Source: Microbacterium sp. (GTDB taxonomy: Bacteria > Actinomycetota > Actinomycetes > Actinomycetales > Microbacteriaceae). From it: DNA of 64,000 bases. Where the stretch lies: the NCBI RefSeq assembly GCF_041909575.1, contig NZ_JAYRDE010000004.1, positions 2,748 through 66,747 on the forward strand, written 5' to 3'. This document shows positions 1-64,000 of this stretch, one piece after another; position 1 is the first letter of the stretch, and the number at the start of each line of letters is the position of its first letter. The notes under the pieces were generated by a model that saw only the letters and a program-made list of their open reading frames with translations, was not told where the DNA came from and made no database searches. Both the position numbers and the translations under genes were made by a program.

Positions 1-12
1 GAAGGCCGCAGC

Positions 13-384
13 ATGGACTGGAAGATCGAGCTCATCTTCGTGCCGGTGACCGATGTCGACCGCGCCAAGGACTTCTACGTGAAGATCGGGTTCACCGCCG
101 ACCACGATCAGGTCCCCTACGAGGGAGTGCGGTTCGTGCAGCTCACGCCGCCGGGGTCTGCCTGCTCGATCGCGATCGGCGAAGGGCTCGGCATCGATCT
201 CGAACCCGGGCGGCAGAACACCATCCAGGTGGTGGTGCCCGACGCCGACGCGGCTCTCGCCCATCTGCGGGGTTTCGGCGTCGAGGCCGAGGGTGTCCAG
301 GACCTGGGCTGGGGACGCTTCGTCTTCTTCGCCGACCCCGACGGCAACCGCTGGACGCTGCAGGAGCTGCCCGCCCGTTCCTGA
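13..384 (+). CDS. VOC/glyoxalase family protein
   Basis: IELIFVPVTDVDRAKDFY and WGRFVFFADPDGNRWTLQE motifs; 123 aa. Confidence 0.9.
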   Translation: MDWKIELIFVPVTDVDRAKDFYVKIGFTADHDQVPYEGVRFVQLTPPGSACSIAIGEGLGIDLEPGRQNTIQVVVPDADAALAHLRGFGVEAEGVQDLGWGRFVFFADPDGNRWTLQELPARS

Positions 385-468
385 CAGCTCGCCTCGTGGC
401 GCGCGGATTCCGGACGGATCCGCCGCCCCGACCCGGTAGCCTCGTGCTGATTCCAGCGAGGAGCACGC

Positions 469-3357
469 ATGAGCGCCGATCCGGTCACGCCCGCCCCGCC
501 CGACATCGACGAGGCCGCCGCGGCGGCGATCGCCCTCGAGCACTGGGGCATCGTCGCCACCGCGCGGGCACTGGGCAGCCATCAGGACCGCAACTTCCTG
601 CTCGAACCCGCCGACGGGCCGCGGCTGCTCCTCAAGATCGCGAACCCCAGCGTCTCGGCCGCGGAGCTCGAGGCGCAGTCCGCCGCGGCCGCGCTGCTGT
701 CCGAGCGGGCCGGCTGCCGCGCTCCCCGGGCCCGCGCCGCGAGCGACGGCACCACGGCGATCCTCCTCGACGTCGACGGCGTCGCCATGCACGGGCGGGT
801 CCTGGAGTTCCTCGAAGGCGAGACCCTGTCGGGGCACCTCCCCCGGCCCGTCGTCGAGGCGATGGGCGACCTCGCCGCACGGGTCGCGCTCGCCCTCGCG
901 GACCTCGACGCGCCAGCCGCCGAGCGTGTGCACCAGTGGGATCTGCGTCACGCCCGCGCCGTCCTGGACGATCTTCTCCCGTTCGTGGCCGACCCGGCTC
1001 TGCGCGCACGACTGACGGATGCCGCAGCCTCGGCCTGGTCGGTCGTCGACGCCGTCGCGCACGAGCTGCCGACGCAGTTCATCCACGGCGATCTGACCGA
1101 CGACAACGTCGTGACCGGCGACCCCGTCGCCCGCGTGCCCGACGGCGTGATCGACCTCGGCGACCTCAACCGCACCTGGACGGTCGGCGAGCTCGCGATC
1201 ACCGTCTCATCGCTGCTGCACCACGACGGCATCGACCTGCCGGCCGCGATGCGGGCCGTCGCGGCCTACCATCGGCGACGCCCGCTCTCCGACGCCGAGA
1301 CGACGGCACTGTGGCCGCTCCTCGTCGTGCGCGCCGCCACGCTCGTCGCGAGCGCCCATCATGTGCTGGCGACCGACCCCGGAAACGACTACGCCGCCGG
1401 GAACCTCGATCACGAGCTCGCGATCCTCGACGCCGCGACCTCCGTCCCGCTCGAGGTCGCGACGGCGCTCGTCGCGGCGGCGACCGGACGCGCGGCGGAT
1501 CCGCTCGCGCTCCCGCCCGGCCAGGCCCTGCTCCCCCGGCTCGGGCCGGGCGAGGTCGCCGTCGCCGATCTGTCGCCGACGAGCCCGGCGCTGCACGAAG
1601 GACGGTGGCTCGCCGCATCCGCCGAGGCCGACGTGATGAGCGGATGCCTCGGCTCCGCCCGCGTCGTCGTGGCGAGGTTCGGCGAGGCCCGGCTCACACG
1701 CTCACGACCGCTCCACCCCGCCGAGCCGCTCAACGTGGCACTCGGCGTCGAGCTGCTCTTCGGTGGAGCTGAGCGGGTCTCGGCGCCCTGGCCGGGAACG
1801 ATTCAGGCCACGACGCAGGGGGTGCGACTGCGCAGCGGCACGGTCGACCTCGTGCTCGACGGCGTGCGCAGCGCGGTGCCCGACGGCACCGCCGTCCAGG
1901 CCGGCGACCTCGTCGGCGAGGCACAGGGATCGCTGTGGGTCCAGGTCGTCCGCACCGGCGCGGAGGCGCCCCGGTTCGCTCCTCGCAGCCTCGCCGCGGC
2001 CTGGCGCGTGGTCGTCGCCGATGCGGGTGCGCTCGTGCCGGGGCATCCGTCATCGACCGCCGATCCGGACGCCGACGCCGCAGAGCTGCTCGCCCGGCGG
2101 GAGGCCGCGTTCGCCGACGTGCAGGAGCACTACTTCGCCGACCCGCCCGTGATGGTGCGCGGCTGGCGCGAGCACCTCGTCGACGCCGACGGGCGCGTGT
2201 ACCTCGACACCCTCAACAACGTGACCTCGATCGGGCACGCCCACCCGCGTCTGGTCGCCGCCGTCGCGGCCCAGTGGAATCTGCTGAACACGAACTCGCG
2301 CTTCCACTACCCCGCGGTCGTGGAGTTCTCCGAGCGCCTGGCGGGGCTCCTCCCCGACCCGCTGGACACCGTGTTCCTCGTCAACAGCGGCTCCGAGGCC
2401 GTCGACCTCGCCCTGCGGCTCGGCCAGGCGTGGTCGGGGCGCACCGACGTGCTGGCGCTGCAGGAGGCGTACCACGGCTGGACCTACCTCAGCGATGCCG
2501 TCTCGACCTCGGTCGCCGACAACCCCGCCGCGCCGGAGACCCGACCCGCCTGGGTGCACACGCTCCCCGCCCCGAATCCGCTCCGCGGCGCCCACCGCGG
2601 CGCCGACGCGGCGCGCTACGCCCCGGAGGCCGTCGCCGAGATCGACCGGCTGGCCGCCGCGGGAGCGGCACCCGGCGCGTTCATCGCCGAGACGCTCTTC
2701 GGGAACGGCGGCGGCGTGGCCCTTCCCGACGGATACCTCGACGCCGTGTACACCGCGGTCCGCGCCCACGGCGGGCTCGCGATCGCCGACGAGGTGCAGG
2801 TGGGCTACGGCCGGCTCGGCGAGTGGTTCTGGGGTTTCGACCAGCAGGGCGTCGTCCCCGACGTCGTCACCGTCGCCAAGGCGATGGGGAACGGGCATCC
2901 GCTCGGCGCCGTCATCACCACCCGCGAGATCGCCGACCGCTACCGCTCCGGCGGCTATTTCTTCTCGTCAGCGGGAGGGAGCCCCGTGTCGAGCGTCGTC
3001 GGCCTCACCGTGCTCGACGTGATCCGCGACGAGCGCCTGCAGGAGAACGCCCGCGACGTCGGCGGCTACCTCAAGGGGCGGCTCGAGGAGCTCGGGGAGC
3101 GGCATCCGCTCATCGGCGCGGTGCATGGATCGGGTTTCTATCTGGGCCCGGAGCTCGTGCGCGACCGCGCCACGTGGGAGCCCGCCACCGCGGAGACCGC
3201 GGCGATCTGCGTGCGCCTGCGCGAGCTCGGCGTGATCGCCCAGCCCACCGGCGACCACCAGAACATCCTGAAGATCAAGCCGCCGATGTGCTTCACGCGC
3301 GAAAGCGCGGATGCGCTCGTCGCGACGCTCGACCGCGTGCTGACGACCGGCTGGTGA
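469..3357 (+). CDS. Aminoglycoside-phosphotransferase-like kinase fused to class III PLP aminotransferase/phospho-lyase
   Basis: N-terminal HGDLTDDN and DLGD kinase motifs; C-terminal [26 protein letters not shown] motifs; RBS GAGGAG upstream. Confidence 0.9.
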
Positions 3358-3360
3358 GGG

Positions 3361-3825
3361 TCAGTCGCGGCCGCCGGGTGGCCCGACGATGAGCAGCACG
3401 ACGTAGAGCGCCACGACCGCGAGCGCGATCAGCAGGGCCAGCAGCCACGCGCGCGCCAGGAACCACCGCATCAGGCGGTCGTGCCACGCGGCGTCACGCG
3501 GATCGCCGGTCGCTGTCAGGCGCCACGGCCCGGCCAGGCGCCCCGAGCGGTGCAGCCACAGCTCGGTGGGGATCGTCGCGTACGGGATCACCGCGCTCGC
3601 GATCGCCACGATCGTCGGCCACGCCCCCCAGCGCTGGTTCTTCGCGACGAGCACCGCCGTGGCGCCGTACGAGAGGAACACGAACCCGTGGATGCCGCCG
3701 CCGATCGTCACCGCGACGGCGAGGTCGCTGGTCGCCCGCACGATGAGCCCCGCGATGAGCAGCGTCCACGAGATCGCCTCCGCGACCGCCATGACTCGGA
3801 ACAGGTTCAAGGGCGTGCGGAACAC
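3361..3825 (-). CDS. DUF3817-type membrane protein
   Basis: AVAEAISW...GGIHGFVF...PYAT pattern; hydrophobic helices; RBS GAAGGAG. Confidence 0.75.
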   Translation of the reverse strand: MFRTPLNLFRVMAVAEAISWTLLIAGLIVRATSDLAVAVTIGGGIHGFVFLSYGATAVLVAKNQRWGAWPTIVAIASAVIPYATIPTELWLHRSGRLAGPWRLTATGDPRDAAWHDRLMRWFLARAWLLALLIALAVVALYVVLLIVGPPGGRD

Positions 3826-3894
3826 AGGTCTCCTTCGGGTGTGGATGCCCCCAGCCTACGTTCGTGCGTCGTCGCGTCCTGACCGCCCGATCCG

Positions 3895-3970
3895 GTGAAA
3901 CGGCGGGGAGATTCCGGGGGCAGCGCCGCGGGACCGGCCCGGAAGCGGCCGTTTCTCCCCGCCGTTTCAC
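3895..3970. repeat. Intergenic long inverted repeat (perfect 17-bp arms)
   Basis: GTGAAACGGCGGGGAGA (3895-3911) / TCTCCCCGCCGTTTCAC (3954-3970). Confidence 0.85.
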
Positions 3971-3996
3971 GCCGCGCCGCCCGATACCGTGGGACT

Positions 3997-5106
3997 GTGG
4001 ACTTCTCCCCCGCCGCGCTGCGCCGCTGGCCCGATCTCGAGGGCCCTGATCTTCCGGCCTCGGATGCCGCGGACCGGCTGATCCTCGACGAGTCGGCGGA
4101 CGCGCGCTCCGCCGCAGCGGACGGAGCGATCGCAGTGATCGGCGACGCGTACGGAGCGCTCGCGCTGGGAGCGGCCGCCGACGGCGCGAGCGGCATCCGC
4201 GTGCACCAGGATGCGCTCACCGGCGAGCGCGCACTCGCGGCCAACGCCGAGCGCTTCGGGCTCCAGGTCGCGTTCACGTCGCTGCCGCTCTCGCCCGATG
4301 TGGTGCGCGGGGCGCGAGTCGTGCTGCTGCGACTGCCGCGCTCGCTGGACGCGCTGCGCGACATCGCCGGCCTCGTCGCCGCGCACGCCGACCCGGACGT
4401 CGTCGTCTACGCCGGCGGGCGGCTCAAACACATGACGGTGGCGATGAACGATGTGCTGCGCGAGCACTTCGAGCGGGTCGACGTGACCCACGCGCGCCAG
4501 AAGTCACGCGCGCTCATCGCCCGCGGCCCCCACGACGGCCGCGACCCCGCGCCGCGGCGCGAGCGGCACGACGGACTCGTCGTCTGCGCGTTCGGAGGGG
4601 TCTTCGCGGGGGCGTCCATCGACATCGGCACCCGGCTGCTCCTCGAGCACCTGCCCGTTCCACCGAAGGGGACGGATGCCGCCATCGACCTCGCGTGCGG
4701 CACCGGTGTGGTTGCCGCGACGCTGGCGCTGCGGCATCCGGAGCTGCGCGTGTACGCGTGCGACCAGTCCGCCGCCGCCGTCGCATCGGCGCGCGCCACC
4801 GCGGAGGCGAACGGCGTCGCAGACCGTGTCGAGGTCGTGCGCGACGACATGCTGGCCACGCGCGCCGATGCGTCGGCCGACTTCATCGCGCTCAATCCGC
4901 CGTTCCACGTGGGTGGGGCGATCAGCGAGAGCGTCGCGCCGCGCCTGTTCGCCGACGCCGCTCGCGTGCTGCGGCCGGGGGGCGAACTGTGGACCGTGTG
5001 GAACTCGGCCCTGCACTACCGGCTGGCTCTCGAGCGCCTCGTCGGACCGACGCGTCAGGTCGCGCGCAACACCAAGTTCACCCTGACGGCGTCGACCCGG
5101 CGCTGA
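3997..5106 (+). CDS. Class I SAM-dependent methyltransferase (RlmG/RsmC-like)
   Basis: DLACGTG and NPPFH motifs; start moved to GTG 3997, after the inverted repeat. Confidence 0.85.
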   Translation: MDFSPAALRRWPDLEGPDLPASDAADRLILDESADARSAAADGAIAVIGDAYGALALGAAADGASGIRVHQDALTGERALAANAERFGLQVAFTSLPLSPDVVRGARVVLLRLPRSLDALRDIAGLVAAHADPDVVVYAGGRLKHMTVAMNDVLREHFERVDVTHARQKSRALIARGPHDGRDPAPRRERHDGLVVCAFGGVFAGASIDIGTRLLLEHLPVPPKGTDAAIDLACGTGVVAATLALRHPELRVYACDQSAAAVASARATAEANGVADRVEVVRDDMLATRADASADFIALNPPFHVGGAISESVAPRLFADAARVLRPGGELWTVWNSALHYRLALERLVGPTRQVARNTKFTLTASTRR

Positions 5107-5125
5107 CTCACCGGGCGACCCGGGA

Positions 5126-5740
5126 TCACTCCTCGGGCGCGGTCTCCTCGGCCGGCGGGGCGAACGACACCCACACGCCGTCCGCGCACTGGTAGAACAT
5201 CGGCGCGGACGTGTCGATGTAGATCTCGTCGCCCTGGCAGCTGTCGGGCTCCGGCTCTCCCTCGCCGAGCGAGATCTGCGTGCCGGGATCGCCCTGCTCC
5301 CCCTGCTCGCCCTGCTCGCCGTCCGACCCGGAGGCGCCGGGGGCACCGGTCGCTCCCGTGAGGTTCGCGGCGGCGGACTCGCGGATGTTGCCCACGAGGG
5401 TCCAGTCGTCCTCGAAGAGGTACACGTCGGCCGTCGCGACGTCGATGTACACGTCGCCTTCGTATCCCTTGCCCGATTCGGGCGCACCCGATCCGGCGCG
5501 CACGGACGAGCCCGCCGGCAGGATCTCCTCGAGCGCGGCTTCGTAGTCCTCGGCCGTCGCCGTCTCCTGCACGGTCGGGGTGGGCTCGGCGGCGACCGGG
5601 GTCGTGTCGACCGATCGCGCGAGCCACGATCCGAGGAAGGCGGCGAAGAAGGCGAGGACGACGATCGCGAGGCCGAACCAGATCAGGGTGCCGCGTGAGA
5701 TGGATCCGGGCGCGGCGGGGGGCGGGATGCTGGCGGACAT
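5126..5740 (-). CDS. Membrane-anchored protein with short collagen-like (GXY)8 segment
   Basis: One N-terminal TM helix; GATGAPGASGSDGEQGEQGEQGDPG; start uncertain (5740 or 5791). Confidence 0.75.
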   Translation of the reverse strand: MSASIPPPAAPGSISRGTLIWFGLAIVVLAFFAAFLGSWLARSVDTTPVAAEPTPTVQETATAEDYEAALEEILPAGSSVRAGSGAPESGKGYEGDVYIDVATADVYLFEDDWTLVGNIRESAAANLTGATGAPGASGSDGEQGEQGEQGDPGTQISLGEGEPEPDSCQGDEIYIDTSAPMFYQCADGVWVSFAPPAEETAPEE

Positions 5741-5878
5741 GGGCGAGGCTCCGTTCGACCACTCCCCAGAGTGCCACGGGGGTTTCGGCACGGAGCGGCG
5801 TGACGCTCACTGTAGGGAGGGACGCGGGTGAGCGGCCTCACCCGAGGAGGATGATCCGCCGCCTACCGCGGGTGGGCG

Positions 5879-6262
5879 TCAGCGCGGGCTCCGCGTCGAC
5901 CAGAGGGCCCACGCCACCAGCACCGGCTGGAAGAAGAGGCGCACGAGCCGCTTGCTGTCGCTGTCGAGCCCGAACCCGTCCCGGCGCTTGGCGTACTGCT
6001 CGATGTTGCCGGGGAAGACCGCCACGAAGAAGGCGGCCAGGATCGCCCCCACGCGCCCACGGGACTCGGGGAGGGCGACGAGGGCGGTGCCGAGCATGAT
6101 CTCGGCGACGCCGGAGGCCACCACCACGGCATCCTCGTCTATGACCTTGGTGGCGAGGTCGGGCACCTGCGCCCGGAACTCGCGGCGTGCCCAGAACAGG
6201 TGGCTGATGCCGGCGAAGACCATGGCGGCCGCGAGCGTCCACCGGGCGAGGGTTCTCATCAT
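5879..6262 (-). CDS. DoxX-like membrane protein
   Basis: FAGISHL...SGVAEI...FFVAVFPGN...RLFFQP pattern. Confidence 0.8.
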   Translation of the reverse strand: MMRTLARWTLAAAMVFAGISHLFWARREFRAQVPDLATKVIDEDAVVVASGVAEIMLGTALVALPESRGRVGAILAAFFVAVFPGNIEQYAKRRDGFGLDSDSKRLVRLFFQPVLVAWALWSTRSPR

Positions 6263-6385
6263 GGCCCCACCGTCGCAGAGGATCCCCGGCACCGCGAGCA
6301 CTTGACAGGCCCTACGATCACGCCATGGACTATGCCCGCTGGCAGCGCGTGACCGGATACGAGTAGGGCGGCGGAACCGTCGCCA

Positions 6386-7387
6386 TCAGATCGAGATGGG
6401 CACGACTTCGCCGGAGGCCCGCCCGTCCGCGTGCAAGAGGTGACCGAGGTGCTTCGTCGTCCGCAGCACGACCGACCGGTCCGCGATGCTCACACCGGGC
6501 AGCCGCTCTTCGATGATCGCCTCCATGCGGCCGACGTCCTGCAGCGTCCGCAGCCAGACCGCCATGATCACGTTGTACTCGCCGACCGTGTTCGCCACCA
6601 GACGCACCTCCTCGATGCGGCCGAGCTGCTCCCCGATGCGGCCGGCTATCGCAGCAGGCACCCGCAGGAAGTACCAGGCGTAGATCGGCCACGGCGTGTA
6701 CCGCCGCGCGACATCGACACGGATCGCCAGCCGACCTGATTCCCGCATCTCCGCGATGGCGTCGCGCACTCGTCGCGGGGCCATGCCGAGGCGAGACGCC
6801 AGCTCGGTGACCCCCACGCGCCCGTCGTACGCCAGCTCTGCCGCGATCGCGCTGCGCTGCTCCACCGACATGCGCACGGATGCCGAGGGTGCGCGCCGTT
6901 CCAGGCTCTCAATCCGCGCGACCTCCTGCGACGAGAGCGCGCGGAGGCGCCAGCCCCGGGCATCGCGCACCGTCTCCGAGACCAGATGAGTGCGCATCGC
7001 ACTGACTCCGGTCACGCCCCGGATGCGCTCCAGCGTCCAGATCGCGAGCGCTTCGGCATCCGGAACTGCGAGCGAAAGGAGGATGTCCCTCCCGCCGGCG
7101 GTGAGGTCGATCGTGAACGCCTCAGGGTCGTTCCCGAGCGTCTCGGCCACCGACAGGGTCTCACCAGGGCGGCATTCGATCTCGATGAGGACGAGCATTC
7201 TCGACGCCCCGCCGCCGTAGCCCGTGACGTACACGATGCCCTGCTCGACGAGCCGCGCCCACCGGCGCGACAGCGTCACGGGGTCGACGCCGACGATCGG
7301 GGCGAGGGCTCTCCACGTGGCGCGCGGACTGACCTGCACGGCATGAATGAGGCGCTGATCGACGTCATCCAGGCCAATATCCTGCAT
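6386..7387 (-). CDS. Lrp/AsnC family regulator with tandem HTH-RAM units
   Basis: LDDVDQRLIHAVQVSPRATW HTH, then a second HTH (ELAYDGRVGVTELASRLG) and effector domain; start moved to ATG 7387. Confidence 0.88.
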   Translation of the reverse strand: MQDIGLDDVDQRLIHAVQVSPRATWRALAPIVGVDPVTLSRRWARLVEQGIVYVTGYGGGASRMLVLIEIECRPGETLSVAETLGNDPEAFTIDLTAGGRDILLSLAVPDAEALAIWTLERIRGVTGVSAMRTHLVSETVRDARGWRLRALSSQEVARIESLERRAPSASVRMSVEQRSAIAAELAYDGRVGVTELASRLGMAPRRVRDAIAEMRESGRLAIRVDVARRYTPWPIYAWYFLRVPAAIAGRIGEQLGRIEEVRLVANTVGEYNVIMAVWLRTLQDVGRMEAIIEERLPGVSIADRSVVLRTTKHLGHLLHADGRASGEVVPISI

Positions 7388-7485
7388 TCTGACCAGCTCT
7401 CGGTTCGATTTCCGGCACGCTGACAGGATTCTAGCGCCGCGGTTCTTAGAGTCGCTCACACCCCGATCCGATCTGAGGAGTTCAT

Positions 7486-8979
7486 ATGGCTGTTCCCGCT
7501 CCGCCCGGCACGTCCTCCAGCGGCCGCTCCGCTCTCCGCGGTGCCGTCGGCTTCCTCGTCGTCATGGAACTCGGCTCCGGCATGCTGCAGGGCTGGTACC
7601 CGGTTCTGCTCGGCGCGATCGGCGAGGAGTTCGGCGTCGGCGCCGCGCAGCTCAACTGGGTCAGCGCCGCGTACATGCTGGCGACCGTCGTCTTCGTGCC
7701 GATCCTCGCGAAGCTCGGCGACCGGTACGGACACAAGCGCCTGCTGCTGATCTCGACCGCCCTCGTCGCGCTCGGATCCATCGTCGTCGCGCTCGCACCG
7801 ACGTACGAGATCTTCCTCGTCGGCCGGGCCATCCAGGCCCCACTCGCGGCTTTCCTCCCGCTCGAGTTCGCAATCGTCCGCAACCGCGACGAGAAGTCCG
7901 CGGGTCGATCGATCGGCAAGCTCGTCGGCGCCCTCACGTTCGGCGCCGCGATCGGGGCGCTCGGCGCCGGTCTCCTGTTCGGGGCGATCGGCGACCTCCG
8001 GGCCGTGCTCTGGGTACCCGCGATCTTCCTCCTCATCTGCGTGCCCGTCGTGGCCCTCCTGGTGCCGGAGACCACGGTCCGCGCCGCCGGCAAGACCGAC
8101 TGGCTCGGCGCCTCCCTGCTCGGCATCGGCCTCCTCGCTGCCCTCGGCGGGATCTCGAACGCCTCGGCATGGGGCTGGGCGAACCCGATCACCTGGCTCG
8201 CGATCCTCGGCGGCATCGCCCTGCTCGCTTCGTGGGTCGTGGTCGAGAAGCGCGTCGAGCACCCGCTCATCGATCTTGCGCTGCTCACCCGCGGCGGCAT
8301 CGGCCTGCCGATCATCATCGCCTTCCTGTTCGGCGCGCAGCTGTTCGGCGGTCAGACGGCATCCAGCGTCTACCTGCTCAGCGACCCGGATGCCGTCGGT
8401 TTCGGGCTCGGCTTCACCGCTGCCGCCGTCGGCCTCGTCTCGCTCGCGGCAGCGTTGTCGGCCTTCGTCGCCTCCATCCTGGGAGACCGGGTCGCCGGTC
8501 GGATCGGGGCGAAGGGGGCGATCGTCCTCGGGGGACTCCTCATCGCGGGCAGCTACCTCGCGTTCCTCACCGCGCCGACCGTCGTCGCCGTGCTCGTCGC
8601 CGCCCTGGTGATCGCCGGCCTCGGCAACGGACTGCTCATCTCGGTGCTGCCGACGATCGTCGTCCGCCGCGCCCCGGCCGACTCCGTCGGTATCGCCTCC
8701 GCGCTGTACAACACCTCACGCACGGCGGCCGGTGCGGTCGCGGGTGCGGTGTTCGCCCTCGTGATGGGCAGCTTCCTCATCACCGTCGGCACGGGAGAGG
8801 CCGCAGTCACGACCACGGCGTTTGCCGGATACGCCGCCGTATGGAGCATCTGCGCCGCCGTCGGCATCGCGATCGCCGCCCTCGCCCTGTTCCTCCGAGT
8901 TCCCGCGCCTATGGCTGAGGATCCCGTTCCCGTCCCGGCGGCCACGGCCGACCCCATCCTTGAAGGAGAATCCGCATGA
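7486..8979 (+). CDS. MFS transporter (14-TM, DHA2-like)
   Basis: KLGDRYGHKR motif A; many TM helices; RBS GAGGAG. Confidence 0.92.
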   Translation: MAVPAPPGTSSSGRSALRGAVGFLVVMELGSGMLQGWYPVLLGAIGEEFGVGAAQLNWVSAAYMLATVVFVPILAKLGDRYGHKRLLLISTALVALGSIVVALAPTYEIFLVGRAIQAPLAAFLPLEFAIVRNRDEKSAGRSIGKLVGALTFGAAIGALGAGLLFGAIGDLRAVLWVPAIFLLICVPVVALLVPETTVRAAGKTDWLGASLLGIGLLAALGGISNASAWGWANPITWLAILGGIALLASWVVVEKRVEHPLIDLALLTRGGIGLPIIIAFLFGAQLFGGQTASSVYLLSDPDAVGFGLGFTAAAVGLVSLAAALSAFVASILGDRVAGRIGAKGAIVLGGLLIAGSYLAFLTAPTVVAVLVAALVIAGLGNGLLISVLPTIVVRRAPADSVGIASALYNTSRTAAGAVAGAVFALVMGSFLITVGTGEAAVTTTAFAGYAAVWSICAAVGIAIAALALFLRVPAPMAEDPVPVPAATADPILEGESA

Positions 8980-10220
8980 CCCTCGCCGACCCCGCCACCG
9001 AGACCCTGATCGACCTCACCGAGGCGAAGGAGCGCAGCGCTGAAGCGGTGCGCTCCTGGGAGGAGCGGCTCGTCCAGGTCAGTCACGAGATCCACGCGAA
9101 CCCCGAGATCGCGTTCCAGGAGCACCACGCCGCGGAGCTCGTCGCGGCAGCCCTTCGCGATGCCGGCTTCACGACGACGGTCGGAGCCTTCGGCGTCGAT
9201 ACGGCGATCGAGGCGAGCTTCGGCTCCGGAGAGTTCGTCGTCGCCGTGTGCGCCGAGTACGATGCGCTGCCCCTCATCGGTCACGCGTGCGGGCACAACA
9301 TCATCGCCGCCGCGGGCCTCGGAGCCGCGATCGGCCTCGCCGCCATCGCCGATGAGGCCGGGATCACCGTCAAGCTGCTCGGCACGCCCGCCGAGGAGCA
9401 CGGCGGCGGCAAGGTGCTCATGCTCGAGGGCGGAGCCTGGGAAGACGCGACGGTCTCGCTCATGGTGCACGGCTCCCCCGGTGTCGACCTGCGGTGCGAG
9501 AGCTTCCGGACGCAAGCCGTCGACCGCTTCCAGGTCGTCTACACGGGTCGTCCCGCGCATGCGGCGGCGGCCCCCGACAAGGGTGTGAACGCATTGGATG
9601 CCGCGACTGTGGCGCTCACGGCGATCGGACTGCTGCGACAGCAGCTTCCCGGAACGGTGCGCACGGCGGCGGTGATCACCCAGGGCGGGGAGGTGACGAA
9701 CATCATCCCCGCCCGCACGGTGCTGCAGGCCGAGGTGCGCTCGTTCGATCTCGACGAGCTGCGCGACGCGAAGCGGCGCGTGCTCGCGTGCTTCGAGGCC
9801 GGAGCCCTCGCGTCGGGATGCTCGTGGGAGCAGGAGCGCACCGAGCCCCGCTACGACCCCCTCATCCAGGAACCGCTCCTCGCGGACGCCTGGAACGACG
9901 CCCTCGCCGAGCTCGGCCGCGAGCCGATCCCGTACACCGGCGCGGCCGGCGGCTCCACCGACATGGGCAACGTCTCGCAGGTCGTCCCGTCGATCCATCC
10001 CGGAATCGCGGTCCTCGGGTCGACCGCCGCACCGCACACCGAGGGCTTCGCCGCGGATGCGGCCACGCCCGAGGCCGACCGGGCGGTCATCGATTCCGCG
10101 ATCGGGCTCGCGTGGGCCGCAGCGACGGCAGCGCTCACCCCGCCATCCCGCGCTGAGCTGCTCAGCCGGCAGTCGGCCCGTCCGGTCGGGGCGACGACTC
10201 ACCCGCAGAGTCACGAGTGA
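8976..10220 (+). CDS. M20 family amidohydrolase (Acy1L2/PM20D2-like)
   Basis: HANPEIAFQEH, AEYDALP, GHACGHN, PAEE, GSTDMGNVS; ATGA overlap with MFS. Confidence 0.92.
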   Translation: MTLADPATETLIDLTEAKERSAEAVRSWEERLVQVSHEIHANPEIAFQEHHAAELVAAALRDAGFTTTVGAFGVDTAIEASFGSGEFVVAVCAEYDALPLIGHACGHNIIAAAGLGAAIGLAAIADEAGITVKLLGTPAEEHGGGKVLMLEGGAWEDATVSLMVHGSPGVDLRCESFRTQAVDRFQVVYTGRPAHAAAAPDKGVNALDAATVALTAIGLLRQQLPGTVRTAAVITQGGEVTNIIPARTVLQAEVRSFDLDELRDAKRRVLACFEAGALASGCSWEQERTEPRYDPLIQEPLLADAWNDALAELGREPIPYTGAAGGSTDMGNVSQVVPSIHPGIAVLGSTAAPHTEGFAADAATPEADRAVIDSAIGLAWAAATAALTPPSRAELLSRQSARPVGATTHPQSHE

Positions 10221-11602
10221 CGACGATCGCACCGGTCACCGACGCGCGGAGCGGCGTCTACGTCTCCGCGTTCGAGCTGTTCTCCATCGGCATCGGCCCC
10301 TCCTCCTCGCACACGGTGGGGCCGATGCGGGCGGGGCGCGACTTCGCGCGGCGCGTGCTCGCGCAGCACCCACACGACCTCCGTCGCGTCGAGGTGGTCC
10401 TGTACGGATCGCTCGCCGCGACCGGACTCGGCCACGGAACGCCGGATGCCGTCGTCGCCGGGCTCGCCGGGATGGACCCGGAGACCTGCGACCCGGCATC
10501 CGTCCGTGGCGCGTGGTCTGGGCACCGCGCGGGAGAGTCTCTGCCGTTCGGCGGTGTGCTGCCGGTGCCGTTCGACAGCTCCGATGTCGTGCTCGATCCG
10601 TTCACGCGTCCACGTGGGCACCCGAACACACTCCTGCTTCGGGCGTTCACCGCCGAGGCGGTCGTCGAGGAGACATATCTGTCGGTCGGCGGTGGCTTCA
10701 TCCAGCGCGTCGGCGCCGTCGCCGATGAGGCGGCACCTCGCGACGGCGTCCCGGTGTTCCGCACGGCCGCAGAGCTGCTCGCGTTATGCGTCGACGGCCG
10801 GTCCATCGCCGACGTCGCCCGCACCGGTGAACTCGCCTCGCGCCGCGCGGACGAGGTGGCGGCGGGTCTCGACGCGATCTGGGATGCCATGCGCGGCTGT
10901 ATCGAATCGGGCCTCGATGCCGATGGCACCCTGCCGGGCCGGCTCGGTGTTCCGCGGCGTGCCCGCGCGATGCGCGACAGCATCCGGCGGGCGGAGCAGG
11001 CGGGGCGACCGGTCACGACGGACTGGCTGCAGGCGTTCGCCCTCGCAGTGAACGAGGAGAACGCGGGCGGCGGCCGGGTGGTCACCGCGCCCACGAACGG
11101 GGCGGCCGGCATCCTGCCCGCCGTGCTCATGTACTACGTGCGTTTCGAGCCGGGATCGGATGCCGAGGGCGTGCGGACCTTCCTCCTCACTGCCGCCGCG
11201 ATCGGCTCGATCATCAGAGCGAACGCGTCGATCTCCGGAGCGGAGGGCGGATGTCAGGCCGAGGTCGGATCCGCCTGCGCGATGGCGGCCGCCGGCCTGT
11301 GCGCCGTGCTCGGGGGAACGCCCGCGCAGGTCGAGAACGCGGCTGAGATCGCCATGGAGCACCATCTCGGACTCACCTGCGATCCCGTCGCCGGACTCGT
11401 GCAGATCCCCTGCATCGAGCGCAACGCCGTCGCGGCATCGACGGCCGTCACCGCCGCGCGCCTCGCGTTGCACGGCGACGGTCGGCATGTGGTGTCGCTG
11501 GACGCCGTGATCGAGACGATGCGCCAGACCGGGGCCGACATGAGCGAGAAGTATAAGGAGACCAGTCGCGGCGGCCTCGCCGTCAACGTCGTCGAGTGTT
11601 GA
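10217..11602 (+). CDS. sdaA: L-serine ammonia-lyase (Fe-S type)
   Basis: GIGPSSSHTVGPM, TAPTNGAAG, GCQAEVG, LGLTCDP, PCIERN. Confidence 0.95.
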   Translation: MTTIAPVTDARSGVYVSAFELFSIGIGPSSSHTVGPMRAGRDFARRVLAQHPHDLRRVEVVLYGSLAATGLGHGTPDAVVAGLAGMDPETCDPASVRGAWSGHRAGESLPFGGVLPVPFDSSDVVLDPFTRPRGHPNTLLLRAFTAEAVVEETYLSVGGGFIQRVGAVADEAAPRDGVPVFRTAAELLALCVDGRSIADVARTGELASRRADEVAAGLDAIWDAMRGCIESGLDADGTLPGRLGVPRRARAMRDSIRRAEQAGRPVTTDWLQAFALAVNEENAGGGRVVTAPTNGAAGILPAVLMYYVRFEPGSDAEGVRTFLLTAAAIGSIIRANASISGAEGGCQAEVGSACAMAAAGLCAVLGGTPAQVENAAEIAMEHHLGLTCDPVAGLVQIPCIERNAVAASTAVTAARLALHGDGRHVVSLDAVIETMRQTGADMSEKYKETSRGGLAVNVVEC

Positions 11603-11683
11603 CCGCCTCACCCTTTCCCGTGTCTGTCCCGCCGACGAGCTGGACCCATCCCGCTCAGGTGAGACGGGATGAGCGGAGACATG

Positions 11684-11725
11684 AAAAGGGCCCCGAACCT
11701 GCGCCTCTCTGCAGATTCGGGGCCC
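11684..11725 (-). terminator. Rho-independent terminator of nrdHIEF
   Basis: GGGCCCCGAACCTGC/GCAGATTCGGGGCCC stem followed by TTTT on the minus strand. Confidence 0.8.
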
Positions 11726-11762
11726 ACGTCAGCCCGCTCAGGGCCTTCAGAGCTGCGGGAGT

Positions 11763-12761
<999 letters not shown>

Positions 12762-12769
12762 TCAGACCG

Positions 12770-14926
12770 TCAGAGCGTGCACGAGACGCACTCGGACATG
12801 TCGGTGCCCTCGAGCGCCATCTGACGCAGGCGGATGTAGTAGATCGTCTTGATGCCCTTGCGCCAGGCGTAGATCTGAGCCTTGTTGATGTCGCGCGTGG
12901 TCGCGGTGTCCTTGAAGAACAGCGTGAGCGACAGGCCCTGGTCGACGTGCTGGGTGGCGGCGGCGTACGTGTCGATGACCTTCTCGTAGCCGATCTCGTA
13001 GGCGTCCTGGTAGTACTCCAGGTTCTCGTTCGTCATGAACGCCGCCGGGTAGTAGACGCGGCCGAGCTTGCCTTCCTTGCGGATCTCGATCTTGGCCGCG
13101 ATCGGGTGGATCGACGACGTGGAGTTGTTGATGTACGAGATCGAGCCGGTCGGGGGCACCGCCTGCAGGTTCTGGTTGTAGATGCCGTGCTGCTGGATCG
13201 AGGCCTTCAGCGCGCGCCAGTCGTCCTGCGTGGGGATGTGGTGACCCGCGAACATCTCGGTCACCTTGTCGGTCGCGGGGACCCACTCCTGGTCGATGTA
13301 CTTGTCGAAGAACTCCCCCGACGCGTAGGTCGAGTCCTCGAACCCGTCGAAGGTCTCGCCGCGCTCGATGGCGATCTTGTTCGAGGCCGTCAGGGCGTGG
13401 AAGAGCACCGAGTAGAAGTAGATGTTCGTGAAGTCGACACCCTCCTCCGACCCGTAGTGCACGTGCTCGCGGGCGAGGTAGCCGTGGAGGTTCATCTGGC
13501 CCAGGCCGATCGCGTGGGACCGGTCGTTGCCGTCCTCGATGGAGCGCACCGAGGCGATGTGGCTCTGGTCGCTGACCGCGGTGAGGGCACGGATGCTGGT
13601 GTCCACCGTCTTCGCCAGGTCGCCGCCGTCCATCGCGAGCGCGATGTTGAGCGATCCGAGGTTGCAGGAGATGTCCTTGCCGATCTGCGCGTACGAGAGG
13701 TCCTCGTTGTACGTGGTCGGTGTGTTGACCTGGAGGATCTCGGAGCAGAGGTTGGACATGTTGATCCGGCCCTTGATCGGGTTGGCCTTGTTCACCGTGT
13801 CCTCGAACATGATGTACGGGTAGCCCGACTCGAACTGGATCTCGGCGAGGGTCTGGAAGAACTCGCGCGCGTTGATCTTCGTCTTCTTGATGCGCGGATC
13901 GTCGACCATCTCGCGGTACTTCTCGGTGACCGAGATGTCGCCGAACGGCACACCGTAGACCTTCTCGACGTCGTACGGCGAGAAGAGGTACATGTCCTCG
14001 CCGTTCTTGGCGAGCTCGAACGTGATGTCGGGCACGACGACGCCGAGCGACAGCGTCTTGATGCGGATCTTCTCGTCGGCGTTCTCGCGCTTGGTGTCGA
14101 GGAACCGCATGATGTCGGGGTGGTGGGCGCTGAGGTACACCGCGCCGGCGCCCTGACGCGCACCGAGCTGGTTGGCGTAGCTGAAACTGTCTTCGAGCAG
14201 CTTCATGACGGGGATGATGCCCGACGACTGGTTCTCGATCTGCTTGATCGGGGCGCCCGACTCGCGGATGTTCGAGAGCAGGAGGGCCACGCCGCCGCCG
14301 CGCTTGGACAGCTGCAGCGAGGAGTTGATGCCGCGCGAGATCGACTCCATGTTGTCTTCGATGCGCAGCAGGAAGCAGGAGACGAGCTCGCCGCGCTGCG
14401 CCTTGCCGGCGTTGAGGAACGTGGGCGTCGCCGGCTGGAACCGGCCCGAGATGATCTCGTCGACGAGGTTCGTCGCGAGCTTCTGGTCGCCGTCGGCGAG
14501 GGCGAGGGCGGTCATCACGACGCGGTCCTCGAACCGCTCGAGGTAGCGCTTGCCGTCGAACGTCTTCAGCGTGTAGCTCGTGTAGTACTTGAACGCCCCG
14601 AGGAACGTCTCGAAGCGGAACTTCTTGCCGTAGGCGAAGTCGTTGAGCTCCTGGACGAACGAGAACGGGTACTTGTTCAGCACCTCGGGCTCGTAGTACT
14701 CCTTCTCGACCAGGTAGTCGAGGCGCTCCTTCAGCGAGTGGAAGAAGACCGTGTTCTGGTTCACGTGCTGCAGGAAGTACTCCCGTGCGGCGCGCTTGTC
14801 GGCGTCGAACTGGATCTTCCCGTCGGCGTCGTAGAGGTTCAGCATCGCGTTGAGGGCGTGGTAGTCCATGCCCTCGAAGCGCACCTCGGTCTTGAAGTCC
14901 TGCTCGGTCACTGCGGCGTCTGCCAT
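12770..14926 (-). CDS. nrdE: Ribonucleotide reductase class Ib alpha subunit
   Basis: [28 protein letters not shown]-like, IYYIR, C-terminal ECVSC. Confidence 0.97.
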
Positions 14927-15372
14927 CTTTCCAATCCCTCGCTCACGCGTTCCACGTCTTCAGGCGTGCCGAATACTTCGAGCCGGTACAAGTGCGGCAC
15001 ATGACACTTGCGGCTGATGATGTCGCCGGCGATGCAGAAGTGCTCGCCGAAGTTGGTGTTGCCCGCGGAGATCACTCCGCGAATCAGGCGCCGGTTTCGC
15101 TCGTCGTTGAGGAAGCGGATCACCTGCTTGGGAACGGCACCCTTCTCCTCGCCCCTGCCCTGGCCTCCGCCATAGGTCGGGGTGACGAGGATGAACGGTT
15201 CGTCGACCACGAGGGGCGGGTCCGCATGATGCAGCGGAATCCGCACCGCCCTCGCTCCCAGCTTCTCGATGAAGCGTGCCGTGTTGCCCGAGACGCTCGA
15301 GAAGTAGACGAGGAGCGGGGTCGCGGTCCGGCGCCCGGCAACCGCGTCTCGCTGTGCGACCGCGGTTGCCAT
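14908..15372 (-). CDS. nrdI: NrdI flavodoxin
   Basis: [27 protein letters not shown] motifs; start moved to ATG 15372. Confidence 0.95.
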
Positions 15373-15376
15373 GGCG

Positions 15377-15610
15377 TCACGCGAGCCGCGAGGCGAGCTC
15401 GTCGATCTTGTCGGGACGGAAGCCCGACCAGTGGTCTTCATCGGTGATGACGACCGGCGCCTGGAGGTACCCCAGCGCCTTGACCTGCTCGAGGGCCGAA
15501 GGGTCCTCCGAAAGGTCGTGGATCTCGTATTCGATGCCCTTCGAGTCCAGTGCTCGGTAGGTCGCCGTGCACTGTACGCACGCAGGCTTTGTGTAGACGG
15601 TGATCGCCAT
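15377..15610 (-). CDS. nrdH: NrdH glutaredoxin-like protein
   Basis: [12 protein letters not shown] (CVQC), QAPVV, WSGFRPD; RBS GGGAGAG; start ATG 15610. Confidence 0.96.
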
Positions 15611-15672
15611 ATCGATCCTGTCTCTCCCCTCAGATCCGCTTGTTCTCCGGCAGGCCCCCCACCGGGAGTCCA

Positions 15673-15694
15673 ATACTACATATGGGTACCGACA
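15673..15694 (-). promoter_or_regulatory. PafBC-type (RecA-NDp) promoter of nrdH
   Basis: Minus strand TGTCGG-N10-TAGTAT, an exact match to TGTCGG-N10-TA-N3-T. Confidence 0.7.
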
Positions 15695-15720
15695 TTCGAT
15701 AGCACCACAAGGGCTAGTAG
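15673..15720 (-). promoter_or_regulatory. Two tandem NrdR boxes upstream of nrdH
   Basis: Minus strand TACCCATATGTAGTAT (15673-15688) and CTACTAGCCCTTGTGG (15705-15720), 32 bp apart; they match the acaCwAtATaTwGtgt consensus imperfectly. Confidence 0.75.
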
Positions 15721-15734
15721 TTACATCAGTGTGA

Positions 15735-15911
15735 TTTTCCACCGCTCTCCCCATGTACAACACAGGTTCTCCACCGTTTCATCCACAGGAGGAGCCCTGA
15801 TCTCGAACCTGGAAAAAGCCTGAATCACGCGCTTTTCGGATGCCGCTCGCGCAGCTCTCCACAGGTGGGACGCTAAACGGGGCATCCGACATCGGATCTG
15901 CCTGTGGATGA
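15735..15911. promoter_or_regulatory. Cluster of DnaA-box-like 9-mers
   Basis: TTTTCCACC 15735, TTCTCCACC 15767, TCATCCACA 15779, CTCTCCACA 15855, TGTGGATGA 15903 (1-2 mismatches to TTATCCACA). Confidence 0.5.
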
Positions 15912-15961
15912 CCGTCTTCGGCGTGTCGCGGCGTGTCGCAGCCGGGCGCTAACGTTGTCGG

Positions 15962-17167
15962 GTGGCGGGCTACCGGGATCTTCTTCGCACACCGGGAGTC
16001 GGGCGCATCATCGCCGCCCAGCTCACCGCTCGGTTCCCGAACGGCATGACCAGCCTCGCGATCCTGCTGCACATCGAGTACGTCACGGGCTCCTACGGCG
16101 CGGCCGGTCTCGTGCTCGCCGCCGCATCGATCGGGCAGGCGATCGCCGGCCCCGTCACCAGCCGCTGGATGGGCCGCTGGGGCATGCGCCCCGTCATCAC
16201 GGCCACCATGATCGTCTGCGCGCTGTCGATCACCGCCATCGCCCTCATCACCCTTCCCGTGCCCGGCTACATGGCGCTCGGCTTCGTCAGCGGACTCTCC
16301 ACGCCGCCGATCCAGTCCGCCGCGCGAACGATCTACCCGAAGCTCGTCACGGCCAAGCAGCTGACACCGCTCTTCTCCCTCGACGCCTCACTGCAGGAGA
16401 TCATCTGGATCATCGCCCCGGTGGTCATCACCCTCGTGGCGACGCAGGTCGGCACTGTCCCCGCCCTGCTGCTCATCGTCGTCATCCTCCTCGGCGGCGG
16501 CGCGTGGTTCGTCCTCTCCCCCGAGGTCGGGCGCGTCCGCATCCCGCGCAGCCGGCGCAGCATCGGCAAGGTCCTCACCAAGACGCCCGTGCTCCTCGCC
16601 ACGGTCGTCGGGTTCCTGCTGATCGGCGCGTGCTCGGCGGTCGAGGCCGGCGTCGTGGCGACGTTCGACCACGGCGGACTCGAGGCGGGGATCGTGCTCG
16701 CGCTCTTCTCGGTCGGCAGCCTCGCAGGCGGCCTGTCGTTCGGGCACATCCCGATCGGCCCGTGGGCGATGGCGCGCCGGCTCGCGATCGTGACCGTCGG
16801 CCTCTCCCTCACCATCGTGTCGCTCGACGTGTTCTGGCTCGGCGGCACCCTCGTGCTCGCCGGCATCGGCATCGCCCCCGCCCTCGCGGTGCTCTTCGCG
16901 ATGACCTCGGCGAGCGTCAAATTCAGCGACACCGCCGAGGCGTTCGGCTGGGTCGGCACCGGCCAGCTCATCGGCGCCGCGGCCGGATCGGCCATCGCCG
17001 GCTTCCTCATCGACGACATCGGGCCCACCGGTGCCTACATCGCGGCCACGGCGTTCGCGGTCGCCGGGCTCCTCGTCGCGATCGTGTTCGTCCGCGGATT
17101 CCCCGACCTCCGCGGCCGCGACGCGAGCCCCATCCCCGACACCGAGCCGGTCCACACGATCACCTGA
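15962..17167 (+). CDS. MFS transporter (actinobacterial 12-TM)
   Basis: RWMGRWGMR motif A-like loop; 12 hydrophobic segments. Confidence 0.9.
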   Translation: MAGYRDLLRTPGVGRIIAAQLTARFPNGMTSLAILLHIEYVTGSYGAAGLVLAAASIGQAIAGPVTSRWMGRWGMRPVITATMIVCALSITAIALITLPVPGYMALGFVSGLSTPPIQSAARTIYPKLVTAKQLTPLFSLDASLQEIIWIIAPVVITLVATQVGTVPALLLIVVILLGGGAWFVLSPEVGRVRIPRSRRSIGKVLTKTPVLLATVVGFLLIGACSAVEAGVVATFDHGGLEAGIVLALFSVGSLAGGLSFGHIPIGPWAMARRLAIVTVGLSLTIVSLDVFWLGGTLVLAGIGIAPALAVLFAMTSASVKFSDTAEAFGWVGTGQLIGAAAGSAIAGFLIDDIGPTGAYIAATAFAVAGLLVAIVFVRGFPDLRGRDASPIPDTEPVHTIT

Positions 17168-17235
17168 TCGACTGCCGAAGCCCGCCACAGCGATCCCATG
17201 GCCGCCGCATAGCCCGGTGGGGTTGCCTCGTTCCC

Positions 17236-18126
17236 ATGAGAGACGACGACACCCGCTGGACCGACGCGAACGGCCGGGTCATCGACGAGGACCACCGCGG
17301 TCTCGTCTATGACATCCGCACGCTCATCGACCGCCGCCGTGCGCTGGGCATCTTCGGCGGGGTCGCCCTCACGAGCCTCCTCGCGGCATGCGGCGCCAAG
17401 AGCGAAGCGGATGCCTCGGACGGCCCGACTGCGTCGCCTTCCGCGACGGCGAGCGCGACGCCGAGTCCCACCGCGAGCGCCGCTGCCGAGGCATCCGTCC
17501 CCCTCGACGAGGTGCCCGACGAGACCGCGGGCCCGTACCCGGGCGACGGCTCGAACGGGGTGAACGTCCTCGACGACTCGGGCATCGTGCGCGCCGACAT
17601 CCGCTCGAGCTTCGGATCGTCGACGACGACGGCGGCGGGTGTCCCGCTCACGATCGCGCTGACGGTGCGGGATGCCGCGACCGGCGCAGCTCTCGCGGGG
17701 CGCGGCGTCTACCTGTGGCACTGCGACCGGGAGGGCCGGTACTCGCTCTACAGTCAGGGCGTCGAGAACGAGAACTACCTGCGCGGCGTGCAGGAGACCG
17801 ACCAGAACGGAACCGTGCGGTTCACGTCGATCTACCCGGCCTGCTACTCGGGCCGCTGGCCGCACATCCACTTCGAGGTGTACGAGGACGTCGCGACCGC
17901 CGTGGCTTCGGGTCCGATCGTCAAGACGTCGCAGATCGCCCTCCCGGACGAGACCAACGCGGCCGTGTACGCGACGGCGGGCTACGAGCAGAGTGTGCGC
18001 AACGCCTCCCAGGTGTCGCTGCAGAGCGACAACGTGTTCGGCGAAGACGGCGGCATCCACCAGATCGCGTCCATGTCGGGCTCGGTCTCGGCGGGATACA
18101 TCGCGTCGCTCACGATCGGGGTGTGA
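17236..18126 (+). CDS. Intradiol ring-cleavage dioxygenase-like lipoprotein
   Basis: RRR + hydrophobic stretch + LAAC lipobox; ETAGPYPGD, WHCDREGRYS, YLRGVQ, YPACYSGRWPHIHF. Confidence 0.85.
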   Translation: MRDDDTRWTDANGRVIDEDHRGLVYDIRTLIDRRRALGIFGGVALTSLLAACGAKSEADASDGPTASPSATASATPSPTASAAAEASVPLDEVPDETAGPYPGDGSNGVNVLDDSGIVRADIRSSFGSSTTTAAGVPLTIALTVRDAATGAALAGRGVYLWHCDREGRYSLYSQGVENENYLRGVQETDQNGTVRFTSIYPACYSGRWPHIHFEVYEDVATAVASGPIVKTSQIALPDETNAAVYATAGYEQSVRNASQVSLQSDNVFGEDGGIHQIASMSGSVSAGYIASLTIGV

Positions 18127-18139
18127 CCACGCGGCCGGG

Positions 18140-18544
18140 TCACGCGAGTCGGCGCAGCTGCTCCAGGAGCGCCAGGGCGTAGGCGTCGGCGGGCTCGGGA
18201 TGCTCGAACACCCGCGCCGTGCCCGCGAGGTCGATCTCGACCTCGAACGCGTCGGGCAGTCGCCGCAGCGCCCGGAACGAGCGCCCGAGCATCTCGCGCA
18301 GCTGACTCTCGTGCGGCAGCCACAGCGCGTCCTCGAGCGCGACGGAGTCCAGCGCCCACTCGGTCGTGCCGTTGAAGGCGAGGATGCGCCCCGTCGGATA
18401 CTCGCGCGGCTCGATGGTCATCTCGCTCACCGTGAAGACGTCGGCCTCGAACTCGGGCTCGTCCAGCTGGAAGCGGTCGCCCGAGCGCGGCCGCCACGAC
18501 AGGCCGGCATCGCGCAGGGCCTGGGCCAGGTCGGTCGAGATCAT
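18140..18544 (-). CDS. Conserved actinobacterial hypothetical protein
   Basis: Typical codon usage; LRDAGLSWRP..GDRF and LWLPHESQLR motifs; fits the gap between flanking genes. Confidence 0.7.
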   Translation of the reverse strand: MISTDLAQALRDAGLSWRPRSGDRFQLDEPEFEADVFTVSEMTIEPREYPTGRILAFNGTTEWALDSVALEDALWLPHESQLREMLGRSFRALRRLPDAFEVEIDLAGTARVFEHPEPADAYALALLEQLRRLA

Positions 18545-18620
18545 GGGTCCATTGTCCCCGCGGCCGGGAGGTCAGGGGCCGACGCACCGGACGGCCCCCG
18601 GGGATCCGTAGCATGGCGGT

Positions 18621-19379
18621 ATGCCTGCACCCGTGACGCTCCCCCGCCTCTCGTGGGGCGATCCCGCCGCCGAACGCCGCGCCCTGCTCGTCCACGGGCT
18701 GGGCTCGAACGCCCCCCTGATGTGGCGCTACGGGGTCGCGCTGGCCGACGCCGGCTGGCGCGCCGACGCGGTCGATCTGCGCGGACACGGCACGGCGCCG
18801 CGGACGCTGGACTACACGCTCACCGCCTACGGCGCCGACCTCGCCGCCACCCACCCGCACGACGGCGGCGCATGGGACCTCGTGATCGGCCATTCGCTCG
18901 GCGGCGCGGCGGCGACGCTGGCAGCGGCAGCCGATCCCTCGTGGACGCGGCACCTGGTGCTCATCGATCCCGCCCTCTCGCTGACCGACCACGACCGCGA
19001 TGTCGTGCGCGCGAGCCAGGAGGACTCCTTCGCCGACCCGACGATGCGCGCGGTCCGGGCGGCGCACCCCGACTGGCACGACCAGGACGTCGAGCTCAAG
19101 GCGCTGTCGGCGCAGCAGGCGAGCCGGTGGGCCGTCGAGCAGACGAGCGCGCAGAATCCGGAATGGGACGTGACGGATGCCGCGGCCGCCCTGGCCGTGC
19201 CCACGCACGTGATCGCGTCCGACCCAGAGGTGTACAGCATCTTCGCCGGCAAGCCCGCCGAGTCCGTCGTCGCGGCCAACCCGCTGATCACGATGTCGGT
19301 GGTCGCCGGCGCCGGCCACTCGCCCCACCGCGACGAGCCCGAGGCCACGATCGCCGCCCTCCGCGAGGTGCTCGCGTGA
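18621..19379 (+). CDS. Alpha/beta hydrolase
   Basis: LVHGLGS, GHSLGG nucleophile elbow, AGHSPH. Confidence 0.9.
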   Translation: MPAPVTLPRLSWGDPAAERRALLVHGLGSNAPLMWRYGVALADAGWRADAVDLRGHGTAPRTLDYTLTAYGADLAATHPHDGGAWDLVIGHSLGGAAATLAAAADPSWTRHLVLIDPALSLTDHDRDVVRASQEDSFADPTMRAVRAAHPDWHDQDVELKALSAQQASRWAVEQTSAQNPEWDVTDAAAALAVPTHVIASDPEVYSIFAGKPAESVVAANPLITMSVVAGAGHSPHRDEPEATIAALREVLA

Positions 19380-20548
19380 GCGCGTTCGACCCCGAGGCGC
19401 TGCTGCCCGACGACCTCATCGCCCGCATCCGCGAGCGCGCCCCGATCCACGACCGCGACAACACGTTCCCCGACGCCGACCTGGCCGAGCTGCGCGAGGC
19501 CGGGTATCTCTCGATCCTCGTCCCCGCCGAGCTGGGGGGTGCGGGGCTCGGCCTCGCCGAAGCATCCGTCCTGCAGCAGCGGCTGGCCGGCGCCGCACCG
19601 GCGACGGCGCTCGCGGTGAACATGCACCTCGTCTGGACGGGCGTCGCCAAGGTGCTCGCCGACCGCGGCATCGACGCACTCCGGTTCGTCCAGGAGGGCG
19701 CGGCCGCGGGCGAGGTCTTCGCGTTCGGCATCAGCGAGGCGGGCAATGACCTGGTGCTGTTCGGCAGCGGGACGGATGCCGCTCCCCGCGCCGACGGAGG
19801 CTACGCCTTCACCGGCACGAAGATCTTCACCTCGCTCGCACCGGTGTGGACGCAGCTCGGCCTGCACGGCCTGGACACGACGTCGCCGGACGCCCCGAAG
19901 ATGGTCTACGCCTTCGTGCCACGGGACGAGGAGGCCGCCGGCCGCGTGATCACGCGCGACGACTGGGACACCCTCGGGATGCGCGGCACGCAGTCGCGCA
20001 CGACCGAGCTGCACGGCGCCGTCGCCCCCGCCGATCGGGTCGCGCGCCGCATCGACCCCGGCCCGAATCCCGATCCGCTCGTGTTCGGCATCTTCAGCGT
20101 CTTCGAGATCCTGCTGGCCTCGGTCTACACCGGCGTGGCGCGCCGCGCGCTCGACGTCGCGGTCGACGCGGCGGGGCGGCGGACATCGAAGAAGTCGGGC
20201 AAGCCGTACAGCCAGGATCCCGACATCCGCTGGCGCATCGCCGGAATGGCGCTGGCCTACGACGCGCTGCCACCGCAGCTGGATGCCCTCGCGCGCGATG
20301 TCGACGAGCGGGCCGATCACGTTGCGCGCTGGTTCTCGCTCCTCGCCGGCCTCAAGCACCGGGCCGTCGTCGCGGCGAAGTCGATCGTCGATGACGCCGT
20401 GCTGGTCGCGGGCGGATCCTCGTACTTCGCATCGCACGAGCTCGGCCGCCTCTACCGCGACGTGCTCGCCGGACTGTTCCATCCGAGCGACCCGGAATCG
20501 GCGCACGCGACCGTCGCATCGGCGTGGCTGGGACCGCTCGAGGACTGA
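19376..20548 (+). CDS. Acyl-CoA dehydrogenase superfamily flavoprotein
   Basis: AVNMH, FGISE, FTGTKIFTS, WDTLGMRGTQS, GGSSY...RLYRD; GTGA overlap with the hydrolase. Confidence 0.9.
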   Translation: MSAFDPEALLPDDLIARIRERAPIHDRDNTFPDADLAELREAGYLSILVPAELGGAGLGLAEASVLQQRLAGAAPATALAVNMHLVWTGVAKVLADRGIDALRFVQEGAAAGEVFAFGISEAGNDLVLFGSGTDAAPRADGGYAFTGTKIFTSLAPVWTQLGLHGLDTTSPDAPKMVYAFVPRDEEAAGRVITRDDWDTLGMRGTQSRTTELHGAVAPADRVARRIDPGPNPDPLVFGIFSVFEILLASVYTGVARRALDVAVDAAGRRTSKKSGKPYSQDPDIRWRIAGMALAYDALPPQLDALARDVDERADHVARWFSLLAGLKHRAVVAAKSIVDDAVLVAGGSSYFASHELGRLYRDVLAGLFHPSDPESAHATVASAWLGPLED

Positions 20549-20652
20549 CCCTGTCGCGGGTGCGGGCGCGGGGCTAGACTCCGGCCAGCCGGTCGAACAC
20601 GACCGCCGGGCATCACCTCCCCTCGCCGGGGCCGATCGAAATCGAGGCTGAC

Positions 20653-21972
20653 ATGTCAGCGATGCCCTTCCGCGCGCCCGCGCGCGCCCTCCGTGCCGGA
20701 ACCGCCGCCCTCGCCGGGGCCGCGGTGATCGCCGTCGTCGCGCTGTCCGCCCCTGCCGCCACCGCCGCGCCGCCCTCGTACAACCTGCGCGGCGTCACCG
20801 TCGTCGACACCTTCGAGAGCGACGCGGACGGCGACGGTGTCGTGGACTACATCATGACGACGACGACCACCATCGACCGCCACGGGCGTGAGGAGCTGCG
20901 GGTCATGGCGAGCGACGTCGACGCCGACGGCGTGGTCGATTCGACGACGATCATCACCCCGACCTACGACCACCGCGGCCGGCAGACCCTCCTGACGGAG
21001 GAGACGTTCCAGGGCGCGGATCCGATCGCGGACTTCCGGACGACGTTCGAGTCCTTCTACGACGCGCGCGGCGACCTGCTGCGATCGGTCTACTCGGTGG
21101 ACTACGACGCGGACGGGGTGATCGACGACTCCTCCGTGACCACGATCACGACGTCGAAGAACCCGGCCACGACAACGTACGCGATCACGGTCGATGCGGA
21201 CGGCGACGGGGGCTCGGACGACCTCTCCTCCTCGTACGCGGAGTTCGACCGCCGAGGCAACCCGGTCCTGGACCGCCTCGCGATCGACATCGACTCGGAC
21301 GGCGTCATCGACGGGGCCTACGAGGTGACCCGCACCTTCAGCGTGCGCGGCGCGATCCTGACGGCCCACGTCGAGACATCGGGGCTGTACGGGGACACCG
21401 CCGACGACACCACCTGGACCTATGCGAAGGGCGGGGTCCTGACCGGATGGGTCACCGTGAGCGAGGACGGCGAGGTGGCGACCACCGCGCTGACATATGA
21501 CTCCGAGGCGCGCCTGATCGAGTACGTCGAGACCGTCGACGCCGAGGGCGACGGCGTCGTCGACTCGTCGATCACCAGCACCGACGTGTGGGAGGGAGAC
21601 CTCCTCATCACGACGTCGCGGGTGAGCGTGGAGGCGATCGGCACGCCGGAGGAATCGGTCTCGGTGATCACACGGACGCACACGTACGACGCCGCGGGTC
21701 AGCTCGTCGCGATCCTGGACGAGGACGACAGCGACGGCGACGGCGATGCGGACCGGACCGAGAGCACGCAATACGGGTACGACGAGGCCGCGCGCATGGT
21801 GTCGGTGCTGATCCAGTTCGACGACGACGGCGACGGGGCGGCGGATCGGGCGATGCGCGAGCTGTACGTGTACGACGAGGACGGATTCCTGGGCCAGTGG
21901 TCGCAGGAGTACGACAACGACGGCGACGGGGTGTGGGACTCCCGCGACGTCACGACCACGACCATCTCGTAG
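20653..21972 (+). CDS. Secreted acidic repeat protein (YD-like plus DxDxDG repeats)
   Basis: Sec signal ending ATA-A; nine DxDxDGxxD-type loops; about 11 YDxxG-like turns. Confidence 0.85.
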   Translation: MSAMPFRAPARALRAGTAALAGAAVIAVVALSAPAATAAPPSYNLRGVTVVDTFESDADGDGVVDYIMTTTTTIDRHGREELRVMASDVDADGVVDSTTIITPTYDHRGRQTLLTEETFQGADPIADFRTTFESFYDARGDLLRSVYSVDYDADGVIDDSSVTTITTSKNPATTTYAITVDADGDGGSDDLSSSYAEFDRRGNPVLDRLAIDIDSDGVIDGAYEVTRTFSVRGAILTAHVETSGLYGDTADDTTWTYAKGGVLTGWVTVSEDGEVATTALTYDSEARLIEYVETVDAEGDGVVDSSITSTDVWEGDLLITTSRVSVEAIGTPEESVSVITRTHTYDAAGQLVAILDEDDSDGDGDADRTESTQYGYDEAARMVSVLIQFDDDGDGAADRAMRELYVYDEDGFLGQWSQEYDNDGDGVWDSRDVTTTTIS

Positions 21973-22066
21973 CGGAGCATCTCGGGCGGGACGGGGGCCG
22001 CTGGCGCGGGCGGCCCTCGACCACAAGCCCCACCGCGCTTCGGAGGCGTCGTGCGAGGATGACGGC

Positions 22067-23338
22067 ATGGCGCGCACTGCGACGGAACTGCTGAGCCCGG
22101 CCGATCAGGAGCGACGCCGCGGCCTGCGGCTCATGAAGGGCGTCGCCCTCGGCGCACTCGTCGGCATGGCGGTCGTGTTCGCGTTCTCGTTCGCGTTCCA
22201 GGCGCAGGTCCCCGCACTCGCGTACGTGCGCGCCGCCGCCGAGGGCGGGATGGTCGGCGCTCTCGCGGACTGGTTCGCGGTGACCGCGCTGTTCCGGCAT
22301 CCGCTCGGCATCCCCATCCCCCACACCGCGATCATCCCCAGTCGCAAGGACGAGATCGGCCGCACGCTCGGGGAGTTCGTCGAGACGGAGTTCCTGCGCG
22401 GCGACGTCGTGCGGACGAAGCTCGACGCGACACCGATCTCGGCACGGCTGGGCGAGTGGCTGAGCGATCCCGAGCATGCCGAACGGGTCGCCGCCGAGGC
22501 ATCCGTCATGGCCTCCGGTGTTCTCCAGGCGCTCAGCGACGACGACGTGCAGAGCGTGATCGAGGACCTCGCCCGAGAGCACCTCATCTCGCCGGAGTGG
22601 GGACCGCCGCTCGGGGCGTGGCTCGGGCGCATCGTCGAGTCGGGGGCGCACCACGGAGCGGTCGACCTCGCCGCCGAGACGATCGCCGCGTGGCTCGAGG
22701 CCAATCGCGCCTCGTTCACGGGGCTCGTGTCGCGACGGCTTCCCGGGTGGGTGCCCTCCATCGCGCACCGCCTGGTCGACGACACGGTCTACAACGAGGC
22801 GGTCAAGTTCGTCGCTGCGGTGCGGGCCGACCCGCAGCATCCGGCCCGCGGTGCCGTGGACGGGTACCTCGACCGGCTCGCCGAGAACCTGCAGCACGAC
22901 CCGGGCACCATCGGCCGCCTCGAGGACGCGAAGTCGACGCTCTTCGACAGCCCGCGCATCCGGGAACTCGCCGCCGAAGCATGGAACACCGCCAAGGCCG
23001 GGCTGCTGGCCTCTCTCGCCGACCCCGCCAGCGGGCTGCGGCGCCGAGCGGCGACCGCGCTCGCGGAGATCGGCGAGCGGCTGACGACGGATGCCGCGCT
23101 CCAGCGCCGCGTGGACTCCTGGGTCACCGATGCCGCCGTGTTCCTCGTCGACCGGTACCGTCACGACATCGCCTCGATCATCACCGACACCGTCGAGCGG
23201 TGGGACCCGAACGAGACCACCGAGAAGATCGAGCTGATGGTCGGACGCGACCTGCAGTACATCCGCCTCAACGGCACGATCGTCGGCGCGCTGGCCGGGC
23301 TCGCGATCTTCTCCATCGCCCACGCATTCCTCGGCTGA
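22067..23338 (+). CDS. DUF445 family membrane protein
   Basis: GGMVGALADWFAVTALFRHPLG.PIPHTAII and DLQYIRLNGT.VG. Confidence 0.92.
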   Translation: MARTATELLSPADQERRRGLRLMKGVALGALVGMAVVFAFSFAFQAQVPALAYVRAAAEGGMVGALADWFAVTALFRHPLGIPIPHTAIIPSRKDEIGRTLGEFVETEFLRGDVVRTKLDATPISARLGEWLSDPEHAERVAAEASVMASGVLQALSDDDVQSVIEDLAREHLISPEWGPPLGAWLGRIVESGAHHGAVDLAAETIAAWLEANRASFTGLVSRRLPGWVPSIAHRLVDDTVYNEAVKFVAAVRADPQHPARGAVDGYLDRLAENLQHDPGTIGRLEDAKSTLFDSPRIRELAAEAWNTAKAGLLASLADPASGLRRRAATALAEIGERLTTDAALQRRVDSWVTDAAVFLVDRYRHDIASIITDTVERWDPNETTEKIELMVGRDLQYIRLNGTIVGALAGLAIFSIAHAFLG

Positions 23339-23361
23339 CCGCGCGACGATACCCTGGTCCC

Positions 23362-23703
23362 GTGGCCGCCGACCAGCTCCTCTTCAGCTACGGGACGCTC
23401 CAGAACCCCGATGTCCAGCTCGACACGTTCGGGCGCCGCCTCGCGGCGGAGGACGACGTCCTTCCCGGCTACACCGTGGACTACGCCGAGATCGAGGACA
23501 CGCGCGTCGTCGACCTGTCGGGGATGTCGGTGCACCCGATCGTCCGCGCCACCGGCAGTCCGCTCGACAAGGTGGTCGGCAAGGCTCTGTGGGTGACCGA
23601 CGACGAGCTCGACGCCGCCGACGAGTACGAGGTCGCGCTGTACCGTCGCGTCTCGGTCGTGCTCGCCAGCGGACGGTCTGCCTGGGTGTACGTCTCGGCG
23701 TGA
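23362..23703 (+). CDS. Gamma-glutamylcyclotransferase family protein
   Basis: LFSYGTLQ and LDAADEYE...YRRV..AWVY. Confidence 0.88.
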   Translation: MAADQLLFSYGTLQNPDVQLDTFGRRLAAEDDVLPGYTVDYAEIEDTRVVDLSGMSVHPIVRATGSPLDKVVGKALWVTDDELDAADEYEVALYRRVSVVLASGRSAWVYVSA

Positions 23704-23775
23704 CACTCCCCGATCCCTCGACCCGCCCGGGTGTGCGCCTCGGCCTGAGGGCCGCGGCGGAGTAGCGTCGGAGGC

Positions 23776-24684
23776 GTGACGCTCTCCCACGATCCCCTGT
23801 GGCCACGGGCCGGCGGCTGGCCGGCACCCGCGACCGAATCCGGCGGCTGGGACGCCGTCCTGCTCGGCGTGCCGGCATGGCGCACGTCGCTCTCGCCGAC
23901 GGGCGCGCACGCCACCCCCGCGGCCGTGCGCGACGCGCTCCGGCGCTTCAGTCCGACGCTGCTCGGCCCGCCGCCGGTCGACCTGGCCGAGAGCCTCCGC
24001 ATCGCCGACGCCGGCGACATCGCGTCGCCCGACGGGCCGGAGGGCGAGGCATCCGTCCGCGCCGCGGTGCGGGAGCTGTCAGCGGATGCCGCGCTCGTCG
24101 TCGCCCTCGGCGGCGACAACTCCGCGACCTACGCCGTCGCGCAGGGCGCCGGCGCGACGGGGCTCATCACCCTCGACGCCCACTTCGATCTGCGCGACGG
24201 GGTCTCGAACGGCTCGCCGGTGCGCCGGCTCGTCGAGGACGGCCTGGACCCCCGGCGGATCGTGCAGCTCGGCATCGCCGACTTCGCCAACTCGGTCGCC
24301 TACGCCCAGCGCGCCGCCGACCTCGGGATCACGGTCGTCGGGCTCGACGAGGTGCGCCGAAGGGGCTCGGCCGACGTCGTAGCCGAGGCACTCGAGATCG
24401 CGGGCGCCGGAGGCGGCGGCATCCACCTCGACATCGACGTGGACGTGTGCGACCGCTCGGTGGCGCCGGGTTGCCCGGCCTCGGTGCCCGGCGGGCTCGC
24501 GGCCTGGGAGCTGCGCACGATCGTCCGGGCGGTGGCATCCGATCCCCGCGTGCGCAGCGCCGACATCGTCGAGGTGGACGCGACCGCCGACACACCCGAT
24601 GGGCGCACCGTGCGGCTGGCGGCGCTGTGCGTGTTGGAGCTGCTCGCGGGCAGAGCGATCGCGGGAAGGGCGGTCGCCGCATGA
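23776..24684 (+). CDS. hutG: Arginase-family formimidoylglutamase
   Basis: LGGDNS, DAHFDLR, DIDVDVCD, PGG motifs; adjacent to hutIUH. Confidence 0.8.
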   Translation: MTLSHDPLWPRAGGWPAPATESGGWDAVLLGVPAWRTSLSPTGAHATPAAVRDALRRFSPTLLGPPPVDLAESLRIADAGDIASPDGPEGEASVRAAVRELSADAALVVALGGDNSATYAVAQGAGATGLITLDAHFDLRDGVSNGSPVRRLVEDGLDPRRIVQLGIADFANSVAYAQRAADLGITVVGLDEVRRRGSADVVAEALEIAGAGGGGIHLDIDVDVCDRSVAPGCPASVPGGLAAWELRTIVRAVASDPRVRSADIVEVDATADTPDGRTVRLAALCVLELLAGRAIAGRAVAA

Positions 24685-25151
24685 TCCGGCTCGCGCTCGT
24701 GCGGCACGCCAAGTCCGACTGGGGCGACGCGATGCTCGACGATCACGACCGTCCGCTGAACGAGCGCGGCTCCGGGGATGCGCCGCGCATGGCGCGGTGG
24801 TTCGCCGACACGGCCTTCCGGCCGGACGTGATCCTCTCGAGCACGGCGCTGCGCGCCCGCACGACCGCGGCCGCGTTCGGCGCGGCGACCGGCGTCGCGG
24901 TCCGGACCCAGGAGCGCCTCTACGGCGCACCGGCGGACGTGCTGCTCGCTGCCGCCGCCGAGGCGGGCTCCGAGGCGGTGATGGTGGTCGCGCACGACCC
25001 CGGCCTGAGCATGCTGGCCGAGCGCCTCTCGGACGGCGGCATCGCCCACATGCCCACCTGCGCGGTCGCGACGTTCCGGTGGAGCGCCGACGACTGGAAC
25101 GCGGCAACGGCCCTCGACCCCGACGACTGGACCTTCGACACCCCGCGCTGA
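24681..25151 (+). CDS. SixA-like histidine phosphatase
   Basis: LVRHAKSDW, RPLNERG, SSTALRARTT, VAHDPG; ATGA overlap. Confidence 0.88.
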   Translation: MIRLALVRHAKSDWGDAMLDDHDRPLNERGSGDAPRMARWFADTAFRPDVILSSTALRARTTAAAFGAATGVAVRTQERLYGAPADVLLAAAAEAGSEAVMVVAHDPGLSMLAERLSDGGIAHMPTCAVATFRWSADDWNAATALDPDDWTFDTPR

Positions 25152-25177
25152 GGGCACGCCGGGGCGCCCGGCGCCTG

Positions 25178-25258
25178 CTCCTGGCTGCTGGCTTCTGACT
25201 CCTGGCTCCTGGCTCCTGCTCCTGGCTCCTGGCTCCTGGCTCCTGGCTCCTGGCTCCG
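25178..25258. repeat. 7-bp tandem repeat (CTCCTGG)x~11
   Basis: Seven exact CTCCTGG units, one 6-bp unit, and degenerate CTGCTGG/CTTCTGA and terminal CTCCG units. Confidence 0.95.
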
Positions 25259-25261
25259 CCG

Positions 25262-25361
25262 GGCGCATAACTCCTGCACTCTGCTCGCCCGGCGCCCCTT
25301 CCTCGGCGGAATTCCGCGAAGCCGCACCGTGTCGACCGCGATTCTGCAGGAGTTATGCGCC
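25262..25361. repeat. REP/MITE-like inverted-repeat element (AACTCC family)
   Basis: GGCGCATAACTCCTGCA / TGCAGGAGTTATGCGCC perfect 17-bp arms with a 66-bp spacer. Confidence 0.9.
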
Positions 25362-25410
25362 GCACGCGAGACGGAGCCCTGCCCCGCGGGCGCGCCCGGC
25401 CCCGCCCGAG

Positions 25411-26592
25411 CTAGACCCGGGCGCCGTCCTTCCACACCGTCCGCACGAGGGGCACGCCGGGCCGGTAGGCCAGGTGCACGCGCGTGGGCGCGGCCAGCAG
25501 CACGAGGTCGGCGCGCATGCCCGGAGCGATCGCGCCGACGTCGTCGCGACGCAGGGCCCGGGCGCCGCCGGCGGTCGCCGCCCACACCGCCTCGGCCGGC
25601 GTCATGCCCATCTCCCGCACCGCGAGCGCGACCATGAGAGGCATCGAGCTCGTGAAGCTCGATCCGGGGTTGCAGTCGCTCGCGAGGGCGACCGTGACGC
25701 CCGCGTCGATCAGCCGCCGCGCGTCGGGGTACGGCTGCCGCGTGGAGAACTCCACTCCCGGGAGGAGCGTCGCCACCGTCTCGGACTCCGCGAGGGCGGC
25801 GATGTCGGCGTCGTCGAGGTAGGTGCAGTGATCGACGGATGCCGCGCCCGCCGCGACCGCGAGGCGCACGCCTTCTCCGGGGCCGAGCTGGTTGCCGTGC
25901 ACCCTCGGCAGCAGTCCGTGGGCCGCTCCGGCCGTCAGGATCCGGCGCGACTCGTCCGGCGTGAACGCCCCGCGCTCGCAGAACACGTCGATCCAGCGCG
26001 CGTGCGGGCGCACGGCCTCGAGCATCGGGCCGGTGACGAGATCCACGTACTCCTCGCGCCGGTCGGCGTACTCGGCCGGCACGACATGCGCGCCGAGGAA
26101 CGTGACCTCCGAAGTGACCTCCGCGGCGAGACGGGCGAGGCGGGTCTCGTCCTCGACGGTGAGGCCGTAGCCGGTCTTGATCTCGAAGGTCGTCGTCCCC
26201 TGAGCGTGCAGCTCGGCGGTGAAACCCGCCAGCCGCGCGCGAAGCTCCTCGTCGCTGGCGGCACGCGTGGCCGCGACGGTGCGGCGTATGCCTCCCGCGG
26301 CATAGGGCGCGCCGGTCGTGCGCGCCTCGAACTCGTCGGCCCGGTCCCCGCCGAACACGAGGTGCGTGTGGCTGTCGACGAACCCCGGGAGCACCGCCTC
26401 GCCGTGGGCGTCGACGATCTCCGCCCCGGAGCGAGCGGCGGCTTGTGCCGGGGCATCCGTCATCCCGCCGACCCAGGCGATCCGCGATCCCTCGAGGAGC
26501 ACCGCGGCGCCGTGCATCGTGCCGCACGGGTCGCCGTCGCGCGCGACGTTGGTGGTCAGCTCGCCGATGTTCGTGATGAGCGTCGCGGTCAC
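25411..26592 (-). CDS. hutI: Imidazolonepropionase
   Basis: [34 protein letters not shown]; start GTG 26592. Confidence 0.95.
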
Positions 26593-26621
26593 GGTTGCCT
26601 CCTCTCGGTACGGGGTCTGCG

Positions 26622-28298
<1,677 letters not shown>

Positions 28299-28355
28299 CG
28301 TCACTCCTTCGTGGTCGTGCCGGGGGTGGTGGACGGGCGGCGGACCGTTCCCGCA

Positions 28356-28422
28356 ATCAGGCGATTCGACGGAATCAGGCTCATGTCGGTCGGATCCGCC
28401 TGATCTCACCGGATCGCCTGAT
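28356..28422. repeat. Nested inverted repeat with 18-bp periodic ATCAGGC motif
   Basis: ATCAGGC at 28356 and 28374; GCCTGAT at 28398 and 28416. Confidence 0.75.
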
Positions 28423-29983
28423 CCGGTTCGAGCCCGGTGTTCTCGAACGCGGCCCGCGCCACGGCGCCCGAAGCCACGAGCGCGGTGACGGCCTCCATGT
28501 CGGGCGAGAGGAACCGGTCGCGTCCGGGGCCGTCGACGCCGGCGGCGCGCACCAGGTCGCGCACCGCTCCGGTCGCGCGCCCGGGACGCAGGGGGGCACG
28601 CAGGTCGAGCGCCCGCGCCCCGGTGAGGACCTCGATCGCGAGCACCCGGGCGAGCCCGTCGATCCCGCGGCGCAGCTTGCGCGCGGCCGCCCACCCCATC
28701 GAGACGTGGTCCTCCTGCATCGCACTGGAGGGGATCGAGTCGACGGATGCCGGGACGGCGAGGCGCTTGAGCTCCGACACGATCCCCGCCGCGGCGTACT
28801 GGGCGATCATCAGGCCCGAGTCCACCCCCACCTCGTGGGCGAGGAACGGCGGCAGGCCGTGGCTGCGGGCCGGGTCGAGCGCGCGATCGGTGCGACGCTC
28901 CGAGATCGAGGCGACGTCGGCGACGGCGATCGCGAGGAAGTCGAGCACGTACGCCACGGGAGCGCCGTGGAAGTTGCCGTTGGACTCGACCCGCCCGTCA
29001 TCGGTGATGACGGGATTGTCGACGGCCGCCGCGAGCTCGCGCGAGGCGATCAGCCGGGCGTGATCGGCGGTGTCCCGCGCGGCGCCGTGCACCTGTGGCG
29101 AGCAGCGCAGCGAGTAGGCGTCCTGCACGCGCGTGCACACGGCCGGATCGCGGTGCGAAGCGACGATCGGCGAGCCCGCGAGCACGGCGCGCAGGTTCGC
29201 GGCCGATGCCGCCTGCCCGAGCTGCGGCCGCAGCGCCTGCAGGTCGGCGGCGAACACCGCATCGGTGCCGAGCTGCGACTCCACCGACATCGCGGCCGCG
29301 ACGTCGGCCGTGTCGAGCAGCACCGACAGATCGTGCAGCGCGAGGAGCAGCATCCCGAGCATGCCGTCCGTGCCGTTGATGAGGGCGAGCCCTTCCTTCT
29401 CGCGCAGGACGAGGGGCGGGACGGATGCCGCGGCCAGCGCGTCCGAGGCATCCACCTCGGTCCCGTCGGCGTCGCGCACCCGACCCTCGCCCATCGAGGC
29501 GAGCGCGACGTGCGACAGGGGCGCGAGGTCTCCCGAGCAGCCGAGGGATCCGTATTCCCGCACGATCGGGGTGATGCCGGCGTTGAGCATCGCGGCGTAG
29601 GTCTCGACGACGACGGGGCGGACGCCGGTGTGCCCGGTGGCGAGGGTCTGCAGGCGCAGCAGCTGGAGCGCGCGGACGACCTCGCGCTCGACCTCGGGTC
29701 CGGTGCCGGCGGCGTGGCTGCGGATCAGGCTCTCCTGCAGCTGGAGGCGGCGGTCCGGGGCGATGAACGTCGTGGCGAGCGCGCCGAACCCCGTCGAGAT
29801 GCCGTAGTGCGGGTCAGGGTCGTCCGCCAGACCTTCGACGAGGGCGCGCGCGGCGGCGACGCGCGCGAGGGCTTCGGGGGCCACTTCGACGCGGGCGTCG
29901 TGGCGCGCCACCGCGACGACGTCCTCGGGGGTCAGGGGGGCGACGCCGACGGTGACGACGCGCGAGTCGGTGACGGTGGTCAT
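28406..29983 (-). CDS. hutH: Histidine ammonia-lyase
   Basis: [20 protein letters not shown] (CSG variant of the MIO-forming triad), [13 protein letters not shown]; start ATG 29983. Confidence 0.96.
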
Positions 29984-30035
29984 GGGTCGATTCCACACCG
30001 TCGCCCTGGCATCCGACACGGGGTCGTGGCATCCT

Positions 30036-30821
30036 GTGTCTGGTATGCCAGACAAAGGCCCGTCCTCGCGCCCGCAGGTCCCCGCGGCAGATCAGACACT
30101 GCGGATCCTGTCCTTCCTCGCGCGTCAGCGCGGGCCCGCGGCGGCGAGCACGATCTCGTCGACGCTCGGCATCCCCCGATCGAGCGTCTACCACCTGCTC
30201 GACGCTCTGGCCGCCCACGGGTTCGTCATCCACTTCCCGTCGGATCGGCGATGGGGACTCGGCACGGCCGCCTTCGAGCTCGCCGGCGGCTACTCGCGCC
30301 AGCAGCCCCTCGCCCGCCTCGGCCGCCCCCTCGTCGCCGCGCTCGCCGACCGGGCGGGCGAGAGCGCACACCTGGCCGTGATGACCGGCCGGGACGTGCT
30401 CTACATCGTCGAGGAGCGCGCCCCGCGCCGCCCCGCGCTCGTCACCGACGTGGGCGTGCGGCTGCCCGGCCATCTCACCGCGACCGGCCGGGCGATGCTC
30501 GCCACGCTCCCGCGCGAGCAGGTCAGGGCGCTGTATCCGGATGCCTCGTCTTTCGCCGACCGCACCGGCCGGGGTCCGTCGCGCCCCGGCGAGCTGCGGG
30601 ACGTGCTGCGCGAGGTGCGTGCGCGGGGGTACGCCGTAGAGGACGGCGAGGTCACGCTCGGGCTGCGCTCGGTCGGCGTCGTCGTGCGCGACCACGCCGG
30701 CTGGCCCGCCGCCGCCCTCGCGCTCACCTGGCCCGTCGACGCGGAGCGCGACGCCGCTGCGCTCGCCGCCCTGCTGGGCGACACCGCCCGCGAACTCGAG
30801 CGCCGCATCGGCCGCCACTGA
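30036..30821 (+). CDS. hutR: IclR family regulator (HutR-like)
   Basis: IclR HTH (LGIPRSSVYHLL), LPGHLTATGRAML, RGYAVEDGE; divergent from hutH; start 30036 or 30045. Confidence 0.85.
   Translation: MSGMPDKGPSSRPQVPAADQTLRILSFLARQRGPAAASTISSTLGIPRSSVYHLLDALAAHGFVIHFPSDRRWGLGTAAFELAGGYSRQQPLARLGRPLVAALADRAGESAHLAVMTGRDVLYIVEERAPRRPALVTDVGVRLPGHLTATGRAMLATLPREQVRALYPDASSFADRTGRGPSRPGELRDVLREVRARGYAVEDGEVTLGLRSVGVVVRDHAGWPAAALALTWPVDAERDAAALAALLGDTARELERRIGRH
30037..30054. promoter_or_regulatory. HutR-type operator palindrome
   Basis: TGTCTGG-TATG-CCAGACA; resembles the corynebacterial HutR motif TCTGwwATwCCAGA. Confidence 0.7.
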
Positions 30822-30833
30822 CCCCCTCTCTCA

Positions 30834-30899
30834 TCCGTTTGTGCGGGCGAGTGTGCGCTCGGGCCGACGATCAGGCGCGCAAACGCCCGCACAAACGGA
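30834..30899. terminator. Long hairpin between convergent IclR and LacI genes (probable bidirectional terminator)
   Basis: TCCGTTTGTGCGGGCG / CGCCCGCACAAACGGA perfect 16-bp arms. Confidence 0.65.
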
Positions 30900-30912
30900 C
30901 CAGGAACGGAGG

Positions 30913-31920
30913 TCAGCGGATCACGAGGCGGGGCTCGACGAGCACGTGCGCCTCGCCCGCAGCTGCCGCACGCGGGGCCACGATGCTGCCGGTCGCCCCC
31001 ATGAGCAGCTCGAGGACGCCCGCCGCGACCTGCTCGGGCAGCTGCTCGACGCTGCTGATGCCGATGGCCTCGGCCGCCGGGGTGTTGTCGAAGCCGACCA
31101 CGGGCAGATCCGCCCGGCCGGCCGCGGCCGTGGCGAGGTGAGCACCGATCGCGAGAGAGTCGCTCACGCACACGATCCCGTCGACCTCCGCCTCGGCGAG
31201 CAGGTCGGCCGTCAACGTGCGCGCCTCGCCGACGCTCTCCCGGCACGTGCGGCGCTCCCCGGTCGCCCCGGCGGCGGCCATCGCCTCGCGCCAGCCGCGC
31301 TCGCGGTCGTCCCCGGTCCCCGAGCCCCGCGGCCAGCCCAGAAATGCGATGCGCGGACCGGCGATCGCGAGCAGGTGCTCCGTCGCGGCGCGCGTGCCGG
31401 CGGCGCCGTCGACGTCCACCCACAGGTGCGCGGGCTGCGCGACGTCGTCGTCGCCCCACGGCCTGCCGAACGCGACGAACGGCACGCCGCGCTCGGCGAG
31501 CCAGCGCGTGCGGGGGTCGCCGTGGAAGGTGCCCGTGATCACGACCGCGTCGATCTCGCCGCCCTCGGTGAGCTCGCCCATGCGCTGGATCTCCTCGCCG
31601 GGACTGCGCGCGGCGTACAGCTGGATGCGCATCCCCCGCGCGCCGGCGTGCTCGGTCAGGGCGTGCACGAAACGGTCCAGCACGACGCCCGAGATCCCGC
31701 CCGCGTAGGGATCGAGATGGATGCCGATGGTCGAGCTGCGCCGCGTGCGCAGGCGTCGCGCGGCCATGTGGGGCCGATAGCCGAGCTCGGCGATCGCCGC
31801 CTCCACGCGCTCTCTGGTCGAGGCGCGGACGATACCGGGCGTGTTGATCACGTTCGACACCGTCTGGCGCGAGACACCGGCCACCAGCGCGACGTCCTCC
31901 ACCGTCGGAAGCTTCGACAT
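30913..31920 (-). CDS. LacI family transcriptional regulator
   Basis: TVEDVALVAGVSRQTVSNV HTH; ELGYRP; VVGFDN. Confidence 0.95.
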   Translation of the reverse strand: MSKLPTVEDVALVAGVSRQTVSNVINTPGIVRASTRERVEAAIAELGYRPHMAARRLRTRRSSTIGIHLDPYAGGISGVVLDRFVHALTEHAGARGMRIQLYAARSPGEEIQRMGELTEGGEIDAVVITGTFHGDPRTRWLAERGVPFVAFGRPWGDDDVAQPAHLWVDVDGAAGTRAATEHLLAIAGPRIAFLGWPRGSGTGDDRERGWREAMAAAGATGERRTCRESVGEARTLTADLLAEAEVDGIVCVSDSLAIGAHLATAAAGRADLPVVGFDNTPAAEAIGISSVEQLPEQVAAGVLELLMGATGSIVAPRAAAAGEAHVLVEPRLVIR

Positions 31921-31980
31921 CGCACCCCCTCACGCGGACCGTCATCGCTCGAGAGGCATCCTATGCGCGATAGAACCCCC

Positions 31981-32010
31981 TTGACAGGAGGGTCGCGGTC
32001 TTCTTACGGT
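31981..32010 (+). promoter_or_regulatory. Sigma-A-like promoter of the ABC operon
   Basis: TTGACA-18 bp-TACGGT. Confidence 0.65.
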
Positions 32011-32024
32011 ATGTCTCGCACGAA

Positions 32025-32042
32025 ACTTTGATCGTTCAAAGT
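32025..32042. promoter_or_regulatory. LacI-type operator
   Basis: ACTTTGA-TCGT-TCAAAGT palindrome with central CG, just downstream of the -10. Confidence 0.75.
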
Positions 32043-32137
32043 CCGGAGCGCGCATGCAGCCTCCGCGCGGCGATCACGCGAACGCGATCAAAGGGGTCGA
32101 GAGTGACCCGTCACGGCTCATCGAAGGAGAGAGACTC

Positions 32138-33406
32138 ATGACACGGCAACACACACGCGCCTGGCTCGGTGCGGGAGCCCTGGTGCTCACCGGCACGCTG
32201 GCCCTCACCGGATGCGGCTCGGGCTTCGACGACGAGGGCGGCACCGGGTCGACCGGCGACGCGGGCGAACTCACGTCGAGCGACGACGCGCTCTCGATCC
32301 TCATCGGATCCTCGGGCGACGCCGAGACCGCCGCGGTCGAAGAGGCCGTCGCGGCGTGGTCCGAGGAGTCGGGGGTCGAGGCATCCGTCCAGGTCGCCAA
32401 CGACCTCCCCCAGCAGCTGTCGCAGGGCTTCGCGGCGGGCTCGCCGCCGGACCTGTTCTACCTCGCGTCCGAGGCGCTGGCCGGCTACGCCGGGAACGGC
32501 TCGCTCATCGCCTACGGCGACCTGCTCGAGAACAAGGACGACTTCTACCCCTCGCTCGTCGAGAACTTCACCGTCGACGACCAGTTCTACTGCGCCCCGA
32601 AGGACTTCTCGACCCTGCAGCTCATCATCAACAAGGGGCTGTGGGATGCCGCGGGCCTGACCGACGACGACGTCCCCACCACGTGGGACGAGCTGGCCGA
32701 GGTCGCCCAGACGCTCACCACCGACGGGGTGACGGGTCTGGCGTTCGGCGCCGAGTATCAGCGTCTCGGGGCGTTCATGGCGCAGGCGGGCGGCCAGCTC
32801 GTCAGCGATGACGGCACCGAGGCCGTCGCCAACAGCGCGGAGAACGTCGAGGCCCTCACCTACGTGCAGGAGCAGATGAACGCCGGCAGCTTCGCCTACG
32901 CGACGACCGACCTCGGCGCCGGCTGGGGCGGCGAGGCATTCGGCCAGGAGCTGGCCGCGATGACCATCGAGGGCAACTGGATCACCGGCGCACTGTCGAA
33001 CGACTTCCCCGACGTGGAGTACGTCGTCGCCGAGCTGCCGGCGGGTCCGGCCGGCCAGGGAACGATGCAGTTCACGAACTGCTGGGGAATGGCCGCCGAC
33101 AGCCCCAACCAGCAGGCGGCCCTCGAGCTGGTGGAGTACCTGACCACCGCCGAGCAGCAGCTCGCGTTCTCCGAGGCCTTCGGACCGATGCCCTCGGTGC
33201 AGTCGGCCGCCGACCAGTGGACGGCGGACAACCCCGACCTGGCCGCATTCCTGGCGGGAGCGGACTACGCGAAGGGCGTACCCACGAACGACGGCATCGC
33301 CGCGGTCATCACCGACTTCAACGCCTCGCTCGAAGGGCTGAAGTCCGGCGATCCGCAGGAGATCCTCGACACGGTCCAGGCCAACACCGAAGCGGTCGTG
33401 GACTGA
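32138..33406 (+). CDS. Sugar ABC transporter substrate-binding lipoprotein
   Basis: LALTGC lipobox; PPDLFY; PKDFS; EGNW; RBS GAAGGAG; start ATG 32138. Confidence 0.93.
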   Translation: MTRQHTRAWLGAGALVLTGTLALTGCGSGFDDEGGTGSTGDAGELTSSDDALSILIGSSGDAETAAVEEAVAAWSEESGVEASVQVANDLPQQLSQGFAAGSPPDLFYLASEALAGYAGNGSLIAYGDLLENKDDFYPSLVENFTVDDQFYCAPKDFSTLQLIINKGLWDAAGLTDDDVPTTWDELAEVAQTLTTDGVTGLAFGAEYQRLGAFMAQAGGQLVSDDGTEAVANSAENVEALTYVQEQMNAGSFAYATTDLGAGWGGEAFGQELAAMTIEGNWITGALSNDFPDVEYVVAELPAGPAGQGTMQFTNCWGMAADSPNQQAALELVEYLTTAEQQLAFSEAFGPMPSVQSAADQWTADNPDLAAFLAGADYAKGVPTNDGIAAVITDFNASLEGLKSGDPQEILDTVQANTEAVVD

Positions 33407-33410
33407 CCCC

Positions 33411-34604
33411 ATGACCGCGACAGCGACGGCGCCTTCCCGCGTCCGGCGCCCCCGAAACGGGCTCCGGCGCGGGGAGGCGCTGGCCGGGTGGGTGTTCACG
33501 GGACCGGTCCTGATCATCCTCGGCGTCTTCCTCCTGATCCCGGTGCTCATGGCGCTGTGGGTCAGCTTCTCCGACTGGTCGGGGCGCGGCAGCCCGTTCT
33601 CCGGCAACGTGAGCTTCGTGGGCTTCGACAACTACGCCGCCGTCACCGTCGACGGCGGCCTGCCCACCCGCGACTTCGGCATCGCCCTGCGCAACAACGC
33701 GTGGTACGTGCTGCTCGTGGTCCCGCTCCAGACGGCGCTCGCGCTGTTCCTCGCGGTGCTGGTCAACCGGGCGATCCTCCGCGGCCGCGGGTTCTTCCGC
33801 ACCGCGTTCTACTTCCCCTCGGTGACCAGCACCGTCGCGATCACCGTGCTGTGGCTGTTCCTGTTCTCGGCTTCCGGAGTCGTCAACGAGGTCCTCTCGT
33901 GGATCGGCATCAACGGCCCGAACTGGTTCAGCGACCCCAGCGGCATCATCCACAACGGTCTCGCCTCGGTCGGCGTGACCGAGGGTCCGGCCGTGCTCAC
34001 CGACAACGACTTCCTCGGACTGTCCTGGTGGCAGTGGCTCGGCGGGCCCTCCGTGGCGATGACCGCCCTGATCTTCATGGCGGTCTTCACGACGAGCGGC
34101 ACCTTCATGCTCCTGTTCGTCGCGGCGCTGCAGAACATCGGCGGCGAGATCCAGGAGGCGGCGATGATGGACGGCGCCAATGGCTGGCAGCGCTTCTGGC
34201 GCGTGACGCTGCCGCAGCTGCGGCCGACCCTGTTCACCGTGATCACGCTGGGACTCATCGGCTGCTGGCAGATCTACGACCAGATCTACACCGGCACGCA
34301 GGGCACGCCCGCCAAGACGACGATGACCCCCGCGTACCTCTCGTACACGTCGGCCTTCCTCGACCAGGACTGGGGCCAGGGCGCCGCGATCGCCTTCATC
34401 CTCTTCGCGATCATCGTGGCGTTCACCGCGTTCCAGCGGTGGGTGCTCCGTGAGCGCCCGGTGTCCAAGCGCCGTGCCCGGCAGTACCAGCTGCCCACCC
34501 GGCCGTCGACCGCGTCTCCGGCGGTCGCGGCATCCGCCCGGGTGCCCACGGTTCCGGAGCCGACCGACGTGCCCGAGCCGACGGACAAGGGAGCAAAGCC
34601 ATGA
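33411..34604 (+). CDS. Carbohydrate ABC transporter permease
   Basis: FVGFDNY, EAAMMDGA EAA loop, TLPQLRP. Confidence 0.93.
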   Translation: MTATATAPSRVRRPRNGLRRGEALAGWVFTGPVLIILGVFLLIPVLMALWVSFSDWSGRGSPFSGNVSFVGFDNYAAVTVDGGLPTRDFGIALRNNAWYVLLVVPLQTALALFLAVLVNRAILRGRGFFRTAFYFPSVTSTVAITVLWLFLFSASGVVNEVLSWIGINGPNWFSDPSGIIHNGLASVGVTEGPAVLTDNDFLGLSWWQWLGGPSVAMTALIFMAVFTTSGTFMLLFVAALQNIGGEIQEAAMMDGANGWQRFWRVTLPQLRPTLFTVITLGLIGCWQIYDQIYTGTQGTPAKTTMTPAYLSYTSAFLDQDWGQGAAIAFILFAIIVAFTAFQRWVLRERPVSKRRARQYQLPTRPSTASPAVAASARVPTVPEPTDVPEPTDKGAKP

Positions 34605-35512
34605 CCGGAACGACGCTGTCCGAGTCGCTGGTGCTCAACCAGGAGCAGCCGCGCCTCGAGAAGCCGACCAGGCAGCGCATCCTCTCGCGCCGCATCGTGT
34701 GGCAGATCCTCCTGTACGCACTGCTCATCGTGCTCGCGGTGATCTACATCTACCCGTTCCTCGTGCAGGTGGCGACGTCCTTCAAGACCGAGGCCGAGGC
34801 CGCCGCCGATCCGATCTCGCTGATCCCGCAGACCATCACGTTCGCGGCGTACGAGCGGCTCTTCGGCAACAGCGATTACCCGGTGTGGTTCGCCAACTCG
34901 ACGATCGTGACGATCTGCGTGACCCTCGGCCGCGTGTTCTTCGTGTCGCTCGCCGGCTACGCCCTCGCGCGGCTGCAGTTCCGCGGGCGCGGGATCGTGT
35001 TCGCCGCGGTCATCGCGGTGATGGCGGTGCCGGGCGTGGTGCTCCTCATCCCGAAGTTCCTCGTGATCAATCAGCTCGGCATCTACGACACCTACGCCGG
35101 CATGATCATCCCGCTGCTCGTGGACGCGGCCGGCGTGTTCATCATGAAGAACTTCTTCGAGTCCATCCCGGTCTCGGTGGAGGAGCAGGCGCGCATCGAC
35201 GGCGCCGGTGCGTTCCGGATCTTCTGGTCGGTCGTGCTGCCGATGGCCCGGCCGGCGCTCATCACCATCGTGATCCTGTCGTTCCAGGGTTCATGGAACG
35301 AGCTGAGTCACTTCATCGTGTCGACGCAGTCGCCCGAGCTGACCACGCTGACGAAGGGCGTCGCCTCACTGGCGTCCAATCAGCTGGGCCAGGGTCAGCA
35401 GTACCCGATCAAGCTCGCCGCTGCGGCGATCATGACCATTCCCGTCGCGGTGATGTTCTTCATCTTCCAGCGGCAGATCATGAACACCTCCGAAGGAGCC
35501 GTCAAGGGATGA
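34601..35512 (+). CDS. Carbohydrate ABC transporter permease
   Basis: AGYALARLQFRG, EEQARIDGA, SWNE. Confidence 0.93.
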   Translation: MTGTTLSESLVLNQEQPRLEKPTRQRILSRRIVWQILLYALLIVLAVIYIYPFLVQVATSFKTEAEAAADPISLIPQTITFAAYERLFGNSDYPVWFANSTIVTICVTLGRVFFVSLAGYALARLQFRGRGIVFAAVIAVMAVPGVVLLIPKFLVINQLGIYDTYAGMIIPLLVDAAGVFIMKNFFESIPVSVEEQARIDGAGAFRIFWSVVLPMARPALITIVILSFQGSWNELSHFIVSTQSPELTTLTKGVASLASNQLGQGQQYPIKLAAAAIMTIPVAVMFFIFQRQIMNTSEGAVKG

Positions 35513-37434
35513 CCCCCGCCCACGACGAGGCCTCGCCGCCTCTTCAGCCCCTGCTCGACGATGCCGTCATCGTGCTGCGCGCGCCCACCCAGGTGTGGTC
35601 GGGACGCGACGGCGAGATCGGGACGCAGCCGATCGACGGCGTGTACCACGGGGATGTGCGCCATGTCCGGGCTCTCTCGGTCACATGCCGCGACTCGCCG
35701 GTGGAGTGGATCTCAGCGGCGGCCGACGGACCGTCCCGCGTGGTCTTCGGCGGTCTGCTGCGCGGGGTCGACGACGCCACGCCCGACCCGAAGGTGCGGA
35801 TCGTCCGGGACCGCCGGGTGGCAGACGGCGAGCTGACCGAGACCTGGACCGTGCGCTCGCGCCTGGCCGGACCGATCGACACCGCCCTGACGCTCGAGGT
35901 CGAGCCGGAGTTCGCGTCGCTGCACGACGTCAAGGCGGGCATCGCCTCGCCGCAGCCGTTCGAGGTGCAGACGACGGATGCCTCAGCCACGGCGCATTCG
36001 GGTGAGCAGTCGTTCGCGCTCACGGCCGGCGGCGCCGGCGTGCGGGCGGCCGGCGGGCGACTTCGTGTCGAATGGCCGGTCCGCGTGGAGGCGGGGGGCG
36101 AGGCATCCGTCTCGTTCACCCTCGCGCTGCACGACGCGACCCTCGTCGTCCACGGGGCGCGCGAGCCCTGGGCGGGGACGGTGGCGCGCCCGGCGGCGAC
36201 TCCGGAACCTCGACTGGACCGCTGGCTCGACACCGCTATGGGAGACCTGGACGCGCTGCGGCTCACGACGTCTGGCGAGGGCGGGGACGTGTTCTTCGCC
36301 GCGGGGGCGCCGTGGTTCTTCACGTTGTTCGGACGCGACTCGCTGTGGGCGGCGCGGCTGGTGCTGCCGCTCGACGCCGGGATCGCGGCATCCACGCTCC
36401 GCGCTCTCGCGGCCATGCAGGGCACGCACGACGACCCGGCGACGGCGCAGGAGCCGGGCAAGATCCTGCACGAGCTGCGTGCTTCGGCGCTGGAGATGCC
36501 CGGAGAGGGCATCGTGCTGCCGCCGCAGTACTACGGCAGCGTCGACTCGACGCCCCTGTGGGTGTGCCTCCTCGCCGACGCGTGGCGAGCGGGGATGCCG
36601 GAGGCCGAGGTGCGCGCGCTGCTTCCCGCGCTGCGCGGGGCGCTGCGCTGGATCCTGGAGCACGGCGACAGCGACGGCGACGGGTTCCTCGACTACATCG
36701 ACCGCAGTGGCCGCGGGCTGGCCAATCAGGGCTGGAAGGACTCGGGCGACTCGATCCAGTGGCGCAACGGGCGCCTCGCGGACGGGCCGATCGCACTGTG
36801 CGAGGTGCAGGGCTACGCGTATGAGGCGGCGCTGTCCGGCGCCGAGGTGCTGGCGGCGTTCGGCGGCGCCGACGAGGGTGTCCTCGCGCCGGAGGCGCTG
36901 CGGACGTGGGCGGCGGAGCTTCGGGACAGGTTCCGCGCAGCGTACTGGGTGGAGACGCCCGAGGGGCACTACCCCGCGATCGCCCTCGATCGCGACAAGC
37001 GCCCGGTCGACGCGCTCACGAGCAACATCGGGCACCTGATCGGCACGGGCATCCTCGACGCCGACGAGGAGCGCGAGGTCGCGGAGCTGCTCGCGGGATC
37101 CTCGATGTCGACCGGGTTCGGCATCCGCACGATGTCGACGGGAGCCGCCGGATACTGGCCGCTGTCGTATCACGGCGGCAGCGTCTGGACCCACGACACC
37201 GCGATCGTCGCGCGTGCCCTGCACCGTGCCGGGCTGGACGGGCATGCGCGCAGCGTCGCGGAGGGGATGCTCGCCGCGGCCGACGGCTTCGCCTATCGCG
37301 TGCCCGAGCTGCATGCCGGGGATCCGGCGTCGGAGTCGTCCGTGCCGACGCCGTACCCGGCGGCGTGCCGACCGCAGGCCTGGTCGGCGGCGGCAGCCGT
37401 CGTGTGCCTCGAGATCCTCGGGGATCCGGCCTGA
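35509..37434 (+). CDS. Amylo-alpha-1,6-glucosidase / glycogen-debranching-like glycoside hydrolase
   Basis: TLFGRDS, EPGKILHE, YYGSVDSTPL, NQGWKDS, EVQGY, YHGGSVWTHD, PQAWSA; ATGA overlap. Confidence 0.88.
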   Translation: MTPAHDEASPPLQPLLDDAVIVLRAPTQVWSGRDGEIGTQPIDGVYHGDVRHVRALSVTCRDSPVEWISAAADGPSRVVFGGLLRGVDDATPDPKVRIVRDRRVADGELTETWTVRSRLAGPIDTALTLEVEPEFASLHDVKAGIASPQPFEVQTTDASATAHSGEQSFALTAGGAGVRAAGGRLRVEWPVRVEAGGEASVSFTLALHDATLVVHGAREPWAGTVARPAATPEPRLDRWLDTAMGDLDALRLTTSGEGGDVFFAAGAPWFFTLFGRDSLWAARLVLPLDAGIAASTLRALAAMQGTHDDPATAQEPGKILHELRASALEMPGEGIVLPPQYYGSVDSTPLWVCLLADAWRAGMPEAEVRALLPALRGALRWILEHGDSDGDGFLDYIDRSGRGLANQGWKDSGDSIQWRNGRLADGPIALCEVQGYAYEAALSGAEVLAAFGGADEGVLAPEALRTWAAELRDRFRAAYWVETPEGHYPAIALDRDKRPVDALTSNIGHLIGTGILDADEEREVAELLAGSSMSTGFGIRTMSTGAAGYWPLSYHGGSVWTHDTAIVARALHRAGLDGHARSVAEGMLAAADGFAYRVPELHAGDPASESSVPTPYPAACRPQAWSAAAAVVCLEILGDPA

Positions 37435-37435
37435 G

Positions 37436-37912
37436 TCAGTCGACCTTCGCGACCGTGCCACCGGTCAGGGCGACGAGCTCGTCGTAGGTCAGGGGGAAGA
37501 CCGTGTGCGGGGTGCCGCCGGCGGCCCAGATCTCGTCGTAGCGCGCGAGGTCCTCATCGATCACAGTGGTGAGCGGCGACGGATGCCCCGTGGGCGCCAC
37601 TCCCCCGATGGCCTGGCCGGTGGCCTCCCGCACCTGCTCCGGGGTCGCGCGGCGGATGCTGCCTCGCCCGAGGCGCTCCGCGAGTGCGGCGGTGTCGACG
37701 CGGTGGGCGCCGCTCGTCATCACGAGCAGCGGCTCGTCGTCCGACCAGAACACGAGGCTGTTGGCGATCGCGCCCACCTCGATCCCGAGGGCGGCTGCGG
37801 CGAGCGCGGCGGTGGATGCGGCATCCGGGAGCACCACGATGTCGCCGGTGATGCCGGCGGCGCGGAGCGAGTCGTGGACGAGGCGGCTGCGGGCGGGGAG
37901 GTGGGAGGTCAC
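37436..37912 (-). CDS. YbaK/ProX-like aminoacyl-tRNA deacylase
   Basis: IANSLVF, TGQAIGGVAP, WAAGG; TAGGCT -10 six nt before the GTG. Confidence 0.88.
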   Translation of the reverse strand: MTSHLPARSRLVHDSLRAAGITGDIVVLPDAASTAALAAAALGIEVGAIANSLVFWSDDEPLLVMTSGAHRVDTAALAERLGRGSIRRATPEQVREATGQAIGGVAPTGHPSPLTTVIDEDLARYDEIWAAGGTPHTVFPLTYDELVALTGGTVAKVD

Positions 37913-37989
37913 GCGCTCAGCCTACGAGGATGCCGGGCACGCGATCGTCGGAGGGTCGGGCGTCGTCGGTCGGACTCGTCGGCCGGGGG

Positions 37990-38790
37990 TCAGCCGCGCG
38001 CGATGATCTCGCCGTGCGGCATGAGGAACCAGCCGTCGTCCGACGCGGCCCATGTCCGCCATCCCTCCGCGATGCGCTCGAGGCCGGCCCGGTCGGCGAT
38101 GCCCCGTTCGACCGCGTGCTGCGCGAACGACGAGTGCAGGGCCCGGTCGGCCCACGATCCTCCCCACCACCGGCGGGCCTCGGGCGTCTCGAAGAGCCAG
38201 AGCGATGCGGAGGAGACGACGTCGGCGAAGCCCGCTTCGCGCGCCCACGCCTTGAGCCGGCGGCCGGCGGCCGGCTCTCCCGCCACCTCGCGGTGCACCC
38301 GCAGGTAGACCTCGTGCCACTCGGCCAGGCCGGGGAGGAGCGGGTACCAGATGACGCCGGCGTAGTCGACGTCGCGGACGGCCACGATTCCGTCGGGCGC
38401 GAGCACGCGCCGGAACTCGCGCAGCGCGTCGACCGGGCGCGACAGGTGCTGCAGCACCTGGTGGGCGTGGACGACGTCGAACGCCCCCGCCGCGGCATCC
38501 AGCGCGTAGGCGTCGCCGACCTCGAACGAGACGTTGCGGGCGCCGCGCTGGGCGGCCAGCGCCGTGGCCTTCTCGACGACGTCGGCGGCGGCATCCAGTC
38601 CCGTGACGTGGCCCGGTGCCACGCGCTCCGCCAGGTCGATCGTGATGGTGCCGGGTCCGGAGCCCACGTCGAGGATCCGCTGGCCGGGTCGCAGCGACGG
38701 GACGAGGTAGGCCGCCGAGTTCTCGACGGTGCGCTTGTCGTGCGAGCGCAGGACGCTCTCGTGGTGGCCGTGGGTGTACTGCTCGGGCAT
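37990..38790 (-). CDS. Class I SAM-dependent methyltransferase (UbiE-like)
   Basis: LDVGSGPG, FDVVHAHQVLQH; start ATG 38790. Confidence 0.9.
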   Translation of the reverse strand: MPEQYTHGHHESVLRSHDKRTVENSAAYLVPSLRPGQRILDVGSGPGTITIDLAERVAPGHVTGLDAAADVVEKATALAAQRGARNVSFEVGDAYALDAAAGAFDVVHAHQVLQHLSRPVDALREFRRVLAPDGIVAVRDVDYAGVIWYPLLPGLAEWHEVYLRVHREVAGEPAAGRRLKAWAREAGFADVVSSASLWLFETPEARRWWGGSWADRALHSSFAQHAVERGIADRAGLERIAEGWRTWAASDDGWFLMPHGEIIARG

Positions 38791-39034
38791 GGTCCGACAG
38801 TAACCCCGTGACCGTCGTCCGGGTGATTGATGACGCGCGCCGGGGCGGCGTCGCGCACGGGTCACCAGCGTGCGCATCTTCGGCACCGATCGCCGGGTGC
38901 CCGTTGCGCACTTTGCGCGCTTCAGCGTGGCCCGGTTGAACACTTCGTTGCGCAGTGGTGCAATGGAGGTGGATGCCGCAACGCCGTGGCGTCCGCAGCG
39001 CACTGCCCACAAGGCCCGCCGAAGGAAGAACGCG

Positions 39035-40111
39035 ATGACGCACACCCTGCCCCTGCCCGATTTCACGCACGAGCGCGTGGAGGTGATCACCGGCCGGCGG
39101 AGCGGACTGTTCATCGCGGTCGCGCTGCACTCGTCCGTACTCGGCTCCGCTCTGGGCGGTGCGCGTCTGTGGACCTACCCGCACTGGAGCGACGCTCTCG
39201 GCGACGCGCTGCGCCTGTCGGCCGCGATGACGCTCAAGAACGCCGCGGCGGGCCTGGATGCCGGCGGCGGCAAGTCCGTCATCGCCCTCCCCGAGGGCAC
39301 GGTGCTCGACGCCGAGCGCCGTCGCGCGGCGTTCCTCGACCTCGGCGACGCGGTCGAGTCGCTGCACGGTCTGTACCGCACGGCGGAGGACGTGGGCTCG
39401 ACGACGGAGGACATGCTCGTCGTCAGCGAGCGCACCGAGCATGTCGTGGGCCTTCCGGATGCGGTCGGCGGCTCGGGTGAGCCCGCGGGTCCGACGAGCC
39501 TCGGTGTGTACGAATCGCTGCGGGCGACCCTGGAGCGGGTGACCGGTTCGGCGGAGCTGACCGGTCGTCGCATCACGGTGTCGGGCCTCGGTCAGGTCGG
39601 CAGCCGCCTCGCGGTGCGCCTGGCAGCCGAGGGCGCCGTGCTCACCGTCACCGACGTGAACCCCGCGAAGCGCGACCTCGCCGCGGAGCTCGGTGCGGCC
39701 TGGAGCATGCCCGGCGAGGAGCATCTCGTTCCCGCCGACGTGTTCGTCCCGGCCGGCATCGGCGGGCTGCTCACCGAGGACGTCATCGACGCGCTCGACG
39801 CGAAGGCCGTGTGCGGTCCGGCGAACAACCCGCTCGCGGCGCGCGCGGGAGCCGACCGTCTGGCCGGTCGCGGCATCCTGTACGCCCCCGACTTCGTCGT
39901 GAACGCCGGCGGGGTGATCTATCTCGACCTCGAGGCGAAGAAGCTCGGGACGCGCACCGAGATCATGGACCGCGTCTCGCGCATCGGCGACACCCTGCGC
40001 CGCATCTACGACGAGGCCGAGGCGCGTGGCGTCACCCCGCTCGAGGCGGCGGAGGGGCTCGCGGCCGAGCGCCTTGCGGCCGGCGAGCGGGGGCACGCGC
40101 TCGCGCACTGA
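39035..40111 (+). CDS. Glu/Leu/Phe/Val dehydrogenase (leucine/valine dehydrogenase-like)
   Basis: LGGARL, MTLKNA, GGGKSVI, TAEDVG, GLGQVG, GPANN, PDFVVNAGG; start ATG 39035. Confidence 0.92.
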   Translation: MTHTLPLPDFTHERVEVITGRRSGLFIAVALHSSVLGSALGGARLWTYPHWSDALGDALRLSAAMTLKNAAAGLDAGGGKSVIALPEGTVLDAERRRAAFLDLGDAVESLHGLYRTAEDVGSTTEDMLVVSERTEHVVGLPDAVGGSGEPAGPTSLGVYESLRATLERVTGSAELTGRRITVSGLGQVGSRLAVRLAAEGAVLTVTDVNPAKRDLAAELGAAWSMPGEEHLVPADVFVPAGIGGLLTEDVIDALDAKAVCGPANNPLAARAGADRLAGRGILYAPDFVVNAGGVIYLDLEAKKLGTRTEIMDRVSRIGDTLRRIYDEAEARGVTPLEAAEGLAAERLAAGERGHALAH

Positions 40112-40239
40112 TCCGCGGCGCTGACTCGGTGATGATCCGCGGCGCTGATCCGCGGCGCTGACGCGGCGATGACGCGCTGCGCTGATTCACGCTGATGACC
40201 GGCGGTGATCGGCGGTGATCGGCGGTGATCGGCGATGAC
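40109..40239. repeat. Degenerate minisatellite of TGA-containing 10-13 bp units
   Basis: TGATCCGCGGCGC x3, GATCGGCGGT x2-3 and variants, starting at the dehydrogenase stop codon. Confidence 0.85.
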
Positions 40240-40304
40240 ACGACCGGATGCCCCGACCCGCGTGGCCGGGGCATCCGTCGTCGTGCGGGGTCTATGTTGA
40301 CGCC

Positions 40305-41063
40305 ATGGCGAATGTGTGGCTCGCTGCACTGAGCGGCCTCATCGGCGGCGGCACCCTTCTGGTGGGTGCGGCGGTGGCGTGGTTCGTCGACACTCCGCAG
40401 CGGGTGGTGGCGGGGATCATGGCGCTCGGCGCCGGCGTCCTCATCTCCACGCTCGCGTTCGAGCTCGTCGAGGAGGCCGCGGACGACGGCGGGCTCGTGC
40501 CGACGACGGTCGGCTTCCTCGCGGGCGCGGTGCTCTACATCGTCGCGGACTGGCTCGTCTCCCGGCCGAAGCATCCGACGGCGGATCTGCCGGCGAACAT
40601 CGCCGCGCGGCGCGCGGGTTCTCGGCTCGCCGGCGGCACGGGCGTCGCGATCGCGATCGGCGCCCTCATCGACGGCATCCCGGAGTCGATCGTGATGGGA
40701 CTCTCGGTGCTGCAGGGCGGCATCAGCATCCCCATCGTCGCCGCCATCGCGATCAGCAACTTCCCCGAGGGGCTTGGCTCGACCGCCGCCCTCAAGCGCA
40801 GCGGGACGAGCGGCCGAAGCATCGCCCTGCTGTGGTCGGGCATCGCGCTCGTGACCGTCGTCGCCGCCGTCCTCGGCTTCGTCGCCTTCCAGTCCGCGTC
40901 GCCGCAGCTCATCGCCCTCATCACCACGATCGCCGCGGGCGGCCTGCTCGCGATGGTGTGCAACACGATGATCCCCGAAGCGTTCGAGGAGCAGCGCGCG
41001 CTGACCGGCCTGTATGCGACCGTGGGCTTCCTCGCGGCCTTTCTCCTGCACGAGCTGGCCTGA
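40305..41063 (+). CDS. ZIP family metal transporter
   Basis: GAGVLIS, LIDGIPES, SNFPEG, AAGGLLAM. Confidence 0.9.
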   Translation: MANVWLAALSGLIGGGTLLVGAAVAWFVDTPQRVVAGIMALGAGVLISTLAFELVEEAADDGGLVPTTVGFLAGAVLYIVADWLVSRPKHPTADLPANIAARRAGSRLAGGTGVAIAIGALIDGIPESIVMGLSVLQGGISIPIVAAIAISNFPEGLGSTAALKRSGTSGRSIALLWSGIALVTVVAAVLGFVAFQSASPQLIALITTIAAGGLLAMVCNTMIPEAFEEQRALTGLYATVGFLAAFLLHELA

Positions 41064-41100
41064 CGACAGGCCTGCCCAGACGCCCGGCACCCCATGGGCG

Positions 41101-42477
41101 TCAGAAGGGCGCAGCATCCGTCGCCACCGCGTCGGCGCTCACTCGGAACACCGGCACCCGCCGCTCGGGCTCCACGACATAGCGGCGCCCGGTGGGCGAG
41201 ATCCACTCCAAGGCTCCGCCGCTCCCGTCGAGCTGGCGCACCGTCCATCCCCCGTGATGCTTCACCCGATGATGCCCCTTGCACAGCGGACACAGGTTCC
41301 ACAGCGCGGTCTCACCGCCGTCCTGCCACGCGATCGAATGGTCGATCTCGCACCGCGACGCCGGCATCCCGCACCCGGGCGCCATGCACCTGTCGGCTCG
41401 CCATCGGACCAGCCTGCGGAGTTCGGGCGGTGGCCGGTACCTGTCGCGGCCGACCGAGAGGACGATGCCGGTCTCGGGATGCGTCAGCACGCGCGTCCAG
41501 TCGGTCTCTCCGCCGCACAGCTCGCGCGCGCGGGCATGCGGGATCGGCCCGATGCCCTCGACCGACGCCGGCTCAGCGCCCGGCGGCAGAGCATCGCTGA
41601 GCAGTGCGAGGGCGGGAACCGTGACGACGACAGAGGCCCGGATGCCGCGGGCGGCCTCGGGCACCGCCGCCGTCTCGCCCTCGATGAGGAGGTCGCCCAG
41701 CACGTCGGCACGCACCTGGTCGAGCGTGCGGGACTCGCCTTCGTCCGCGACGATCGCCTTCGCCATCGCGGTCAGCCGGCCGTGGATGGCGTGGGCCTCG
41801 ACGGCAGGCAGATAGGCCGACAGCCACGCCATGCCCTCATCGACCTGTTCGACATGGACGCGCCGCTGCCGAAGCGCCTCGCGGTGCCGGGCGTCGAGCG
41901 TCTGCGCCCGCACAGTCTCGATGAGTCTGGTCAGCGAGCGGCGGAATGCGCCGACCGCCTCGACCTCGGCGAGCGCGACGGCCTGCGGCACCACCACGGC
42001 GTGGAACTCGGGCTCGACCGCCGCCATCGCCCGGACGAAGATCGCGGTGTGGCGCTCGGTGGTGCGGCCGGCGCCGAGGGCGTCGAGCATCGCCGGGAAG
42101 CGATGCACGAGTGCGTCTGCCTGCGCGATCAAGTCCCCCGCGGCCGATTCGGTCACGCGCAGCGCCGCCGCCAGCTCGAGACGGATGCCGCGCTCGACGA
42201 CCTCGGTCAGCGCGACACCCAGCCGCGCCGCGGCGTCCAGCGCATCGTGCCGCATCGCGTCGACGCGCTCGAGCCGCTGCGCGGCGAACACCGCCATCAT
42301 GGCGTCCACCTCGACGACGAGGTCGACGGCATCCGGGATGGGAGGGAGAAACTCCGCGCCCCAGTCGTCGGGATACGCGCCCCAGTCGTCCGGCTCCGGC
42401 CCCCAGTCGTCCGGATACGCCTCCCCGTCATCGGGGCCAGAGTCCGCGCCGTGCGGCGAATCGGGAATGGATGACAT
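41101..42477 (-). CDS. DUF222 domain HNH endonuclease (REP13E12-like)
   Basis: DQVRADVLGDLL, C-terminal CMAPGC...EIDH...WNLCPLCKGHHRVKH. Confidence 0.92.
   Translation of the reverse strand: MSSIPDSPHGADSGPDDGEAYPDDWGPEPDDWGAYPDDWGAEFLPPIPDAVDLVVEVDAMMAVFAAQRLERVDAMRHDALDAAARLGVALTEVVERGIRLELAAALRVTESAAGDLIAQADALVHRFPAMLDALGAGRTTERHTAIFVRAMAAVEPEFHAVVVPQAVALAEVEAVGAFRRSLTRLIETVRAQTLDARHREALRQRRVHVEQVDEGMAWLSAYLPAVEAHAIHGRLTAMAKAIVADEGESRTLDQVRADVLGDLLIEGETAAVPEAARGIRASVVVTVPALALLSDALPPGAEPASVEGIGPIPHARARELCGGETDWTRVLTHPETGIVLSVGRDRYRPPPELRRLVRWRADRCMAPGCGMPASRCEIDHSIAWQDGGETALWNLCPLCKGHHRVKHHGGWTVRQLDGSGGALEWISPTGRRYVVEPERRVPVFRVSADAVATDAAPF
42359..42421 (-). repeat. 21-bp intragenic tandem repeat encoding (xxPDDWG)3
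   Basis: CCCCAGTCGTC at 42359, 42380 and 42401. Confidence 0.85.
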
Positions 42478-42483
42478 GGTCCA

Positions 42484-42505
42484 ATATTAGAACATATGTA
42501 CGACA
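42484..42505 (-). promoter_or_regulatory. Overlapping LexA box and PafBC-type promoter of the HNH gene (leaderless)
   Basis: TAGAAC-ATAT-GTACGA (42488-42503) versus TCGAAC-N4-GTTCGA; minus strand TGTCGT-N10-TAATAT; -10 ends 6 nt before the ATG. Confidence 0.7.
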
Positions 42506-42620
42506 CCCATCCCGAGTTATCCACAACCCACCCGAGGGCACCGAACCGCGGCCCCCACCCGGCGCGACCCCGCCAAACCCAGGGAGGGCCGAGAACCCCG
42601 CCGCGCGGCGTCCGTCCGGC

Positions 42621-43445
42621 TCAGACCTTCTCGACGGGCGCGATCAGCTCCGTCACCCACTCCGATTGCGGCCGGTCGTCGGGCGCGTGCACGTAGACCT
42701 CCCGGGTGGGGCCGACGACGCGGTAGCCGTCGTCCACGAGCCGGCCCATGAGCTCCATCCACGAACGGCCGATCGACGGCATGTCGCCCCGATGCGCCAG
42801 CACGGCGGCCGTCTCGACGGCCGGGAGCTCGACGACGTCGTACCCGTCACCGGCTGCGGGCGGAGCATCCGCTGTGAACGAGACGTGCACGGCGAGCGCC
42901 TCGGAGTCGGGGACGGCCTCGTACCAGAACACGCCGGGTTCGAGCGGCGATCGCCCGGCGGCCTCGATGGCGCCGATGAGCCTTCCGAGCAGCGGATCGA
43001 TGACGGGCGAGACGTTCTCGGGCCCCATGCCGGGGGCACGGCCCTCGACGGCGTAGACGGTGACAGGCTCCAGCGGGCGGTACTCGACACGTGCGGACAT
43101 GGTGTCCTCTCCTTCCAGGCGACGGAGTCGTTCGCCGATCCTGGCGACGCGGTCGCGGTCCTGCGCGATCGACGCTTCGAGCTCGGCGCGACGCCGCACG
43201 AGGAGGTCGTGCATCGCCGCGGACGGATCGCCCGCGGCCAGTACGACGCCGATCTCGTCCAGACCGCAGCCGAGGTCCCTCAGCTCGACGATCCGCAGCA
43301 GCGAGCCGAGCTGCGCGTCGGCGTAATGCCGATAGCCGCTCCGCTCGTCGACGCGAGCGGGCTCCAGCAGCCCGATCGCGTCGTAGTGCCGCAGCATCCG
43401 CACGCTCACGCGCCCGAGGGCGGCGAACTCTCCGATGGTGTACAT
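42621..43445 (-). CDS. MerR family regulator with GyrI-like effector domain
   Basis: YTIGEFAALGRVSVRMLRHYD..GLL HTH; C-terminal REVY..TELIAP; start ATG 43445. Confidence 0.92.
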   Translation of the reverse strand: MYTIGEFAALGRVSVRMLRHYDAIGLLEPARVDERSGYRHYADAQLGSLLRIVELRDLGCGLDEIGVVLAAGDPSAAMHDLLVRRRAELEASIAQDRDRVARIGERLRRLEGEDTMSARVEYRPLEPVTVYAVEGRAPGMGPENVSPVIDPLLGRLIGAIEAAGRSPLEPGVFWYEAVPDSEALAVHVSFTADAPPAAGDGYDVVELPAVETAAVLAHRGDMPSIGRSWMELMGRLVDDGYRVVGPTREVYVHAPDDRPQSEWVTELIAPVEKV

Positions 43446-43455
43446 GGTGGAGACC

Positions 43456-43486
43456 ACGCTCGACCCTGACACAGCGTGAGAGTCAA
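43456..43486 (-). promoter_or_regulatory. MerR-type promoter with 19-bp spacer and dyad
   Basis: Minus strand TTGACT-19 bp (CTCACGCTGTGTCAGGGTC)-GAGCGT. Confidence 0.7.
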
Positions 43487-43538
43487 GCGGAAGAGCCGGC
43501 ACCCTCGAAAAGCTCGAGTCGGAGACCCCGAAACCGCG

Positions 43539-44795
43539 TCAGGCCGAGGCCGACCAGCCGTCATCGACCACGCGCGCGGCCGCTTCCCCGTCGTCGACGG
43601 TGAGGCCGTGGAGCGTCTCGAGGGCGGCGTGCGCCTCGTCGAGGCGTCCGTCCACGGCGAGCTCGCGGATGCGCACGGACGGCCGGTGCAGCAGCACGCC
43701 GGCGAGGTGGCGCAGCGCCGCCTCGGTATCGGCTCCGGCTCCGCGGGCGCGGGCACGGGCGATCTCGGCCTCGACGATCCCGAGCACCTCGCTGCGCAGC
43801 GCGGTGATGGCGGGGCCGGCGGCGCGGTCGGCGGCGAACTCGGTCGCCGCGTCGCCGACGATGGCGCGGGCGTCGGAGTGGGCGCTGAACTCCTCGAGCG
43901 GAGCGTGCAGGCGGATCGTCTCGAGGTCGAGCAGCTCGACGGCGTCGACGGCTCCGACCTCGGGGTCGACGTTGCGCGGGAGCCCGAGGTCGATCACGAG
44001 CACGCGATGCCCGGGAGTGAACGCGTCGGCGTGCACGACGGCGTCGGCCGTGCAGGTGATGACGACGTCGGCGTCGGCGGAGGCCGCGGCGAAGTCCTCG
44101 ACGGGCACGAGTCCGTGCTGGGCGGCGAAGGCGCTCGCCCGGCCCGAGGGCGAGAAGACCCGAAGATCGCGGGCACCGCGGGCGCGCACGGCCTCGACGG
44201 TGCGTGCGGCGTAGCGCCCGGTGCCGACGATGACGACGCGCGCCGCGGACCAGTCGGCGATGCGCGACGAGGCGAGTTCGAGCGCGAACCGCACCAGCGA
44301 GCGGTGGGTGCCGCGAAGGCCGGTGCGATTGCGGATGCCGCGGCTCGTGTGGGTCGCCTTCTGGAACAGCCGCTCCAGCTCGCCGCTCGTCATTCCCTCG
44401 GCGCGTGCGGCGTCCAGCGCGCGGCGCACCTGGCCCGAGATCTCGTCTTCGCCGACGACGACGGATTCGAGGCCGCTGGTCACCGCGAAGAGGTGGGCCG
44501 CGGCATCCGCCCCCTGGTGCACGGCGACGGACGAGCGCAGCAGGTCGACGGGGACATCGGATGCCGCGGCCATCGCCTCGACGACGGATTCGACCGCGAC
44601 CGCCTCACCGCCGGTGAGCGGCTCATCAATGTCGAGGTAGGCCTCGAAGCGGTTGCAGGTGGCGAGGACCACCGCGCCGGCGACGAAGAGCTCCTCGTCG
44701 ACGAGCGCGCGCGTGGCGGCCGGAGCCCCCTGGGAGAGTCGCTCCAGGACGTCGAGACTCGCGTTCCGATGGTTCGCGGTGAGACAGAGGAGCAC
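43539..44795 (-). CDS. hemA: Glutamyl-tRNA reductase
   Basis: ATCNRFE, GLESVVVGEDEI.GQ, GTGRYA, DLGLPRNVDP. Confidence 0.95.
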   Translation of the reverse strand: MLLCLTANHRNASLDVLERLSQGAPAATRALVDEELFVAGAVVLATCNRFEAYLDIDEPLTGGEAVAVESVVEAMAAASDVPVDLLRSSVAVHQGADAAAHLFAVTSGLESVVVGEDEISGQVRRALDAARAEGMTSGELERLFQKATHTSRGIRNRTGLRGTHRSLVRFALELASSRIADWSAARVVIVGTGRYAARTVEAVRARGARDLRVFSPSGRASAFAAQHGLVPVEDFAAASADADVVITCTADAVVHADAFTPGHRVLVIDLGLPRNVDPEVGAVDAVELLDLETIRLHAPLEEFSAHSDARAIVGDAATEFAADRAAGPAITALRSEVLGIVEAEIARARARGAGADTEAALRHLAGVLLHRPSVRIRELAVDGRLDEAHAALETLHGLTVDDGEAAARVVDDGWSASA

Positions 44796-44854
44796 CCCTC
44801 CATGTTAAGGCACCCTCGGAGTCCCGTTTCGGAAGGTGTGCCTAAGGTTGTTCC

Positions 44855-45913
44855 GTGCCCCTGGAAGATTCCCACCCCACCCTGGCCGCCGGGTATGTCG
44901 CCCCGCCGCTGATCCGCGCCTACCGCGGCGAGCGCCCGGCGACGACACCGGTCTGGTTCATGCGCCAGGCGGGCCGCTCGCTGCCGGAATACCGCGAGCT
45001 GCGCGTGGGCACCGACATGCTCGACGCCTGCCTGAACCCGGCGCTCGCGAGCGAGATCACGCTGCAGCCGGTGCGGCGCCACGGGGTGGACGCGGGCATC
45101 TTCTTCAGCGACATCGTGATCCCCGTGAAGCTCGCCGGCGTCGACGTGCGCATCGTCCCGGGACGGGGTCCGGTGCTCGCCGAGCCCGTGCGCACGGCGG
45201 CCGACGTCGCGGCGCTGCCGCCGCTGGATCCTGGTGCTCTCGAGCCCGTCCGCGAGGCCGTGCGCCTCACCGTCGCCGAGCTCGACGCGACCCCCCTCAT
45301 CGGGTTCGCGGGGGCGCCGTACACTCTCGCGTCGTACCTCGTCGAGGGCGGTCCGTCGAAGGAGCAGCTGAAGACGCGCGCGCTCATGCACTCCGACCCC
45401 GCGACGTGGTCGGCGCTGCTCACGTGGTGCGCGGATGTCACGGGAGCCTTCCTCGCAGCGCAGCTCGAGGCCGGAGCCTCCGCCGGCCAGCTCTTCGACT
45501 CGTGGGCGGGATCGCTGAGCCTCAGCGACTACACCTCGCACGTGGCCCCGCACTCGGCCCGAGCCCTCGAACCGGCCCGGGCCCTCGGAGTGCCGCTCGT
45601 GCACTTCGGCGTGGGCACCGCCGAGCTGCTCGCCGCGATGCACGGCATCGGGGTGGACGTGATGGGCGTGGACTGGCGCCTCCCCCTGGACGAGGCCTCA
45701 CGCCGGCTGGGCGGGGGTGTGCCGCTGCAGGGCAACATCGACCCGGCGCTGCTCGCCGCGCCGTGGCCGGTGCTGGAGGCCCACGTGCGCGATGTGCTCG
45801 ACCGCGGACGGGCCGCCCCCGCGCACGTGGTGAACCTCGGCCACGGCGTGCCGCCCGAGAGCGATCCGACCGTGCTCACGCGACTCGTGGAGTTCGTCCA
45901 CGCACATGGCTGA
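44855..45913 (+). CDS. hemE: Uroporphyrinogen decarboxylase
   Basis: [31 protein letters not shown]. Confidence 0.96.
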
Positions 45914-47123
45914 GGTCTCCGTCGTCGGCGGCGGTGTCGCGGGGCTCGTGGTGGCCCGGCGACTCGCACTGTCGGGAGTCTCCGTCGCCGTGCACGAGGC
46001 CACGGGCCGCCTCGGCGGAACGGTCGCGCGCCACGAGGTGGCCGGCATCGCCCTGGATGCCGGCGCGGAGAGCTTCGCCGTCCGCGGCGGGGTCGTCGCG
46101 AGGCTGCTGGCCGAGCTCGGCCTCGGGGACGACGTCGTCGAGCCGCGCCCGGGCCCGGCCTGGCTGCAGCCCGCCTCCGGCGACGCGGTCCCGCTGCCGG
46201 CGACCGCGCTGCTCGGCATCCCCTCAGATCCGCTCGCAGACGACGTCGTGCGGGTCGTCGGGCGCGAGGCCGCGGAGGCGGCCGTGCGGCTGGATGCGCT
46301 TCCCCTGGCGCCCGGCGCGGCGGAGATGTCGCTCGGTGCGCTGGTGCGGGCGCGCTTCGGCGACACGGTGCTGGAGCGGCTCGTCGCGCCCGTCGTGCAC
46401 GGGGTGCACTCGCAGCACCCGGACGAGGTCCCGCTGACGCGCGCGCACCCGTCCCTCCCCGCCGAGCTGATCGCCGCCGGATCGCTCGCGGGCGCGGTCG
46501 GCGCCCTGCGCGCGACCGCTCCCCCGGGATCCGCGGTCGCCGGGATCCGCGGCGGCCTGCACCGGATCATCCCGGCGCTCGCGGCCGACCTCCAGCGCCA
46601 CGGCGGCACGATCCGGCTCGGCTCGCGCGTCGAGGACGTCTCGCAGCTGCCCGGCCGGGTGGTCGTGGCGGCGGCGGGCGCAGCATCCGCTTCTCGTCCC
46701 GGGCGCCGCATCGACCTCGTCACGCTCGTCGTCGAACAGCCGGAACTGGATGCCGCTCCCCGCGGCAGCGGACTGCTCGTCGCCGACGGGGCCGAGGTGT
46801 CGGCCCGCGCCCTCACGCACGCGACGGCGAAGTGGGACTGGCTGCGCGAGGCCGCCGGTGGACGCCACGTGCTGCGCCTGTCCTACGACGCGACCCCGGC
46901 CGACCCCGCGGGCACGGCTCGCGCCGACGCCGAGGCCCTTCTCGGCGTGGAGCTGCCGATCGTGGTCGGCACCGCCCACGTCGTGTGGACCCGGCCCGCC
47001 CCCGCAGCACCCACGAAGGCGGCGTCCGACCCGATCGTCGTCGGCGAGACCGTCGCCGGCTCGGGCCTGGCCGGCATCGTCGCCCACGCCGAGCGCACCG
47101 CCCAGCTCCTCCTCGCCTCCTGA
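45906..47123 (+). CDS. hemY: Coproporphyrinogen/protoporphyrinogen oxidase (HemY/CgoX)
   Basis: [24 protein letters not shown]; located between hemE and hemQ. Confidence 0.88.
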
Positions 47124-47148
47124 CGCACTGCCGCCGGGGGTGGCGCGA

Positions 47149-47232
47149 GCACAACGTCGGCATCTGCGCCTGAGCCGGCCCGGAATCCTCCCCAGATCAC
47201 CGCCCGACCGCGCGGATTTGCCGACGTTGTGC
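47149..47232. repeat. Intergenic inverted repeat between hemY and hemQ
   Basis: GCACAACGTCGGCA / TGCCGACGTTGTGC perfect 14-bp arms, extending imperfectly inward. Confidence 0.8.
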
Positions 47233-47274
47233 ACAGACAGCCCCCGGCACCGGGCCCGGCGACAGGGTGAAACA

Positions 47275-47973
47275 ATGGAACCCATGAGCGAAACCTCGGC
47301 TGTCCCCCCGTCCGAGAACGAGGCGCTCGGCTACACCCTGTGGGCCGTCTTCCGCCGCGACCCCGCGAACCCCGCACCGGCAGGCGACCTGACCGCCGCC
47401 GTCGCCGAGGTCGAGGCATCCGGCGTCACGGTTCGCGGCTGGTACGACGTGTCGGGCCTGCGAGCCGACGCCGACCTCATGGTGTGGCTGCACGGCACGG
47501 ATGTCGCCCCCGAGAAGCTGCAGGCCGCGCTGCGCACCCTGCGGCGCGCCGAGCCCCTGAGCACGCTCGTGCCGGTGTGGAACGCCATGGGCGTGCACCG
47601 CGACGCCGAGTTCACGGCGAACCACCTCCCCGCGTTCATGCGCGGCAAGGAGCCCGAGACGTGGCTCACCGTCTACCCGTTCGTGCGGTCGTACGAGTGG
47701 TACATCCTGCCCGACGACGAGCGGCGCGCGATGCTCGCCGACCACGGCCGGAAGGGCTCGGAGTACCGCCAGGTGCTCGCCAACACGGTCGCCTCGTTCG
47801 CGCTCGGCGACTACGAGTGGATCCTCGCGCTCGAGGCGCCCGAGCTCGTCGACCTCGTCGACCTGATGCGCCACCTGCGGCAGACCGAGGCCCGGCGTCA
47901 CGTGCGCGAAGAGGTCCCGTTCTTCACGGGCCGCCGCATCGGACTGGACGAGATCGCCGAGGTCCTGGCGTGA
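47275..47973 (+). CDS. hemQ: Coproheme decarboxylase
   Basis: YDVSGLRADADLM.W, AEFTANH.P, YPFVRSYEWY, GDYEW, E.PFFTG; start 47275 or 47284. Confidence 0.95.
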   Translation: MEPMSETSAVPPSENEALGYTLWAVFRRDPANPAPAGDLTAAVAEVEASGVTVRGWYDVSGLRADADLMVWLHGTDVAPEKLQAALRTLRRAEPLSTLVPVWNAMGVHRDAEFTANHLPAFMRGKEPETWLTVYPFVRSYEWYILPDDERRAMLADHGRKGSEYRQVLANTVASFALGDYEWILALEAPELVDLVDLMRHLRQTEARRHVREEVPFFTGRRIGLDEIAEVLA

Positions 47974-48899
47974 GCGCCGCGTCGAACGACGTGCTGCGCA
48001 TCGGCACGCGCGGCAGCGCCCTGGCCCTTACGCAGACGGGGATGGTCGCCGACGACCTCGCCGACGCGACCGGCGCCCGCACCGAGCTCGTCACGATCAC
48101 GACCGACGGCGACCGCTCGAACGAGCCCCTCTCCCGCGCGGGCGGTGCCGGGCTCTTCACCGGAGCCCTGCGCGACGCCCTCCTCGAGGACCGCTGCGAC
48201 CTGATCGTGCACTCGCTCAAGGACCTGCCGACGGCCCCGCACGACCGGCTCGTCGTCGCCGCGATCCCGGCACGCGAAGATCCGCGCGACGCCCTGTGCG
48301 CGCGGGATGGCCTGACCCTCGAGTCCCTGCCCGCCGGCGCCCGGATCGGCACCGGATCGCCGCGCCGCATGGCGCAGCTGCGCGCGAAGCGACCGGATGT
48401 CGAGGTCGTCGACATCCGCGGCAACGTCGACACGCGCCTTGGCCGCGTCGCGCCGGGCGATCTCGACGCCGTCGTCCTCGCCGCCGCGGGGCTGCGCCGG
48501 CTCGGCCGCACCGACGTCATCACCGAGTACCTCGACGCCGACCGCTGGCCGACGGCGCCGGGGCAGGGCGCCCTGGCGGTCGAGGTGCGCCGCGGCGATG
48601 AGCGCCTCGTCCACGCGCTCGACCACGCCGAGACCCGCGCCGCCGTCGAGGCCGAGCGCGAGGTGCTCGCCCTCCTCGAAGCCGGCTGCTCCGCCCCGCT
48701 CGGAGCCCGCGCCGTCGTGGATGCCGGACTCCTCCTCCTCTCGGCCAGCGTCTACAGCCTCGACGGCCGGACCGTGCTGACCTCCTCCCACGCGGCGACA
48801 TGGCCCGACGACGGCGACCCGTCGCGCGAGGTCGCGGCCCGCGTCGCCCGCGAACTGATCGACGCCGGCGCCGCCGGCCTCACCGGAGCCCGCCCATGA
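47970..48899 (+). CDS. hemC: Hydroxymethylbilane synthase
   Basis: [40 protein letters not shown]. Confidence 0.95.
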
Positions 48900-49930
48900 A
48901 CTCTGCCCACGCCTCCGAGGGGGCCCACCCCCTCGGACACCCCCGGCCCGCCCCCGCGGACCGCCCCGTCGTGCGCCCCCGACGCCTGCGCGCCACCGCG
49001 GCGATGCGGCGCCTCGTCGCCGAGACCCGCCTGCACCCCGCCGACCTCGTGCTCCCGATGTTCGTCCGCGAGGGCGCGAGCGAGCCGGTGCCGATCTCGT
49101 CCATGCCCGGCGTCGTGCAGCACACTACGGAGTCCCTCAAGCAGGCGGTGACGGATGCCGCGACCGCCGGCATCGGAGGCATCATGCTGTTCGGGGTGCC
49201 CGAGCACAAGGACGCGACCGGATCGGGTGCGACCGATCCCGACGGCATCCTCAACGTCGCCACGCGCATCGCCGTCGCCGAGGCGGGGAGTGCGCTCGTC
49301 GTGCAGACCGACCTGTGCCTGGACGAATTCACCGACCACGGCCATTGCGGCGTGCTCGACAGCGACGGCGCGGTCGACAACGACGCCACGCTCGAGCGCT
49401 ACCGCCAGATGGGCGTGGCGCAGGCCGAGGCGGGCTCGCAGCTGCTCGGGCTCAGCGGCATGATGGACGGTCAGGTCGCCGCCGTGCGCGACGCCCTCGA
49501 CGGCGCCGGTCACGCCGGCGTGCCGCTCCTCGGCTATGCCGCGAAGTACGCGTCGGCGTTCTACGGACCGTTCCGCGAGGCCGTGCAGTCCTCGCTCGAG
49601 GGCGACCGCCGCACCTACCAGCTCGACCCCGCGAACCGTCGCGAGGGTGCGCTCGAGATCGACCTCGACGTCGCCGAGAGTGCCGACATCGTCATGGTCA
49701 AGCCGGCGATGAGCTATCTCGACGTGCTGGCCGATGCCGCGGCATCCAGCCCCGTCCCCGTCTGGGCGTATCAGGTGTCGGGCGAGTACGCCATGATCGA
49801 GGCCGCCGCCGCCAACGGCTGGATCGACCGGCGCCGCGCGATCGAGGAGTCGGTGCTCGGCATCCGTCGCGCCGGAGCCGACGCGGTGCTCACCTACTGG
49901 GCCACCGAGCTGGCGGGATGGATCCGATGA
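48896..49930 (+). CDS. hemB: Porphobilinogen synthase
   Basis: [43 protein letters not shown]. Confidence 0.96.
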
Positions 49931-51240
49931 CGACGAACGAGCAGGAGTTCGAGCGCGCCCGCGGCGCCATGCCGGGAGGGGTCAACTCCCCCGTGCGCGC
50001 ATTCGGGTCGGTCGGCACGACCCCCCGGTTCTTCGTGTCGGCCTCGGGCCCGCGCGTGACGGACGTCGAGGGGCGCGAGTACGTCGACCTCGTCGGGTCG
50101 TGGGGTCCCGCGATCCTCGGGCACGCGCATCCGGCCGTCGTGAAGGCGGTGCAGGATGCCGCGTCCCACGGCCTCGGGTTCGGTGCATCCACCCCCGGCG
50201 AGACCGAGCTGGCCGAGCTGATCGAGGCCCGGGTGACGCGTGACGGCGCGCGTCCGATCGAGCGCGTGCGCCTGGTGTCGACGGGCACCGAGGCGACGAT
50301 GACCGCGATCCGCCTCGCGCGGGGCGCGACCGGCCGCGACCTGATCGTGAAGTTCGCCGGGCACTACCACGGGCACTCCGACGGCCTGCTCGCCGAGGCG
50401 GGGTCCGGCGTCGCGACGCTGGCGATGCCCGGCTCGGCGGGGGTCCCCGCGCCGATCGCCGCGCAGACGCTCGTCGTGCCCTACAACGACCTCGAGGCGC
50501 TCCGGGAGGTGTTCGCCGCGCGCGGCTCGGACATCGCCGCGATCATCGTGGAGGCCGCGCCGGCCAACATGGGCATCGTGCCGCCCGCGCACGGCTTCAA
50601 CGCCGCGATCGCCGACCTCGCTCACGCCCACGGCGCGCTGCTGATCCTTGACGAGGTGCTCACCGGCTTCCGGGTCGGCCCCGCGGGCTGGTACGGCATC
50701 GACCCGGTGCCGTTCTCCCCCGACCTCATCACGTTCGGCAAGGTCGTCGGCGGCGGTCTCCCGCTCGCCGCGCTCGGCGGATCGGCGGCGCTCATGGAGC
50801 TGCTCGCCCCGCTCGGACCGGTGTACCAGGCGGGCACGCTGAGCGGCAATCCGCTCGCCGTCGCCGCCGGACGGGCCACGCTCGACCACCTCGACGCCGA
50901 CGCCTACGCCCGCATCGACGCCGCCGCCTCCCGGATCGCGGAGGCCGCGGCATCCGCCCTCTCTGACGCCGGGGTGACACACGTCGTGCAGCGCTCGGGG
51001 AACCTGTTCTCGATCCAGTTCGCCGCGGCCCCGCCCACCGACTACGACTCGGTGAAGGCGCAGGAGGCGTTCCGGTATGCGCCGTTCTTCCGCGCGATGC
51101 TCGAGCAGGGCGTCTCGCTGCCCCCGTCGGTCTTCGAGGCTTGGTTCGTCTCGGCCGCGCACGACGACGAGGCCGTTGCCCAGATCATCGACGCGCTCCC
51201 TGCCGCCGCTCGGGCCGCCGCCGAGGCCTCCCCGGCCTGA
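49927..51240 (+). CDS. hemL: Glutamate-1-semialdehyde 2,1-aminomutase
   Basis: [44 protein letters not shown]. Confidence 0.96.
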
Positions 51241-51256
51241 CCCCGGCAACGGCGAT

Positions 51257-51320
51257 CAGGAGAAATCCGCTCCGCAGGACGATTCCCCGGCCGAGCGTCC
51301 TGCGTGCGGGAGATGTCCTG
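51257..51320. repeat. Nested inverted repeat with 18-bp periodic CAGGA motif
   Basis: CAGGA at 51257 and 51275; TCCTG at 51298 and 51316; inner CGCAGGACG/CGTCCTGCG stem. Confidence 0.7.
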
Positions 51321-51349
51321 CACAGGGGATGGACGGTAGCGTCGGCGCC

Positions 51350-51967
51350 ATGCGCCGGTCACCGCTGCTCGCCGTCCTCGCCGCGGGTGTGCTCGCGCTG
51401 AGCGCGTGCGCCGGGTCACCGGCCGGCGCACCGTCCACGTCGCCGAGCCACGACATCCTCGTCCACACGATCGCCGAGCAGGTCGACGAGGAGCTGCGCG
51501 ACGAGCTGCTCCAGCTGCTCGAGGACGACCAGGCGGAACGCCTCGAAGGAGCCGACTTCGGAGGTGACGCGCCGCGCACCGAGCGCCTGGCCGAGATCAT
51601 CGACGAGCACGGCTGGCCGGGCTACTCCCTCGTGGGCGAGGAGGCGGAGGACGCCGCCTGGGCGATCGCCCAGCACTCCGACCACGACGTCGAGTTCCAG
51701 CAGTATGCGCTGCACCACCTCGTCGTGGCCGCGGAGGCCGATGACGCCTCACCCGGGAACGTCGCCTATCTGACGGACCGGGTGGCGGTGAACCTGGGTG
51801 AGCCCCAGGTCTACGGCACACAGGTCGCGTGCGGCGAGGACGGCCCCGCCCCGGTGGTCCCGATCGCCGAGGAGGCATCGGTCGATGACAGACGAGCGGA
51901 TGCCTCGCTCCCGCCGCTGGCGGATTACTACGCCGAGATGGAGGCGATCTGCACGGAGGAGTTCTGA
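51350..51967 (+). CDS. DUF6624-like lipoprotein
   Basis: LALSAC lipobox; DDQ..R, HGWPG...G, AW..AQH, AYLTDRV...QVYGTQ. Confidence 0.8.
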   Translation: MRRSPLLAVLAAGVLALSACAGSPAGAPSTSPSHDILVHTIAEQVDEELRDELLQLLEDDQAERLEGADFGGDAPRTERLAEIIDEHGWPGYSLVGEEAEDAAWAIAQHSDHDVEFQQYALHHLVVAAEADDASPGNVAYLTDRVAVNLGEPQVYGTQVACGEDGPAPVVPIAEEASVDDRRADASLPPLADYYAEMEAICTEEF

Positions 51968-52014
51968 GGGCTGTCCGACGCAGGACCTGAGGGGACTCCG
52001 TCGGACCGCTCAAC

Positions 52015-52055
52015 GAAACGACGAAACGCCCCGCAAGGGGGCGTTTCGGCGTTTC
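52015..52055 (-). terminator. Terminator hairpin downstream of tRNA-Ala
   Basis: GAAACGACGAAACGCCCC-GCAA-GGGGGCGTTTCGGCGTTTC. Confidence 0.8.
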
Positions 52056-52056
52056 G

Positions 52057-52129
52057 TGGACCTGAGGGGAATCGAACCCCTGACCTCCTCGATGCGAACG
52101 AGGCGCGCTACCAACTGCGCTACAGGCCC
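52057..52129 (-). tRNA. tRNA-Ala(CGC), CCA not encoded
   Basis: GGGCCTGTAGCGCAGTTGGTAGCGCGCCTCGTTCGCATCGAGGAGGTCAGGGGTTCGATTCCCCTCAGGTCCA; anticodon CGC. Confidence 0.97.
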
Positions 52130-52197
52130 GTGAACCTCCGTTAGATTATCACGCTCCGAGAGGCCTCCCGCGCCGCCCTGTTCCACCGGCCGCCGCG

Positions 52198-52278
52198 CCA
52201 TAACTCCTCAAGAATCCGCCGCCTTCGGCCACTTTCCCCGCGGTCACGCCGATTCCGCGCCGAGCGTGAGGAGTACGG
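52198..52278. repeat. AACTCC-family inverted-repeat element (diverged copy)
   Basis: CCATAACTCCTCA / TGAGGAGTACGG; internal GATTCCGCG. Confidence 0.7.
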
Positions 52279-52322
52279 ACACCGCGGCTCCGCGCACCCC
52301 CGGCCGATCCCGCGACCGACGC

Positions 52323-52420
52323 CTGCAGAACTCCACGGAATCGGCATCCGGCCCCGCCGCCGTCCGCGCCGCACCGAGGGCTTCCGCGGCGGTGGCGTCG
52401 AGATCCGTGGAGTTCCGCAG
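52323..52420. repeat. AACTCC-family inverted-repeat element
   Basis: CTGCAGAACTCCACGGA / TCCGTGGAGTTCCGCAG (1 mismatch); internal TTCCGCG. Confidence 0.8.
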
Positions 52421-52532
52421 ACGCCGGCGCCAGCCCTCATCCCCGCGCGAACGGAGAGCGTACGGTTGACCGCTTCACGGCCGCCGAATCGGTCGTCCGC
52501 GCTCTCTCGACGAGACCCGGCGAACTCGGCGA

Positions 52533-53612
52533 CTACTCGCCGGACGCGCGGCGCGTCAGCAGATCGCGGACGTGCGCCTCGATCTCGGCGTCGTCGACGT
52601 AGCCCATGCGCACGAAGTCCGAACCCGCCGAACTCCCGGAACCCGCCGAACCCCCGGCACCCGCCGAACCGCCGACGCGGGCGACCCGCGCCGTGTCGAT
52701 CGACGGCGGCCGCTGGGCTTCCGCCCGCTCGCGCATGGCCTCTTCGAGCGCGGCCTGACGCAGCGACTCGCGTGCCGCCTCGGCTTCAAGCACCGCGGCC
52801 GCGCGCGAGCCCGCAGACGCGGTGAGCGGGCGGGGCAGCTCTCGCGGCGCCCACGCGCGCGACGCCTGCTCGAGCTCGACGTCCTGCAGCCGTACATCGG
52901 GGCGCTCGACCGGCGCCTGGGCGACCCTCACCGCGGCGCGCGCGGCGACGCGGGAGAGCCGGTGAAGAACGAGACCGGATGCCGCGGCCACTGCGCCACC
53001 GGCCCACAGCCACAGCTGCGCGCCGGTCGTCACGACCGCGAAGGCTCCCCAGCCCGCGAGCGCCAGACCGCCCACCCCGGCGAGCGTCGCCGCGAACCGG
53101 AACCAGCGCCGCGCCCGCGCCCGGCGAGCCGGCGGAGTGGAGCGTGCGGCGACGATCTCGGCGCGCGCCGAGGCCTGCGCGGCGAGCATCTCGGCCCGCG
53201 CGGCGGCCTGAGCCGCCTGGATCTCGGCCCGCGCGGCGGCCTCGGCGGCCGCGCGCGCACCGCGGGCGCGCGCGAGCTCCACCTTCGCGAACGCCACGCT
53301 CGTCACCCCGTCGGGGCGGGCGCGCTCGAGTTCGACGCGGGCCTGCTCGAGCGCCGCGGACTCGCGCTCGGCGAGGGCCTGGCGTGCGAGCCGCTGCTGG
53401 GCCATCGCCGTGCGGGCGTTGAGCTCGAGGCGCACCTCCGCGGGCGTCTCGCTCGTCTCGGCCAGCACGCGCAAGGCCTGATTGAGCCGCACCGCGTTGC
53501 GCTCGGCGGCGTCGTACTGGCGCCGGCTGTACAACGACGGAAGCAGATAGACCAGCCACAGGAGCACGGCGACGAGCATGATGACGCCCCCGCCCAGCAC
53601 CTGACCGTCCAT
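52533..53612 (-). CDS. Membrane coiled-coil protein, positional equivalent of GlpR/SepX
   Basis: N-terminal TM (LLWLVYLLPS), Ala-rich coiled coil, two central TMs, disordered tail; lies between rimJ and tRNA-Ala. Confidence 0.7.
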   Translation of the reverse strand: MDGQVLGGGVIMLVAVLLWLVYLLPSLYSRRQYDAAERNAVRLNQALRVLAETSETPAEVRLELNARTAMAQQRLARQALAERESAALEQARVELERARPDGVTSVAFAKVELARARGARAAAEAAARAEIQAAQAAARAEMLAAQASARAEIVAARSTPPARRARARRWFRFAATLAGVGGLALAGWGAFAVVTTGAQLWLWAGGAVAAASGLVLHRLSRVAARAAVRVAQAPVERPDVRLQDVELEQASRAWAPRELPRPLTASAGSRAAAVLEAEAARESLRQAALEEAMRERAEAQRPPSIDTARVARVGGSAGAGGSAGSGSSAGSDFVRMGYVDDAEIEAHVRDLLTRRASGE

Positions 53613-53669
53613 GGGGACAACCGTACGTGCCGCGGGCGCCCGGGCCGCGGCATCCGTTCGCGTGTCGTC

Positions 53670-54299
53670 CTATGCGTGCAGGCGGTCCGCGGGCGGCACC
53701 GTCGCGGCATCCGCCGGCGCACGCCCGTCGATCCACCGTCGCAGCACCCCGTCCGGCACGTCCTCGCGCACGAGGGCGAACGCGTAGTGGTCGCGCCAGT
53801 CGCCGTCGATGTGGATGAATCTGCGGCGCAGCCCCTCGTAGCGGAAGCCGAGCTTCTCGACGACGCGGAGGCTCGCGGCGTTCTCGGGCCGGATGCAGAT
53901 CTCCATGCGGTGCAGGCGCAGCTCGCTGAAGCACACGTCGGTCGCGAGGGCGACGGCGGTGGGCGTGATGCCGCGCCCTGCGAACCGCTTGCTCACCCAG
54001 TAGCCGATCGTCGCCGAAGCGAGCGACCCGCGCGCGATCCCCCACACGTTGAGCTGTCCGGCGATGTTGCCGTCGTGCTCCATGACGAAGGGCACCCCGG
54101 CGCCGTCGCGGTACTGCTGCAGCAGGCGTCGGACGCCCAGGCGCATGTCGAACGAGACGGGCCCGTCGGGGCTCGTCGCCTCCCACGGGCGCAGCCAGTC
54201 CCGATTGGACAGGAGCTCGTTCTGGAGCGTCCGGGCGTCCCGCTGGCGCACCAGCCGGATCGACACCGGTCCGTGGCTGCGCGGAGCCGTCAGATCCAC
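53670..54299 (-). CDS. RimJ-like GNAT N-acetyltransferase
   Basis: LRPWEAT, IGYWV, LHRMEICIRPEN.AS.RV.EKLGF..EG, DGDWRDH; start approximate. Confidence 0.9.
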   Translation of the reverse strand: MDLTAPRSHGPVSIRLVRQRDARTLQNELLSNRDWLRPWEATSPDGPVSFDMRLGVRRLLQQYRDGAGVPFVMEHDGNIAGQLNVWGIARGSLASATIGYWVSKRFAGRGITPTAVALATDVCFSELRLHRMEICIRPENAASLRVVEKLGFRYEGLRRRFIHIDGDWRDHYAFALVREDVPDGVLRRWIDGRAPADAATVPPADRLHA

Positions 54300-54325
54300 G
54301 TCACCACCCCCTCGAACGGGCGGCG

Positions 54326-55213
54326 TCAGAGCTTCGCCGCGAACTCCTTGAACCACGGCCGCAGCTCGGGGCCGAGATCGTCGCGATCGGCGGCGAGCTG
54401 GACGATGGCCTTGATGTAGTCCACCCTATCGCCGGTGTCGTACCGGCGACCGCTGAACACGACGCCGTGCACGCCGGGGCCGTCGGGGTCGGCGGCGAGC
54501 TCCTGCAGAGCGTCGGTGAGCTGGATCTCCCCACCCTTCCCGGGCTCGGTGCGCGCGAGGATCTCGAAGACGCTGGGCGTCAGCACGTACCGGCCGATGA
54601 CGGCGAGGTTGGAGGGGGCGTCCTCCTTCGAAGGCTTCTCGACGAGGCCCGTGACGCGTACGATCCCGTCGGTGCCGGTCTCCTCGACGGCTGCGGCACC
54701 GTACATGTGGATGTGCTCGGGATCGACCTCCATGAGCGCGACGACCGTCGCACCGGTGCGCTCGTGCTCGGCGATCATCGTGGTGAGCAGCGGGTCGCGC
54801 TCGTCGATGAGGTCGTCCCCGAGCATCACGACGAACGAGGAGCTTCCCACGTGGGCCTTCGCGCGCAGCACGGCGTGGCCAAGCCCCTTGGGCTCGCCCT
54901 GACGGACGAAGTGGATGTCGGCGAGCTCGCTGGAGGCCTGAACCTTCGCGAGCTTGTCCTCGTCACCCTTATTGCGCAGGTTGTCCTCGAGCTCGGGCAC
55001 CGAGTCGAAGTGATTGGAGAGATTGTTCTTGTTGCGGCCGATGATGATCAGGATGTCGTCGATGCCGGCCTGGGTGGCCTCCTCGACGACGTACTGGATC
55101 GCGGGCTTGTCGACGACGGGGAGCATCTCTTTGGGCATCGCCTTCGTCGCCGGGAGGAAGCGGGTTCCGAGACCTGCGGCCGGGATGACAGCCTTCATGG
55201 GGGTGTTGGGCAT
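54326..55213 (-). CDS. galU: UTP-glucose-1-phosphate uridylyltransferase
   Basis: KAVIPAAGLGTRFLPATKAMPKEMLP, QGEPKGLGHA, GEIQLTDAL; TAGAAT -10 seven nt before the ATG. Confidence 0.96.
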   Translation of the reverse strand: MPNTPMKAVIPAAGLGTRFLPATKAMPKEMLPVVDKPAIQYVVEEATQAGIDDILIIIGRNKNNLSNHFDSVPELEDNLRNKGDEDKLAKVQASSELADIHFVRQGEPKGLGHAVLRAKAHVGSSSFVVMLGDDLIDERDPLLTTMIAEHERTGATVVALMEVDPEHIHMYGAAAVEETGTDGIVRVTGLVEKPSKEDAPSNLAVIGRYVLTPSVFEILARTEPGKGGEIQLTDALQELAADPDGPGVHGVVFSGRRYDTGDRVDYIKAIVQLAADRDDLGPELRPWFKEFAAKL

Positions 55214-55326
55214 GCCTGGCATTCTAGGGCGACCGGCTGCACCTCCTCCGCGCGTTGACACCGCGTGGCGCAGCCGATAGCCCGCATGCGACGCTGCCGA
55301 CCCGCGCGCCGCCTAGAATCGAGGGC

Positions 55327-55923
55327 ATGTCCGACGCGATCGCCGATGCGAAGCGCGCCCTGCGCGCGGAGCTCCGCGAGCGTCGGCAGCTGCTGACGCC
55401 GCACCAGCGCGAACTCGCCGCCGACGGCATCCGCTCCCAGCTCGACGCCCTGGTCGACCGGCTCGGCGTGACCTCGATGTCGTGCTTCCTCTCGACGACG
55501 ACCGAGCCGGGAACGCGCGAATTCGTAGCGGCGGCGGTGGAGCGCGGCATCCGCGTGCTCCTGCCGGTCACCCGCACGGACGGCCTGCTGGACTGGTCGG
55601 TCGCGACGCGCGACCTCGACATCGCCGAGGGCATGTTCGGCCTGCCTGAGCCCGTCGGCGAGCTCATCGGACCGATCGCCGTCAACGACGTCGACCTGCT
55701 CGTGATCCCGGCGGCCGCCGTCGACCGCAGCGGCATGCGCCTGGGCTGGGGCCGCGGCTACTTCGACAAGACGATCGGCTCGATGCACCGCTGCCCGCCC
55801 GTGTACGCGGTGGTCTTCGACTCCGAAGTGCTCGACGAGGTGCCCAGCGACGTGCACGACCAGCCCGTCACGGGCGCCGTCACCCCCACGCAGACCCTGG
55901 TCCTCGCGCCCGCCCGGCGCTGA
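55327..55923 (+). CDS. 5-formyltetrahydrofolate cyclo-ligase
   Basis: KRALR, EPGT, IPAAAVDRSG.RLGWGRGYFD, HDQPV. Confidence 0.93.
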   Translation: MSDAIADAKRALRAELRERRQLLTPHQRELAADGIRSQLDALVDRLGVTSMSCFLSTTTEPGTREFVAAAVERGIRVLLPVTRTDGLLDWSVATRDLDIAEGMFGLPEPVGELIGPIAVNDVDLLVIPAAAVDRSGMRLGWGRGYFDKTIGSMHRCPPVYAVVFDSEVLDEVPSDVHDQPVTGAVTPTQTLVLAPARR

Positions 55924-55940
55924 CAGCCCCTGAGAGAGAC

Positions 55941-56240
55941 ATGCCCACCTACGCCTACGCCTGCAAGCAGTGCGGCCACCGCTTCGACGCCGTGCAGTCC
56001 TTCGCCGACCCCACCCTCACCGAGTGCCCCGAATGCGGCGGACCGCTGCGCAAGGAGTACGGCTCGATCGGCGTGACCTTCAACGGCTCGGGCTTCTACC
56101 GCACCGACTCGCGCGCGTCGGGTTCGGGCGGCGGGACGGATGCCTCGGCTGGCGCCTCCTCGTCGGGTTCGGCATCATCGAAGTCCGAGGCGAAGCCGGC
56201 GGCGTCCTCCGCGAAGCCGGCGGCCTCGTCCGGGTCCTGA
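55941..56240 (+). CDS. FmdB-family zinc-ribbon protein
   Basis: MPTYAYACKQC...CPECGG, FNGSGFYRTDSR. Confidence 0.92.
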   Translation: MPTYAYACKQCGHRFDAVQSFADPTLTECPECGGPLRKEYGSIGVTFNGSGFYRTDSRASGSGGGTDASAGASSSGSASSKSEAKPAASSAKPAASSGS

Positions 56241-56293
56241 CCGGCGGGGCCGGGTCCACACCGGCGGAAGCCGGCGACAGTGAGGAGCAGCAC

Positions 56294-56707
56294 GTGATCA
56301 GAGGCTTCAAGGAGTTCATCCTCCGCGGCAACGTCATCGACCTGGCCGTCGCGGTGGTCATCGGCGCGGCGTTCACGGCGGTCGTCAATTCGATCGTCGC
56401 GAGCATCATCAATCCGCTCATCGAACTCTTCTGGAAGCCCGACGCGAACGGGAAGATCGGCTTCACCGTGGAGGGCCTGTGGGGCCCGGTCACCTTCCCG
56501 ATCAGCGACCTGATCAACGCGATCATCGCGTTCCTCGCGGTGGCCGTGGTGGTCTACTTCGTATTCGTCTACCCGATGAACCGGATCAAGGAGCGCGCCG
56601 CCGCCAAGGCCGGCGTCTCCCCCGCCGACGAGGAGCCGAAGCTCCCCACCGAGCAGGAACTGCTCGTGCAGATCCGCGACCTGCTCGCCGCCCAGCCGAA
56701 GGCCTGA
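56294..56707 (+). CDS. mscL: Large-conductance mechanosensitive channel
   Basis: GFKEFILRGNVIDLAVAVVIG.AF; LL.QIRDLL; RBS GAGGAG. Confidence 0.95.
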   Translation: MIRGFKEFILRGNVIDLAVAVVIGAAFTAVVNSIVASIINPLIELFWKPDANGKIGFTVEGLWGPVTFPISDLINAIIAFLAVAVVVYFVFVYPMNRIKERAAAKAGVSPADEEPKLPTEQELLVQIRDLLAAQPKA

Positions 56708-56768
56708 TCCCGCCGGGCCGCGCGGTGCGCGCGATGCGCGCCGTGCTGCGCCGTTCTTCCCGCCCTGC

Positions 56769-56868
56769 GGCGCAGAACTCCTGCAGATTGCCCGCGGCCG
56801 GCGGTCGCGGCCGCGGAATCCCGGGGCGCGGGGCCTGACGGCCCGCGAAAGTGCAGGAGTTATGCGCC
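56769..56868. repeat. AACTCC-family inverted-repeat element
   Basis: GGCGCAGAACTCCTGCA / TGCAGGAGTTATGCGCC; 66-bp spacer; same length and central motif as the 25262 copy, in opposite orientation. Confidence 0.9.
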
Positions 56869-56989
56869 CGAGGGGCCGGAGCCGATCCGGCGCCGCAGGC
56901 GGGAGATCTCGATACACGCCGGTGCGCGGCGCACTCGATCTTCACCCGAGACGCCTCAACGCCGCTGCGCGGCATTGACCCGGCTCGCG

Positions 56990-57184
56990 TCAATAGTGCG
57001 GGGGCACGTCCTGCCTCAGGCGCTCGTCGTTCGGGCCGGTAGAGGCAGCGGATGCCGCGGCGCGGCCGGGATCCGCGGACTCGTCGCCCGCCACCGGCTC
57101 GGCGCTCGTACCGGGGGCCGGGGTCAGCCGCACCCGACGGGAACCGGGGACCCGCTCGATGCGCTGGCGCTCAGTCGGACACAT
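56990..57184 (-). CDS. Small conserved-looking hypothetical protein
   Basis: RRVRLTP..G and terminal NDERLRQDVPPHY; overlaps the stop of the upstream large gene. Confidence 0.6.
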   Translation of the reverse strand: MCPTERQRIERVPGSRRVRLTPAPGTSAEPVAGDESADPGRAAASAASTGPNDERLRQDVPPHY

Positions 57185-60100
57185 CGAGCGGCTGCGTGTC
57201 GGTCTCGACGCGCGGGGCCTCGGGCGGCACGCCGAGCATCGCGGCGATCCGCTGGGCGACTCCCGCGGGGTCGCTGTACAGGTCGAACGAGTGCACGCGA
57301 ACGTAGTGCCAGCCGAGCCGGCGCAGGATCTGCGGCCGCAGTCGCAGCGACTCGCGCAGCGATTCGCCGATCGTCTCGGGGTCGCTCTCCACGACGACCG
57401 CCTTGCCGCCGTACTGCGCGACGAGCGGCAGCAGTCCGCGGTAGTGCACGTCGACCGAGAGCCCGCAGCGACGCAGTTCGCGCGCGAGCGCGAGGGTGAG
57501 CGGATCGGCGAGATCCTCGAGGCGGGCGTCTCGCGCCCGCGCGGCGATGCCCCCGAGGATCGACATCAGGGTCGCGGCTCCGTGCTCGAGGCGTCCGTCG
57601 TCGAAGGCCGAGGGGCGGATCGACGACACGATCACCATGGACCGGCGGGCGCGCGTCATCCCGACCGTGAGCAGGCGCTCCCCGTCGGGGGTCGACAGGT
57701 CGCCGAAGTCGCTGAGCACACGGCCGTGCTTGGTGAGCCCGAATCCGAGCGAGAAGATCACCCGGTCGCGGCTCTCGGCGACGGACTCCTCGAGGCTCAG
57801 CACGGCGAACGGCTCGGCGGTGTCGCGAGAGAGGAAGTCCGCGACATCCGATCGTCCGGCGAAAGCCGCCTCGACGGACGCGCGGATCCGCTCCGCGTGC
57901 CGCGGGCTGGCTGTCACGACCATGAGCGACTCCGAGCCGCGGTTGATCGCATGCTCGACGACGAGCGTCACGACGCGCTGCACCTCGGCGTCGGGGCTCT
58001 CGACCGCGCCGGTCACGGGATCGGGGGCTCCGGTGCCGCCTTCGACGTAGTCCACGCCCAGGCTGCCGCGCCCGAGGTACGACCCGGCCCACGGCAGCGA
58101 CACGATCTCGCCGCCGTAGAAGGCGTCGTTGACGAGTTCGGCGAGGTCCTCGCCGCCGGCGCGGTAGCTGCGGGTGAGCGTCTCGACGGGCAGCAGCTCG
58201 GCGAGGCGCTCGAACACGCTGACCGCGTCGAACGGCACCTCGGGCTCCTCTGCCGGCGCACCGGCGGCGACACGGAACGGCGTGGGCTTCTGCGTCACGG
58301 GGTCGCCGAACACGACGACCTGCCGGGCGCGGCGGAGCGCAGGCGCGGCTTCCGCGAGACACAGGGCCGCGGCATCCGCGATCACCACCACGTCGAACGA
58401 CGGCGCGGCCGGCAGGAGCGGAACGTCGTAGGGCGACGCCAGCCACACCGGCGCGAGCGTCCGCGAGAGAGTCGGCGCGACCTCGGCCAGCCGCGTCGCG
58501 GAGATCTCGCCGTTCTTGAGCGCGAGCTTCAGTGCGGCGGCCTCGTCGGACTCGTCCACGATGCCGATGCGCCACTGCGTCGCCAGCTGCGATGCGAGGA
58601 GAGGTCCGGATGCCGCGGCATGGGCCTCATCGACGAGCCGGAAGTCGCGTTCCAGGCGATCGACGACGGCGGTGTTGGCTCCGAGCACCGCACGGTCGGT
58701 GCGCAACAGCTGCTCGAGCGCGGACTGCCACCACGCGTACTCGAGCTCGTCGGCGACGCGCTCCTCGGGCACGTGCCGCACCGAGAGCTCGGTGAGCAGC
58801 GGCTCGAGGCCGAGCGCGGCGAGCTCGGTGCGCAGGGTGGCGCGCTCCTTGAGGTTGTCGAACACGTCGGATTCGGCGGCGAGGCCGGCGAGCGTGCGCA
58901 CGAGCTGCTTCACGGGTAGCGTGGCGAGACGCTCGGCGCCGGTGCGGCCGAGGATGGCGTCGAGTTCGCCCAGCTCCGCCTCGACGCGCGACCAGGCGAC
59001 GTGGACGTCGGCCAGGCCGATCGGCACCTCGGGCGTGACACCGGCGTCGACGAAGCGCTGCCATTCGGTGCGCTGCTGCTGGATGCGCACGAGCGCCTCG
59101 TACATGTCGGGCACGTGCACCCCGGGGCGCACGTACTCGCGCGAGAGCCGGCGCAGGCGGCGACGGTTGGCTCCGGTCATGTTCGGCGAGTCGCGGCGGG
59201 GTCCGTGCGCCTGGATGAGCTCGCCGAGCGGCCGCTCGAAGACCGTGAGGCTGAACTTGTCGAGCGAATCCCGGATGCCCTGCAGCACCCGCAGGTACGC
59301 CCCGAGCTCGGAGATCGTGTGGAAGGGGCGCATGCGCGTCTGCGCGATGAGCTCGTAGCCGCGCTCGAGCAGGCTGGGCAGCTCGCTGCGCTGCAGCTTG
59401 CCGGCGAGGGCGTGGGCGGCGCGGGCCTCCTCCGTCGTCGCGAACGACACGCCGTACCAGGGCGAGTCGTCGGGACCGAAGCGGAACTCCCCCAGCCGTG
59501 CGGCGGCGGCGAGCTTGGCGGCCGCTTCGGTGCGCGTGTCGGCCAGGCGCTCCAGGGTCACAGCGCCGAAACGCGCCGCAGTGGTCGGCGGGTTCTCGCG
59601 CCCGGCGAGCGTCGCGAGCGCGCGCAGGATCTCGAGCACCGAGACCCCGAGGGTCGGATGCTGCGCCGTGACCGCTCCGCGATAGTCGCGCAGCACGCCC
59701 CGGAGCCGGACGAGGGCGTCGTCGATGTCGGCGACCTTGGGCTTCTCGGCCTTCTCGTTGCGGCCGATCGCGCGGATGAGGTCGGCGCGCAGGCGCCGGG
59801 GCGAGACGGCGAGGCCGGGCAGGCCGACGGCGGCGAGGCGGTGGCGGATGCCGTCGATCGTCGAGCTGCGGGCGCTCACGACGAGCACGCGCTTGCCGTC
59901 GTGCACGAGCGCCCCGACGGCGTTGATCACGGTCTGGGTGCCGCCGGTGCCGGGAAGCGTGTGGACGGCGAGCGATTGTCCCGCGGTGATGCGGGCGAGG
60001 ACGCGCTCCTGCTCGGAGTCGGCGTCGAGGAGGAGGGTGTCGGCGGCGGGCGCGCGCTCGTCGGGGCCCACCGGCTCGACGGCGTCGCGGCGCAGCTGGA

Positions 60101-60890
60101 GCGTCTCGCGATCGGCGGGGTGACCGGCGAGCGCGTTGAGCACCGGGTGGTCGAGATCCGCCGCGTCGCGCGACATCCCGCTGCCGACGTCGGCGAAGCT
60201 CGAGACGAGCAGGCGCGGCTTGACGACGTAGGAGTCGATCCAGCCGGTCAGCGCGCGCAGGTGGTCGATGACGGGCTGCGGCTTGAACACGCCGCCCTCG
60301 TAGGCCAGGGCCGCGAGGCCGGCGCCGTCGAGCTCGATCGAGAAGTGGGCGAGCATCGCGCGCACGAGTTCGGGATTGACGATGAACGAGCCGTGGAGCT
60401 TCAGCTCGAAGTCGGAGTGATGGCGGCGGATGGCGAGCGGACGGAGCAGGATCGGCGCCGAGCACTCGAGCCCGCCGATGCGCCACTGGGCGAGGCCGAC
60501 GGCGAGATGCACGGACTCGAGGCCGCGGGTGGCGCGCAGCTCGACGTTCTTCGCGGTGATCCGCTCGGCGGCCAGGCGCGCGTTGCGCAGGGCGACCTCG
60601 TCGCGGAAGAGGTTCGACAGCAGCGTGGAGCGTCCGGTGATGAACTGGGGCAGGCTGCCCGGATGCGCCTTGGTGATCTCGATCGAGGCGTCGAGCGCGT
60701 CGGTGAAGTGCAGCAGCGTCGAACGGCCGCCGAGTTCGGCGGACTCCAGCCGCAGGCGCTCGCGCTCGGGGTCGGCGATGTGCGCCACCACGACATCGGG
60801 CTCGGCGAGGCCGAGATCGCTCGGCGTCACCGCGCTGCCGTGCACAGCGTCTTCTGCGCCGGCCACGACGCTGCCTTCTGCTCGCCACAC
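57171..60890 (-). CDS. Degenerate SF1 (Upf1/DNA2-like) helicase with C-terminal Vsr/DUF559-like nuclease fold
   Basis: DADSEQ, LPGTGGTQT, ADAAA, GDP, VGMTRAR, VESD...LRRLGW; TAGTGT -10 seven nt before GTG 60890. Confidence 0.88.
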   Translation of the reverse strand: MWRAEGSVVAGAEDAVHGSAVTPSDLGLAEPDVVVAHIADPERERLRLESAELGGRSTLLHFTDALDASIEITKAHPGSLPQFITGRSTLLSNLFRDEVALRNARLAAERITAKNVELRATRGLESVHLAVGLAQWRIGGLECSAPILLRPLAIRRHHSDFELKLHGSFIVNPELVRAMLAHFSIELDGAGLAALAYEGGVFKPQPVIDHLRALTGWIDSYVVKPRLLVSSFADVGSGMSRDAADLDHPVLNALAGHPADRETLQLRRDAVEPVGPDERAPAADTLLLDADSEQERVLARITAGQSLAVHTLPGTGGTQTVINAVGALVHDGKRVLVVSARSSTIDGIRHRLAAVGLPGLAVSPRRLRADLIRAIGRNEKAEKPKVADIDDALVRLRGVLRDYRGAVTAQHPTLGVSVLEILRALATLAGRENPPTTAARFGAVTLERLADTRTEAAAKLAAAARLGEFRFGPDDSPWYGVSFATTEEARAAHALAGKLQRSELPSLLERGYELIAQTRMRPFHTISELGAYLRVLQGIRDSLDKFSLTVFERPLGELIQAHGPRRDSPNMTGANRRRLRRLSREYVRPGVHVPDMYEALVRIQQQRTEWQRFVDAGVTPEVPIGLADVHVAWSRVEAELGELDAILGRTGAERLATLPVKQLVRTLAGLAAESDVFDNLKERATLRTELAALGLEPLLTELSVRHVPEERVADELEYAWWQSALEQLLRTDRAVLGANTAVVDRLERDFRLVDEAHAAASGPLLASQLATQWRIGIVDESDEAAALKLALKNGEISATRLAEVAPTLSRTLAPVWLASPYDVPLLPAAPSFDVVVIADAAALCLAEAAPALRRARQVVVFGDPVTQKPTPFRVAAGAPAEEPEVPFDAVSVFERLAELLPVETLTRSYRAGGEDLAELVNDAFYGGEIVSLPWAGSYLGRGSLGVDYVEGGTGAPDPVTGAVESPDAEVQRVVTLVVEHAINRGSESLMVVTASPRHAERIRASVEAAFAGRSDVADFLSRDTAEPFAVLSLEESVAESRDRVIFSLGFGLTKHGRVLSDFGDLSTPDGERLLTVGMTRARRSMVIVSSIRPSAFDDGRLEHGAATLMSILGGIAARARDARLEDLADPLTLALARELRRCGLSVDVHYRGLLPLVAQYGGKAVVVESDPETIGESLRESLRLRPQILRRLGWHYVRVHSFDLYSDPAGVAQRIAAMLGVPPEAPRVETDTQPLDVSD

Positions 60891-61063
60891 ACGAGCCACA
60901 CTAAGCGGCGATCCGCCGGGCCACTTGCAGCGGCGCCGAGTTTCGCGGTATTGGGACACGCCGAGTGATCAGCCCTTCCTCCCCAGCCCGCGAGCGACGC
61001 CTCCAGCACACAGCCTGTGCCCTGTGCGATCCGCCCGTCGCCCGGTCGCGCGAGGATGGTCGC

Positions 61064-61600
61064 ATGACCTCGCCGCACCCGCCCCGGTTCCTCGTCCACC
61101 CCTCTCCGGTCGGCGATGTCCTGATCGTCACGACCGACGACGGCGTGGTCACCCTCCACCCGTTCGAGGGTCCGCTCGGCGCCGAGCTCGAGCGCGTGGC
61201 GCTGGCGTTGCGAGAGCTTCCGGTTCCCGTCGAGACGGATGCCGCGACCGGCGACCTCGCCCATATCGCCGCCGCGCAGCTCGACGAGTACTTCGACGGC
61301 GAGCGCCGCGTGTTCGACCTGCCGCTGGACTGGCGACTCGTGCGCGGATTCACCCGCTCGGCGCTCGAGGCCGTGTGCGGCATCCCGTACGGCGAGACGG
61401 CCGGGTACGGCGAGGTCGCGATCAGCGCAGGGAGCCCGCGAGCTGCGCGCGCGGTCGGGACGGCGTGCGCGACGACCCCGTTCTCGATCGTCGTGCCGGT
61501 GCACCGCGTCGTGCGGGCGGACGGCTCGCTCGGCGAGTACGGCGGCCGGCCCGAGGTGAAGCAGTACCTCATCGATCTGGAGCGTGCCGCGGGCGTGTAG
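61064..61600 (+). CDS. Ogt/AGT-fold protein lacking the catalytic Cys (alkyltransferase-like)
   Basis: LDEYFDG, IPYGET..YGEVA, RAARAVGTAC, PVHRVV, YGG..VK..L. Confidence 0.88.
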   Translation: MTSPHPPRFLVHPSPVGDVLIVTTDDGVVTLHPFEGPLGAELERVALALRELPVPVETDAATGDLAHIAAAQLDEYFDGERRVFDLPLDWRLVRGFTRSALEAVCGIPYGETAGYGEVAISAGSPRAARAVGTACATTPFSIVVPVHRVVRADGSLGEYGGRPEVKQYLIDLERAAGV

Positions 61601-61614
61601 GCCGCCCGCGCGCA

Positions 61615-61648
61615 GCACGGCCCGGGCGGCGAGCCGCCCGGGCCGTGC
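61615..61648. terminator. Perfect GC hairpin between convergent ogt-like and actP genes
   Basis: GCACGGCCCGGGCGGC-GA-GCCGCCCGGGCCGTGC. Confidence 0.75.
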
Positions 61649-61665
61649 GTTCCCGAGTGATCGGG

Positions 61666-63279
61666 TCAGTGACTGCTGGCCTTCTCCGCGCCGAAGCCGG
61701 TGAGGGAGCGCACGTCCATCTCCGCGGCCTTCCGGCGATCCTCCGCCTTGCGCGAGGTCACCGAGCCGAGCCAGCCGAGGAAGAACCCGAGCGGGATCGA
61801 CACGATGCCGGGGTTGTTGAGCGGCCAGATGGGTGTGCCGACCTTGAATACGCTCGTCTCGCTCCCCCAGAACACCGGGGACAGGAAGATGAGGATCACC
61901 GCGGCGGCGAGGCCGCCGTACATGCTCCACACCGCGCCCCGCGTGGTGAACCGGCGCCAGAACAGCGAGTAGAGGATCGTCGGCAGGTTGGCCGAGGCCG
62001 CCACCGCGAAGGCGAGCGCCACGAGGAACGCGACGTTCTGACCCTGCACGCCGATGCCGCCGAGGATCGCGAGGATGCCGATCACGATCACGGTGCGACG
62101 GGCGACCTTGACCTCGCCGTCCGGCGGGACGTTCCCCTTCTTCACGACGTTCGCGTAGATGTCGTGCGCGAACGACGCCGCTGCCGTGATCGTGAGGCCC
62201 GCGACGACCGCGAGGATCGTGGCGAACGCGACCGCGGAGATGAACCCGAGCAGGATCGGTCCGCCGAGCTCCAGCGCGAGCAGCGGGGCGGCGGAGTTGA
62301 CCCCGCCGGGAGCGGCGGCGATCGCCTCGGGGCCGACGAGCGCGCCGGCACCGTAGCCGAGGACGAGGGTCAGCAGGTAGAAGAGGCCGATCAACCAGAT
62401 CGCCCACACCACCGAGCGACGCGCCTCCTTGGCGGTGGGCACCGTGTAGAACCGCATCAGCACGTGCGGGAGGCCCGCGGTGCCGAGCACGAGGGCGATC
62501 GCGAGCGAGATGAAGTCCCACGGGTTGGCGCCGTACTGCAGTCCGGGTCCGAGGATGGCTTCGCCCTGCGGCGAGGCGGCGACGGCGTTCTCGAGGAGGG
62601 TGTTGAGGCTGAACCCGTTGATCGCGAGCACCCAGATGGTCATGACGAGCGCGCCGCCGATGAGGAGGAACGCCTTCACGATCTGCACCCAGGTCGTGCC
62701 CTTCATGCCGCCGACGAGCACGTAGACGATCATGAGCACGCCCACGACGGCGACGACGATCGACTGCCCGAGCTGCTCGGTGATGCCGAGCAGGAGCGAC
62801 ACGAGGCCGCCGGCGCCGGCCATCTGCGCGAGCAGGTAGAAGAAGCAGACGGCGAGCGTCGTGATCGCCGCGGCCATGCGCACCGGGCGCTCCTTGAGGC
62901 GGAACGACAGCACGTCGGCCATCGTGAACTTGCCGGTGTTGCGCATGAGCTCGGCGACGAGCAGCAGCGCGACCAGCCAGGCAACGAGGAATCCGATCGA
63001 GTAGAGGAAGCCGTCGTAGCCGTTGATGGCGATGGCGCCGCAGATGCCGAGGAACGACGCCGCGGACAGGTAGTCGCCGGAGATCGCGAAGCCGTTCTGG
63101 GGTCCGGTGAACGAGCGTCCGGCGGCGTAGTAGTCCGCCGCCGTCTTGTTGTTGCGGCTCGCGCGGATCACGATGAACAGCGTCACGGCGACGAACGCAC
63201 CGAAGATCGAGATGTTGAGGATGGGGTTGTTCTCGGTCGTGGTCACGGCCGCCTCGACCGCGGTGAAGAACTCATTCAT
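61666..63279 (-). CDS. actP: Cation/acetate symporter (SSS family)
   Basis: DYYAAGR, NGFAISGDYLSAASFLG, GGMKGTTWVQ, GTAGLPH.LMRFYTVP; start ATG 63279. Confidence 0.92.
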   Translation of the reverse strand: MNEFFTAVEAAVTTTENNPILNISIFGAFVAVTLFIVIRASRNNKTAADYYAAGRSFTGPQNGFAISGDYLSAASFLGICGAIAINGYDGFLYSIGFLVAWLVALLLVAELMRNTGKFTMADVLSFRLKERPVRMAAAITTLAVCFFYLLAQMAGAGGLVSLLLGITEQLGQSIVVAVVGVLMIVYVLVGGMKGTTWVQIVKAFLLIGGALVMTIWVLAINGFSLNTLLENAVAASPQGEAILGPGLQYGANPWDFISLAIALVLGTAGLPHVLMRFYTVPTAKEARRSVVWAIWLIGLFYLLTLVLGYGAGALVGPEAIAAAPGGVNSAAPLLALELGGPILLGFISAVAFATILAVVAGLTITAAASFAHDIYANVVKKGNVPPDGEVKVARRTVIVIGILAILGGIGVQGQNVAFLVALAFAVAASANLPTILYSLFWRRFTTRGAVWSMYGGLAAAVILIFLSPVFWGSETSVFKVGTPIWPLNNPGIVSIPLGFFLGWLGSVTSRKAEDRRKAAEMDVRSLTGFGAEKASSH

Positions 63280-63629
63280 ACGGAGGCCTCCTGCTGCTGC
63301 TCGAGCCCGTCGCGGATCTCCTCGGAGATCGGGTCGAGCTTGCGGTTGGCGTACCAGACGTAGGTCATGGTGATCGCGAAGGTGGTGACGAACTGGCCGA
63401 GCCCGAAGATCAGGCCGACGGTGATGTCGCCCCACACGCGCTGCGCCATGAAGTCCGGCGCGAAGGACGAGAGCAGGACGTACGCGAAGTACCAGACGAG
63501 GAACGCGATCGCCATGGGGAACACGAACCCGCGATGGCGACGCTTGAGCTCGACGAACGGGGGCGATTCCTCGACCGCGATGTAGTCGATTCCGCCGGGT
63601 GGGGCGGTGTCGATCCGGGGATCGGACAT
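63276..63629 (-). CDS. DUF485 membrane protein (YjcH-like)
   Basis: F..L.RR.R.F.FP, FGLGQF, Y..YAN..LDP; ATGA overlap with actP. Confidence 0.9.
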   Translation of the reverse strand: MSDPRIDTAPPGGIDYIAVEESPPFVELKRRHRGFVFPMAIAFLVWYFAYVLLSSFAPDFMAQRVWGDITVGLIFGLGQFVTTFAITMTYVWYANRKLDPISEEIRDGLEQQQEASV

Positions 63630-63770
63630 GTGGCCTCCTTGCCTCATGGACGGGCGCGCCGATGCGCCCGGTGGGGAGCCCGGGCGGCGGGGCGAGCGGC
63701 CGACCCGGGTGGTAAGGTCGACGCTACGAAAAGCGGCGAGGACGCCGTCACCCCCGGAAGTAGGTAGTGC

Positions 63771-64000
63771 GTGGGCGCGCTGACCGGCACCCGACAGATG
63801 AGCGATGCGCAGGTTCTCGCCGGCGCCGTCGCCGAACTCGTGCGCCGCACCCGCTTCCCCGTCGCCTTCGGCGGTCTCGAGCACGACGACGCCATCCACG
63901 TCACGGCCGTCGTCGGAGCCCGCACGCGCAGTCTCGAGGGACTCGTCGTGCAGGCCTCGCGGGGTCTGGGCGGACGGGCGCTGGTCGAGAAGCGGCCGCG
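63771..64000 (+). CDS. GAF-domain regulator, probable RamA-like LuxR family (truncated by the window end)
   Basis: RTRFPVAFGG...GARTRSLEGLVV..SRGLGGRAL..KRP; divergent from DUF485-actP; start 63771 or 63798. Confidence 0.6.
   Translation, partial: MGALTGTRQMSDAQVLAGAVAELVRRTRFPVAFGGLEHDDAIHVTAVVGARTRSLEGLVVQASRGLGGRALVEKRP

Follow-up and report, generated by a model that had tools for sequence, protein, structure and literature searches.

A strand-balanced DNA word with lineage-specific dialects on Microbacteriaceae chromosomes and its possible role as a self tag

The closest described counterparts of the word reported here are the USS of Pasteurellaceae and the DUS of Neisseriaceae, which in their classical forms are enriched 100-fold or more, and the HIP1 word (GCGATCGC) of cyanobacteria with its variants. 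The function of HIP1 was long obscure and is now linked to transformation, which HIP1 is reported to enhance (bioRxiv 10.64898/2026.06.24.733823). Here, we describe the word (C)GGATGC(C), which occurs on both strands about once per 600 bases of a 64-kb stretch of Microbacterium chromosome; this whole stretch is referred to as the window. The literature searched contained no earlier report of the word. The window had previously been read by eye (the sequence-only reading), and we take up the claims of that reading beside the results that bear on them.

The octamer CGGATGCC occurs 66 times in the window (34 on the plus and 32 on the minus strand), where the sequence-only reading had estimated about 65 (about 33 and 32), and the copies lie where that reading placed them. 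Its tally of about 145 GGATGC/GCATCC hexamers is likewise close to the exact 149 (77 and 72), and its mononucleotide expectation of about 5-6 octamers agrees with the 5.4 obtained from base counts. The core is most sharply defined as the heptamer GGATGCC (n = 106; 52 on the plus and 54 on the minus strand) or CGGATGC (n = 89), within an extended consensus of a-C-GGATGCC-G-C-G-g-C-C. No conserved sequence was found around the copies past about 14 nt. No strand polarity of the word was found in the 64-kb window, strand counts are nearly equal in most other motif-rich loci, and spacing within the window is indistinguishable from Poisson. Coordinates are collected in Table 1.

Table 1. Positions of the word and of representative sites in the window
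Feature	Position	Strand	Detail
All heptamers	1016..62079 (span)	both	106 heptamers, 66 of them within the octamer CGGATGCC
GGATGCC on + (starts)	1017, 1642, 3690, 3843, 4062, 4674, 6878, 8388, 9596, 10444, 10882, 11158, 15838, 17409, 17670, 19175, 19774, 20281, 23089, 24084, 25837, 27429, 28745, 29423, 30539, 31719, 32644, 35976, 36593, 37581, 37928, 38971, 39256, 40246, 41640, 42183, 44333, 44559, 46055, 46748, 48719, 49153, 50154, 51898, 52977, 56138, 57050, 58608, 59273, 59846, 61237, 62073	+	
GGCATCC on + (starts), motif on -	2042, 2894, 3101, 4192, 4733, 6128, 7055, 8358, 10495, 11108, 15881, 17490, 18052, 22296, 22307, 22498, 24048, 24418, 24534, 26452, 27348, 29447, 30008, 30028, 30168, 31955, 32380, 34529, 36102, 36387, 37048, 37120, 37820, 38494, 38590, 39872, 40270, 40674, 41363, 42328, 44502, 46215, 47415, 49244, 49741, 49859, 50949, 52343, 53649, 53706, 55426, 55546, 58371, 61379	-	
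Sense example, nnG-GAT-GCC	19174..19181	+	GAC GTG ACG GAT GCC GCG GCC GCC (D V T D A A A A); rare Asp codon GAT; class n = 39 heptamers
Antisense example, gene reads nnG-GCA-TCC	29422..29429	+	GCC GCG GCA TCC GTC (A A A S V); rare Ala codon GCA; class n = 22 heptamers
Antisense example, gene reads GGC-ATC-Cnn	42182..42189	+	CGC GGC ATC CGT (R G I R); class n = 24 heptamers
Antisense example, gene reads nGG-CAT-CCn	37580..37587	+	G H P; rare His codon CAT
Intergenic inverted pair CGGATGCCCCG-N11-CGGGGCATCCG	40245..40277		strong hairpin, MFE -34.7 kcal/mol for 40236-40290
Intergenic inverted pair CGGATGCC...GGCATCCG	15837..15888		44 nt start to start; divergent nrdH / MFS gene region; weaker hairpin, -25.1 kcal/mol for 15826-15900
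Half-decayed composite 16-bp palindrome GGATGCC-GC-GGCATCC in hemL	50940..50955	+	window GCG GAG GCC GCG GCA TCC

About 90% of the copies are genic. As had been noticed earlier, they lie in coding sequences on both strands and in several frames as well as in intergenic DNA: they occupy five of the six reading frames with identical flanks (C-GGATGCC-G-C-G), in classes that encode D-A, A-S, G-I-R, and H-P, and 7 octamers and 10 heptamers are intergenic (10 heptamers versus 7.9 expected, a weak enrichment). Codon choice follows the word. The Asp codon GAT is used in 39 of 52 nnG-GAT-GCC contexts (75%) versus 13% elsewhere, which puts figures on the earlier remark that GAT replaces the dominant GAC within copies. 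Likewise, the Ala codon GCA fills 22 of 34 nnG-GCA-TCC contexts (65%, versus 4% elsewhere), and the His codon CAT fills 7 of 8 nGG-His-CCn contexts.

The excess holds under every null model applied. Dinucleotide shuffling (n = 100) yielded a mean of 7.4 and a maximum of 14 octamers, codon permutation within genes yielded 13.4 +/- 2.4, and a synonymous-codon shuffle that preserves every protein and the codon usage of each gene yielded 18.6 +/- 2.6 (maximum, 27). Under a dicodon-preserving (first-order codon Markov) model, 23.7 copies are expected in coding sequence and 59 are observed; the excess therefore does not disappear under the null that the sequence-only reading had named as able to refute it. 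In the synonymous shuffle, CGGATGCC ranks first among all 8-mers as an outlier (z = 19), and nearly all remaining top outliers overlap the extended motif. The enrichment is modest, at 5-7x over the Markov expectation and 2.5-3.5x over codon-aware nulls. Composition accounts for part of the raw count: about 7 copies are expected without regard to codons and 19-24 under the codon-aware nulls. The word is a DNA-level signal, neither a protein nor a codon artefact. Octamer-free stretches that had been singled out earlier (nrdHIEF, 19.8-22.3 kb, and actP) do exist, but their genes give P(<= observed) of 0.17-0.55 and the gaps are not significant; nrdE and nrdF together offer six amino-acid-compatible positions, with about 1.5 copies expected.

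Many Microbacteriaceae are enriched in the word, with densities of 0.8-3.2 per kb (Microbacterium, Mycetocola, Marisediminicola, Cryobacterium, Agromyces, and others), whereas densities of 0.1-0.5 per kb, close to expectation, are found in Arthrobacter, Cellulomonas, Streptomyces, and Nocardia, as the label "lineage-specific" had anticipated. Motif-rich Microbacteriaceae loci totaling 381 kb hold 235 copies of CGGATGCCG, versus 28 copies in comparison loci totaling 583 kb, all without enrichment and drawn from other Actinobacteria and a few motif-poor Microbacteriaceae; the density of the 9-mer is 13x that of the comparison loci. Parity with other actinobacteria of 72% GC, also named beforehand as a refuting outcome, is thus not what we observe. 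No other 7-mers among the 9080 compared separate the two groups as strongly as CGGATGC and GGATGCC. Sister lineages carry dialects: GGATGGC in M. oryzae (42 versus 6 expected) and GGATCC(C) in Clavibacter (40 versus 9 expected). At orthologous codons, the window reads GGC-ATC-C where Clavibacter reads GGG-ATC-C, and GCG-ATC-C where M. oryzae reads GCC-ATC-C; in each case the synonymous codon completes the lineage's own dialect.

Mobile DNA differs from the chromosomes. Two Cryobacterium plasmids show no enrichment (CGGATGC O/E 1.0, versus 2.6-6.2 in six Cryobacterium chromosomal loci), and Clavibacter pCM2 has an O/E of 2.0 against 6.4 for its own dialect. Signals are also much weaker in the Microbacterium phages Dismas and Zeta1847 (hosts, M. 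foliorum and M. paraoxydans), at O/E 1.25-1.9 (CGGATGC) and 1.7-2.7 (GGATGCC). Phage copies are strand-biased (antisense in 17/17 cases in Dismas and 21/27 in Zeta1847), matching the codon-usage prediction. No avoidance of the word was seen in these two phages, and it is enriched in the host. A word that is common to related genera in one- or two-letter dialects, not enriched in other high-GC actinobacteria, and lacking or much weaker in the plasmids and phages sampled looks like a lineage-specific self tag.

Individual sites are conserved more than expected. In five relatives of 80-85% nucleotide identity, 12-18 of 19-23 motif 7-mers are kept where the amino acids are conserved, versus 7.5-10.5 predicted from frame-matched controls (p 0.0001-0.1; reverse direction, p 5e-5 to 2e-3). 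When identity falls to about 70%, few sites remain orthologous and a gained copy often brings an amino-acid change, and between genera site turnover is near complete with density maintained. The composite palindrome in hemL shows such a change, in that one substitution with an amino-acid change (D/E) gains or loses a copy; relatives L002, L085, L086, and L088 read GCG GAT GCC GCG GCA TCC. At the stronger intergenic hairpin, relatives keep the right-hand copy only. This pair lies in the interval from 40111, where a Glu/Leu-dehydrogenase-family gene stops, to 40305, where a ZIP transporter gene starts, and is therefore in a terminator-like position. Inverted pairs no more than 60 nt apart number 43 versus 24, a modest excess in a count inflated by orthologous counting. 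The core's one-off variants show no enrichment. Depletion is likewise absent from the deamination-type variants: those with G>A do not stand out, and the C>T variants GGATGTC and GGATGCT are if anything slightly enriched.

We tentatively interpret (A)CGGATGC(C)(GCG) as a possible self-DNA tag of the DUS, USS, and HIP1 kind, accumulated through biased DNA import. We infer that a reader exists, that it is tied to import, and that drive maintains the word. A sequence-specific DNA-binding component of a homologous-DNA import pathway, either natural transformation or a related route, would read the word as with USS and DUS and, as recently reported, HIP1. Fragments carrying it would be preferentially taken up or retained and then recombine, so that copies arising by point mutation would spread and decayed ones would be restored, a molecular drive possibly supplemented by selection. 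Over long times, such drive could place the word on both strands, in every frame, and in spacers, overriding codon bias and, where constraint is weak, sometimes the amino-acid sequence as well. Plasmids and phages may lack the word through too short a residence in the lineage, and a shift in reader specificity that the genome then follows could produce the dialects. Natural transformation occurs in two members of the family, Rhodoluna lacicola and Aurantimicrobium photophilum (PMC11577799), and an activated-sludge Microbacterium population acquired spiked plasmid DNA (bioRxiv 10.1101/2022.09.16.508255); that plasmid was synthetic, and its uptake therefore did not require the word.

Several observations weigh against import. 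A graded uptake bias should enrich one-off variants, which are not enriched; the fold-enrichment and the intergenic excess are small. The 64-kb window holds no obvious candidate gene for uptake, competence, or a reader protein. Excess site conservation fits direct selection on each site equally. Repair, a nucleoid protein, and uptake, the three mechanisms offered earlier, are not decisively separable by sequence alone; among them, we rank uptake or import bias first. The earlier interpretation stands in part, as a DNA-level, lineage-specific, and orientation-balanced signal, and gains no support for its copy-free regions, its type IIS remark, and its repair idea.

It is unlikely that a conserved orphan DNA methyltransferase, or some other modification enzyme, targets the word and that the word is kept abundant by a function of the methylated sites or by a sequence-specific short-patch repair that converts near-cognate mismatches to it, in the manner of VSP repair at CCWGG. 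The sharp 7-bp core with unenriched neighbors is what enzyme-like specificity predicts, the one- or two-base dialects resemble shifts in methyltransferase specificity, and the Clavibacter dialect GGATCC is a palindrome of classic type II target shape. Site conservation above synonymous expectation and the HIP1 precedent of DmtA and DmtC (bioRxiv 10.64898/2026.06.24.733823) also agree with it. However, the main form is asymmetric, and repair acting on all cell DNA should mark plasmids and phages too, although short residence could explain their lack of it. The variant spectrum, with no deamination-type depletion, lends nothing to the methylation-coupled repair proposed earlier. The likeness to type IIS words (GGATG/GCATC) does not generalize, as GGATCC contains neither word and GGATGGC only one, and, far from being avoided, the word is enriched in the host; phages do not avoid it either. 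An epigenetic role would be compatible with biased import if the import pathway recognizes methylation, as reported for HIP1.

Rather doubtful is a nucleoid-associated, condensin-loading, or segregation factor that binds the word, with direct selection keeping each site. Conservation above frame-matched synonymous controls and the marking of chromosomes over sampled plasmids and phages would suit such a factor, and the same inference was made for HIP1 (PMC5861425). Poisson-like spacing and near-complete turnover between genera at maintained density argue against it, as does the cost in codon bias and amino-acid changes at roughly 1.7 sites per kb. We know of no such 7-bp-specific nucleoid protein in Actinobacteria.

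A Chi-like role, in which a helicase-nuclease such as RecBCD or AdnAB is modulated on meeting the word and the chromosome is thereby marked as self during double-strand break processing, is improbable. Chi sequences are similarly short, asymmetric, and lineage-specific, and chromosome specificity would fit, but strand parity holds in a 64-kb window that must sit on one replichore and nearly so in most motif-rich loci, known 7-8-nt Chi sites are far sparser than 1 per 600 bp, and the Clavibacter form is palindromic. Least probable is a by-product of codon-pair or dipeptide preferences or of a clade-specific context-dependent mutation bias, which has some hold in the raised codon-aware expectations and in the common codons of the antisense frame GGC-ATC-C (these explain the phage copies) but is already largely ruled out by the top-ranking excess over those nulls, identical word and flanks in five frames, both strands, and spacers, rare codons picked specifically where they complete the word, single-base dialects at equal GC content, conserved synonymous positions within copies, and unenriched one-off neighbors.

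Compared with known systems, the word shares with Chi and KOPS/AIMS a short, asymmetric, over-represented form typical of the chromosome, but those polar octamers are strongly skewed with replication direction. With the VSP-driven CCWGG excess of E. coli it shares enrichment possibly driven by a DNA-level process rather than coding needs; VSP repair depletes the T-containing near-cognate word, whereas no such depletion occurs here and the effect is larger. REP, BIME, and MITE elements resemble it in copy number and in some spacer hairpins, and differ in that the word is mostly genic, lacks longer conserved sequence, and is not a mobile element. The earlier comparison with HIP1 and DNA uptake sequences rather than polar Chi/KOPS sites is supported by strand balance and by a DNA-level signal in several frames. 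Like HIP1 and its variants (Elhai 2015, PMC4390886; Xu et al. 2018, PMC5861425), the word is hyper-abundant, confined to a phylum or family, and found mostly within genes, with sites conserved above background and sub-lineage variants, and the Clavibacter dialect is likewise palindromic. The main form GGATGCC is not, its enrichment is below the 15-300x reported for HIP1, and the 10-90 kb periodicity of HIP1 compares with a stretch of 64 kb read here. Relative to USS and DUS, enrichment is far lower (about 5-13x), one-off variants are unenriched, intergenic/terminator bias is weak, and the host is a high-GC Gram-positive actinobacterium; such bacteria are not known to show uptake specificity or to carry a receptor for it. 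The likeness to USS and DUS is nevertheless broad: the word is short and asymmetric, is spread over both strands with no polarity at about one copy per kb, and is mostly genic in several frames, reshaping codon and even amino-acid choice, with a strong core and weaker one-sided flanks; it is rare in mobile DNA, is sometimes paired as inverted hairpins between genes, and varies by single-base dialects in related lineages as DUS do (Frye et al. 2013, PMC3630211).

The window contains 66 copies of the octamer CGGATGCC, 34 on the plus strand and 32 on the minus strand. A sequence-only reading had counted about 65 copies in balanced orientation, and the positions it named agree with ours; its roughly 145 GGATGC/GCATCC hexamers become 149 on exact counting. 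Base composition predicts about 5.4 octamers, within the 5 to 6 that the same reading had taken from a mononucleotide model, while dinucleotide-preserving shuffles of the window give 7.4 (maximum, 14) and a second-order Markov chain gives 9. Its invariant core, the heptamer GGATGCC, is present in 106 copies (52 plus, 54 minus) against about 19 expected. These densities, 1.03 octamers and 1.66 heptamers per kb, describe one 64-kb window, and those reported below for other genomes describe 20-kb samples, all of them parts of genomes only.

Aligning the copies places C before the heptamer in 62% of cases and G-C-G-g-C-C after it at 72, 65, 59, 51, 58, and 64%. The extent of the word is uneven, longer on one side than on the other, and conservation around the copies ends past about 14 nt. 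We rejected a palindromic reading of GGATGCC because its 3' flank, GCGGCC, fails to continue into GGCATCC; at the position where a palindrome requires A, 68 of the 106 sites have C and 8 have A. A dispersed repeat element of the REP or MITE kind is excluded by the short conserved extent and by the location of 96 of the 106 copies within coding sequences. Near strand parity extends to most motif-rich loci, and no locus examined shows a consistent strand skew, which upholds the balanced orientation first noticed in the sequence and rules out polar motifs such as Chi and KOPS. The copies in the window are spaced as randomly placed sites would be.

The coding-aware nulls used genes predicted with a codon log-likelihood model (56 genes, 92.6% coding), a map that Pfam backs for nrdHIEF, the hut genes, an ABC sugar system, the hemA-E-Y-Q-C-B-L haem operon, mscL, and actP. 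With synonymous codons shuffled gene by gene, so that every protein and the codon usage of every gene stay the same, the octamer count is 18.6 +/- 2.6 (maximum, 27); with codons permuted within genes, it is 13.4 +/- 2.4. Both shuffles are generous to the null because the codon pools already hold rare codons brought in by the word. CGGATGCC is the most deviant of all 8-mers under the synonymous shuffle (z = 19), and, of the outliers that follow (GGATGCCG, GCATCCGT, GACGGATG, ATGCCGCG, and others), almost every one is a fragment of the extended motif. The exact first-order codon Markov expectation, which is the limit of a dicodon-preserving shuffle and absorbs still more of the signal, predicts 23.7 octamers and 52.9 heptamers in coding sequences, where 59 and 96 are observed; the excess thus persists under a dicodon-preserving null. 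Enrichment is 5- to 7-fold over the Markov expectation and 2.5- to 3.5-fold over the codon-aware nulls. A maximum-order Markov ranking is uninformative for the word because its sub-words are themselves enriched. Markov z-scores also flagged TAGTCCA and GGTCCA, for which a palindrome test gave no operator; the eight TAGTCCA copies are antisense wherever they lie within a gene, which fits the coding of Asp-Tyr and similar dipeptides (one checked).

As proposed from the sequence alone, copies fall in several reading frames and in intergenic DNA: the heptamer is present in five of six frames, and 10 copies lie outside genes, slightly above the 7.9 expected. Sense nnG-GAT-GCC (x-D-A) accounts for 39 heptamers, antisense GGC-ATC-Cnn (G-I-x) for 24, antisense nnG-GCA-TCC (x-A-S) for 22, antisense nGG-CAT-CCn (x-H-P) for 7, and two further sense frames for 2 each. 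The flanking consensus, C...GCG, is identical across every frame class. The use of GAT where GAC otherwise dominates is also borne out: Asp is GAT in 39 of 52 (75%) nnG-GAT-GCC contexts versus 13% elsewhere, and in only 8 of 79 (10%) where the previous codon ends in a base other than G. Similarly, Ala is GCA in 22 of 34 (65%) nnG-GCA-TCC contexts versus 4% of cases, and His is CAT in 7 of 8 nGG-CAT-CCn contexts versus about 11 to 14% overall. The signal is imposed at the DNA level, and codon choice depends on completing the word. Together with the codon-aware nulls, this frame and codon evidence rules out a coding artefact.

The word is realised at 96 of 374 amino-acid-compatible positions, about a quarter. 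Analyses of codon usage and of selection in these taxa are distorted by it. The fraction of realised sites correlates weakly with GC3 (rho = -0.27, P = 0.15). The sequence-only reading had found nrdHIEF, the stretch from 19.8 to 22.3 kb, and actP free of the octamer, as they are, but their lack of copies is uninformative: no gene is significantly poor in the word (P of at least 0.12). Highly conserved proteins have few positions compatible with the word at all; nrdE and nrdF jointly offer only 6, so that about 1.5 copies are expected.

To place the word taxonomically, we sampled eighty 20-kb loci around hemB across Actinobacteria. The window's HemB protein shares 95% identity with its counterpart in Microbacterium sp. 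Root180 and 86 to 94% with the HemB of M. insulae, M. allomyrinae, M. trichothecenolyticum, M. yannicii, and others. The window DNA is also present in an activated-sludge metagenome run, and most sequencing runs containing it are metagenomes. GGATGCC is enriched (0.8 to 3.2 per kb; observed/expected [O/E], about 3.5 to 9) in most Microbacterium loci and also in Mycetocola, Marisediminicola, Cryobacterium, Agromyces, Rhodoglobus, Glaciihabitans, Okibacterium, and Salinibacterium. It is near expectation (0.1 to 0.5 per kb) in Arthrobacter, Kocuria, Cellulomonas, Nocardioides, Streptomyces, Kitasatospora, Nocardia, and others, and likewise in the Microbacteriaceae genera Clavibacter, Curtobacterium, and Leucobacter. 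The 9-mer CGGATGCCG has 235 copies in the 381 kb of the rich group versus 28 in the 583 kb of comparison loci (other Actinobacteria and a few motif-poor Microbacteriaceae), a 13-fold difference in density that sets the word apart from the background of other actinobacteria. CGGATGC, ACGGATG, and GGATGCC are the three most differentiated of 9080 7-mers between the two groups. The word is a property of a clade.

Some lineages poor in GGATGCC carry a dialect, a word differing by one or two bases. The M. oryzae locus has few GGATGCC copies and 42 of GGATGGC versus 6 expected. The Clavibacter locus has 40 copies of GGATCC versus 9 expected, flanked by G/C in whatever arrangement; this makes the Clavibacter word a palindrome, the only one among the dialects. 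Leucobacter weissii shows a weaker GGATCC excess, and Okibacterium and Glaciihabitans carry both GGATGC and GGATGG. At orthologous positions, the synonymous codon of each lineage completes its own dialect: GAC GGC ATC CTC in the window corresponds to GAC GGG ATC CTC in Clavibacter, and ACC GCG ATC CGC corresponds to ACC GCC ATC CGT in M. oryzae.

The survey also turned up other words. An unrelated Pedococcus metagenome-assembled genome (MAG) has an over-represented word of its own, CGGCATAC (18 versus 1 expected), Cryobacterium glucosi has CTCGCGA (27 versus 3.4), and a further MAG (L055) has GTACGAC/CGGTACG. Cryobacterium algoritolerans carries a (GATCAG)n tandem array. Relative to other Actinobacteria, CTCGAG(C) is enriched 3- to 5-fold in Rathayibacter, Curtobacterium, and Amnibacterium, perhaps through codon usage.

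Individual sites are conserved among close relatives. In genes aligned with those of Root180 (85% nucleotide identity), 18 of 27 window copies remain unchanged versus 37% of all 7-mers (P = 0.002); with amino acids identical and controls matched by frame, 17 of 23 are conserved versus 10.5 expected (P = 0.006). Five relatives at 80 to 85% identity conserve 12 to 18 of 19 to 23 copies versus 7.5 to 10.5 expected, again with identical amino acids, in comparisons that share phylogeny and are hence non-independent. Starting instead from the relatives' copies, the excess is stronger (P = 5e-5 to 2e-3). Copies are conserved beyond frame-matched controls, and synonymous positions inside them are thus protected. 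At about 70% identity, only 0 to 3 of 8 to 15 copies are shared, and most lie at non-orthologous places. Gains often come with an amino-acid change, as in VTDVE in the window versus VTDAA or VTDAD in three other genera, or AAAEA versus AAASA. Conservation at 80 to 85% identity and turnover at about 70% therefore indicate that the word is continually made and kept in each lineage. Two copies placed back to back form a 16-bp palindrome, GGATGCCGCGGCATCC (encoding A-D-A-A-A-S), which is limited to a small number of orthologous positions within the hemB and hemL genes of close relatives; in the hemL gene of the window, its left half has been lost through GAT>GAG.

Mobile DNA shows little or no excess of the word in our sample, which is small and includes plasmids of lower GC content than the chromosomes. 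CGGATGC occurs 10 times versus 9.7 expected in the Cryobacterium plasmid pA28BH1 and 14 times versus 14.5 in C. arcticum pP27867_1 (1 to 50 kb), an O/E of 1.0 in both, compared with 2.6 to 6.2 at six Cryobacterium chromosomal loci (one at 63% GC). For the Clavibacter dialect, GGATCCC has an O/E of 2.0 in plasmid pCM2 and 6.4 at the chromosomal locus. Two Microbacterium phages (accession numbers from PMC7302621), set against sequence expectation only, have a CGGATGC O/E of 1.25 to 1.9; GGATGCC occurs 17 times versus 9.9 expected in Dismas, always antisense to genes, and 27 times versus 10.1 in Zeta1847, 21 of them antisense. This antisense bias is a GGC-ATC-C codon effect. Plasmid and phage counts are near or slightly above expectation, and the word is therefore neither avoided nor quickly imposed on whatever DNA replicates in these cells. 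A restriction-modification target is excluded by the enrichment in the host and by phage counts at or slightly above expectation. Zeta1847 (MH271320), a temperate phage, also contains GTTTACA, GTGTAAA, and CGTGTAA 22 to 23 times each versus 0.2 to 0.9 expected, suggesting a genome-wide repeated motif of roughly a dozen bases, perhaps operator-like sites.

Neither an excess nor a depletion is seen for one-off variants of the 7-bp core (z = -1.1 to +2.2), and only the last core position is relaxed. Several inverted pairs of the word lie in spacers of the window, the clearest of which is listed in the table, and similar pairs occur in spacers of relatives. Pooled neighbours within 60 nt are inverted in 43 cases and direct in 24, counts inflated by orthologous sites entering more than once. 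USS and DUS, by comparison, are over-represented in spacers, where inverted pairs serve as terminators.

Positions of individual features in the window and in close Microbacterium relatives (L-numbers)
Feature	Position	Strand	Remarks
16-bp palindrome GGATGCCGCGGCATCC	L002 11982-11997; L085 10789-10804, 12006-12021; L086 10807-10822, 12024-12039; L088 12057-12072		
Inverted pair CGGATGCCCCG-N11-CGGGGCATCCG	40245-40277		Intergenic, between two co-directional genes; fold -34.7 kcal/mol
Short direct repeats, GATCCGCGGCGCTGA (about 3x) and CGGCGGTGAT (3x)	40112-40235		Directly after stop of Glu/Leu-dehydrogenase-family gene, ahead of motif hairpin
tRNA-Ala (anticodon CGC)	52056-52129	-	Sole RNA gene found in window
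Motif copy	52343		Shares spacer of tRNA-Ala
DUF222/HNH-type gene	41101-42477	-	Start at 42477
TAGAACATATGTACGA	42488-42503		11 nt upstream of DUF222/HNH-type gene start
1239-aa ORF	57171-60890	-	No Pfam match at 1e-5
AT-richer stretch with CCAATACTACATATGGGTAC and CACAAGGGCTAGTAGTTACATCAGTGTG	about 15660-15740		Upstream of nrdH

Several of these features are observations in their own right. The direct repeats are absent from the corresponding place in two relatives (L085 and L087). The tRNA-Ala spacer is bordered by a DUF6624 gene on one side and by a convergent gene without a Pfam match on the other. With 2 mismatches, TAGAACATATGTACGA resembles TCGAAC-N4-GTTCGA, the LexA/SOS box of actinobacteria; in mycobacteria, the DUF222 'REP13E12' genes are SOS regulated. 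Partial alignments (713 aa in L002) of the 1239-aa ORF are 84 to 93% identical in close Microbacterium relatives, whose homologue has a single, weak Pfam hit, PF18741 (MTES_1575). CCAATACTACATATGGGTAC and CACAAGGGCTAGTAGTTACATCAGTGTG resemble NrdR boxes.

The properties of the word are those of hyper-abundant, orientation-balanced genomic words, namely DNA uptake sequences and HIP1. Among the remaining mechanisms, we tentatively rank biased import of homologous DNA first because the dialects, the scarcity in mobile DNA, the gains that override codon and amino-acid choice, and perhaps the hairpin pairs in spacers together resemble the molecular-drive signature of USS/DUS. Its plausibility draws on published work: Rhodoluna lacicola and Aurantimicrobium photophilum, both Microbacteriaceae, are naturally transformable (PMC11577799, a study whose scope lies outside sequence specificity), a sludge Microbacterium population acquired free plasmid DNA (bioRxiv 10.1101/2022.09.16.508255), and HIP1 is reported to enhance transformation in a way that depends on methylation (bioRxiv 10.64898/2026.06.24.733823). 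Against import bias stand the modest fold enrichment, the sharp core without enriched one-off variants, and the weak spacer bias. The more specific possibility, which we consider less likely than not, is that the word is a DNA-uptake-type self-recognition sequence. A putative reader in the transformation or DNA-import machinery would prefer (A)CGGATGC(C), its specificity would have shifted towards GGATGGC in M. oryzae and towards GGATCC in Clavibacter, and molecular drive would have altered each chromosome to match, at about 1.7 sites per kb.

Maintenance by a methyltransferase or by repair, the latter offered in its methylation-coupled form, beside a nucleoid protein and DNA uptake, by the sequence-only reading, seems unlikely to us. 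No deamination-type one-off variant is depleted, which speaks against methylation-coupled repair, and T or A variants show no VSP-like depletion. This reading may also be the import story viewed from a different angle. Less likely still is a site for a chromosome-organising protein, and an unpolarised Chi-like signal is quite improbable. A compositional by-product is the least credible explanation given the excess over every null.

Hyper-abundant genomic words are rare, and USS, DUS, HIP1, Chi, and KOPS have each revealed chromosome biology. To our knowledge, all such words with balanced orientation come from Gram-negative lineages, and we know of no earlier DNA-uptake-type self-recognition sequence in a Gram-positive or actinobacterial lineage. 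Our literature search, with subscription literature outside it, found neither this word nor another hyper-abundant one reported from Microbacteriaceae or the rest of the Actinobacteria, an absence that is no proof of novelty; the one paper containing both strands of the octamer does so in the sequences of LAMP probes. A word shared across the high-GC, Gram-positive Microbacteriaceae and varied into single-base dialects would point to sequence-specific self-DNA recognition in actinobacterial gene exchange or, alternatively, to a new epigenetic or chromosome-organising system. Added to constructs (for example as ACGGATGCCGCG), the word might allow more efficient transformation of Microbacterium, Clavibacter, and Cryobacterium, in which genetic manipulation is often difficult. 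Its density could serve as a simple marker separating long-resident chromosomal DNA from plasmid, phage, and island DNA in genomes and metagenome bins, and the dialects offer a natural experiment for tracing the putative reader by phylogenetic profiling.

Compared with known systems, the word differs from REP and MITE elements, in which a conserved element of at least 20 bp is mainly intergenic, in being conserved over about 14 nt mostly within coding sequences. Chi and KOPS have a strong replication-direction strand skew, in contrast to the 52/54 split here. HIP1 is palindromic and GGATGCC is not, but both have sites conserved between genomes above background. HIP1-like words also have cognate orphan methyltransferases and recur periodically over 10 to 90 kb, a scale for which 64 kb is short; within the window, methyltransferase-domain proteins have Pfam matches to rRNA/protein-type (MTS, PrmA), UbiE/COQ5-type, and Ogt-type families and to no DNA-methyltransferase family. 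Judged by its sequence, the word behaves like a newcomer beside the DUS-, USS-, and HIP-type words, with a new phylum, a new sequence, asymmetric and palindromic dialects, and a reader that is putative only. USS and DUS are enriched two or more orders of magnitude over chance, far above the 5- to 7-fold over Markov in the window; because of this lower magnitude, and because the defining feature of uptake sequences is functional, namely that competent cells favour DNA bearing the word by means of a dedicated receptor, membership in their family cannot be claimed. The likeness to USS and DUS, which rests on sequence, is nonetheless broad: a short, non-palindromic word at roughly one per kb, equally frequent in both orientations without replication polarity, imposed at the DNA level within genes in several frames, scarce in the small sample of mobile DNA, and varied into dialects in related lineages.

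Follow-up and report, generated by a model that had tools for sequence, protein, structure and literature searches.

A Upf1-like DUF4011 protein with replaced catalytic motifs in Microbacterium and its Micrococcales relatives: a probable hydrolysis-dead scaffold or sensor with a conserved small companion

The helicases Upf1, IGHMBP2 (SMUBP-2), Senataxin/Sen1, Aquarius and DNA2 are all active ATPases carrying GK[ST] and DE. Their RecA 1A/2A core with inserted accessory domains is also found in a large protein encoded in a 64,000-nucleotide stretch of Microbacterium sp. DNA (the window; contig NZ_JAYRDE010000004.1, positions 2,748 to 66,747), which shares with them the Q-motif, the GD of motif III, the motif IV Arg and motif VI. 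The window protein differs from these helicases in carrying a DUF4011 domain at its N-terminus, a Vsr-like domain at its C-terminus and an insertion of about 500 aa that separates Walker A from Walker B. Orthologues from Angustibacter sp. Root456 (WP_082538059.1) and Intrasporangium chromatireducens (WP_034718103.1) have the same domain order over 1365-1372 aa and keep PPGTGKSQT, DEASQ, GDxRQLPPT, WHYRS, QGDERD and RID..E.D, none of which survives in the window protein. The C-terminal domain retains the E-x-D and RLGW...RV of the Vsr, DUF559 and MTES_1575 PD-(D/E)xK domains, but the first acidic residue, found within RID in canonical MTES_1575-type members, is P, A, T, S or G among 76 Microbacteriaceae and Pro in the window protein.

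The annotated coding sequence occupies 57171..60866 on the minus strand and specifies 1231 aa from a GTG at 60866. Starting instead from the in-frame GTG at 60890 would lengthen the product by 8 aa to 1239 aa, and the longest open reading frame extends to 60959 on the same strand; the length of 1,240 aa put forward in a sequence-only reading of this DNA therefore depends on the start chosen. GC contents of 0.76/0.49/0.92 by codon position indicate that the frame is real. A -10-like hexamer (TAGGGT or TAGTGT), its spacing and GTG 60890 are kept in about 17 of 19 Microbacterium species, and a sigma-70 scan that requires a -35 hexamer returned no match. A leaderless -10 before GTG 60890 is plausible from this sequence conservation. 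The features of the locus are as follows.

60898..60903, minus strand: -10-like hexamer TAGTGT, 7 nt upstream of GTG 60890, recognized from sequence conservation only
60360..60572, minus strand: DUF4011-like N-terminal region, residues 130-200 (PF13195 at E=0.0023, short of the gathering score; the AF2 model folds it well)
59931..59957, minus strand: degenerate Walker A LPGTGGTQT, Lys replaced by Gly (codon 59940-59942)
58371..58397, minus strand: degenerate Walker B FDVVVIADA, canonical D-E replaced by A-D
58284..58310, minus strand: motif III FGDPVTQKP, GD retained, Gln of GDxxQLPP lost or shifted
58152..58172, minus strand: motif IV region RSYRAGG, Arg retained, His of WHYRS gone
57759..57794, minus strand: motif V LEESVAESRDRV, QGDE gone, RD retained
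57642..57662, minus strand: motif VI GMTRARR, retained
57276..57443, minus strand: MTES_1575/Vsr-like nuclease-fold domain, first acidic residue replaced (LLPLVAQ), E-x-D and RLGW retained
56990..57184, minus strand: companion gene of 64 aa, with a 14-nt overlap at the large gene's stop codon

Translation of 57171-60959 (minus strand) yielded HTLPGTGGTQTV (59931-59957), FDVVVIADAAAL (58371-58397), VVFGDPVTQKPT, TRSYRAGG, LSLEESVAESRDRV and GMTRARR, and in the C-terminal domain GLLPLVAQ ... VVVESD ... LRRLGWHYVRV, so that every motif string quoted in the sequence-only reading was recovered. As the reference for these motifs we used the ATPase-intact members of the family, which read PPGTGKSQTI / VVIFDEASQV / GDERQLPPT / WHYRS / LERVQGDERD / TRAR / RIDLAVE..VAVESD..RLGW. 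In a phmmer comparison with the PDB, PGTGGT pairs with PGTGKT of IGHMBP2 and VVVIADAAA with VVVIDECAQ, and a profile search agrees; GDPVTQKP and VAESRD of the window protein stand against canonical GDERQLPP and QGDERD. These alignments with IGHMBP2 and the ATPase-intact members uphold the earlier assignment of a Lys-to-Gly change in Walker A, of broken Walker B, III and V motifs and of a preserved TRAR, and they show that the replacements fall precisely on the catalytic residues. Alignment with canonical RID..E.D members likewise confirmed that the C-terminal domain lacks its first catalytic Asp and keeps ExD and LGW. Residues that are invariant in 23 canonical representatives and lost in 41 representatives of the clade with dead motifs are G303, K309, D830, E831, S833, Q858, H900, Q1029 and D1031. 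The canonical Walker B Asp position has become A or L in this clade, and an Asp occupies the catalytic-Glu position in 40 of the 41 (98%). Other residues of the pocket are invariant or nearly so, namely Q286 of the Q-motif, P-loop Gly306 and Gly308, Thr310, Q311, the GD of motif III, Arg902 and the arginines of TRAR; Q286, R902 and TRARR are common to the dead and canonical clades. We looked among the dead-clade representatives for a new conserved Lys or Arg near the P-loop and found none.

The layout of the protein, a DUF4011 N-domain, a Upf1-like SF1B core and an MTES_1575/Vsr-like C-domain, is recovered by Pfam as DUF4011, AAA_11, AAA_12 and MTES_1575. All four are in the expected order and each scores below its gathering score, which fits a diverged member of the family, and the protein can be aligned over its full length with ATPase-intact DUF4011 members. 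For the C-terminal 60 residues, the match to PF18741 has E=2e-5 and 25.0 bits against a gathering score of 38.2; the C-domain of the Arthrobacter orthologue, in which the full acidic nuclease triad is present, reaches 34.7 bits. The AF2 model is confident (pLDDT 88.0, pTM 0.74) and Upf1-like. Its top Foldseek matches, at probability 1.00, are Aquarius, Senataxin/Sen1, IGHMBP2, Upf1 and DNA2, indicating two RecA-like domains in a Upf1-type topology; the best fold matches include 8XI2_Q, 8FTM, 4PJ3 and 4B3G. Phmmer and profile searches led to PDB entries 4B3F/4B3G, 2XZL and 2XZO, with 4B3F/4B3G the best by sequence.

Strain-specific decay of the motifs had been named as a possibility, and the homologues show that this is not the case. 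PGTGGTQT is present in 121/121 Microbacterium homologues, all of which lack the Walker A Lys, and the columns of the altered motifs have identities of 0.95-1.0 in 76 Microbacteriaceae species, compared to a mean of 0.65. Purifying selection, proposed earlier as a point to be checked, is strong (dN/dS 0.04-0.11 for the closest species pairs, at dS 0.2-0.5), and the reading frame is intact across hundreds of species. In a tree of 50%-identity representatives the Lys-less, DE-less clade is monophyletic and spans Microbacteriaceae, Agrococcus, Tropheryma whipplei (in whose 0.93 Mb genome the gene is kept), Arthrobacter (Micrococcaceae), Brevibacterium (Brevibacteriaceae) and Sediminivirga, with a mean identity of about 34%. 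Its sub-clades differ in what stands at the Lys position (G, A, V, L, I, Q, Y, R, E or T). The dead motifs are thus kept across this Micrococcales clade, but the orthologues of Angustibacter and Intrasporangium retain GK[ST]/DE, so the loss of the catalytic residues was an old, clade-wide event inside Micrococcales and does not characterize the family as a whole. Since both Lys and DE are absent from 99 of the 128 nearest 50%-identity representatives, loss of ATPase chemistry seems to prevail over its retention in this part of the DUF4011 family.

In 80 Microbacteriaceae loci the gene is fixed next to mscL, a Zn-ribbon gene, the 5-FTHF cyclo-ligase gene, galU and a GNAT gene, and it is single-copy at this housekeeping locus in every sampled Microbacteriaceae genome. 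The same setting recurs in Arthrobacter, Brevibacterium, a freshwater MAG and Tropheryma, with ogt-like or other genes on the opposite flank in the sampled genomes, and at least 595 stretches of a species-representative genome collection were matched. The ATPase-intact Angustibacter orthologue shares the mscL-adjacent position. Sequencing runs that hold the window gene's sequence are of metagenomic DNA only. Downstream of the large gene we identified a conserved companion peptide ending in PPH[W/Y], which is a new finding of the present analysis. The companion family comprises proteins of 55-75 aa ending ...NDxRLxxDxPPH[WY]; in the window's member, the motif RQRIERVxGSRRxxLTPAPGT at the N-terminus is followed by a variable acidic linker and the C-terminus GPNDERLRQDVPPHY. 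The peptide is encoded downstream of the large gene in 64-66 of 80 loci and just downstream in Angustibacter, and it is fused as a C-terminal tail of the large protein in Arthrobacter, Intrasporangium and 29 of the 128 representatives. It accounts for 1193 database clusters, every one of which is named 'hypothetical protein'. When AF2 was applied to the fused form, the PPHW tail did not dock (pLDDT 48-66).

We favor, with fair confidence, the view that the protein is a selected, hydrolysis-dead binding scaffold or sensor with a housekeeping rather than a defence role, although several observations count against it. More pocket residues are retained than a vestigial pocket would need, and they would allow nucleotide binding, perhaps even slow hydrolysis; an Asp sits at the catalytic-Glu position, E-x-D and RLGW persist, and the Arthrobacter orthologue has its full acidic triad. 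A rival account holds that the pocket has been rewired, such that ATP or another nucleotide is bound and binding or very slow hydrolysis serves as a conformational switch (a clamp or timer) in an atypical NTP-dependent protein. The retention of the Q-motif Gln, the P-loop glycines, Thr310/Q311, GD, Arg902 and the motif VI arginines at about 34% mean identity would fit this account, as would the Asp fixed at the Glu position and the conservation of the pseudo-motifs above the protein average. However, the Lys position tolerates different residues from one sub-clade to the next and is thus unconstrained; G303, the first Gly of the P-loop, is gone, as are the Asp of Walker B, the Gln of motif III and the QG of motif V, and no compensating Lys or Arg is conserved among the dead-clade representatives. 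We consider a rewired pocket unlikely, though the likeliest of the rivals. Nucleotide binding without hydrolysis is itself possible, given the retained Q-motif Gln, P-loop glycines, Thr and both Arg fingers.

A role in anti-phage defence, by abortive or decoy action of the Hhe / ProA / PDC-S37 kind, is suggested by the best family-level matches in NCBIfam/PADLOC (ProA, NF058533, 284 bits; PDC-S37, 288 bits; Hhe, NF042953, 144 and 111 bits), which cover helicase half 2A together with the nuclease-like domain at the C-terminus and share the DUF4011 architecture. These scores are far below the curated cut-offs (284 vs. 1500 bits for ProA, 144 vs. 2000 for Hhe), and the window protein is 600-700 aa shorter than ProA or Hhe and without catalytic ATPase residues. 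The window gene is single-copy in a core syntenic housekeeping setting rather than in a defence island, and no defence genes lie beside it among the sampled Microbacteriaceae loci. It is also retained by the reduced T. whipplei genome and is under strong purifying selection, unlike the turnover typical of defence genes. The gene is not a mobile anti-phage gene, and a defence function of this kind is very improbable. Somewhat less remote, though still improbable, is a Microbacterium alkylation-damage module in which the large protein acts with the small protein and a divergent, Cys-less Ogt-like (ATL-like) protein. The ATL-like gene (PVHRV or PAHRV for PCHRV) is the divergent neighbor in 25/25 Microbacterium loci covering it, with conserved sequence boxes in the shared intergenic region. 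However, no other genus with the large protein shows the pairing, which is missing at about 50 further Microbacteriaceae loci and in Arthrobacter, Brevibacterium, Tropheryma and the MAGs, and adjacency in a single genus may be plain synteny. Because it is confined to Microbacterium, the pairing cannot explain the conservation of the large protein. Finally, broken catalytic motifs and Pfam matches under gathering scores could signal a decaying gene, whether an incipient pseudogene of this strain or an artefact of annotation, but the intact frame in hundreds of species, the dN/dS of 0.04-0.11, the high-confidence fold prediction and the conserved replacement residues leave this next to no likelihood, and the orthologue comparison refutes it.

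Under the favored scaffold or sensor reading, the protein belongs to the core genome, is inherited vertically and is a member of the DUF4011 / Upf1-like SF1B helicase family with a Vsr-like (MTES_1575) nuclease domain. The Walker A Lys, Walker B Asp-Glu, motif III Gln and motif V QGxE were replaced in an ancestor within Micrococcales, and the first acidic nuclease residue in Microbacteriaceae as well. Strong purifying selection has since kept the full-length fold, the large helical insertion domain and the PPH[W/Y] partner. We infer from the motif replacements that the protein lacks both ATPase and nuclease activity, and it is probably not an ATP-driven translocase. Since the hydrolytic residues are replaced while fold and partner peptide are kept under selection, it most likely works without turnover, presumably serving a housekeeping process as a scaffold or sensor that binds nucleic acid, a partner or both. 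Its regulatory or recruiting arm may be the PPHW peptide, although AF2 left the fused tail undocked.

More tentatively, and with the odds rather against it, the large protein and the PPHW micro-protein might form a hitherto unrecognized two-part housekeeping device of Micrococcales. The former would sit on nucleic acid as a static clamp or sensor, stalled intermediates of replication or transcription being one example, and the peptide, whose acidic, aromatic-ended sequence may be likened to an SSB-type C-terminal tail, would recruit or gate a partner enzyme. If true, the ATPase-intact orthologues at the same locus would represent a natural before/after pair for the conversion of a motor to a non-enzymatic adaptor. 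The comparison is experimentally tractable, as Angustibacter has an intact orthologue at the same locus and Intrasporangium has canonical members.

To our knowledge, helicase-derived pseudo-enzymes of bacteria have hardly been studied. The window protein is identical to a database protein of 1231 aa (P0002/P0003) named 'AAA family ATPase', and 'DEAD/DEAH box helicase' and 'ATP-binding protein' are the other labels that databases give it; automated annotation does hide the broken motifs, as the sequence-only reading had warned. These labels misstate the capability of the protein. The prevalence of ATPase loss in this part of the family matters to annotators who call DUF4011 relatives helicases or defence genes. 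The replacement, in a gene that is core to a whole order, of motor residues that are invariant in the family, a 1200-residue fold under selection, a micro-protein partner and survival in Tropheryma whipplei together argue for an important non-catalytic function.

The frame of the large pseudo-helicase gene is intact, and its GC content by codon position (0.76/0.49/0.92, in a window of ~72% GC) is typical of real genes there and differs from that of overlapping shadow ORFs. The uninterrupted ORF and normal codon usage claimed in the sequence-only reading are thus borne out, and all of the motif strings quoted there are present in the translation. The identical database protein (P0002/P0003, Microbacterium sp.) has 1231 aa, starts at GTG 60866 and is named "AAA family ATPase", as had been anticipated. 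The start adopted in that reading, GTG 60890, is in frame and 8 codons upstream. The gene and its upstream region contain the following features:

57171..60959, minus strand: longest ORF of the pseudo-helicase gene (ORF call)
60898-60903, minus strand: TAG(T/G)GT hexamer, 7 nt 5' of GTG 60890, conserved across Microbacterium species
60938-60954, minus strand: 17-nt box CCAATACCGCGAAACTC in the intergenic region shared with the Ogt-like gene, conserved across Microbacterium species
61064-61600, plus strand: divergent Ogt/MGMT-like gene with both domains present, adjoining the pseudo-helicase only in Microbacterium

The sequence 3' of the hexamer, GTGTGGCGAGCAGAA..., is likewise conserved in Microbacterium species, and the box and hexamer could be a candidate operator plus leaderless promoter. 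The promoter/terminator scan gave no matches. No RNA runs containing its sequence were found, only metagenomic DNA, with an activated sludge share of 0.99.

Judged from alignments, the losses of ATPase motifs are real, specific and old. The 121 closest database homologues are all Microbacterium proteins of at least 79% identity, and every one carries PGTGGTQT, hhhhADA, GDPVTQ, SYRAGGED, (E/D)(E/D)(S/A)VAESRDRV and TRARR. HMMER, run with the C-terminal 1200 aa as query against all 1.84 billion 50%-identity representatives, returned 10,765 relatives, 2,588 of them below 1e-30. When the full-length top representatives were aligned, 99/128 had neither the Walker A Lys nor the Walker B DE, and 23/128 had the two together. 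In the tree, the target falls inside a single large clade whose members all lack the Lys and the DE; this dead clade includes Agrococcus, Tropheryma whipplei, Arthrobacter, uncultured Micrococcaceae, Brevibacterium, Sediminivirga and freshwater Actinomycetota MAGs. The broken catalytic motifs described from the sequence alone are therefore confirmed, being altered in all 121 Microbacterium homologues and throughout the dead clade. Canonical members such as those of Angustibacter and Intrasporangium read PPGTGKSQTI / DEASQ / GDERQLPPT / WHYRS / QGDERD / TRAR / RID..VAVESD..RLGW. Comparison of 41 dead-clade with 23 canonical representatives identified G303, K309, D830, E831, S833, Q858, H900, Q1029 and D1031 as invariant in the canonical set and lost in the dead clade, where E831 is replaced by Asp in 40 of 41; these residues map precisely to ATPase motifs I, II, III, IV and V. 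Both sets retain Q286 (Q-motif), G306, G308, D825, G854-D855, R902 and D1034, and the same comparison revealed no new conserved basic residue near the P-loop. The Lys position varies by sub-clade (G, A, V, L, I, Q, Y, R, E or T) and is therefore unconstrained. A second large clade, separate from the first and made up of relatives of 1400-1700 aa (P0224, P0182, P0229, P0248 etc.), reads PPGSDV.. / hhhhDA / GDPRR and RIPLAxG..VAVLTD and is without the motifs of ATPase and nuclease alike. Many smaller independent motif losses are dispersed among canonical members.

The C-terminal nuclease-like domain is predicted to be inactive. Its canonical form is RID-LAVE ... VAVE[ST]D ... RLRxEQLxRLGWxxxRV, and that of the target is LLP-LVAQ ... 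VVVESD ... RLRPQILRRLGWHYVRV, in agreement with the earlier claim that the first Asp is lost while ExD and LGW are kept. Within Microbacteriaceae the first-Asp position is occupied by P (29), A (26), T (12), S (4) or G (4) and is therefore unconstrained. The loss of nuclease chemistry appears to be later and less complete than that of ATPase chemistry, because E-x-D and RLGW are invariant in Microbacteriaceae and the first Asp is still present in Arthrobacter.

The genomic context argues for a housekeeping rather than a defence locus. The gene order in the window is GNAT (RimJ-like), GalU-like nucleotidyltransferase, 5-formyl-THF cyclo-ligase, Zn-ribbon (FmdB-like), mscL, small ORF, target, Ogt-like and actP/DUF485, with two small genes placed as follows:

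55941-56114, plus strand: Zn_ribbon_8 (FmdB-like) gene between the 5-FTHF cyclo-ligase gene and mscL, conserved in every locus examined
56990..57184, minus strand: small ORF of 64 aa, overlapping the target stop codon by 14 nt

Because of the Zn_ribbon_8 gene, the 245-aa ORF at 55970-56707 over-extends the 5' end of mscL. The block target - small ORF - mscL - fthf - galU - GNAT occurs in essentially all 80 Microbacteriaceae loci, and matching flanking genes surround the orthologue in Arthrobacter, a freshwater MAG, Brevibacterium and T. whipplei. The T. whipplei genome is only 0.93 Mb, yet it keeps a 1172-aa copy (L001/L002, 8001-11519), the most degenerate of all (TPGAQVTQAV, with LG at Walker B) and with an intact frame in several strains. 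At the same locus, Angustibacter sp. Root456 carries an ATPase-intact member, followed by a 55-aa ORF and mscL. Sharing this position, the dead and the live form are orthologues by locus, and the ATPase was lost on a vertical lineage inside Micrococcales. Whether orthologues retain the ATPase motifs, a question raised by the sequence-only reading, thus has a divided answer: the dead motifs are kept in Microbacterium and the dead clade, but the Angustibacter positional orthologue is intact. In three distant dead-clade lineages, the pseudo-helicase has immediately upstream of it an HNH endonuclease gene of ~165 aa, which in turn follows an NlpC/P60 gene:

4122-4613 in locus L004: HNH gene
3461-3961 in locus L087: HNH gene
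5375-5869 in locus L088: HNH gene

The HNH gene is farther off in Microbacteriaceae, or absent within the 6-kb flank. We read the NlpC/P60 and HNH pair as no more than synteny, since its distance varies and most loci are without it.

In 64-66 of 80 loci, the large gene is followed by a homologue of the small ORF. These homologues share a basic N-terminal motif (RQR[IV]ERVxGSRRAxLTPAPGTDPSP), an acidic, variable linker often containing EDTDxxWG, and an almost invariant C-terminus, [GS]xNDxRL[RK]xD[VKR]PPH[WY]. No Pfam or NCBIfam model exists for this PPHW peptide, and its profile retrieved 1193 clusters, all annotated "hypothetical protein". The peptide has a separate gene in Angustibacter and Brevibacterium, and in Arthrobacter ...WLQEQKPPHWG is the C-terminus of the 1411-aa large protein itself. 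Such a fused tail occurs in 29 of 128 representatives, ATPase-intact ones included (e.g. the Intrasporangium type). Occurrence both as a separate gene and as a fusion is the classical kind of evidence that the peptide would work with the large protein, and the peptide is older than the ATPase loss and outlasted it. No PPHW peptide gene was found near the T. whipplei copy, the small ORF called after that gene being non-homologous. An AlphaFold2 model of the naturally fused homologue at L088 (1186 aa) left the tail unplaced, at a pLDDT of 48-66 that supports no docking site. The acidic, Pro-Pro-aromatic end of the small protein may resemble SSB C-terminal tails. The defence hotspot cDHS1 of Pseudomonas aeruginosa is flanked by a core gene described as a "large DUF4011 gene", which stands beside a "conserved small hypothetical gene" (PMC10250203); this may be another core DUF4011 and small-gene pair.

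Pfam matches to DUF4011, AAA_11, AAA_12 and MTES_1575 occur in order on the target, all weak and below gathering scores, and among solved structures the nearest in sequence is that of IGHMBP2 (PGTGGT vs PGTGKT; VVVIADAAA vs VVVIDECAQ). AlphaFold2 modelling of residues 32-1231 from a 61-sequence alignment gave a mean pLDDT of 88.0 and a pTM of 0.74, and Foldseek matched the model at probability 1.00 to Aquarius, Senataxin/Sen1, IGHMBP2, Upf1, DNA2 and ZNFX1; a homologue from another sub-clade gave an agreeing model. Across 76 Microbacteriaceae species (about 20 genera), column identity was 0.95-1.00 in TLPGTGGTQT and about 1.0 in GDPVTQ, RSYRAGGEDL, SRDRV and TRARR, compared with a whole-protein mean of 0.65, so that the pseudo-motifs rank with the best-conserved stretches of the target. 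NG86 dN/dS was 0.04-0.11 for species pairs at dS 0.2-0.5, and about 0.2 when the window was compared with more remote species, for which dS is saturating. Two of the checks named in the sequence-only reading, dN/dS and AlphaFold, support that reading. From the conservation, the dN/dS and the structural results, the target is a well-folded, selected, Upf1-like SF1B derivative, and that a protein so folded and selected should be a decaying gene is hardly credible.

The probable ancestor is a Upf1-like translocase driven by ATP, which carried a Vsr-like nuclease as well as a PPHW tail and was encoded at a housekeeping locus; in the Micrococcales clade the hydrolysis chemistry would then have been removed. 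The channel-forming fold, Q-motif, glycine loop, arginine fingers and tail are retained, as is the ~500-aa helical insertion, which holds the most conserved motif of the family, ELELAWWQS. Given what is retained, we favour non-turnover binding as the present role: the target would sit on nucleic acid as a clamp, scaffold or sensor, and the PPHW peptide would be its recruiting or gating arm. The target is likely to be a selected, hydrolysis-dead binder. The main rival, a pocket that still binds nucleotide as a switch, draws on the Q, Gly, Thr and Arg residues that were kept and seems rather unlikely. Improbable too is a Microbacterium-specific link with the neighbouring Ogt-like protein. In that protein the active-site Cys is replaced (IVVPVHRVV vs IIVPCHRVI in M. 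tuberculosis OGT, 4WXD/4BHB) and the conserved Asn region is also altered (ACATTP). All 25 covering Microbacterium loci have PVHRV (22) or PAHRV (3), indicating that it is a conserved alkyltransferase-like (ATL-type) pseudo-enzyme. Since the two genes are neighbours in no genus but Microbacterium, we rejected this link as a general explanation. A defence role is more improbable still: NCBIfam/PADLOC gave partial, far sub-threshold matches to anti-phage ProA/PDC-S37 and Hhe, and this reading was rejected on the housekeeping context and the curated cut-offs.

The fold and the family of DUF4011/Upf1-like helicase-nucleases are known, and the family includes the defence proteins Hhe and ProA. The target scores below the curated cut-offs for both and lacks the defining ATPase motifs; it should be filed neither as a functional helicase nor as Hhe/ProA. 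We found no literature on its clade or on the PPHW peptide, and the companion peptide is new here. What makes the target noteworthy is its core status across a whole order, the live and dead orthologue pair, and an undescribed micro-protein partner.

Follow-up and report, generated by a model that had tools for sequence, protein, structure and literature searches.

A genus-wide two-domain Ogt paralogue of Microbacterium with valine in place of the acceptor cysteine, a candidate non-catalytic alkyl-lesion binder

All AGT genes encode a nucleophilic cysteine within an I/V-P-C-H-R-V/I motif (PMC10779285). In the stretch of Microbacterium sp. DNA analyzed here (64,000 nucleotides of contig NZ_JAYRDE010000004.1, in the following termed the window), the translation of one open reading frame is a two-domain Ogt homologue of 178 amino acids in which the corresponding motif is V-P-V-H-R-V, the codons CCG GTG CAC CGC specifying P145-V146-H147-R148 (Table 1). 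The locus thus raises the question of what a member of the AGT/Ogt family may do for the cell once the residue that defines the reaction of the family is gone. An earlier note, made from the DNA letters, had taken the protein for a valine-type, two-domain representative of the alkyltransferase-like (ATL) proteins that is likely to be mis-annotated as a methyltransferase. The analysis reported here supports a good part of this reading and places the origin of the protein elsewhere.

Table 1. Features of the cysteine-less Ogt paralogue and its divergent neighbour; coordinates are positions in the window.
Feature	Coordinates	Strand	Remarks
Cys-less two-domain Ogt paralogue, CDS	61064..61600	+	178 aa plus stop; ORF, Pfam, AF2 model, orthologues
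Shine-Dalgarno GAGGA	61052..61056	+	7 nt upstream of ATG
N-terminal AGT domain (Methyltransf_1N, aa 13-89)	61100..61330	+	PF02870
C-terminal DNA-binding/lesion-pocket domain (aa 96-174)	61349..61585	+	PF01035
Y115, base-flipping tyrosine	61406..61408	+	hAGT Y114; 84/84 in genus set, 133/133 PCHR relatives
R129, arginine finger	61448..61450	+	hAGT R128; 84/84 in genus set and 95/95 in PVHR clade
C135, 'GTAC' Cys	61466..61468	+	hAGT M134 position
Remodelled Asn-hinge segment T138-P139-F140-S141	61475..61486	+	canonical N-P-[LIV]-P; T138 = 61475-61477
P-V-H-R motif	61496..61507	+	V146 = 61499-61501, GTG, at acceptor-Cys position
Active-site loop Y159-G-G-R162-P163	61538..61552	+	clade-specific insertion 162-163; Y159 in 92/95 of PVHR clade
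E173, partner of His	61580..61582	+	hAGT E172; 94/95 PVHR clade, 131/133 PCHR relatives
1262-aa SF1 helicase/nuclease-like protein, degenerate Walker A	57171..60959	-	divergent neighbour; start codon uncertain

The assignment of the reading frame and of the substituted residue is firm. The start codon is supported by a Shine-Dalgarno sequence followed by ATG, both of which are conserved in orthologous loci, the pattern A.GATGG...CATGA being kept across 42 aligned orthologous upstream regions. A longer reading frame of 211 amino acids starting from GTG at position 60965 was rejected because the homologues start at the ATG listed in Table 1 and the conserved Shine-Dalgarno sequence precedes this codon. 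When compared with solved structures by HMMER, the stretch RAVGTACATTPFSIVVPVHRVV pairs without a gap with RAVGLANGHNPIAIIVPCHRVI of the OGT from Mycobacterium tuberculosis (MtOGT) and with RAVASACAANKLAIVIPCHRVV of E. coli Ada-C. This places V146 at the position of the acceptor cysteine and T138 at that of the Asn hinge, such that both substitutions put forward in the earlier note are borne out. With valine at the acceptor position the protein is incapable of the defining AGT reaction at the canonical site, and, judged by its sequence, it does not qualify as a cysteine methyltransferase in the strict meaning of the term.

The remainder of the protein looks like a complete AGT. The assertion that two domains are present and that the HTH and the arginine finger are intact agrees with Pfam, with the structural model and with the presence of R129 and Y115. 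The C-terminal domain is matched by PF01035 at 92.4 bits, above the cut-off, and the N-terminal domain by PF02870 at 25 bits versus a cut-off of 21. Among the NCBIfam models the superfamily model TIGR00589 alone matches, the Ogt and Ada equivalog models remaining far under their cut-offs. An AF2 model built from a 41-sequence alignment reached a pLDDT of 93.1 and a pTM of 0.88. In this model the N-domain is built from helices and three strands and matches its counterparts in MtOGT and hAGT. In Foldseek comparisons about 172 columns of the model align with the full-length structures of MtOGT, Ada-C and hAGT, with a TM score of 0.84 for MtOGT (172 columns, normalised by MtOGT length); the structures of Atl1 and vpAtl span 83-86 columns of the 178-residue model.

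The valine is neither an error nor a peculiarity of one strain. In a search of 5.8 billion clustered proteins, PVHR was found in all of the 120 best matches, which share 69-100% identity and stem from many named Microbacterium species. Contigs representing one genome per species yielded 454 candidate stretches encoding a relative; among the best 80 of these, 79 encode PVHR and one PAHR. The latter motif also occurs in two further complete genomes, giving three alanine lineages in total. Apart from a few metagenome-assembled genomes classified no further than Actinomycetota/Actinomycetes and the record of Frigoribacterium sp. JB110, the best 80 of the 454 loci all belong to Microbacterium. Furthermore, a full-length copy (at least 48% identity) is present in about 143 of 151 genomes sampled evenly from the same GTDB genus. 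Split or truncated copies appear likely in four of the 151 (G203, G234, G256 and G340), and the remaining misses are incomplete assemblies. As GTG differs from the TGY codons of cysteine at all three positions, a single-base error offers no explanation, and with valine kept in more than 140 species sequencing error and private mutation were both discarded.

Outside the genus the variant is scarce. An exhaustive HMMER search covered 1.84 billion representatives; of its best 150 clusters (50% identity), 16 read PVHR, all 16 without the hinge Asn. In the 128 PCHR clusters listed among the same 150, the hinge Asn is kept in all but two, both with Cys there. The most divergent PVHR members among the clusters listed are metagenomic sequences, and the only named ones found in other genera come from Kocuria soli and Kocuria sp. 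JC486 and form one small cluster. For 17 further Microbacteriaceae genera the top-scoring homologue is a canonical Ogt of the type RAVGTACATNPLP..PCHR. A class-wide DNA scan of 401 genomes from 174 genera matched the pattern [IV]PVHR[IV][IV]R in eight of eight Microbacterium genomes; beyond this genus nine genomes were matched, about as many as with the reversed pattern used as control (8), and the four matches examined were not AGT genes. Apart from rare outliers, the PVHR variant thus amounts in essence to a synapomorphy of the genus Microbacterium.

What distinguishes the variant from its catalytic relatives was assessed by comparing 95 members of the PVHR clade with 133 PCHR relatives, while a separate genus set comprised 84 species. 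Position 146 is Val in 94 and Ala in one of the 95 clade members, compared to Cys in 133 of 133 relatives. At the hinge position 138, where 131 of the 133 relatives carry Asn, 92 of 95 clade members have Thr or Ser. Position 140 is Phe in 81/95 and Leu, Ile or Val in the relatives, and position 141, equivalent to Pro140 of hAGT, is Ser in 93/95 versus Pro in 104/133. Finally, the active-site loop of the clade contains a two-residue insertion, His or Arg followed by Pro (positions 162-163), which corresponds to gaps in 125 of the 133 relatives. The differences that are specific for the clade are thus few, and this five-part signature (C146V, N138T/S, L/I/V140F, P141S and the loop insertion) is confined to elements lining the lesion pocket.

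On the other hand, the residues Y115, R129, H147, R148, Y159, K166 and E173, which cover all that DNA binding and base flipping require, are common to the PVHR clade and the PCHR relatives and essentially invariant. H147, R148, Y159 and K166 correspond to H146, R147, Y158 and K165 of hAGT. Within the 84 species of the genus set, Y115, R129, C135, P139, P145, H147, R148, Y159 and K166 are invariant. The PVHR protein shares with M. tuberculosis OGT (4BHB/4WX9), Ada-C (1SFE), E. coli Ogt and hAGT/MGMT (1EH6, 1T38) not only the two-domain fold but also the HTH, the arginine finger, the equivalents of Tyr114, Tyr158 and Lys165, and the His and the Glu, and it differs from these canonical AGTs by Val for Cys, the Thr/Ser hinge, Ser at the position of hAGT Pro140, the Phe preceding it and the longer loop.

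In a maximum likelihood tree of 175 sequences, all of the 41 Cys-less sequences included form one clade (SH-aLRT 84), and support for the PVHR clade is 98 when four PCHR sequences from other Microbacteriaceae genera serve as outgroup. When the trait columns were removed, six long-branch members of the clade drifted apart in a short free search, but the tree uniting all 41 Cys-less sequences was better by 152 lnL (p-AU 0.98). The sequence data support a single origin of the Cys-less proteins. The PVHR protein nests among actinobacterial two-domain Ogts, and its nearest relatives are actinobacterial PCHR Ogts. Forcing it into one clade with the 17 RAVGTACATNPLP..PCHR Ogts cost 166 lnL (p-AU 0.022), a value that has to be read with the 17 being themselves non-monophyletic and the free tree coming from a short search.

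These findings bear directly on the relation to the ATLs. The latter lack the Cys and the Asn hinge and keep the HTH, the arginine finger and the Tyr (Tessmer and Margison 2023, PMC10779285). They have no transferase activity, were shown to interact directly with UvrA and UvrC, are defined as lacking the N-terminal domain and mostly carry Trp at the Cys site (PMC10779285). The PVHR protein is ATL-like in that it possesses an AGT C-domain without Cys and Asn hinge while HTH, arginine finger and Tyr are kept, and Atl1 is a detectable homologue (E 4e-8). However, S. pombe Atl1 (3GVA/3GX4), E. coli YbaZ/eATL, V. parahaemolyticus vpAtl (2KIF) and T. thermophilus TTHA1564 are single-domain proteins of about 110 amino acids, usually with PWHR, whereas the protein studied here has an N-domain and PVHR, rarely PAHR. 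It also lacks the large Trp-lined pocket and the C-terminal capping loop of the classical ATLs. Among solved structures MtOGT is its best sequence match (E 2e-22). An origin inside the actinobacterial Ogt radiation implies that the likeness to ATLs is convergent, and the PVHR protein is not part of the ATL clade. From the earlier identification, a Cys-less, Val-type, two-domain protein thus remains, with the proposed damage-sensor role as a putative one, while membership in the ATL family has to be given up.

The genome from which the window originates contains exactly two genes for PF01035 proteins. A separate PCHR ogt, the presence of which the earlier note had advised to check, indeed exists on another contig and reads ASICARNAPALFVPCHRVL. 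This canonical Ogt is encoded directly downstream of a gene for an AraC-type HTH plus AlkA_N protein, an arrangement of the adaptive-response type. A Cys-less protein and a canonical PCHR Ogt coexist in eight of eight other Microbacterium genomes checked. In other genera at least one gene for a PCHR relative (L006) adjoins an AlkA-like gene, although the crude GC3-based ORF calling behind this count is noisy. As regards the PVHR gene itself, the best matches to the actinobacterial LexA box and the RecA-NDp motif in 42 orthologous upstream regions were no better than those in shuffled controls, and nothing indicates damage-inducible expression.

The long retention of the binding and flipping residues together with the joint remodelling of hinge and loop argues that the protein engages a flipped base without reacting with it. 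We consider it moderately probable that the PVHR protein is a non-catalytic alkyl-lesion binder within the alkylation-damage response. It would then represent a pseudo-enzyme of the AGT/Ogt family with a two-domain fold and complete DNA-binding and base-flipping machinery, which would bind lesions of the O6-alkylguanine type stoichiometrically and non-covalently. The bound lesions would be marked for another pathway in the manner of ATLs, most plausibly for UvrABC excision repair, while the canonical PCHR Ogt of the same genome would take care of direct reversal. We infer the hand-off to NER solely by analogy; a division of labour between the PVHR protein and the canonical Ogt is possible.

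Full-length AGTs in which the Cys is exchanged for a residue that is not a nucleophile have been engineered. The mutants hAGT C145A/C145S, S. solfataricus OGT C119L/C119F (4ZYH, 5LLQ) and S. tokodaii C120S (7CSM) are laboratory point mutants in a catalytic background, while the PVHR change is natural, old, genus-wide and accompanied by the changes in hinge and loop. Some of the engineered proteins still bind lesion DNA, and the PDB titles include complexes with O6-methyl substrates. The crystallised C119L and C119F variants, identified as such by their PDB titles, carry a hydrophobic residue in place of Cys and were reportedly made to mimic the alkylated state. It is therefore conceivable that the PVHR protein binds DNA for a different end, be it by shielding lesions or competing with Ogt, by recognising another modified base or by mimicking spent Ogt for signalling or regulation. 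In favour of this, the remodelling affects precisely the hinge and the active-site loop. Moreover, inactive hAGT has been described to shield lesions: its C145A form raised MNNG killing and mutation in E. coli (Edara 1999, cited in PMC10779285), a precedent by which a Cys-less two-domain AGT can shield lesions instead of promoting repair. All residues contacting the flipped guanine are unchanged, however, and a genus as a whole would not retain a shielding protein that does nothing but harm. Nor do we know of any bacterial role for spent Ogt. On balance we regard a function of this kind as unlikely, albeit less so than the explanations discussed below.

The genomic neighbourhood bears a further possibility. 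Head to head with the PVHR gene lies the gene for the 1262-amino-acid protein of Table 1, which gives weak signals for DUF4011, AAA_11, AAA_12 and MTES_1575 and distantly resembles models of the anti-phage proteins ProA and Hhe, far under their cut-offs. The Walker A motif of this protein reads PGTGGTQT, with Gly for Lys, in 76 of 76 orthologues. The two genes could form a module in which recognition of a DNA feature by the Ogt-like protein serves to recruit or regulate its ProA/Hhe-like neighbour with the dead Walker A. All 78 Microbacterium loci for which upstream DNA is available in fact show the head-to-head pair, as does the basal member P0128, while the downstream neighbour of the PVHR gene varies (an acetate-type symporter with DUF485, a LuxR-type regulator, tag and others). 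Yet the gene for the large protein belongs to the core set, being present in all 121 Microbacteriaceae genomes searched, even in those of 0.9-1.5 Mb, and an Ogt-like gene was not found beside it at 17 loci from other genera. An oxidoreductase gene sits between the two genes in the P0127 lineage, and the PVHR gene of Kocuria soli lies in an unrelated context without a neighbour of the 1262-amino-acid type. Within one genus, inherited gene order alone would lead to adjacency to a core gene, and it is probably what the pairing reflects. A module of the kind outlined is quite improbable in our view, and the chance that the two proteins are functionally linked at all is similarly small. Slimmer still is the prospect that Microbacterium, independently of the classical ATLs, evolved a second kind of alkyl-lesion sensor on the full two-domain Ogt scaffold that is paired with an ATPase-dead ProA/Hhe-like neighbour for processing lesions or modified bases outside ordinary NER; if true, sensor and neighbour would constitute a previously undescribed lesion- or modified-base-processing pair.

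A residual transferase activity was also considered. The earlier note had pointed to the Cys in GTAC, and the protein might still transfer alkyl groups by way of a different nucleophile, for which the invariant C135 is the most obvious choice. This Cys occurs in 95 of 95 members of the PVHR clade as opposed to 87 of 133 PCHR relatives, and its counterpart in hAGT is Met134, a residue lining the base-binding cleft. The pair H147/E173 is likewise retained. In true AGTs the His/Glu pair activates the nucleophile. E. coli Ada-C, however, contains the equivalent Cys ('ASACAAN'), and its presence there and in most PCHR relatives identifies C135 as ancestral, such that it does not suggest itself as a replacement acceptor; in Ada-C and these relatives it is the Cys of PCHR that accepts the alkyl group. 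The idea of C135 as a newly gained acceptor was consequently dropped. As H147, R148 and E173 are equally invariant in the canonical relatives, their retention need not mean catalysis. Alanine replaces valine in three lineages, consistent with a passive small hydrophobic residue. Pocket geometry matters as well, since E. coli ATL stayed inactive when its Cys was put back (PMC10779285). We therefore hold alkyl transfer via another residue for very unlikely.

The pattern of selection deserves mention in this context. Pairwise dN/dS values (Nei-Gojobori, 3,437 pairs) have a median of 0.46 overall, with 0.67 for the N-domain and 0.28 for the C-domain, i.e. constraint is clear in the C-domain and weaker in the N-domain, the latter being the less conserved half of AGTs generally. 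The rather high overall value and the approximately four in 151 split or truncated copies indicate that the gene is dispensable in some lineages. That the PVHR gene is a decaying, functionless relic of an Ogt duplicate, to which these broken copies and the N-domain value would lend themselves, is nevertheless the least credible explanation of all in view of the frame being intact in about 143 of 151 genomes, the 30 invariant positions in the 41-sequence alignment, the constrained C-domain, the signature fixed across the clade and the conserved Shine-Dalgarno sequence and start codon.

The missing Cys has consequences for annotation. Every named homologue is labelled 'methylated-DNA--[protein]-cysteine S-methyltransferase', just as suspected at the outset. 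Hundreds of Microbacterium proteins accordingly carry the name of a methyltransferase despite the missing Cys, an activity that is unsupported by their motif, and models of the TIGR00589 type do not check the PCHR motif. A full-text search of the available literature retrieved no description of a PVHR or PVHRV AGT homologue. A natural, genus-wide, two-domain Val-type AGT without Cys but with all DNA-binding residues retained would represent a second, convergent route beside the single-domain, mostly Trp-type ATLs, which link direct reversal to excision repair. With canonical and Cys-less paralogues in one cell, it could furthermore be compared directly which alterations of the pocket convert a suicide enzyme into a sensor.

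A last observation concerns the downstream side of the gene. In seven of the best 80 loci, tag, encoding 3-methyladenine DNA glycosylase I (PF03352), follows directly on the same strand. These loci represent three sub-lineages from a single region of the tree in which the branching order is poorly resolved, and the linkage may thus have arisen just once. We find the association with tag more suggestive than the pairing with the helicase/nuclease-like neighbour, and in one metagenomic lineage tag even overlaps the stop codon of the PVHR gene.

Directly 3' of the PVHR gene and on the same strand, a subset of Microbacterium lineages carries tag (PF03352), the gene for 3-methyladenine DNA glycosylase I, which in two of the loci (L124 and L125) overlaps the PVHR stop codon. 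The canonical Ogt of the window's own genome, with PCHR and the Asn hinge, is encoded on another contig directly downstream of a gene for a protein with an AraC-type HTH and an AlkA_N domain. The two reading frames overlap by four bases, and an adaptive-response-like operon is therefore suggested.

Features of the PVHR gene surroundings and of related loci (window coordinates unless a locus, L, is named)
Feature	Location	Strand	Remarks
SF1 helicase/nuclease-like protein	57171-60959	-	1262 aa; weak domain matches
Conserved motif TTTCGCGGTATTGG	60941-60954		divergent region
Conserved motif TCCTCCCCA	60977-60985		divergent region; GGAGGA on minus strand
Sodium:solute symporter	61666-63435	-	PF00474, 323 bits
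DUF485 membrane protein	63276-63665	-	precedes symporter
tag	L054, L071, L074, L080, L083, L092, L099: ~6500-7200	as PVHR gene	
tag	L124: 6797-7510	as PVHR gene	
AraC-type HTH + AlkA_N	L002 (G000, contig C42): 2-1252		own genome
Canonical Ogt	L002 (G000, contig C42): 1249-1758		PCHR, Asn hinge
Broken PVHR copy	L118 (G203, C3:1191742-1191945)		
Kocuria soli PVHR gene	L119: 6001-6567		divergent member, outside Microbacteriaceae

The divergently transcribed helicase-like neighbour is a core gene, present in all 121 Microbacteriaceae genomes examined, those of 0.9-1.5 Mb included. Its product matches DUF4011, AAA_11, AAA_12 and MTES_1575 weakly, all far below cut-off, and its similarity to the ProA/Hhe anti-phage proteins is likewise distant and far below cut-off. 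In all 76 Microbacterium orthologues the Walker A motif reads PGTGGTQT, with Gly in place of Lys. The true start codon of the ORF is uncertain because the alignment with homologues of ~72% identity does not begin until about residue 24. The motifs TTTCGCGGTATTGG and TCCTCCCCA, kept genus-wide in Microbacterium, lie either upstream of this ORF or inside its poorly conserved 5' end, and they may serve as a promoter, as a leader or as the SD for a short upstream ORF.

On the other side, the genes for the symporter and the DUF485 protein, which form the usual ActP/YjcH-type pair, are convergent with the PVHR gene, and roughly half of the orthologous PVHR loci lack them.

The PVHR gene itself is split or truncated in four of the 151 Microbacterium genomes (G203, G234, G256 and G340), and these copies could be either genuine pseudogenes or artefacts of the assembly. 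The G203 copy has a stop codon 5' of residue ~107, and its N-domain is not in frame. The divergent Kocuria soli gene could be the result of horizontal transfer or represent a very old lineage. The hinge of its product reads KNVP. The gene adjoins unrelated genes, one PhzF-like, one of the GFO/IDH/MocA type and an unknown one of 292 aa.
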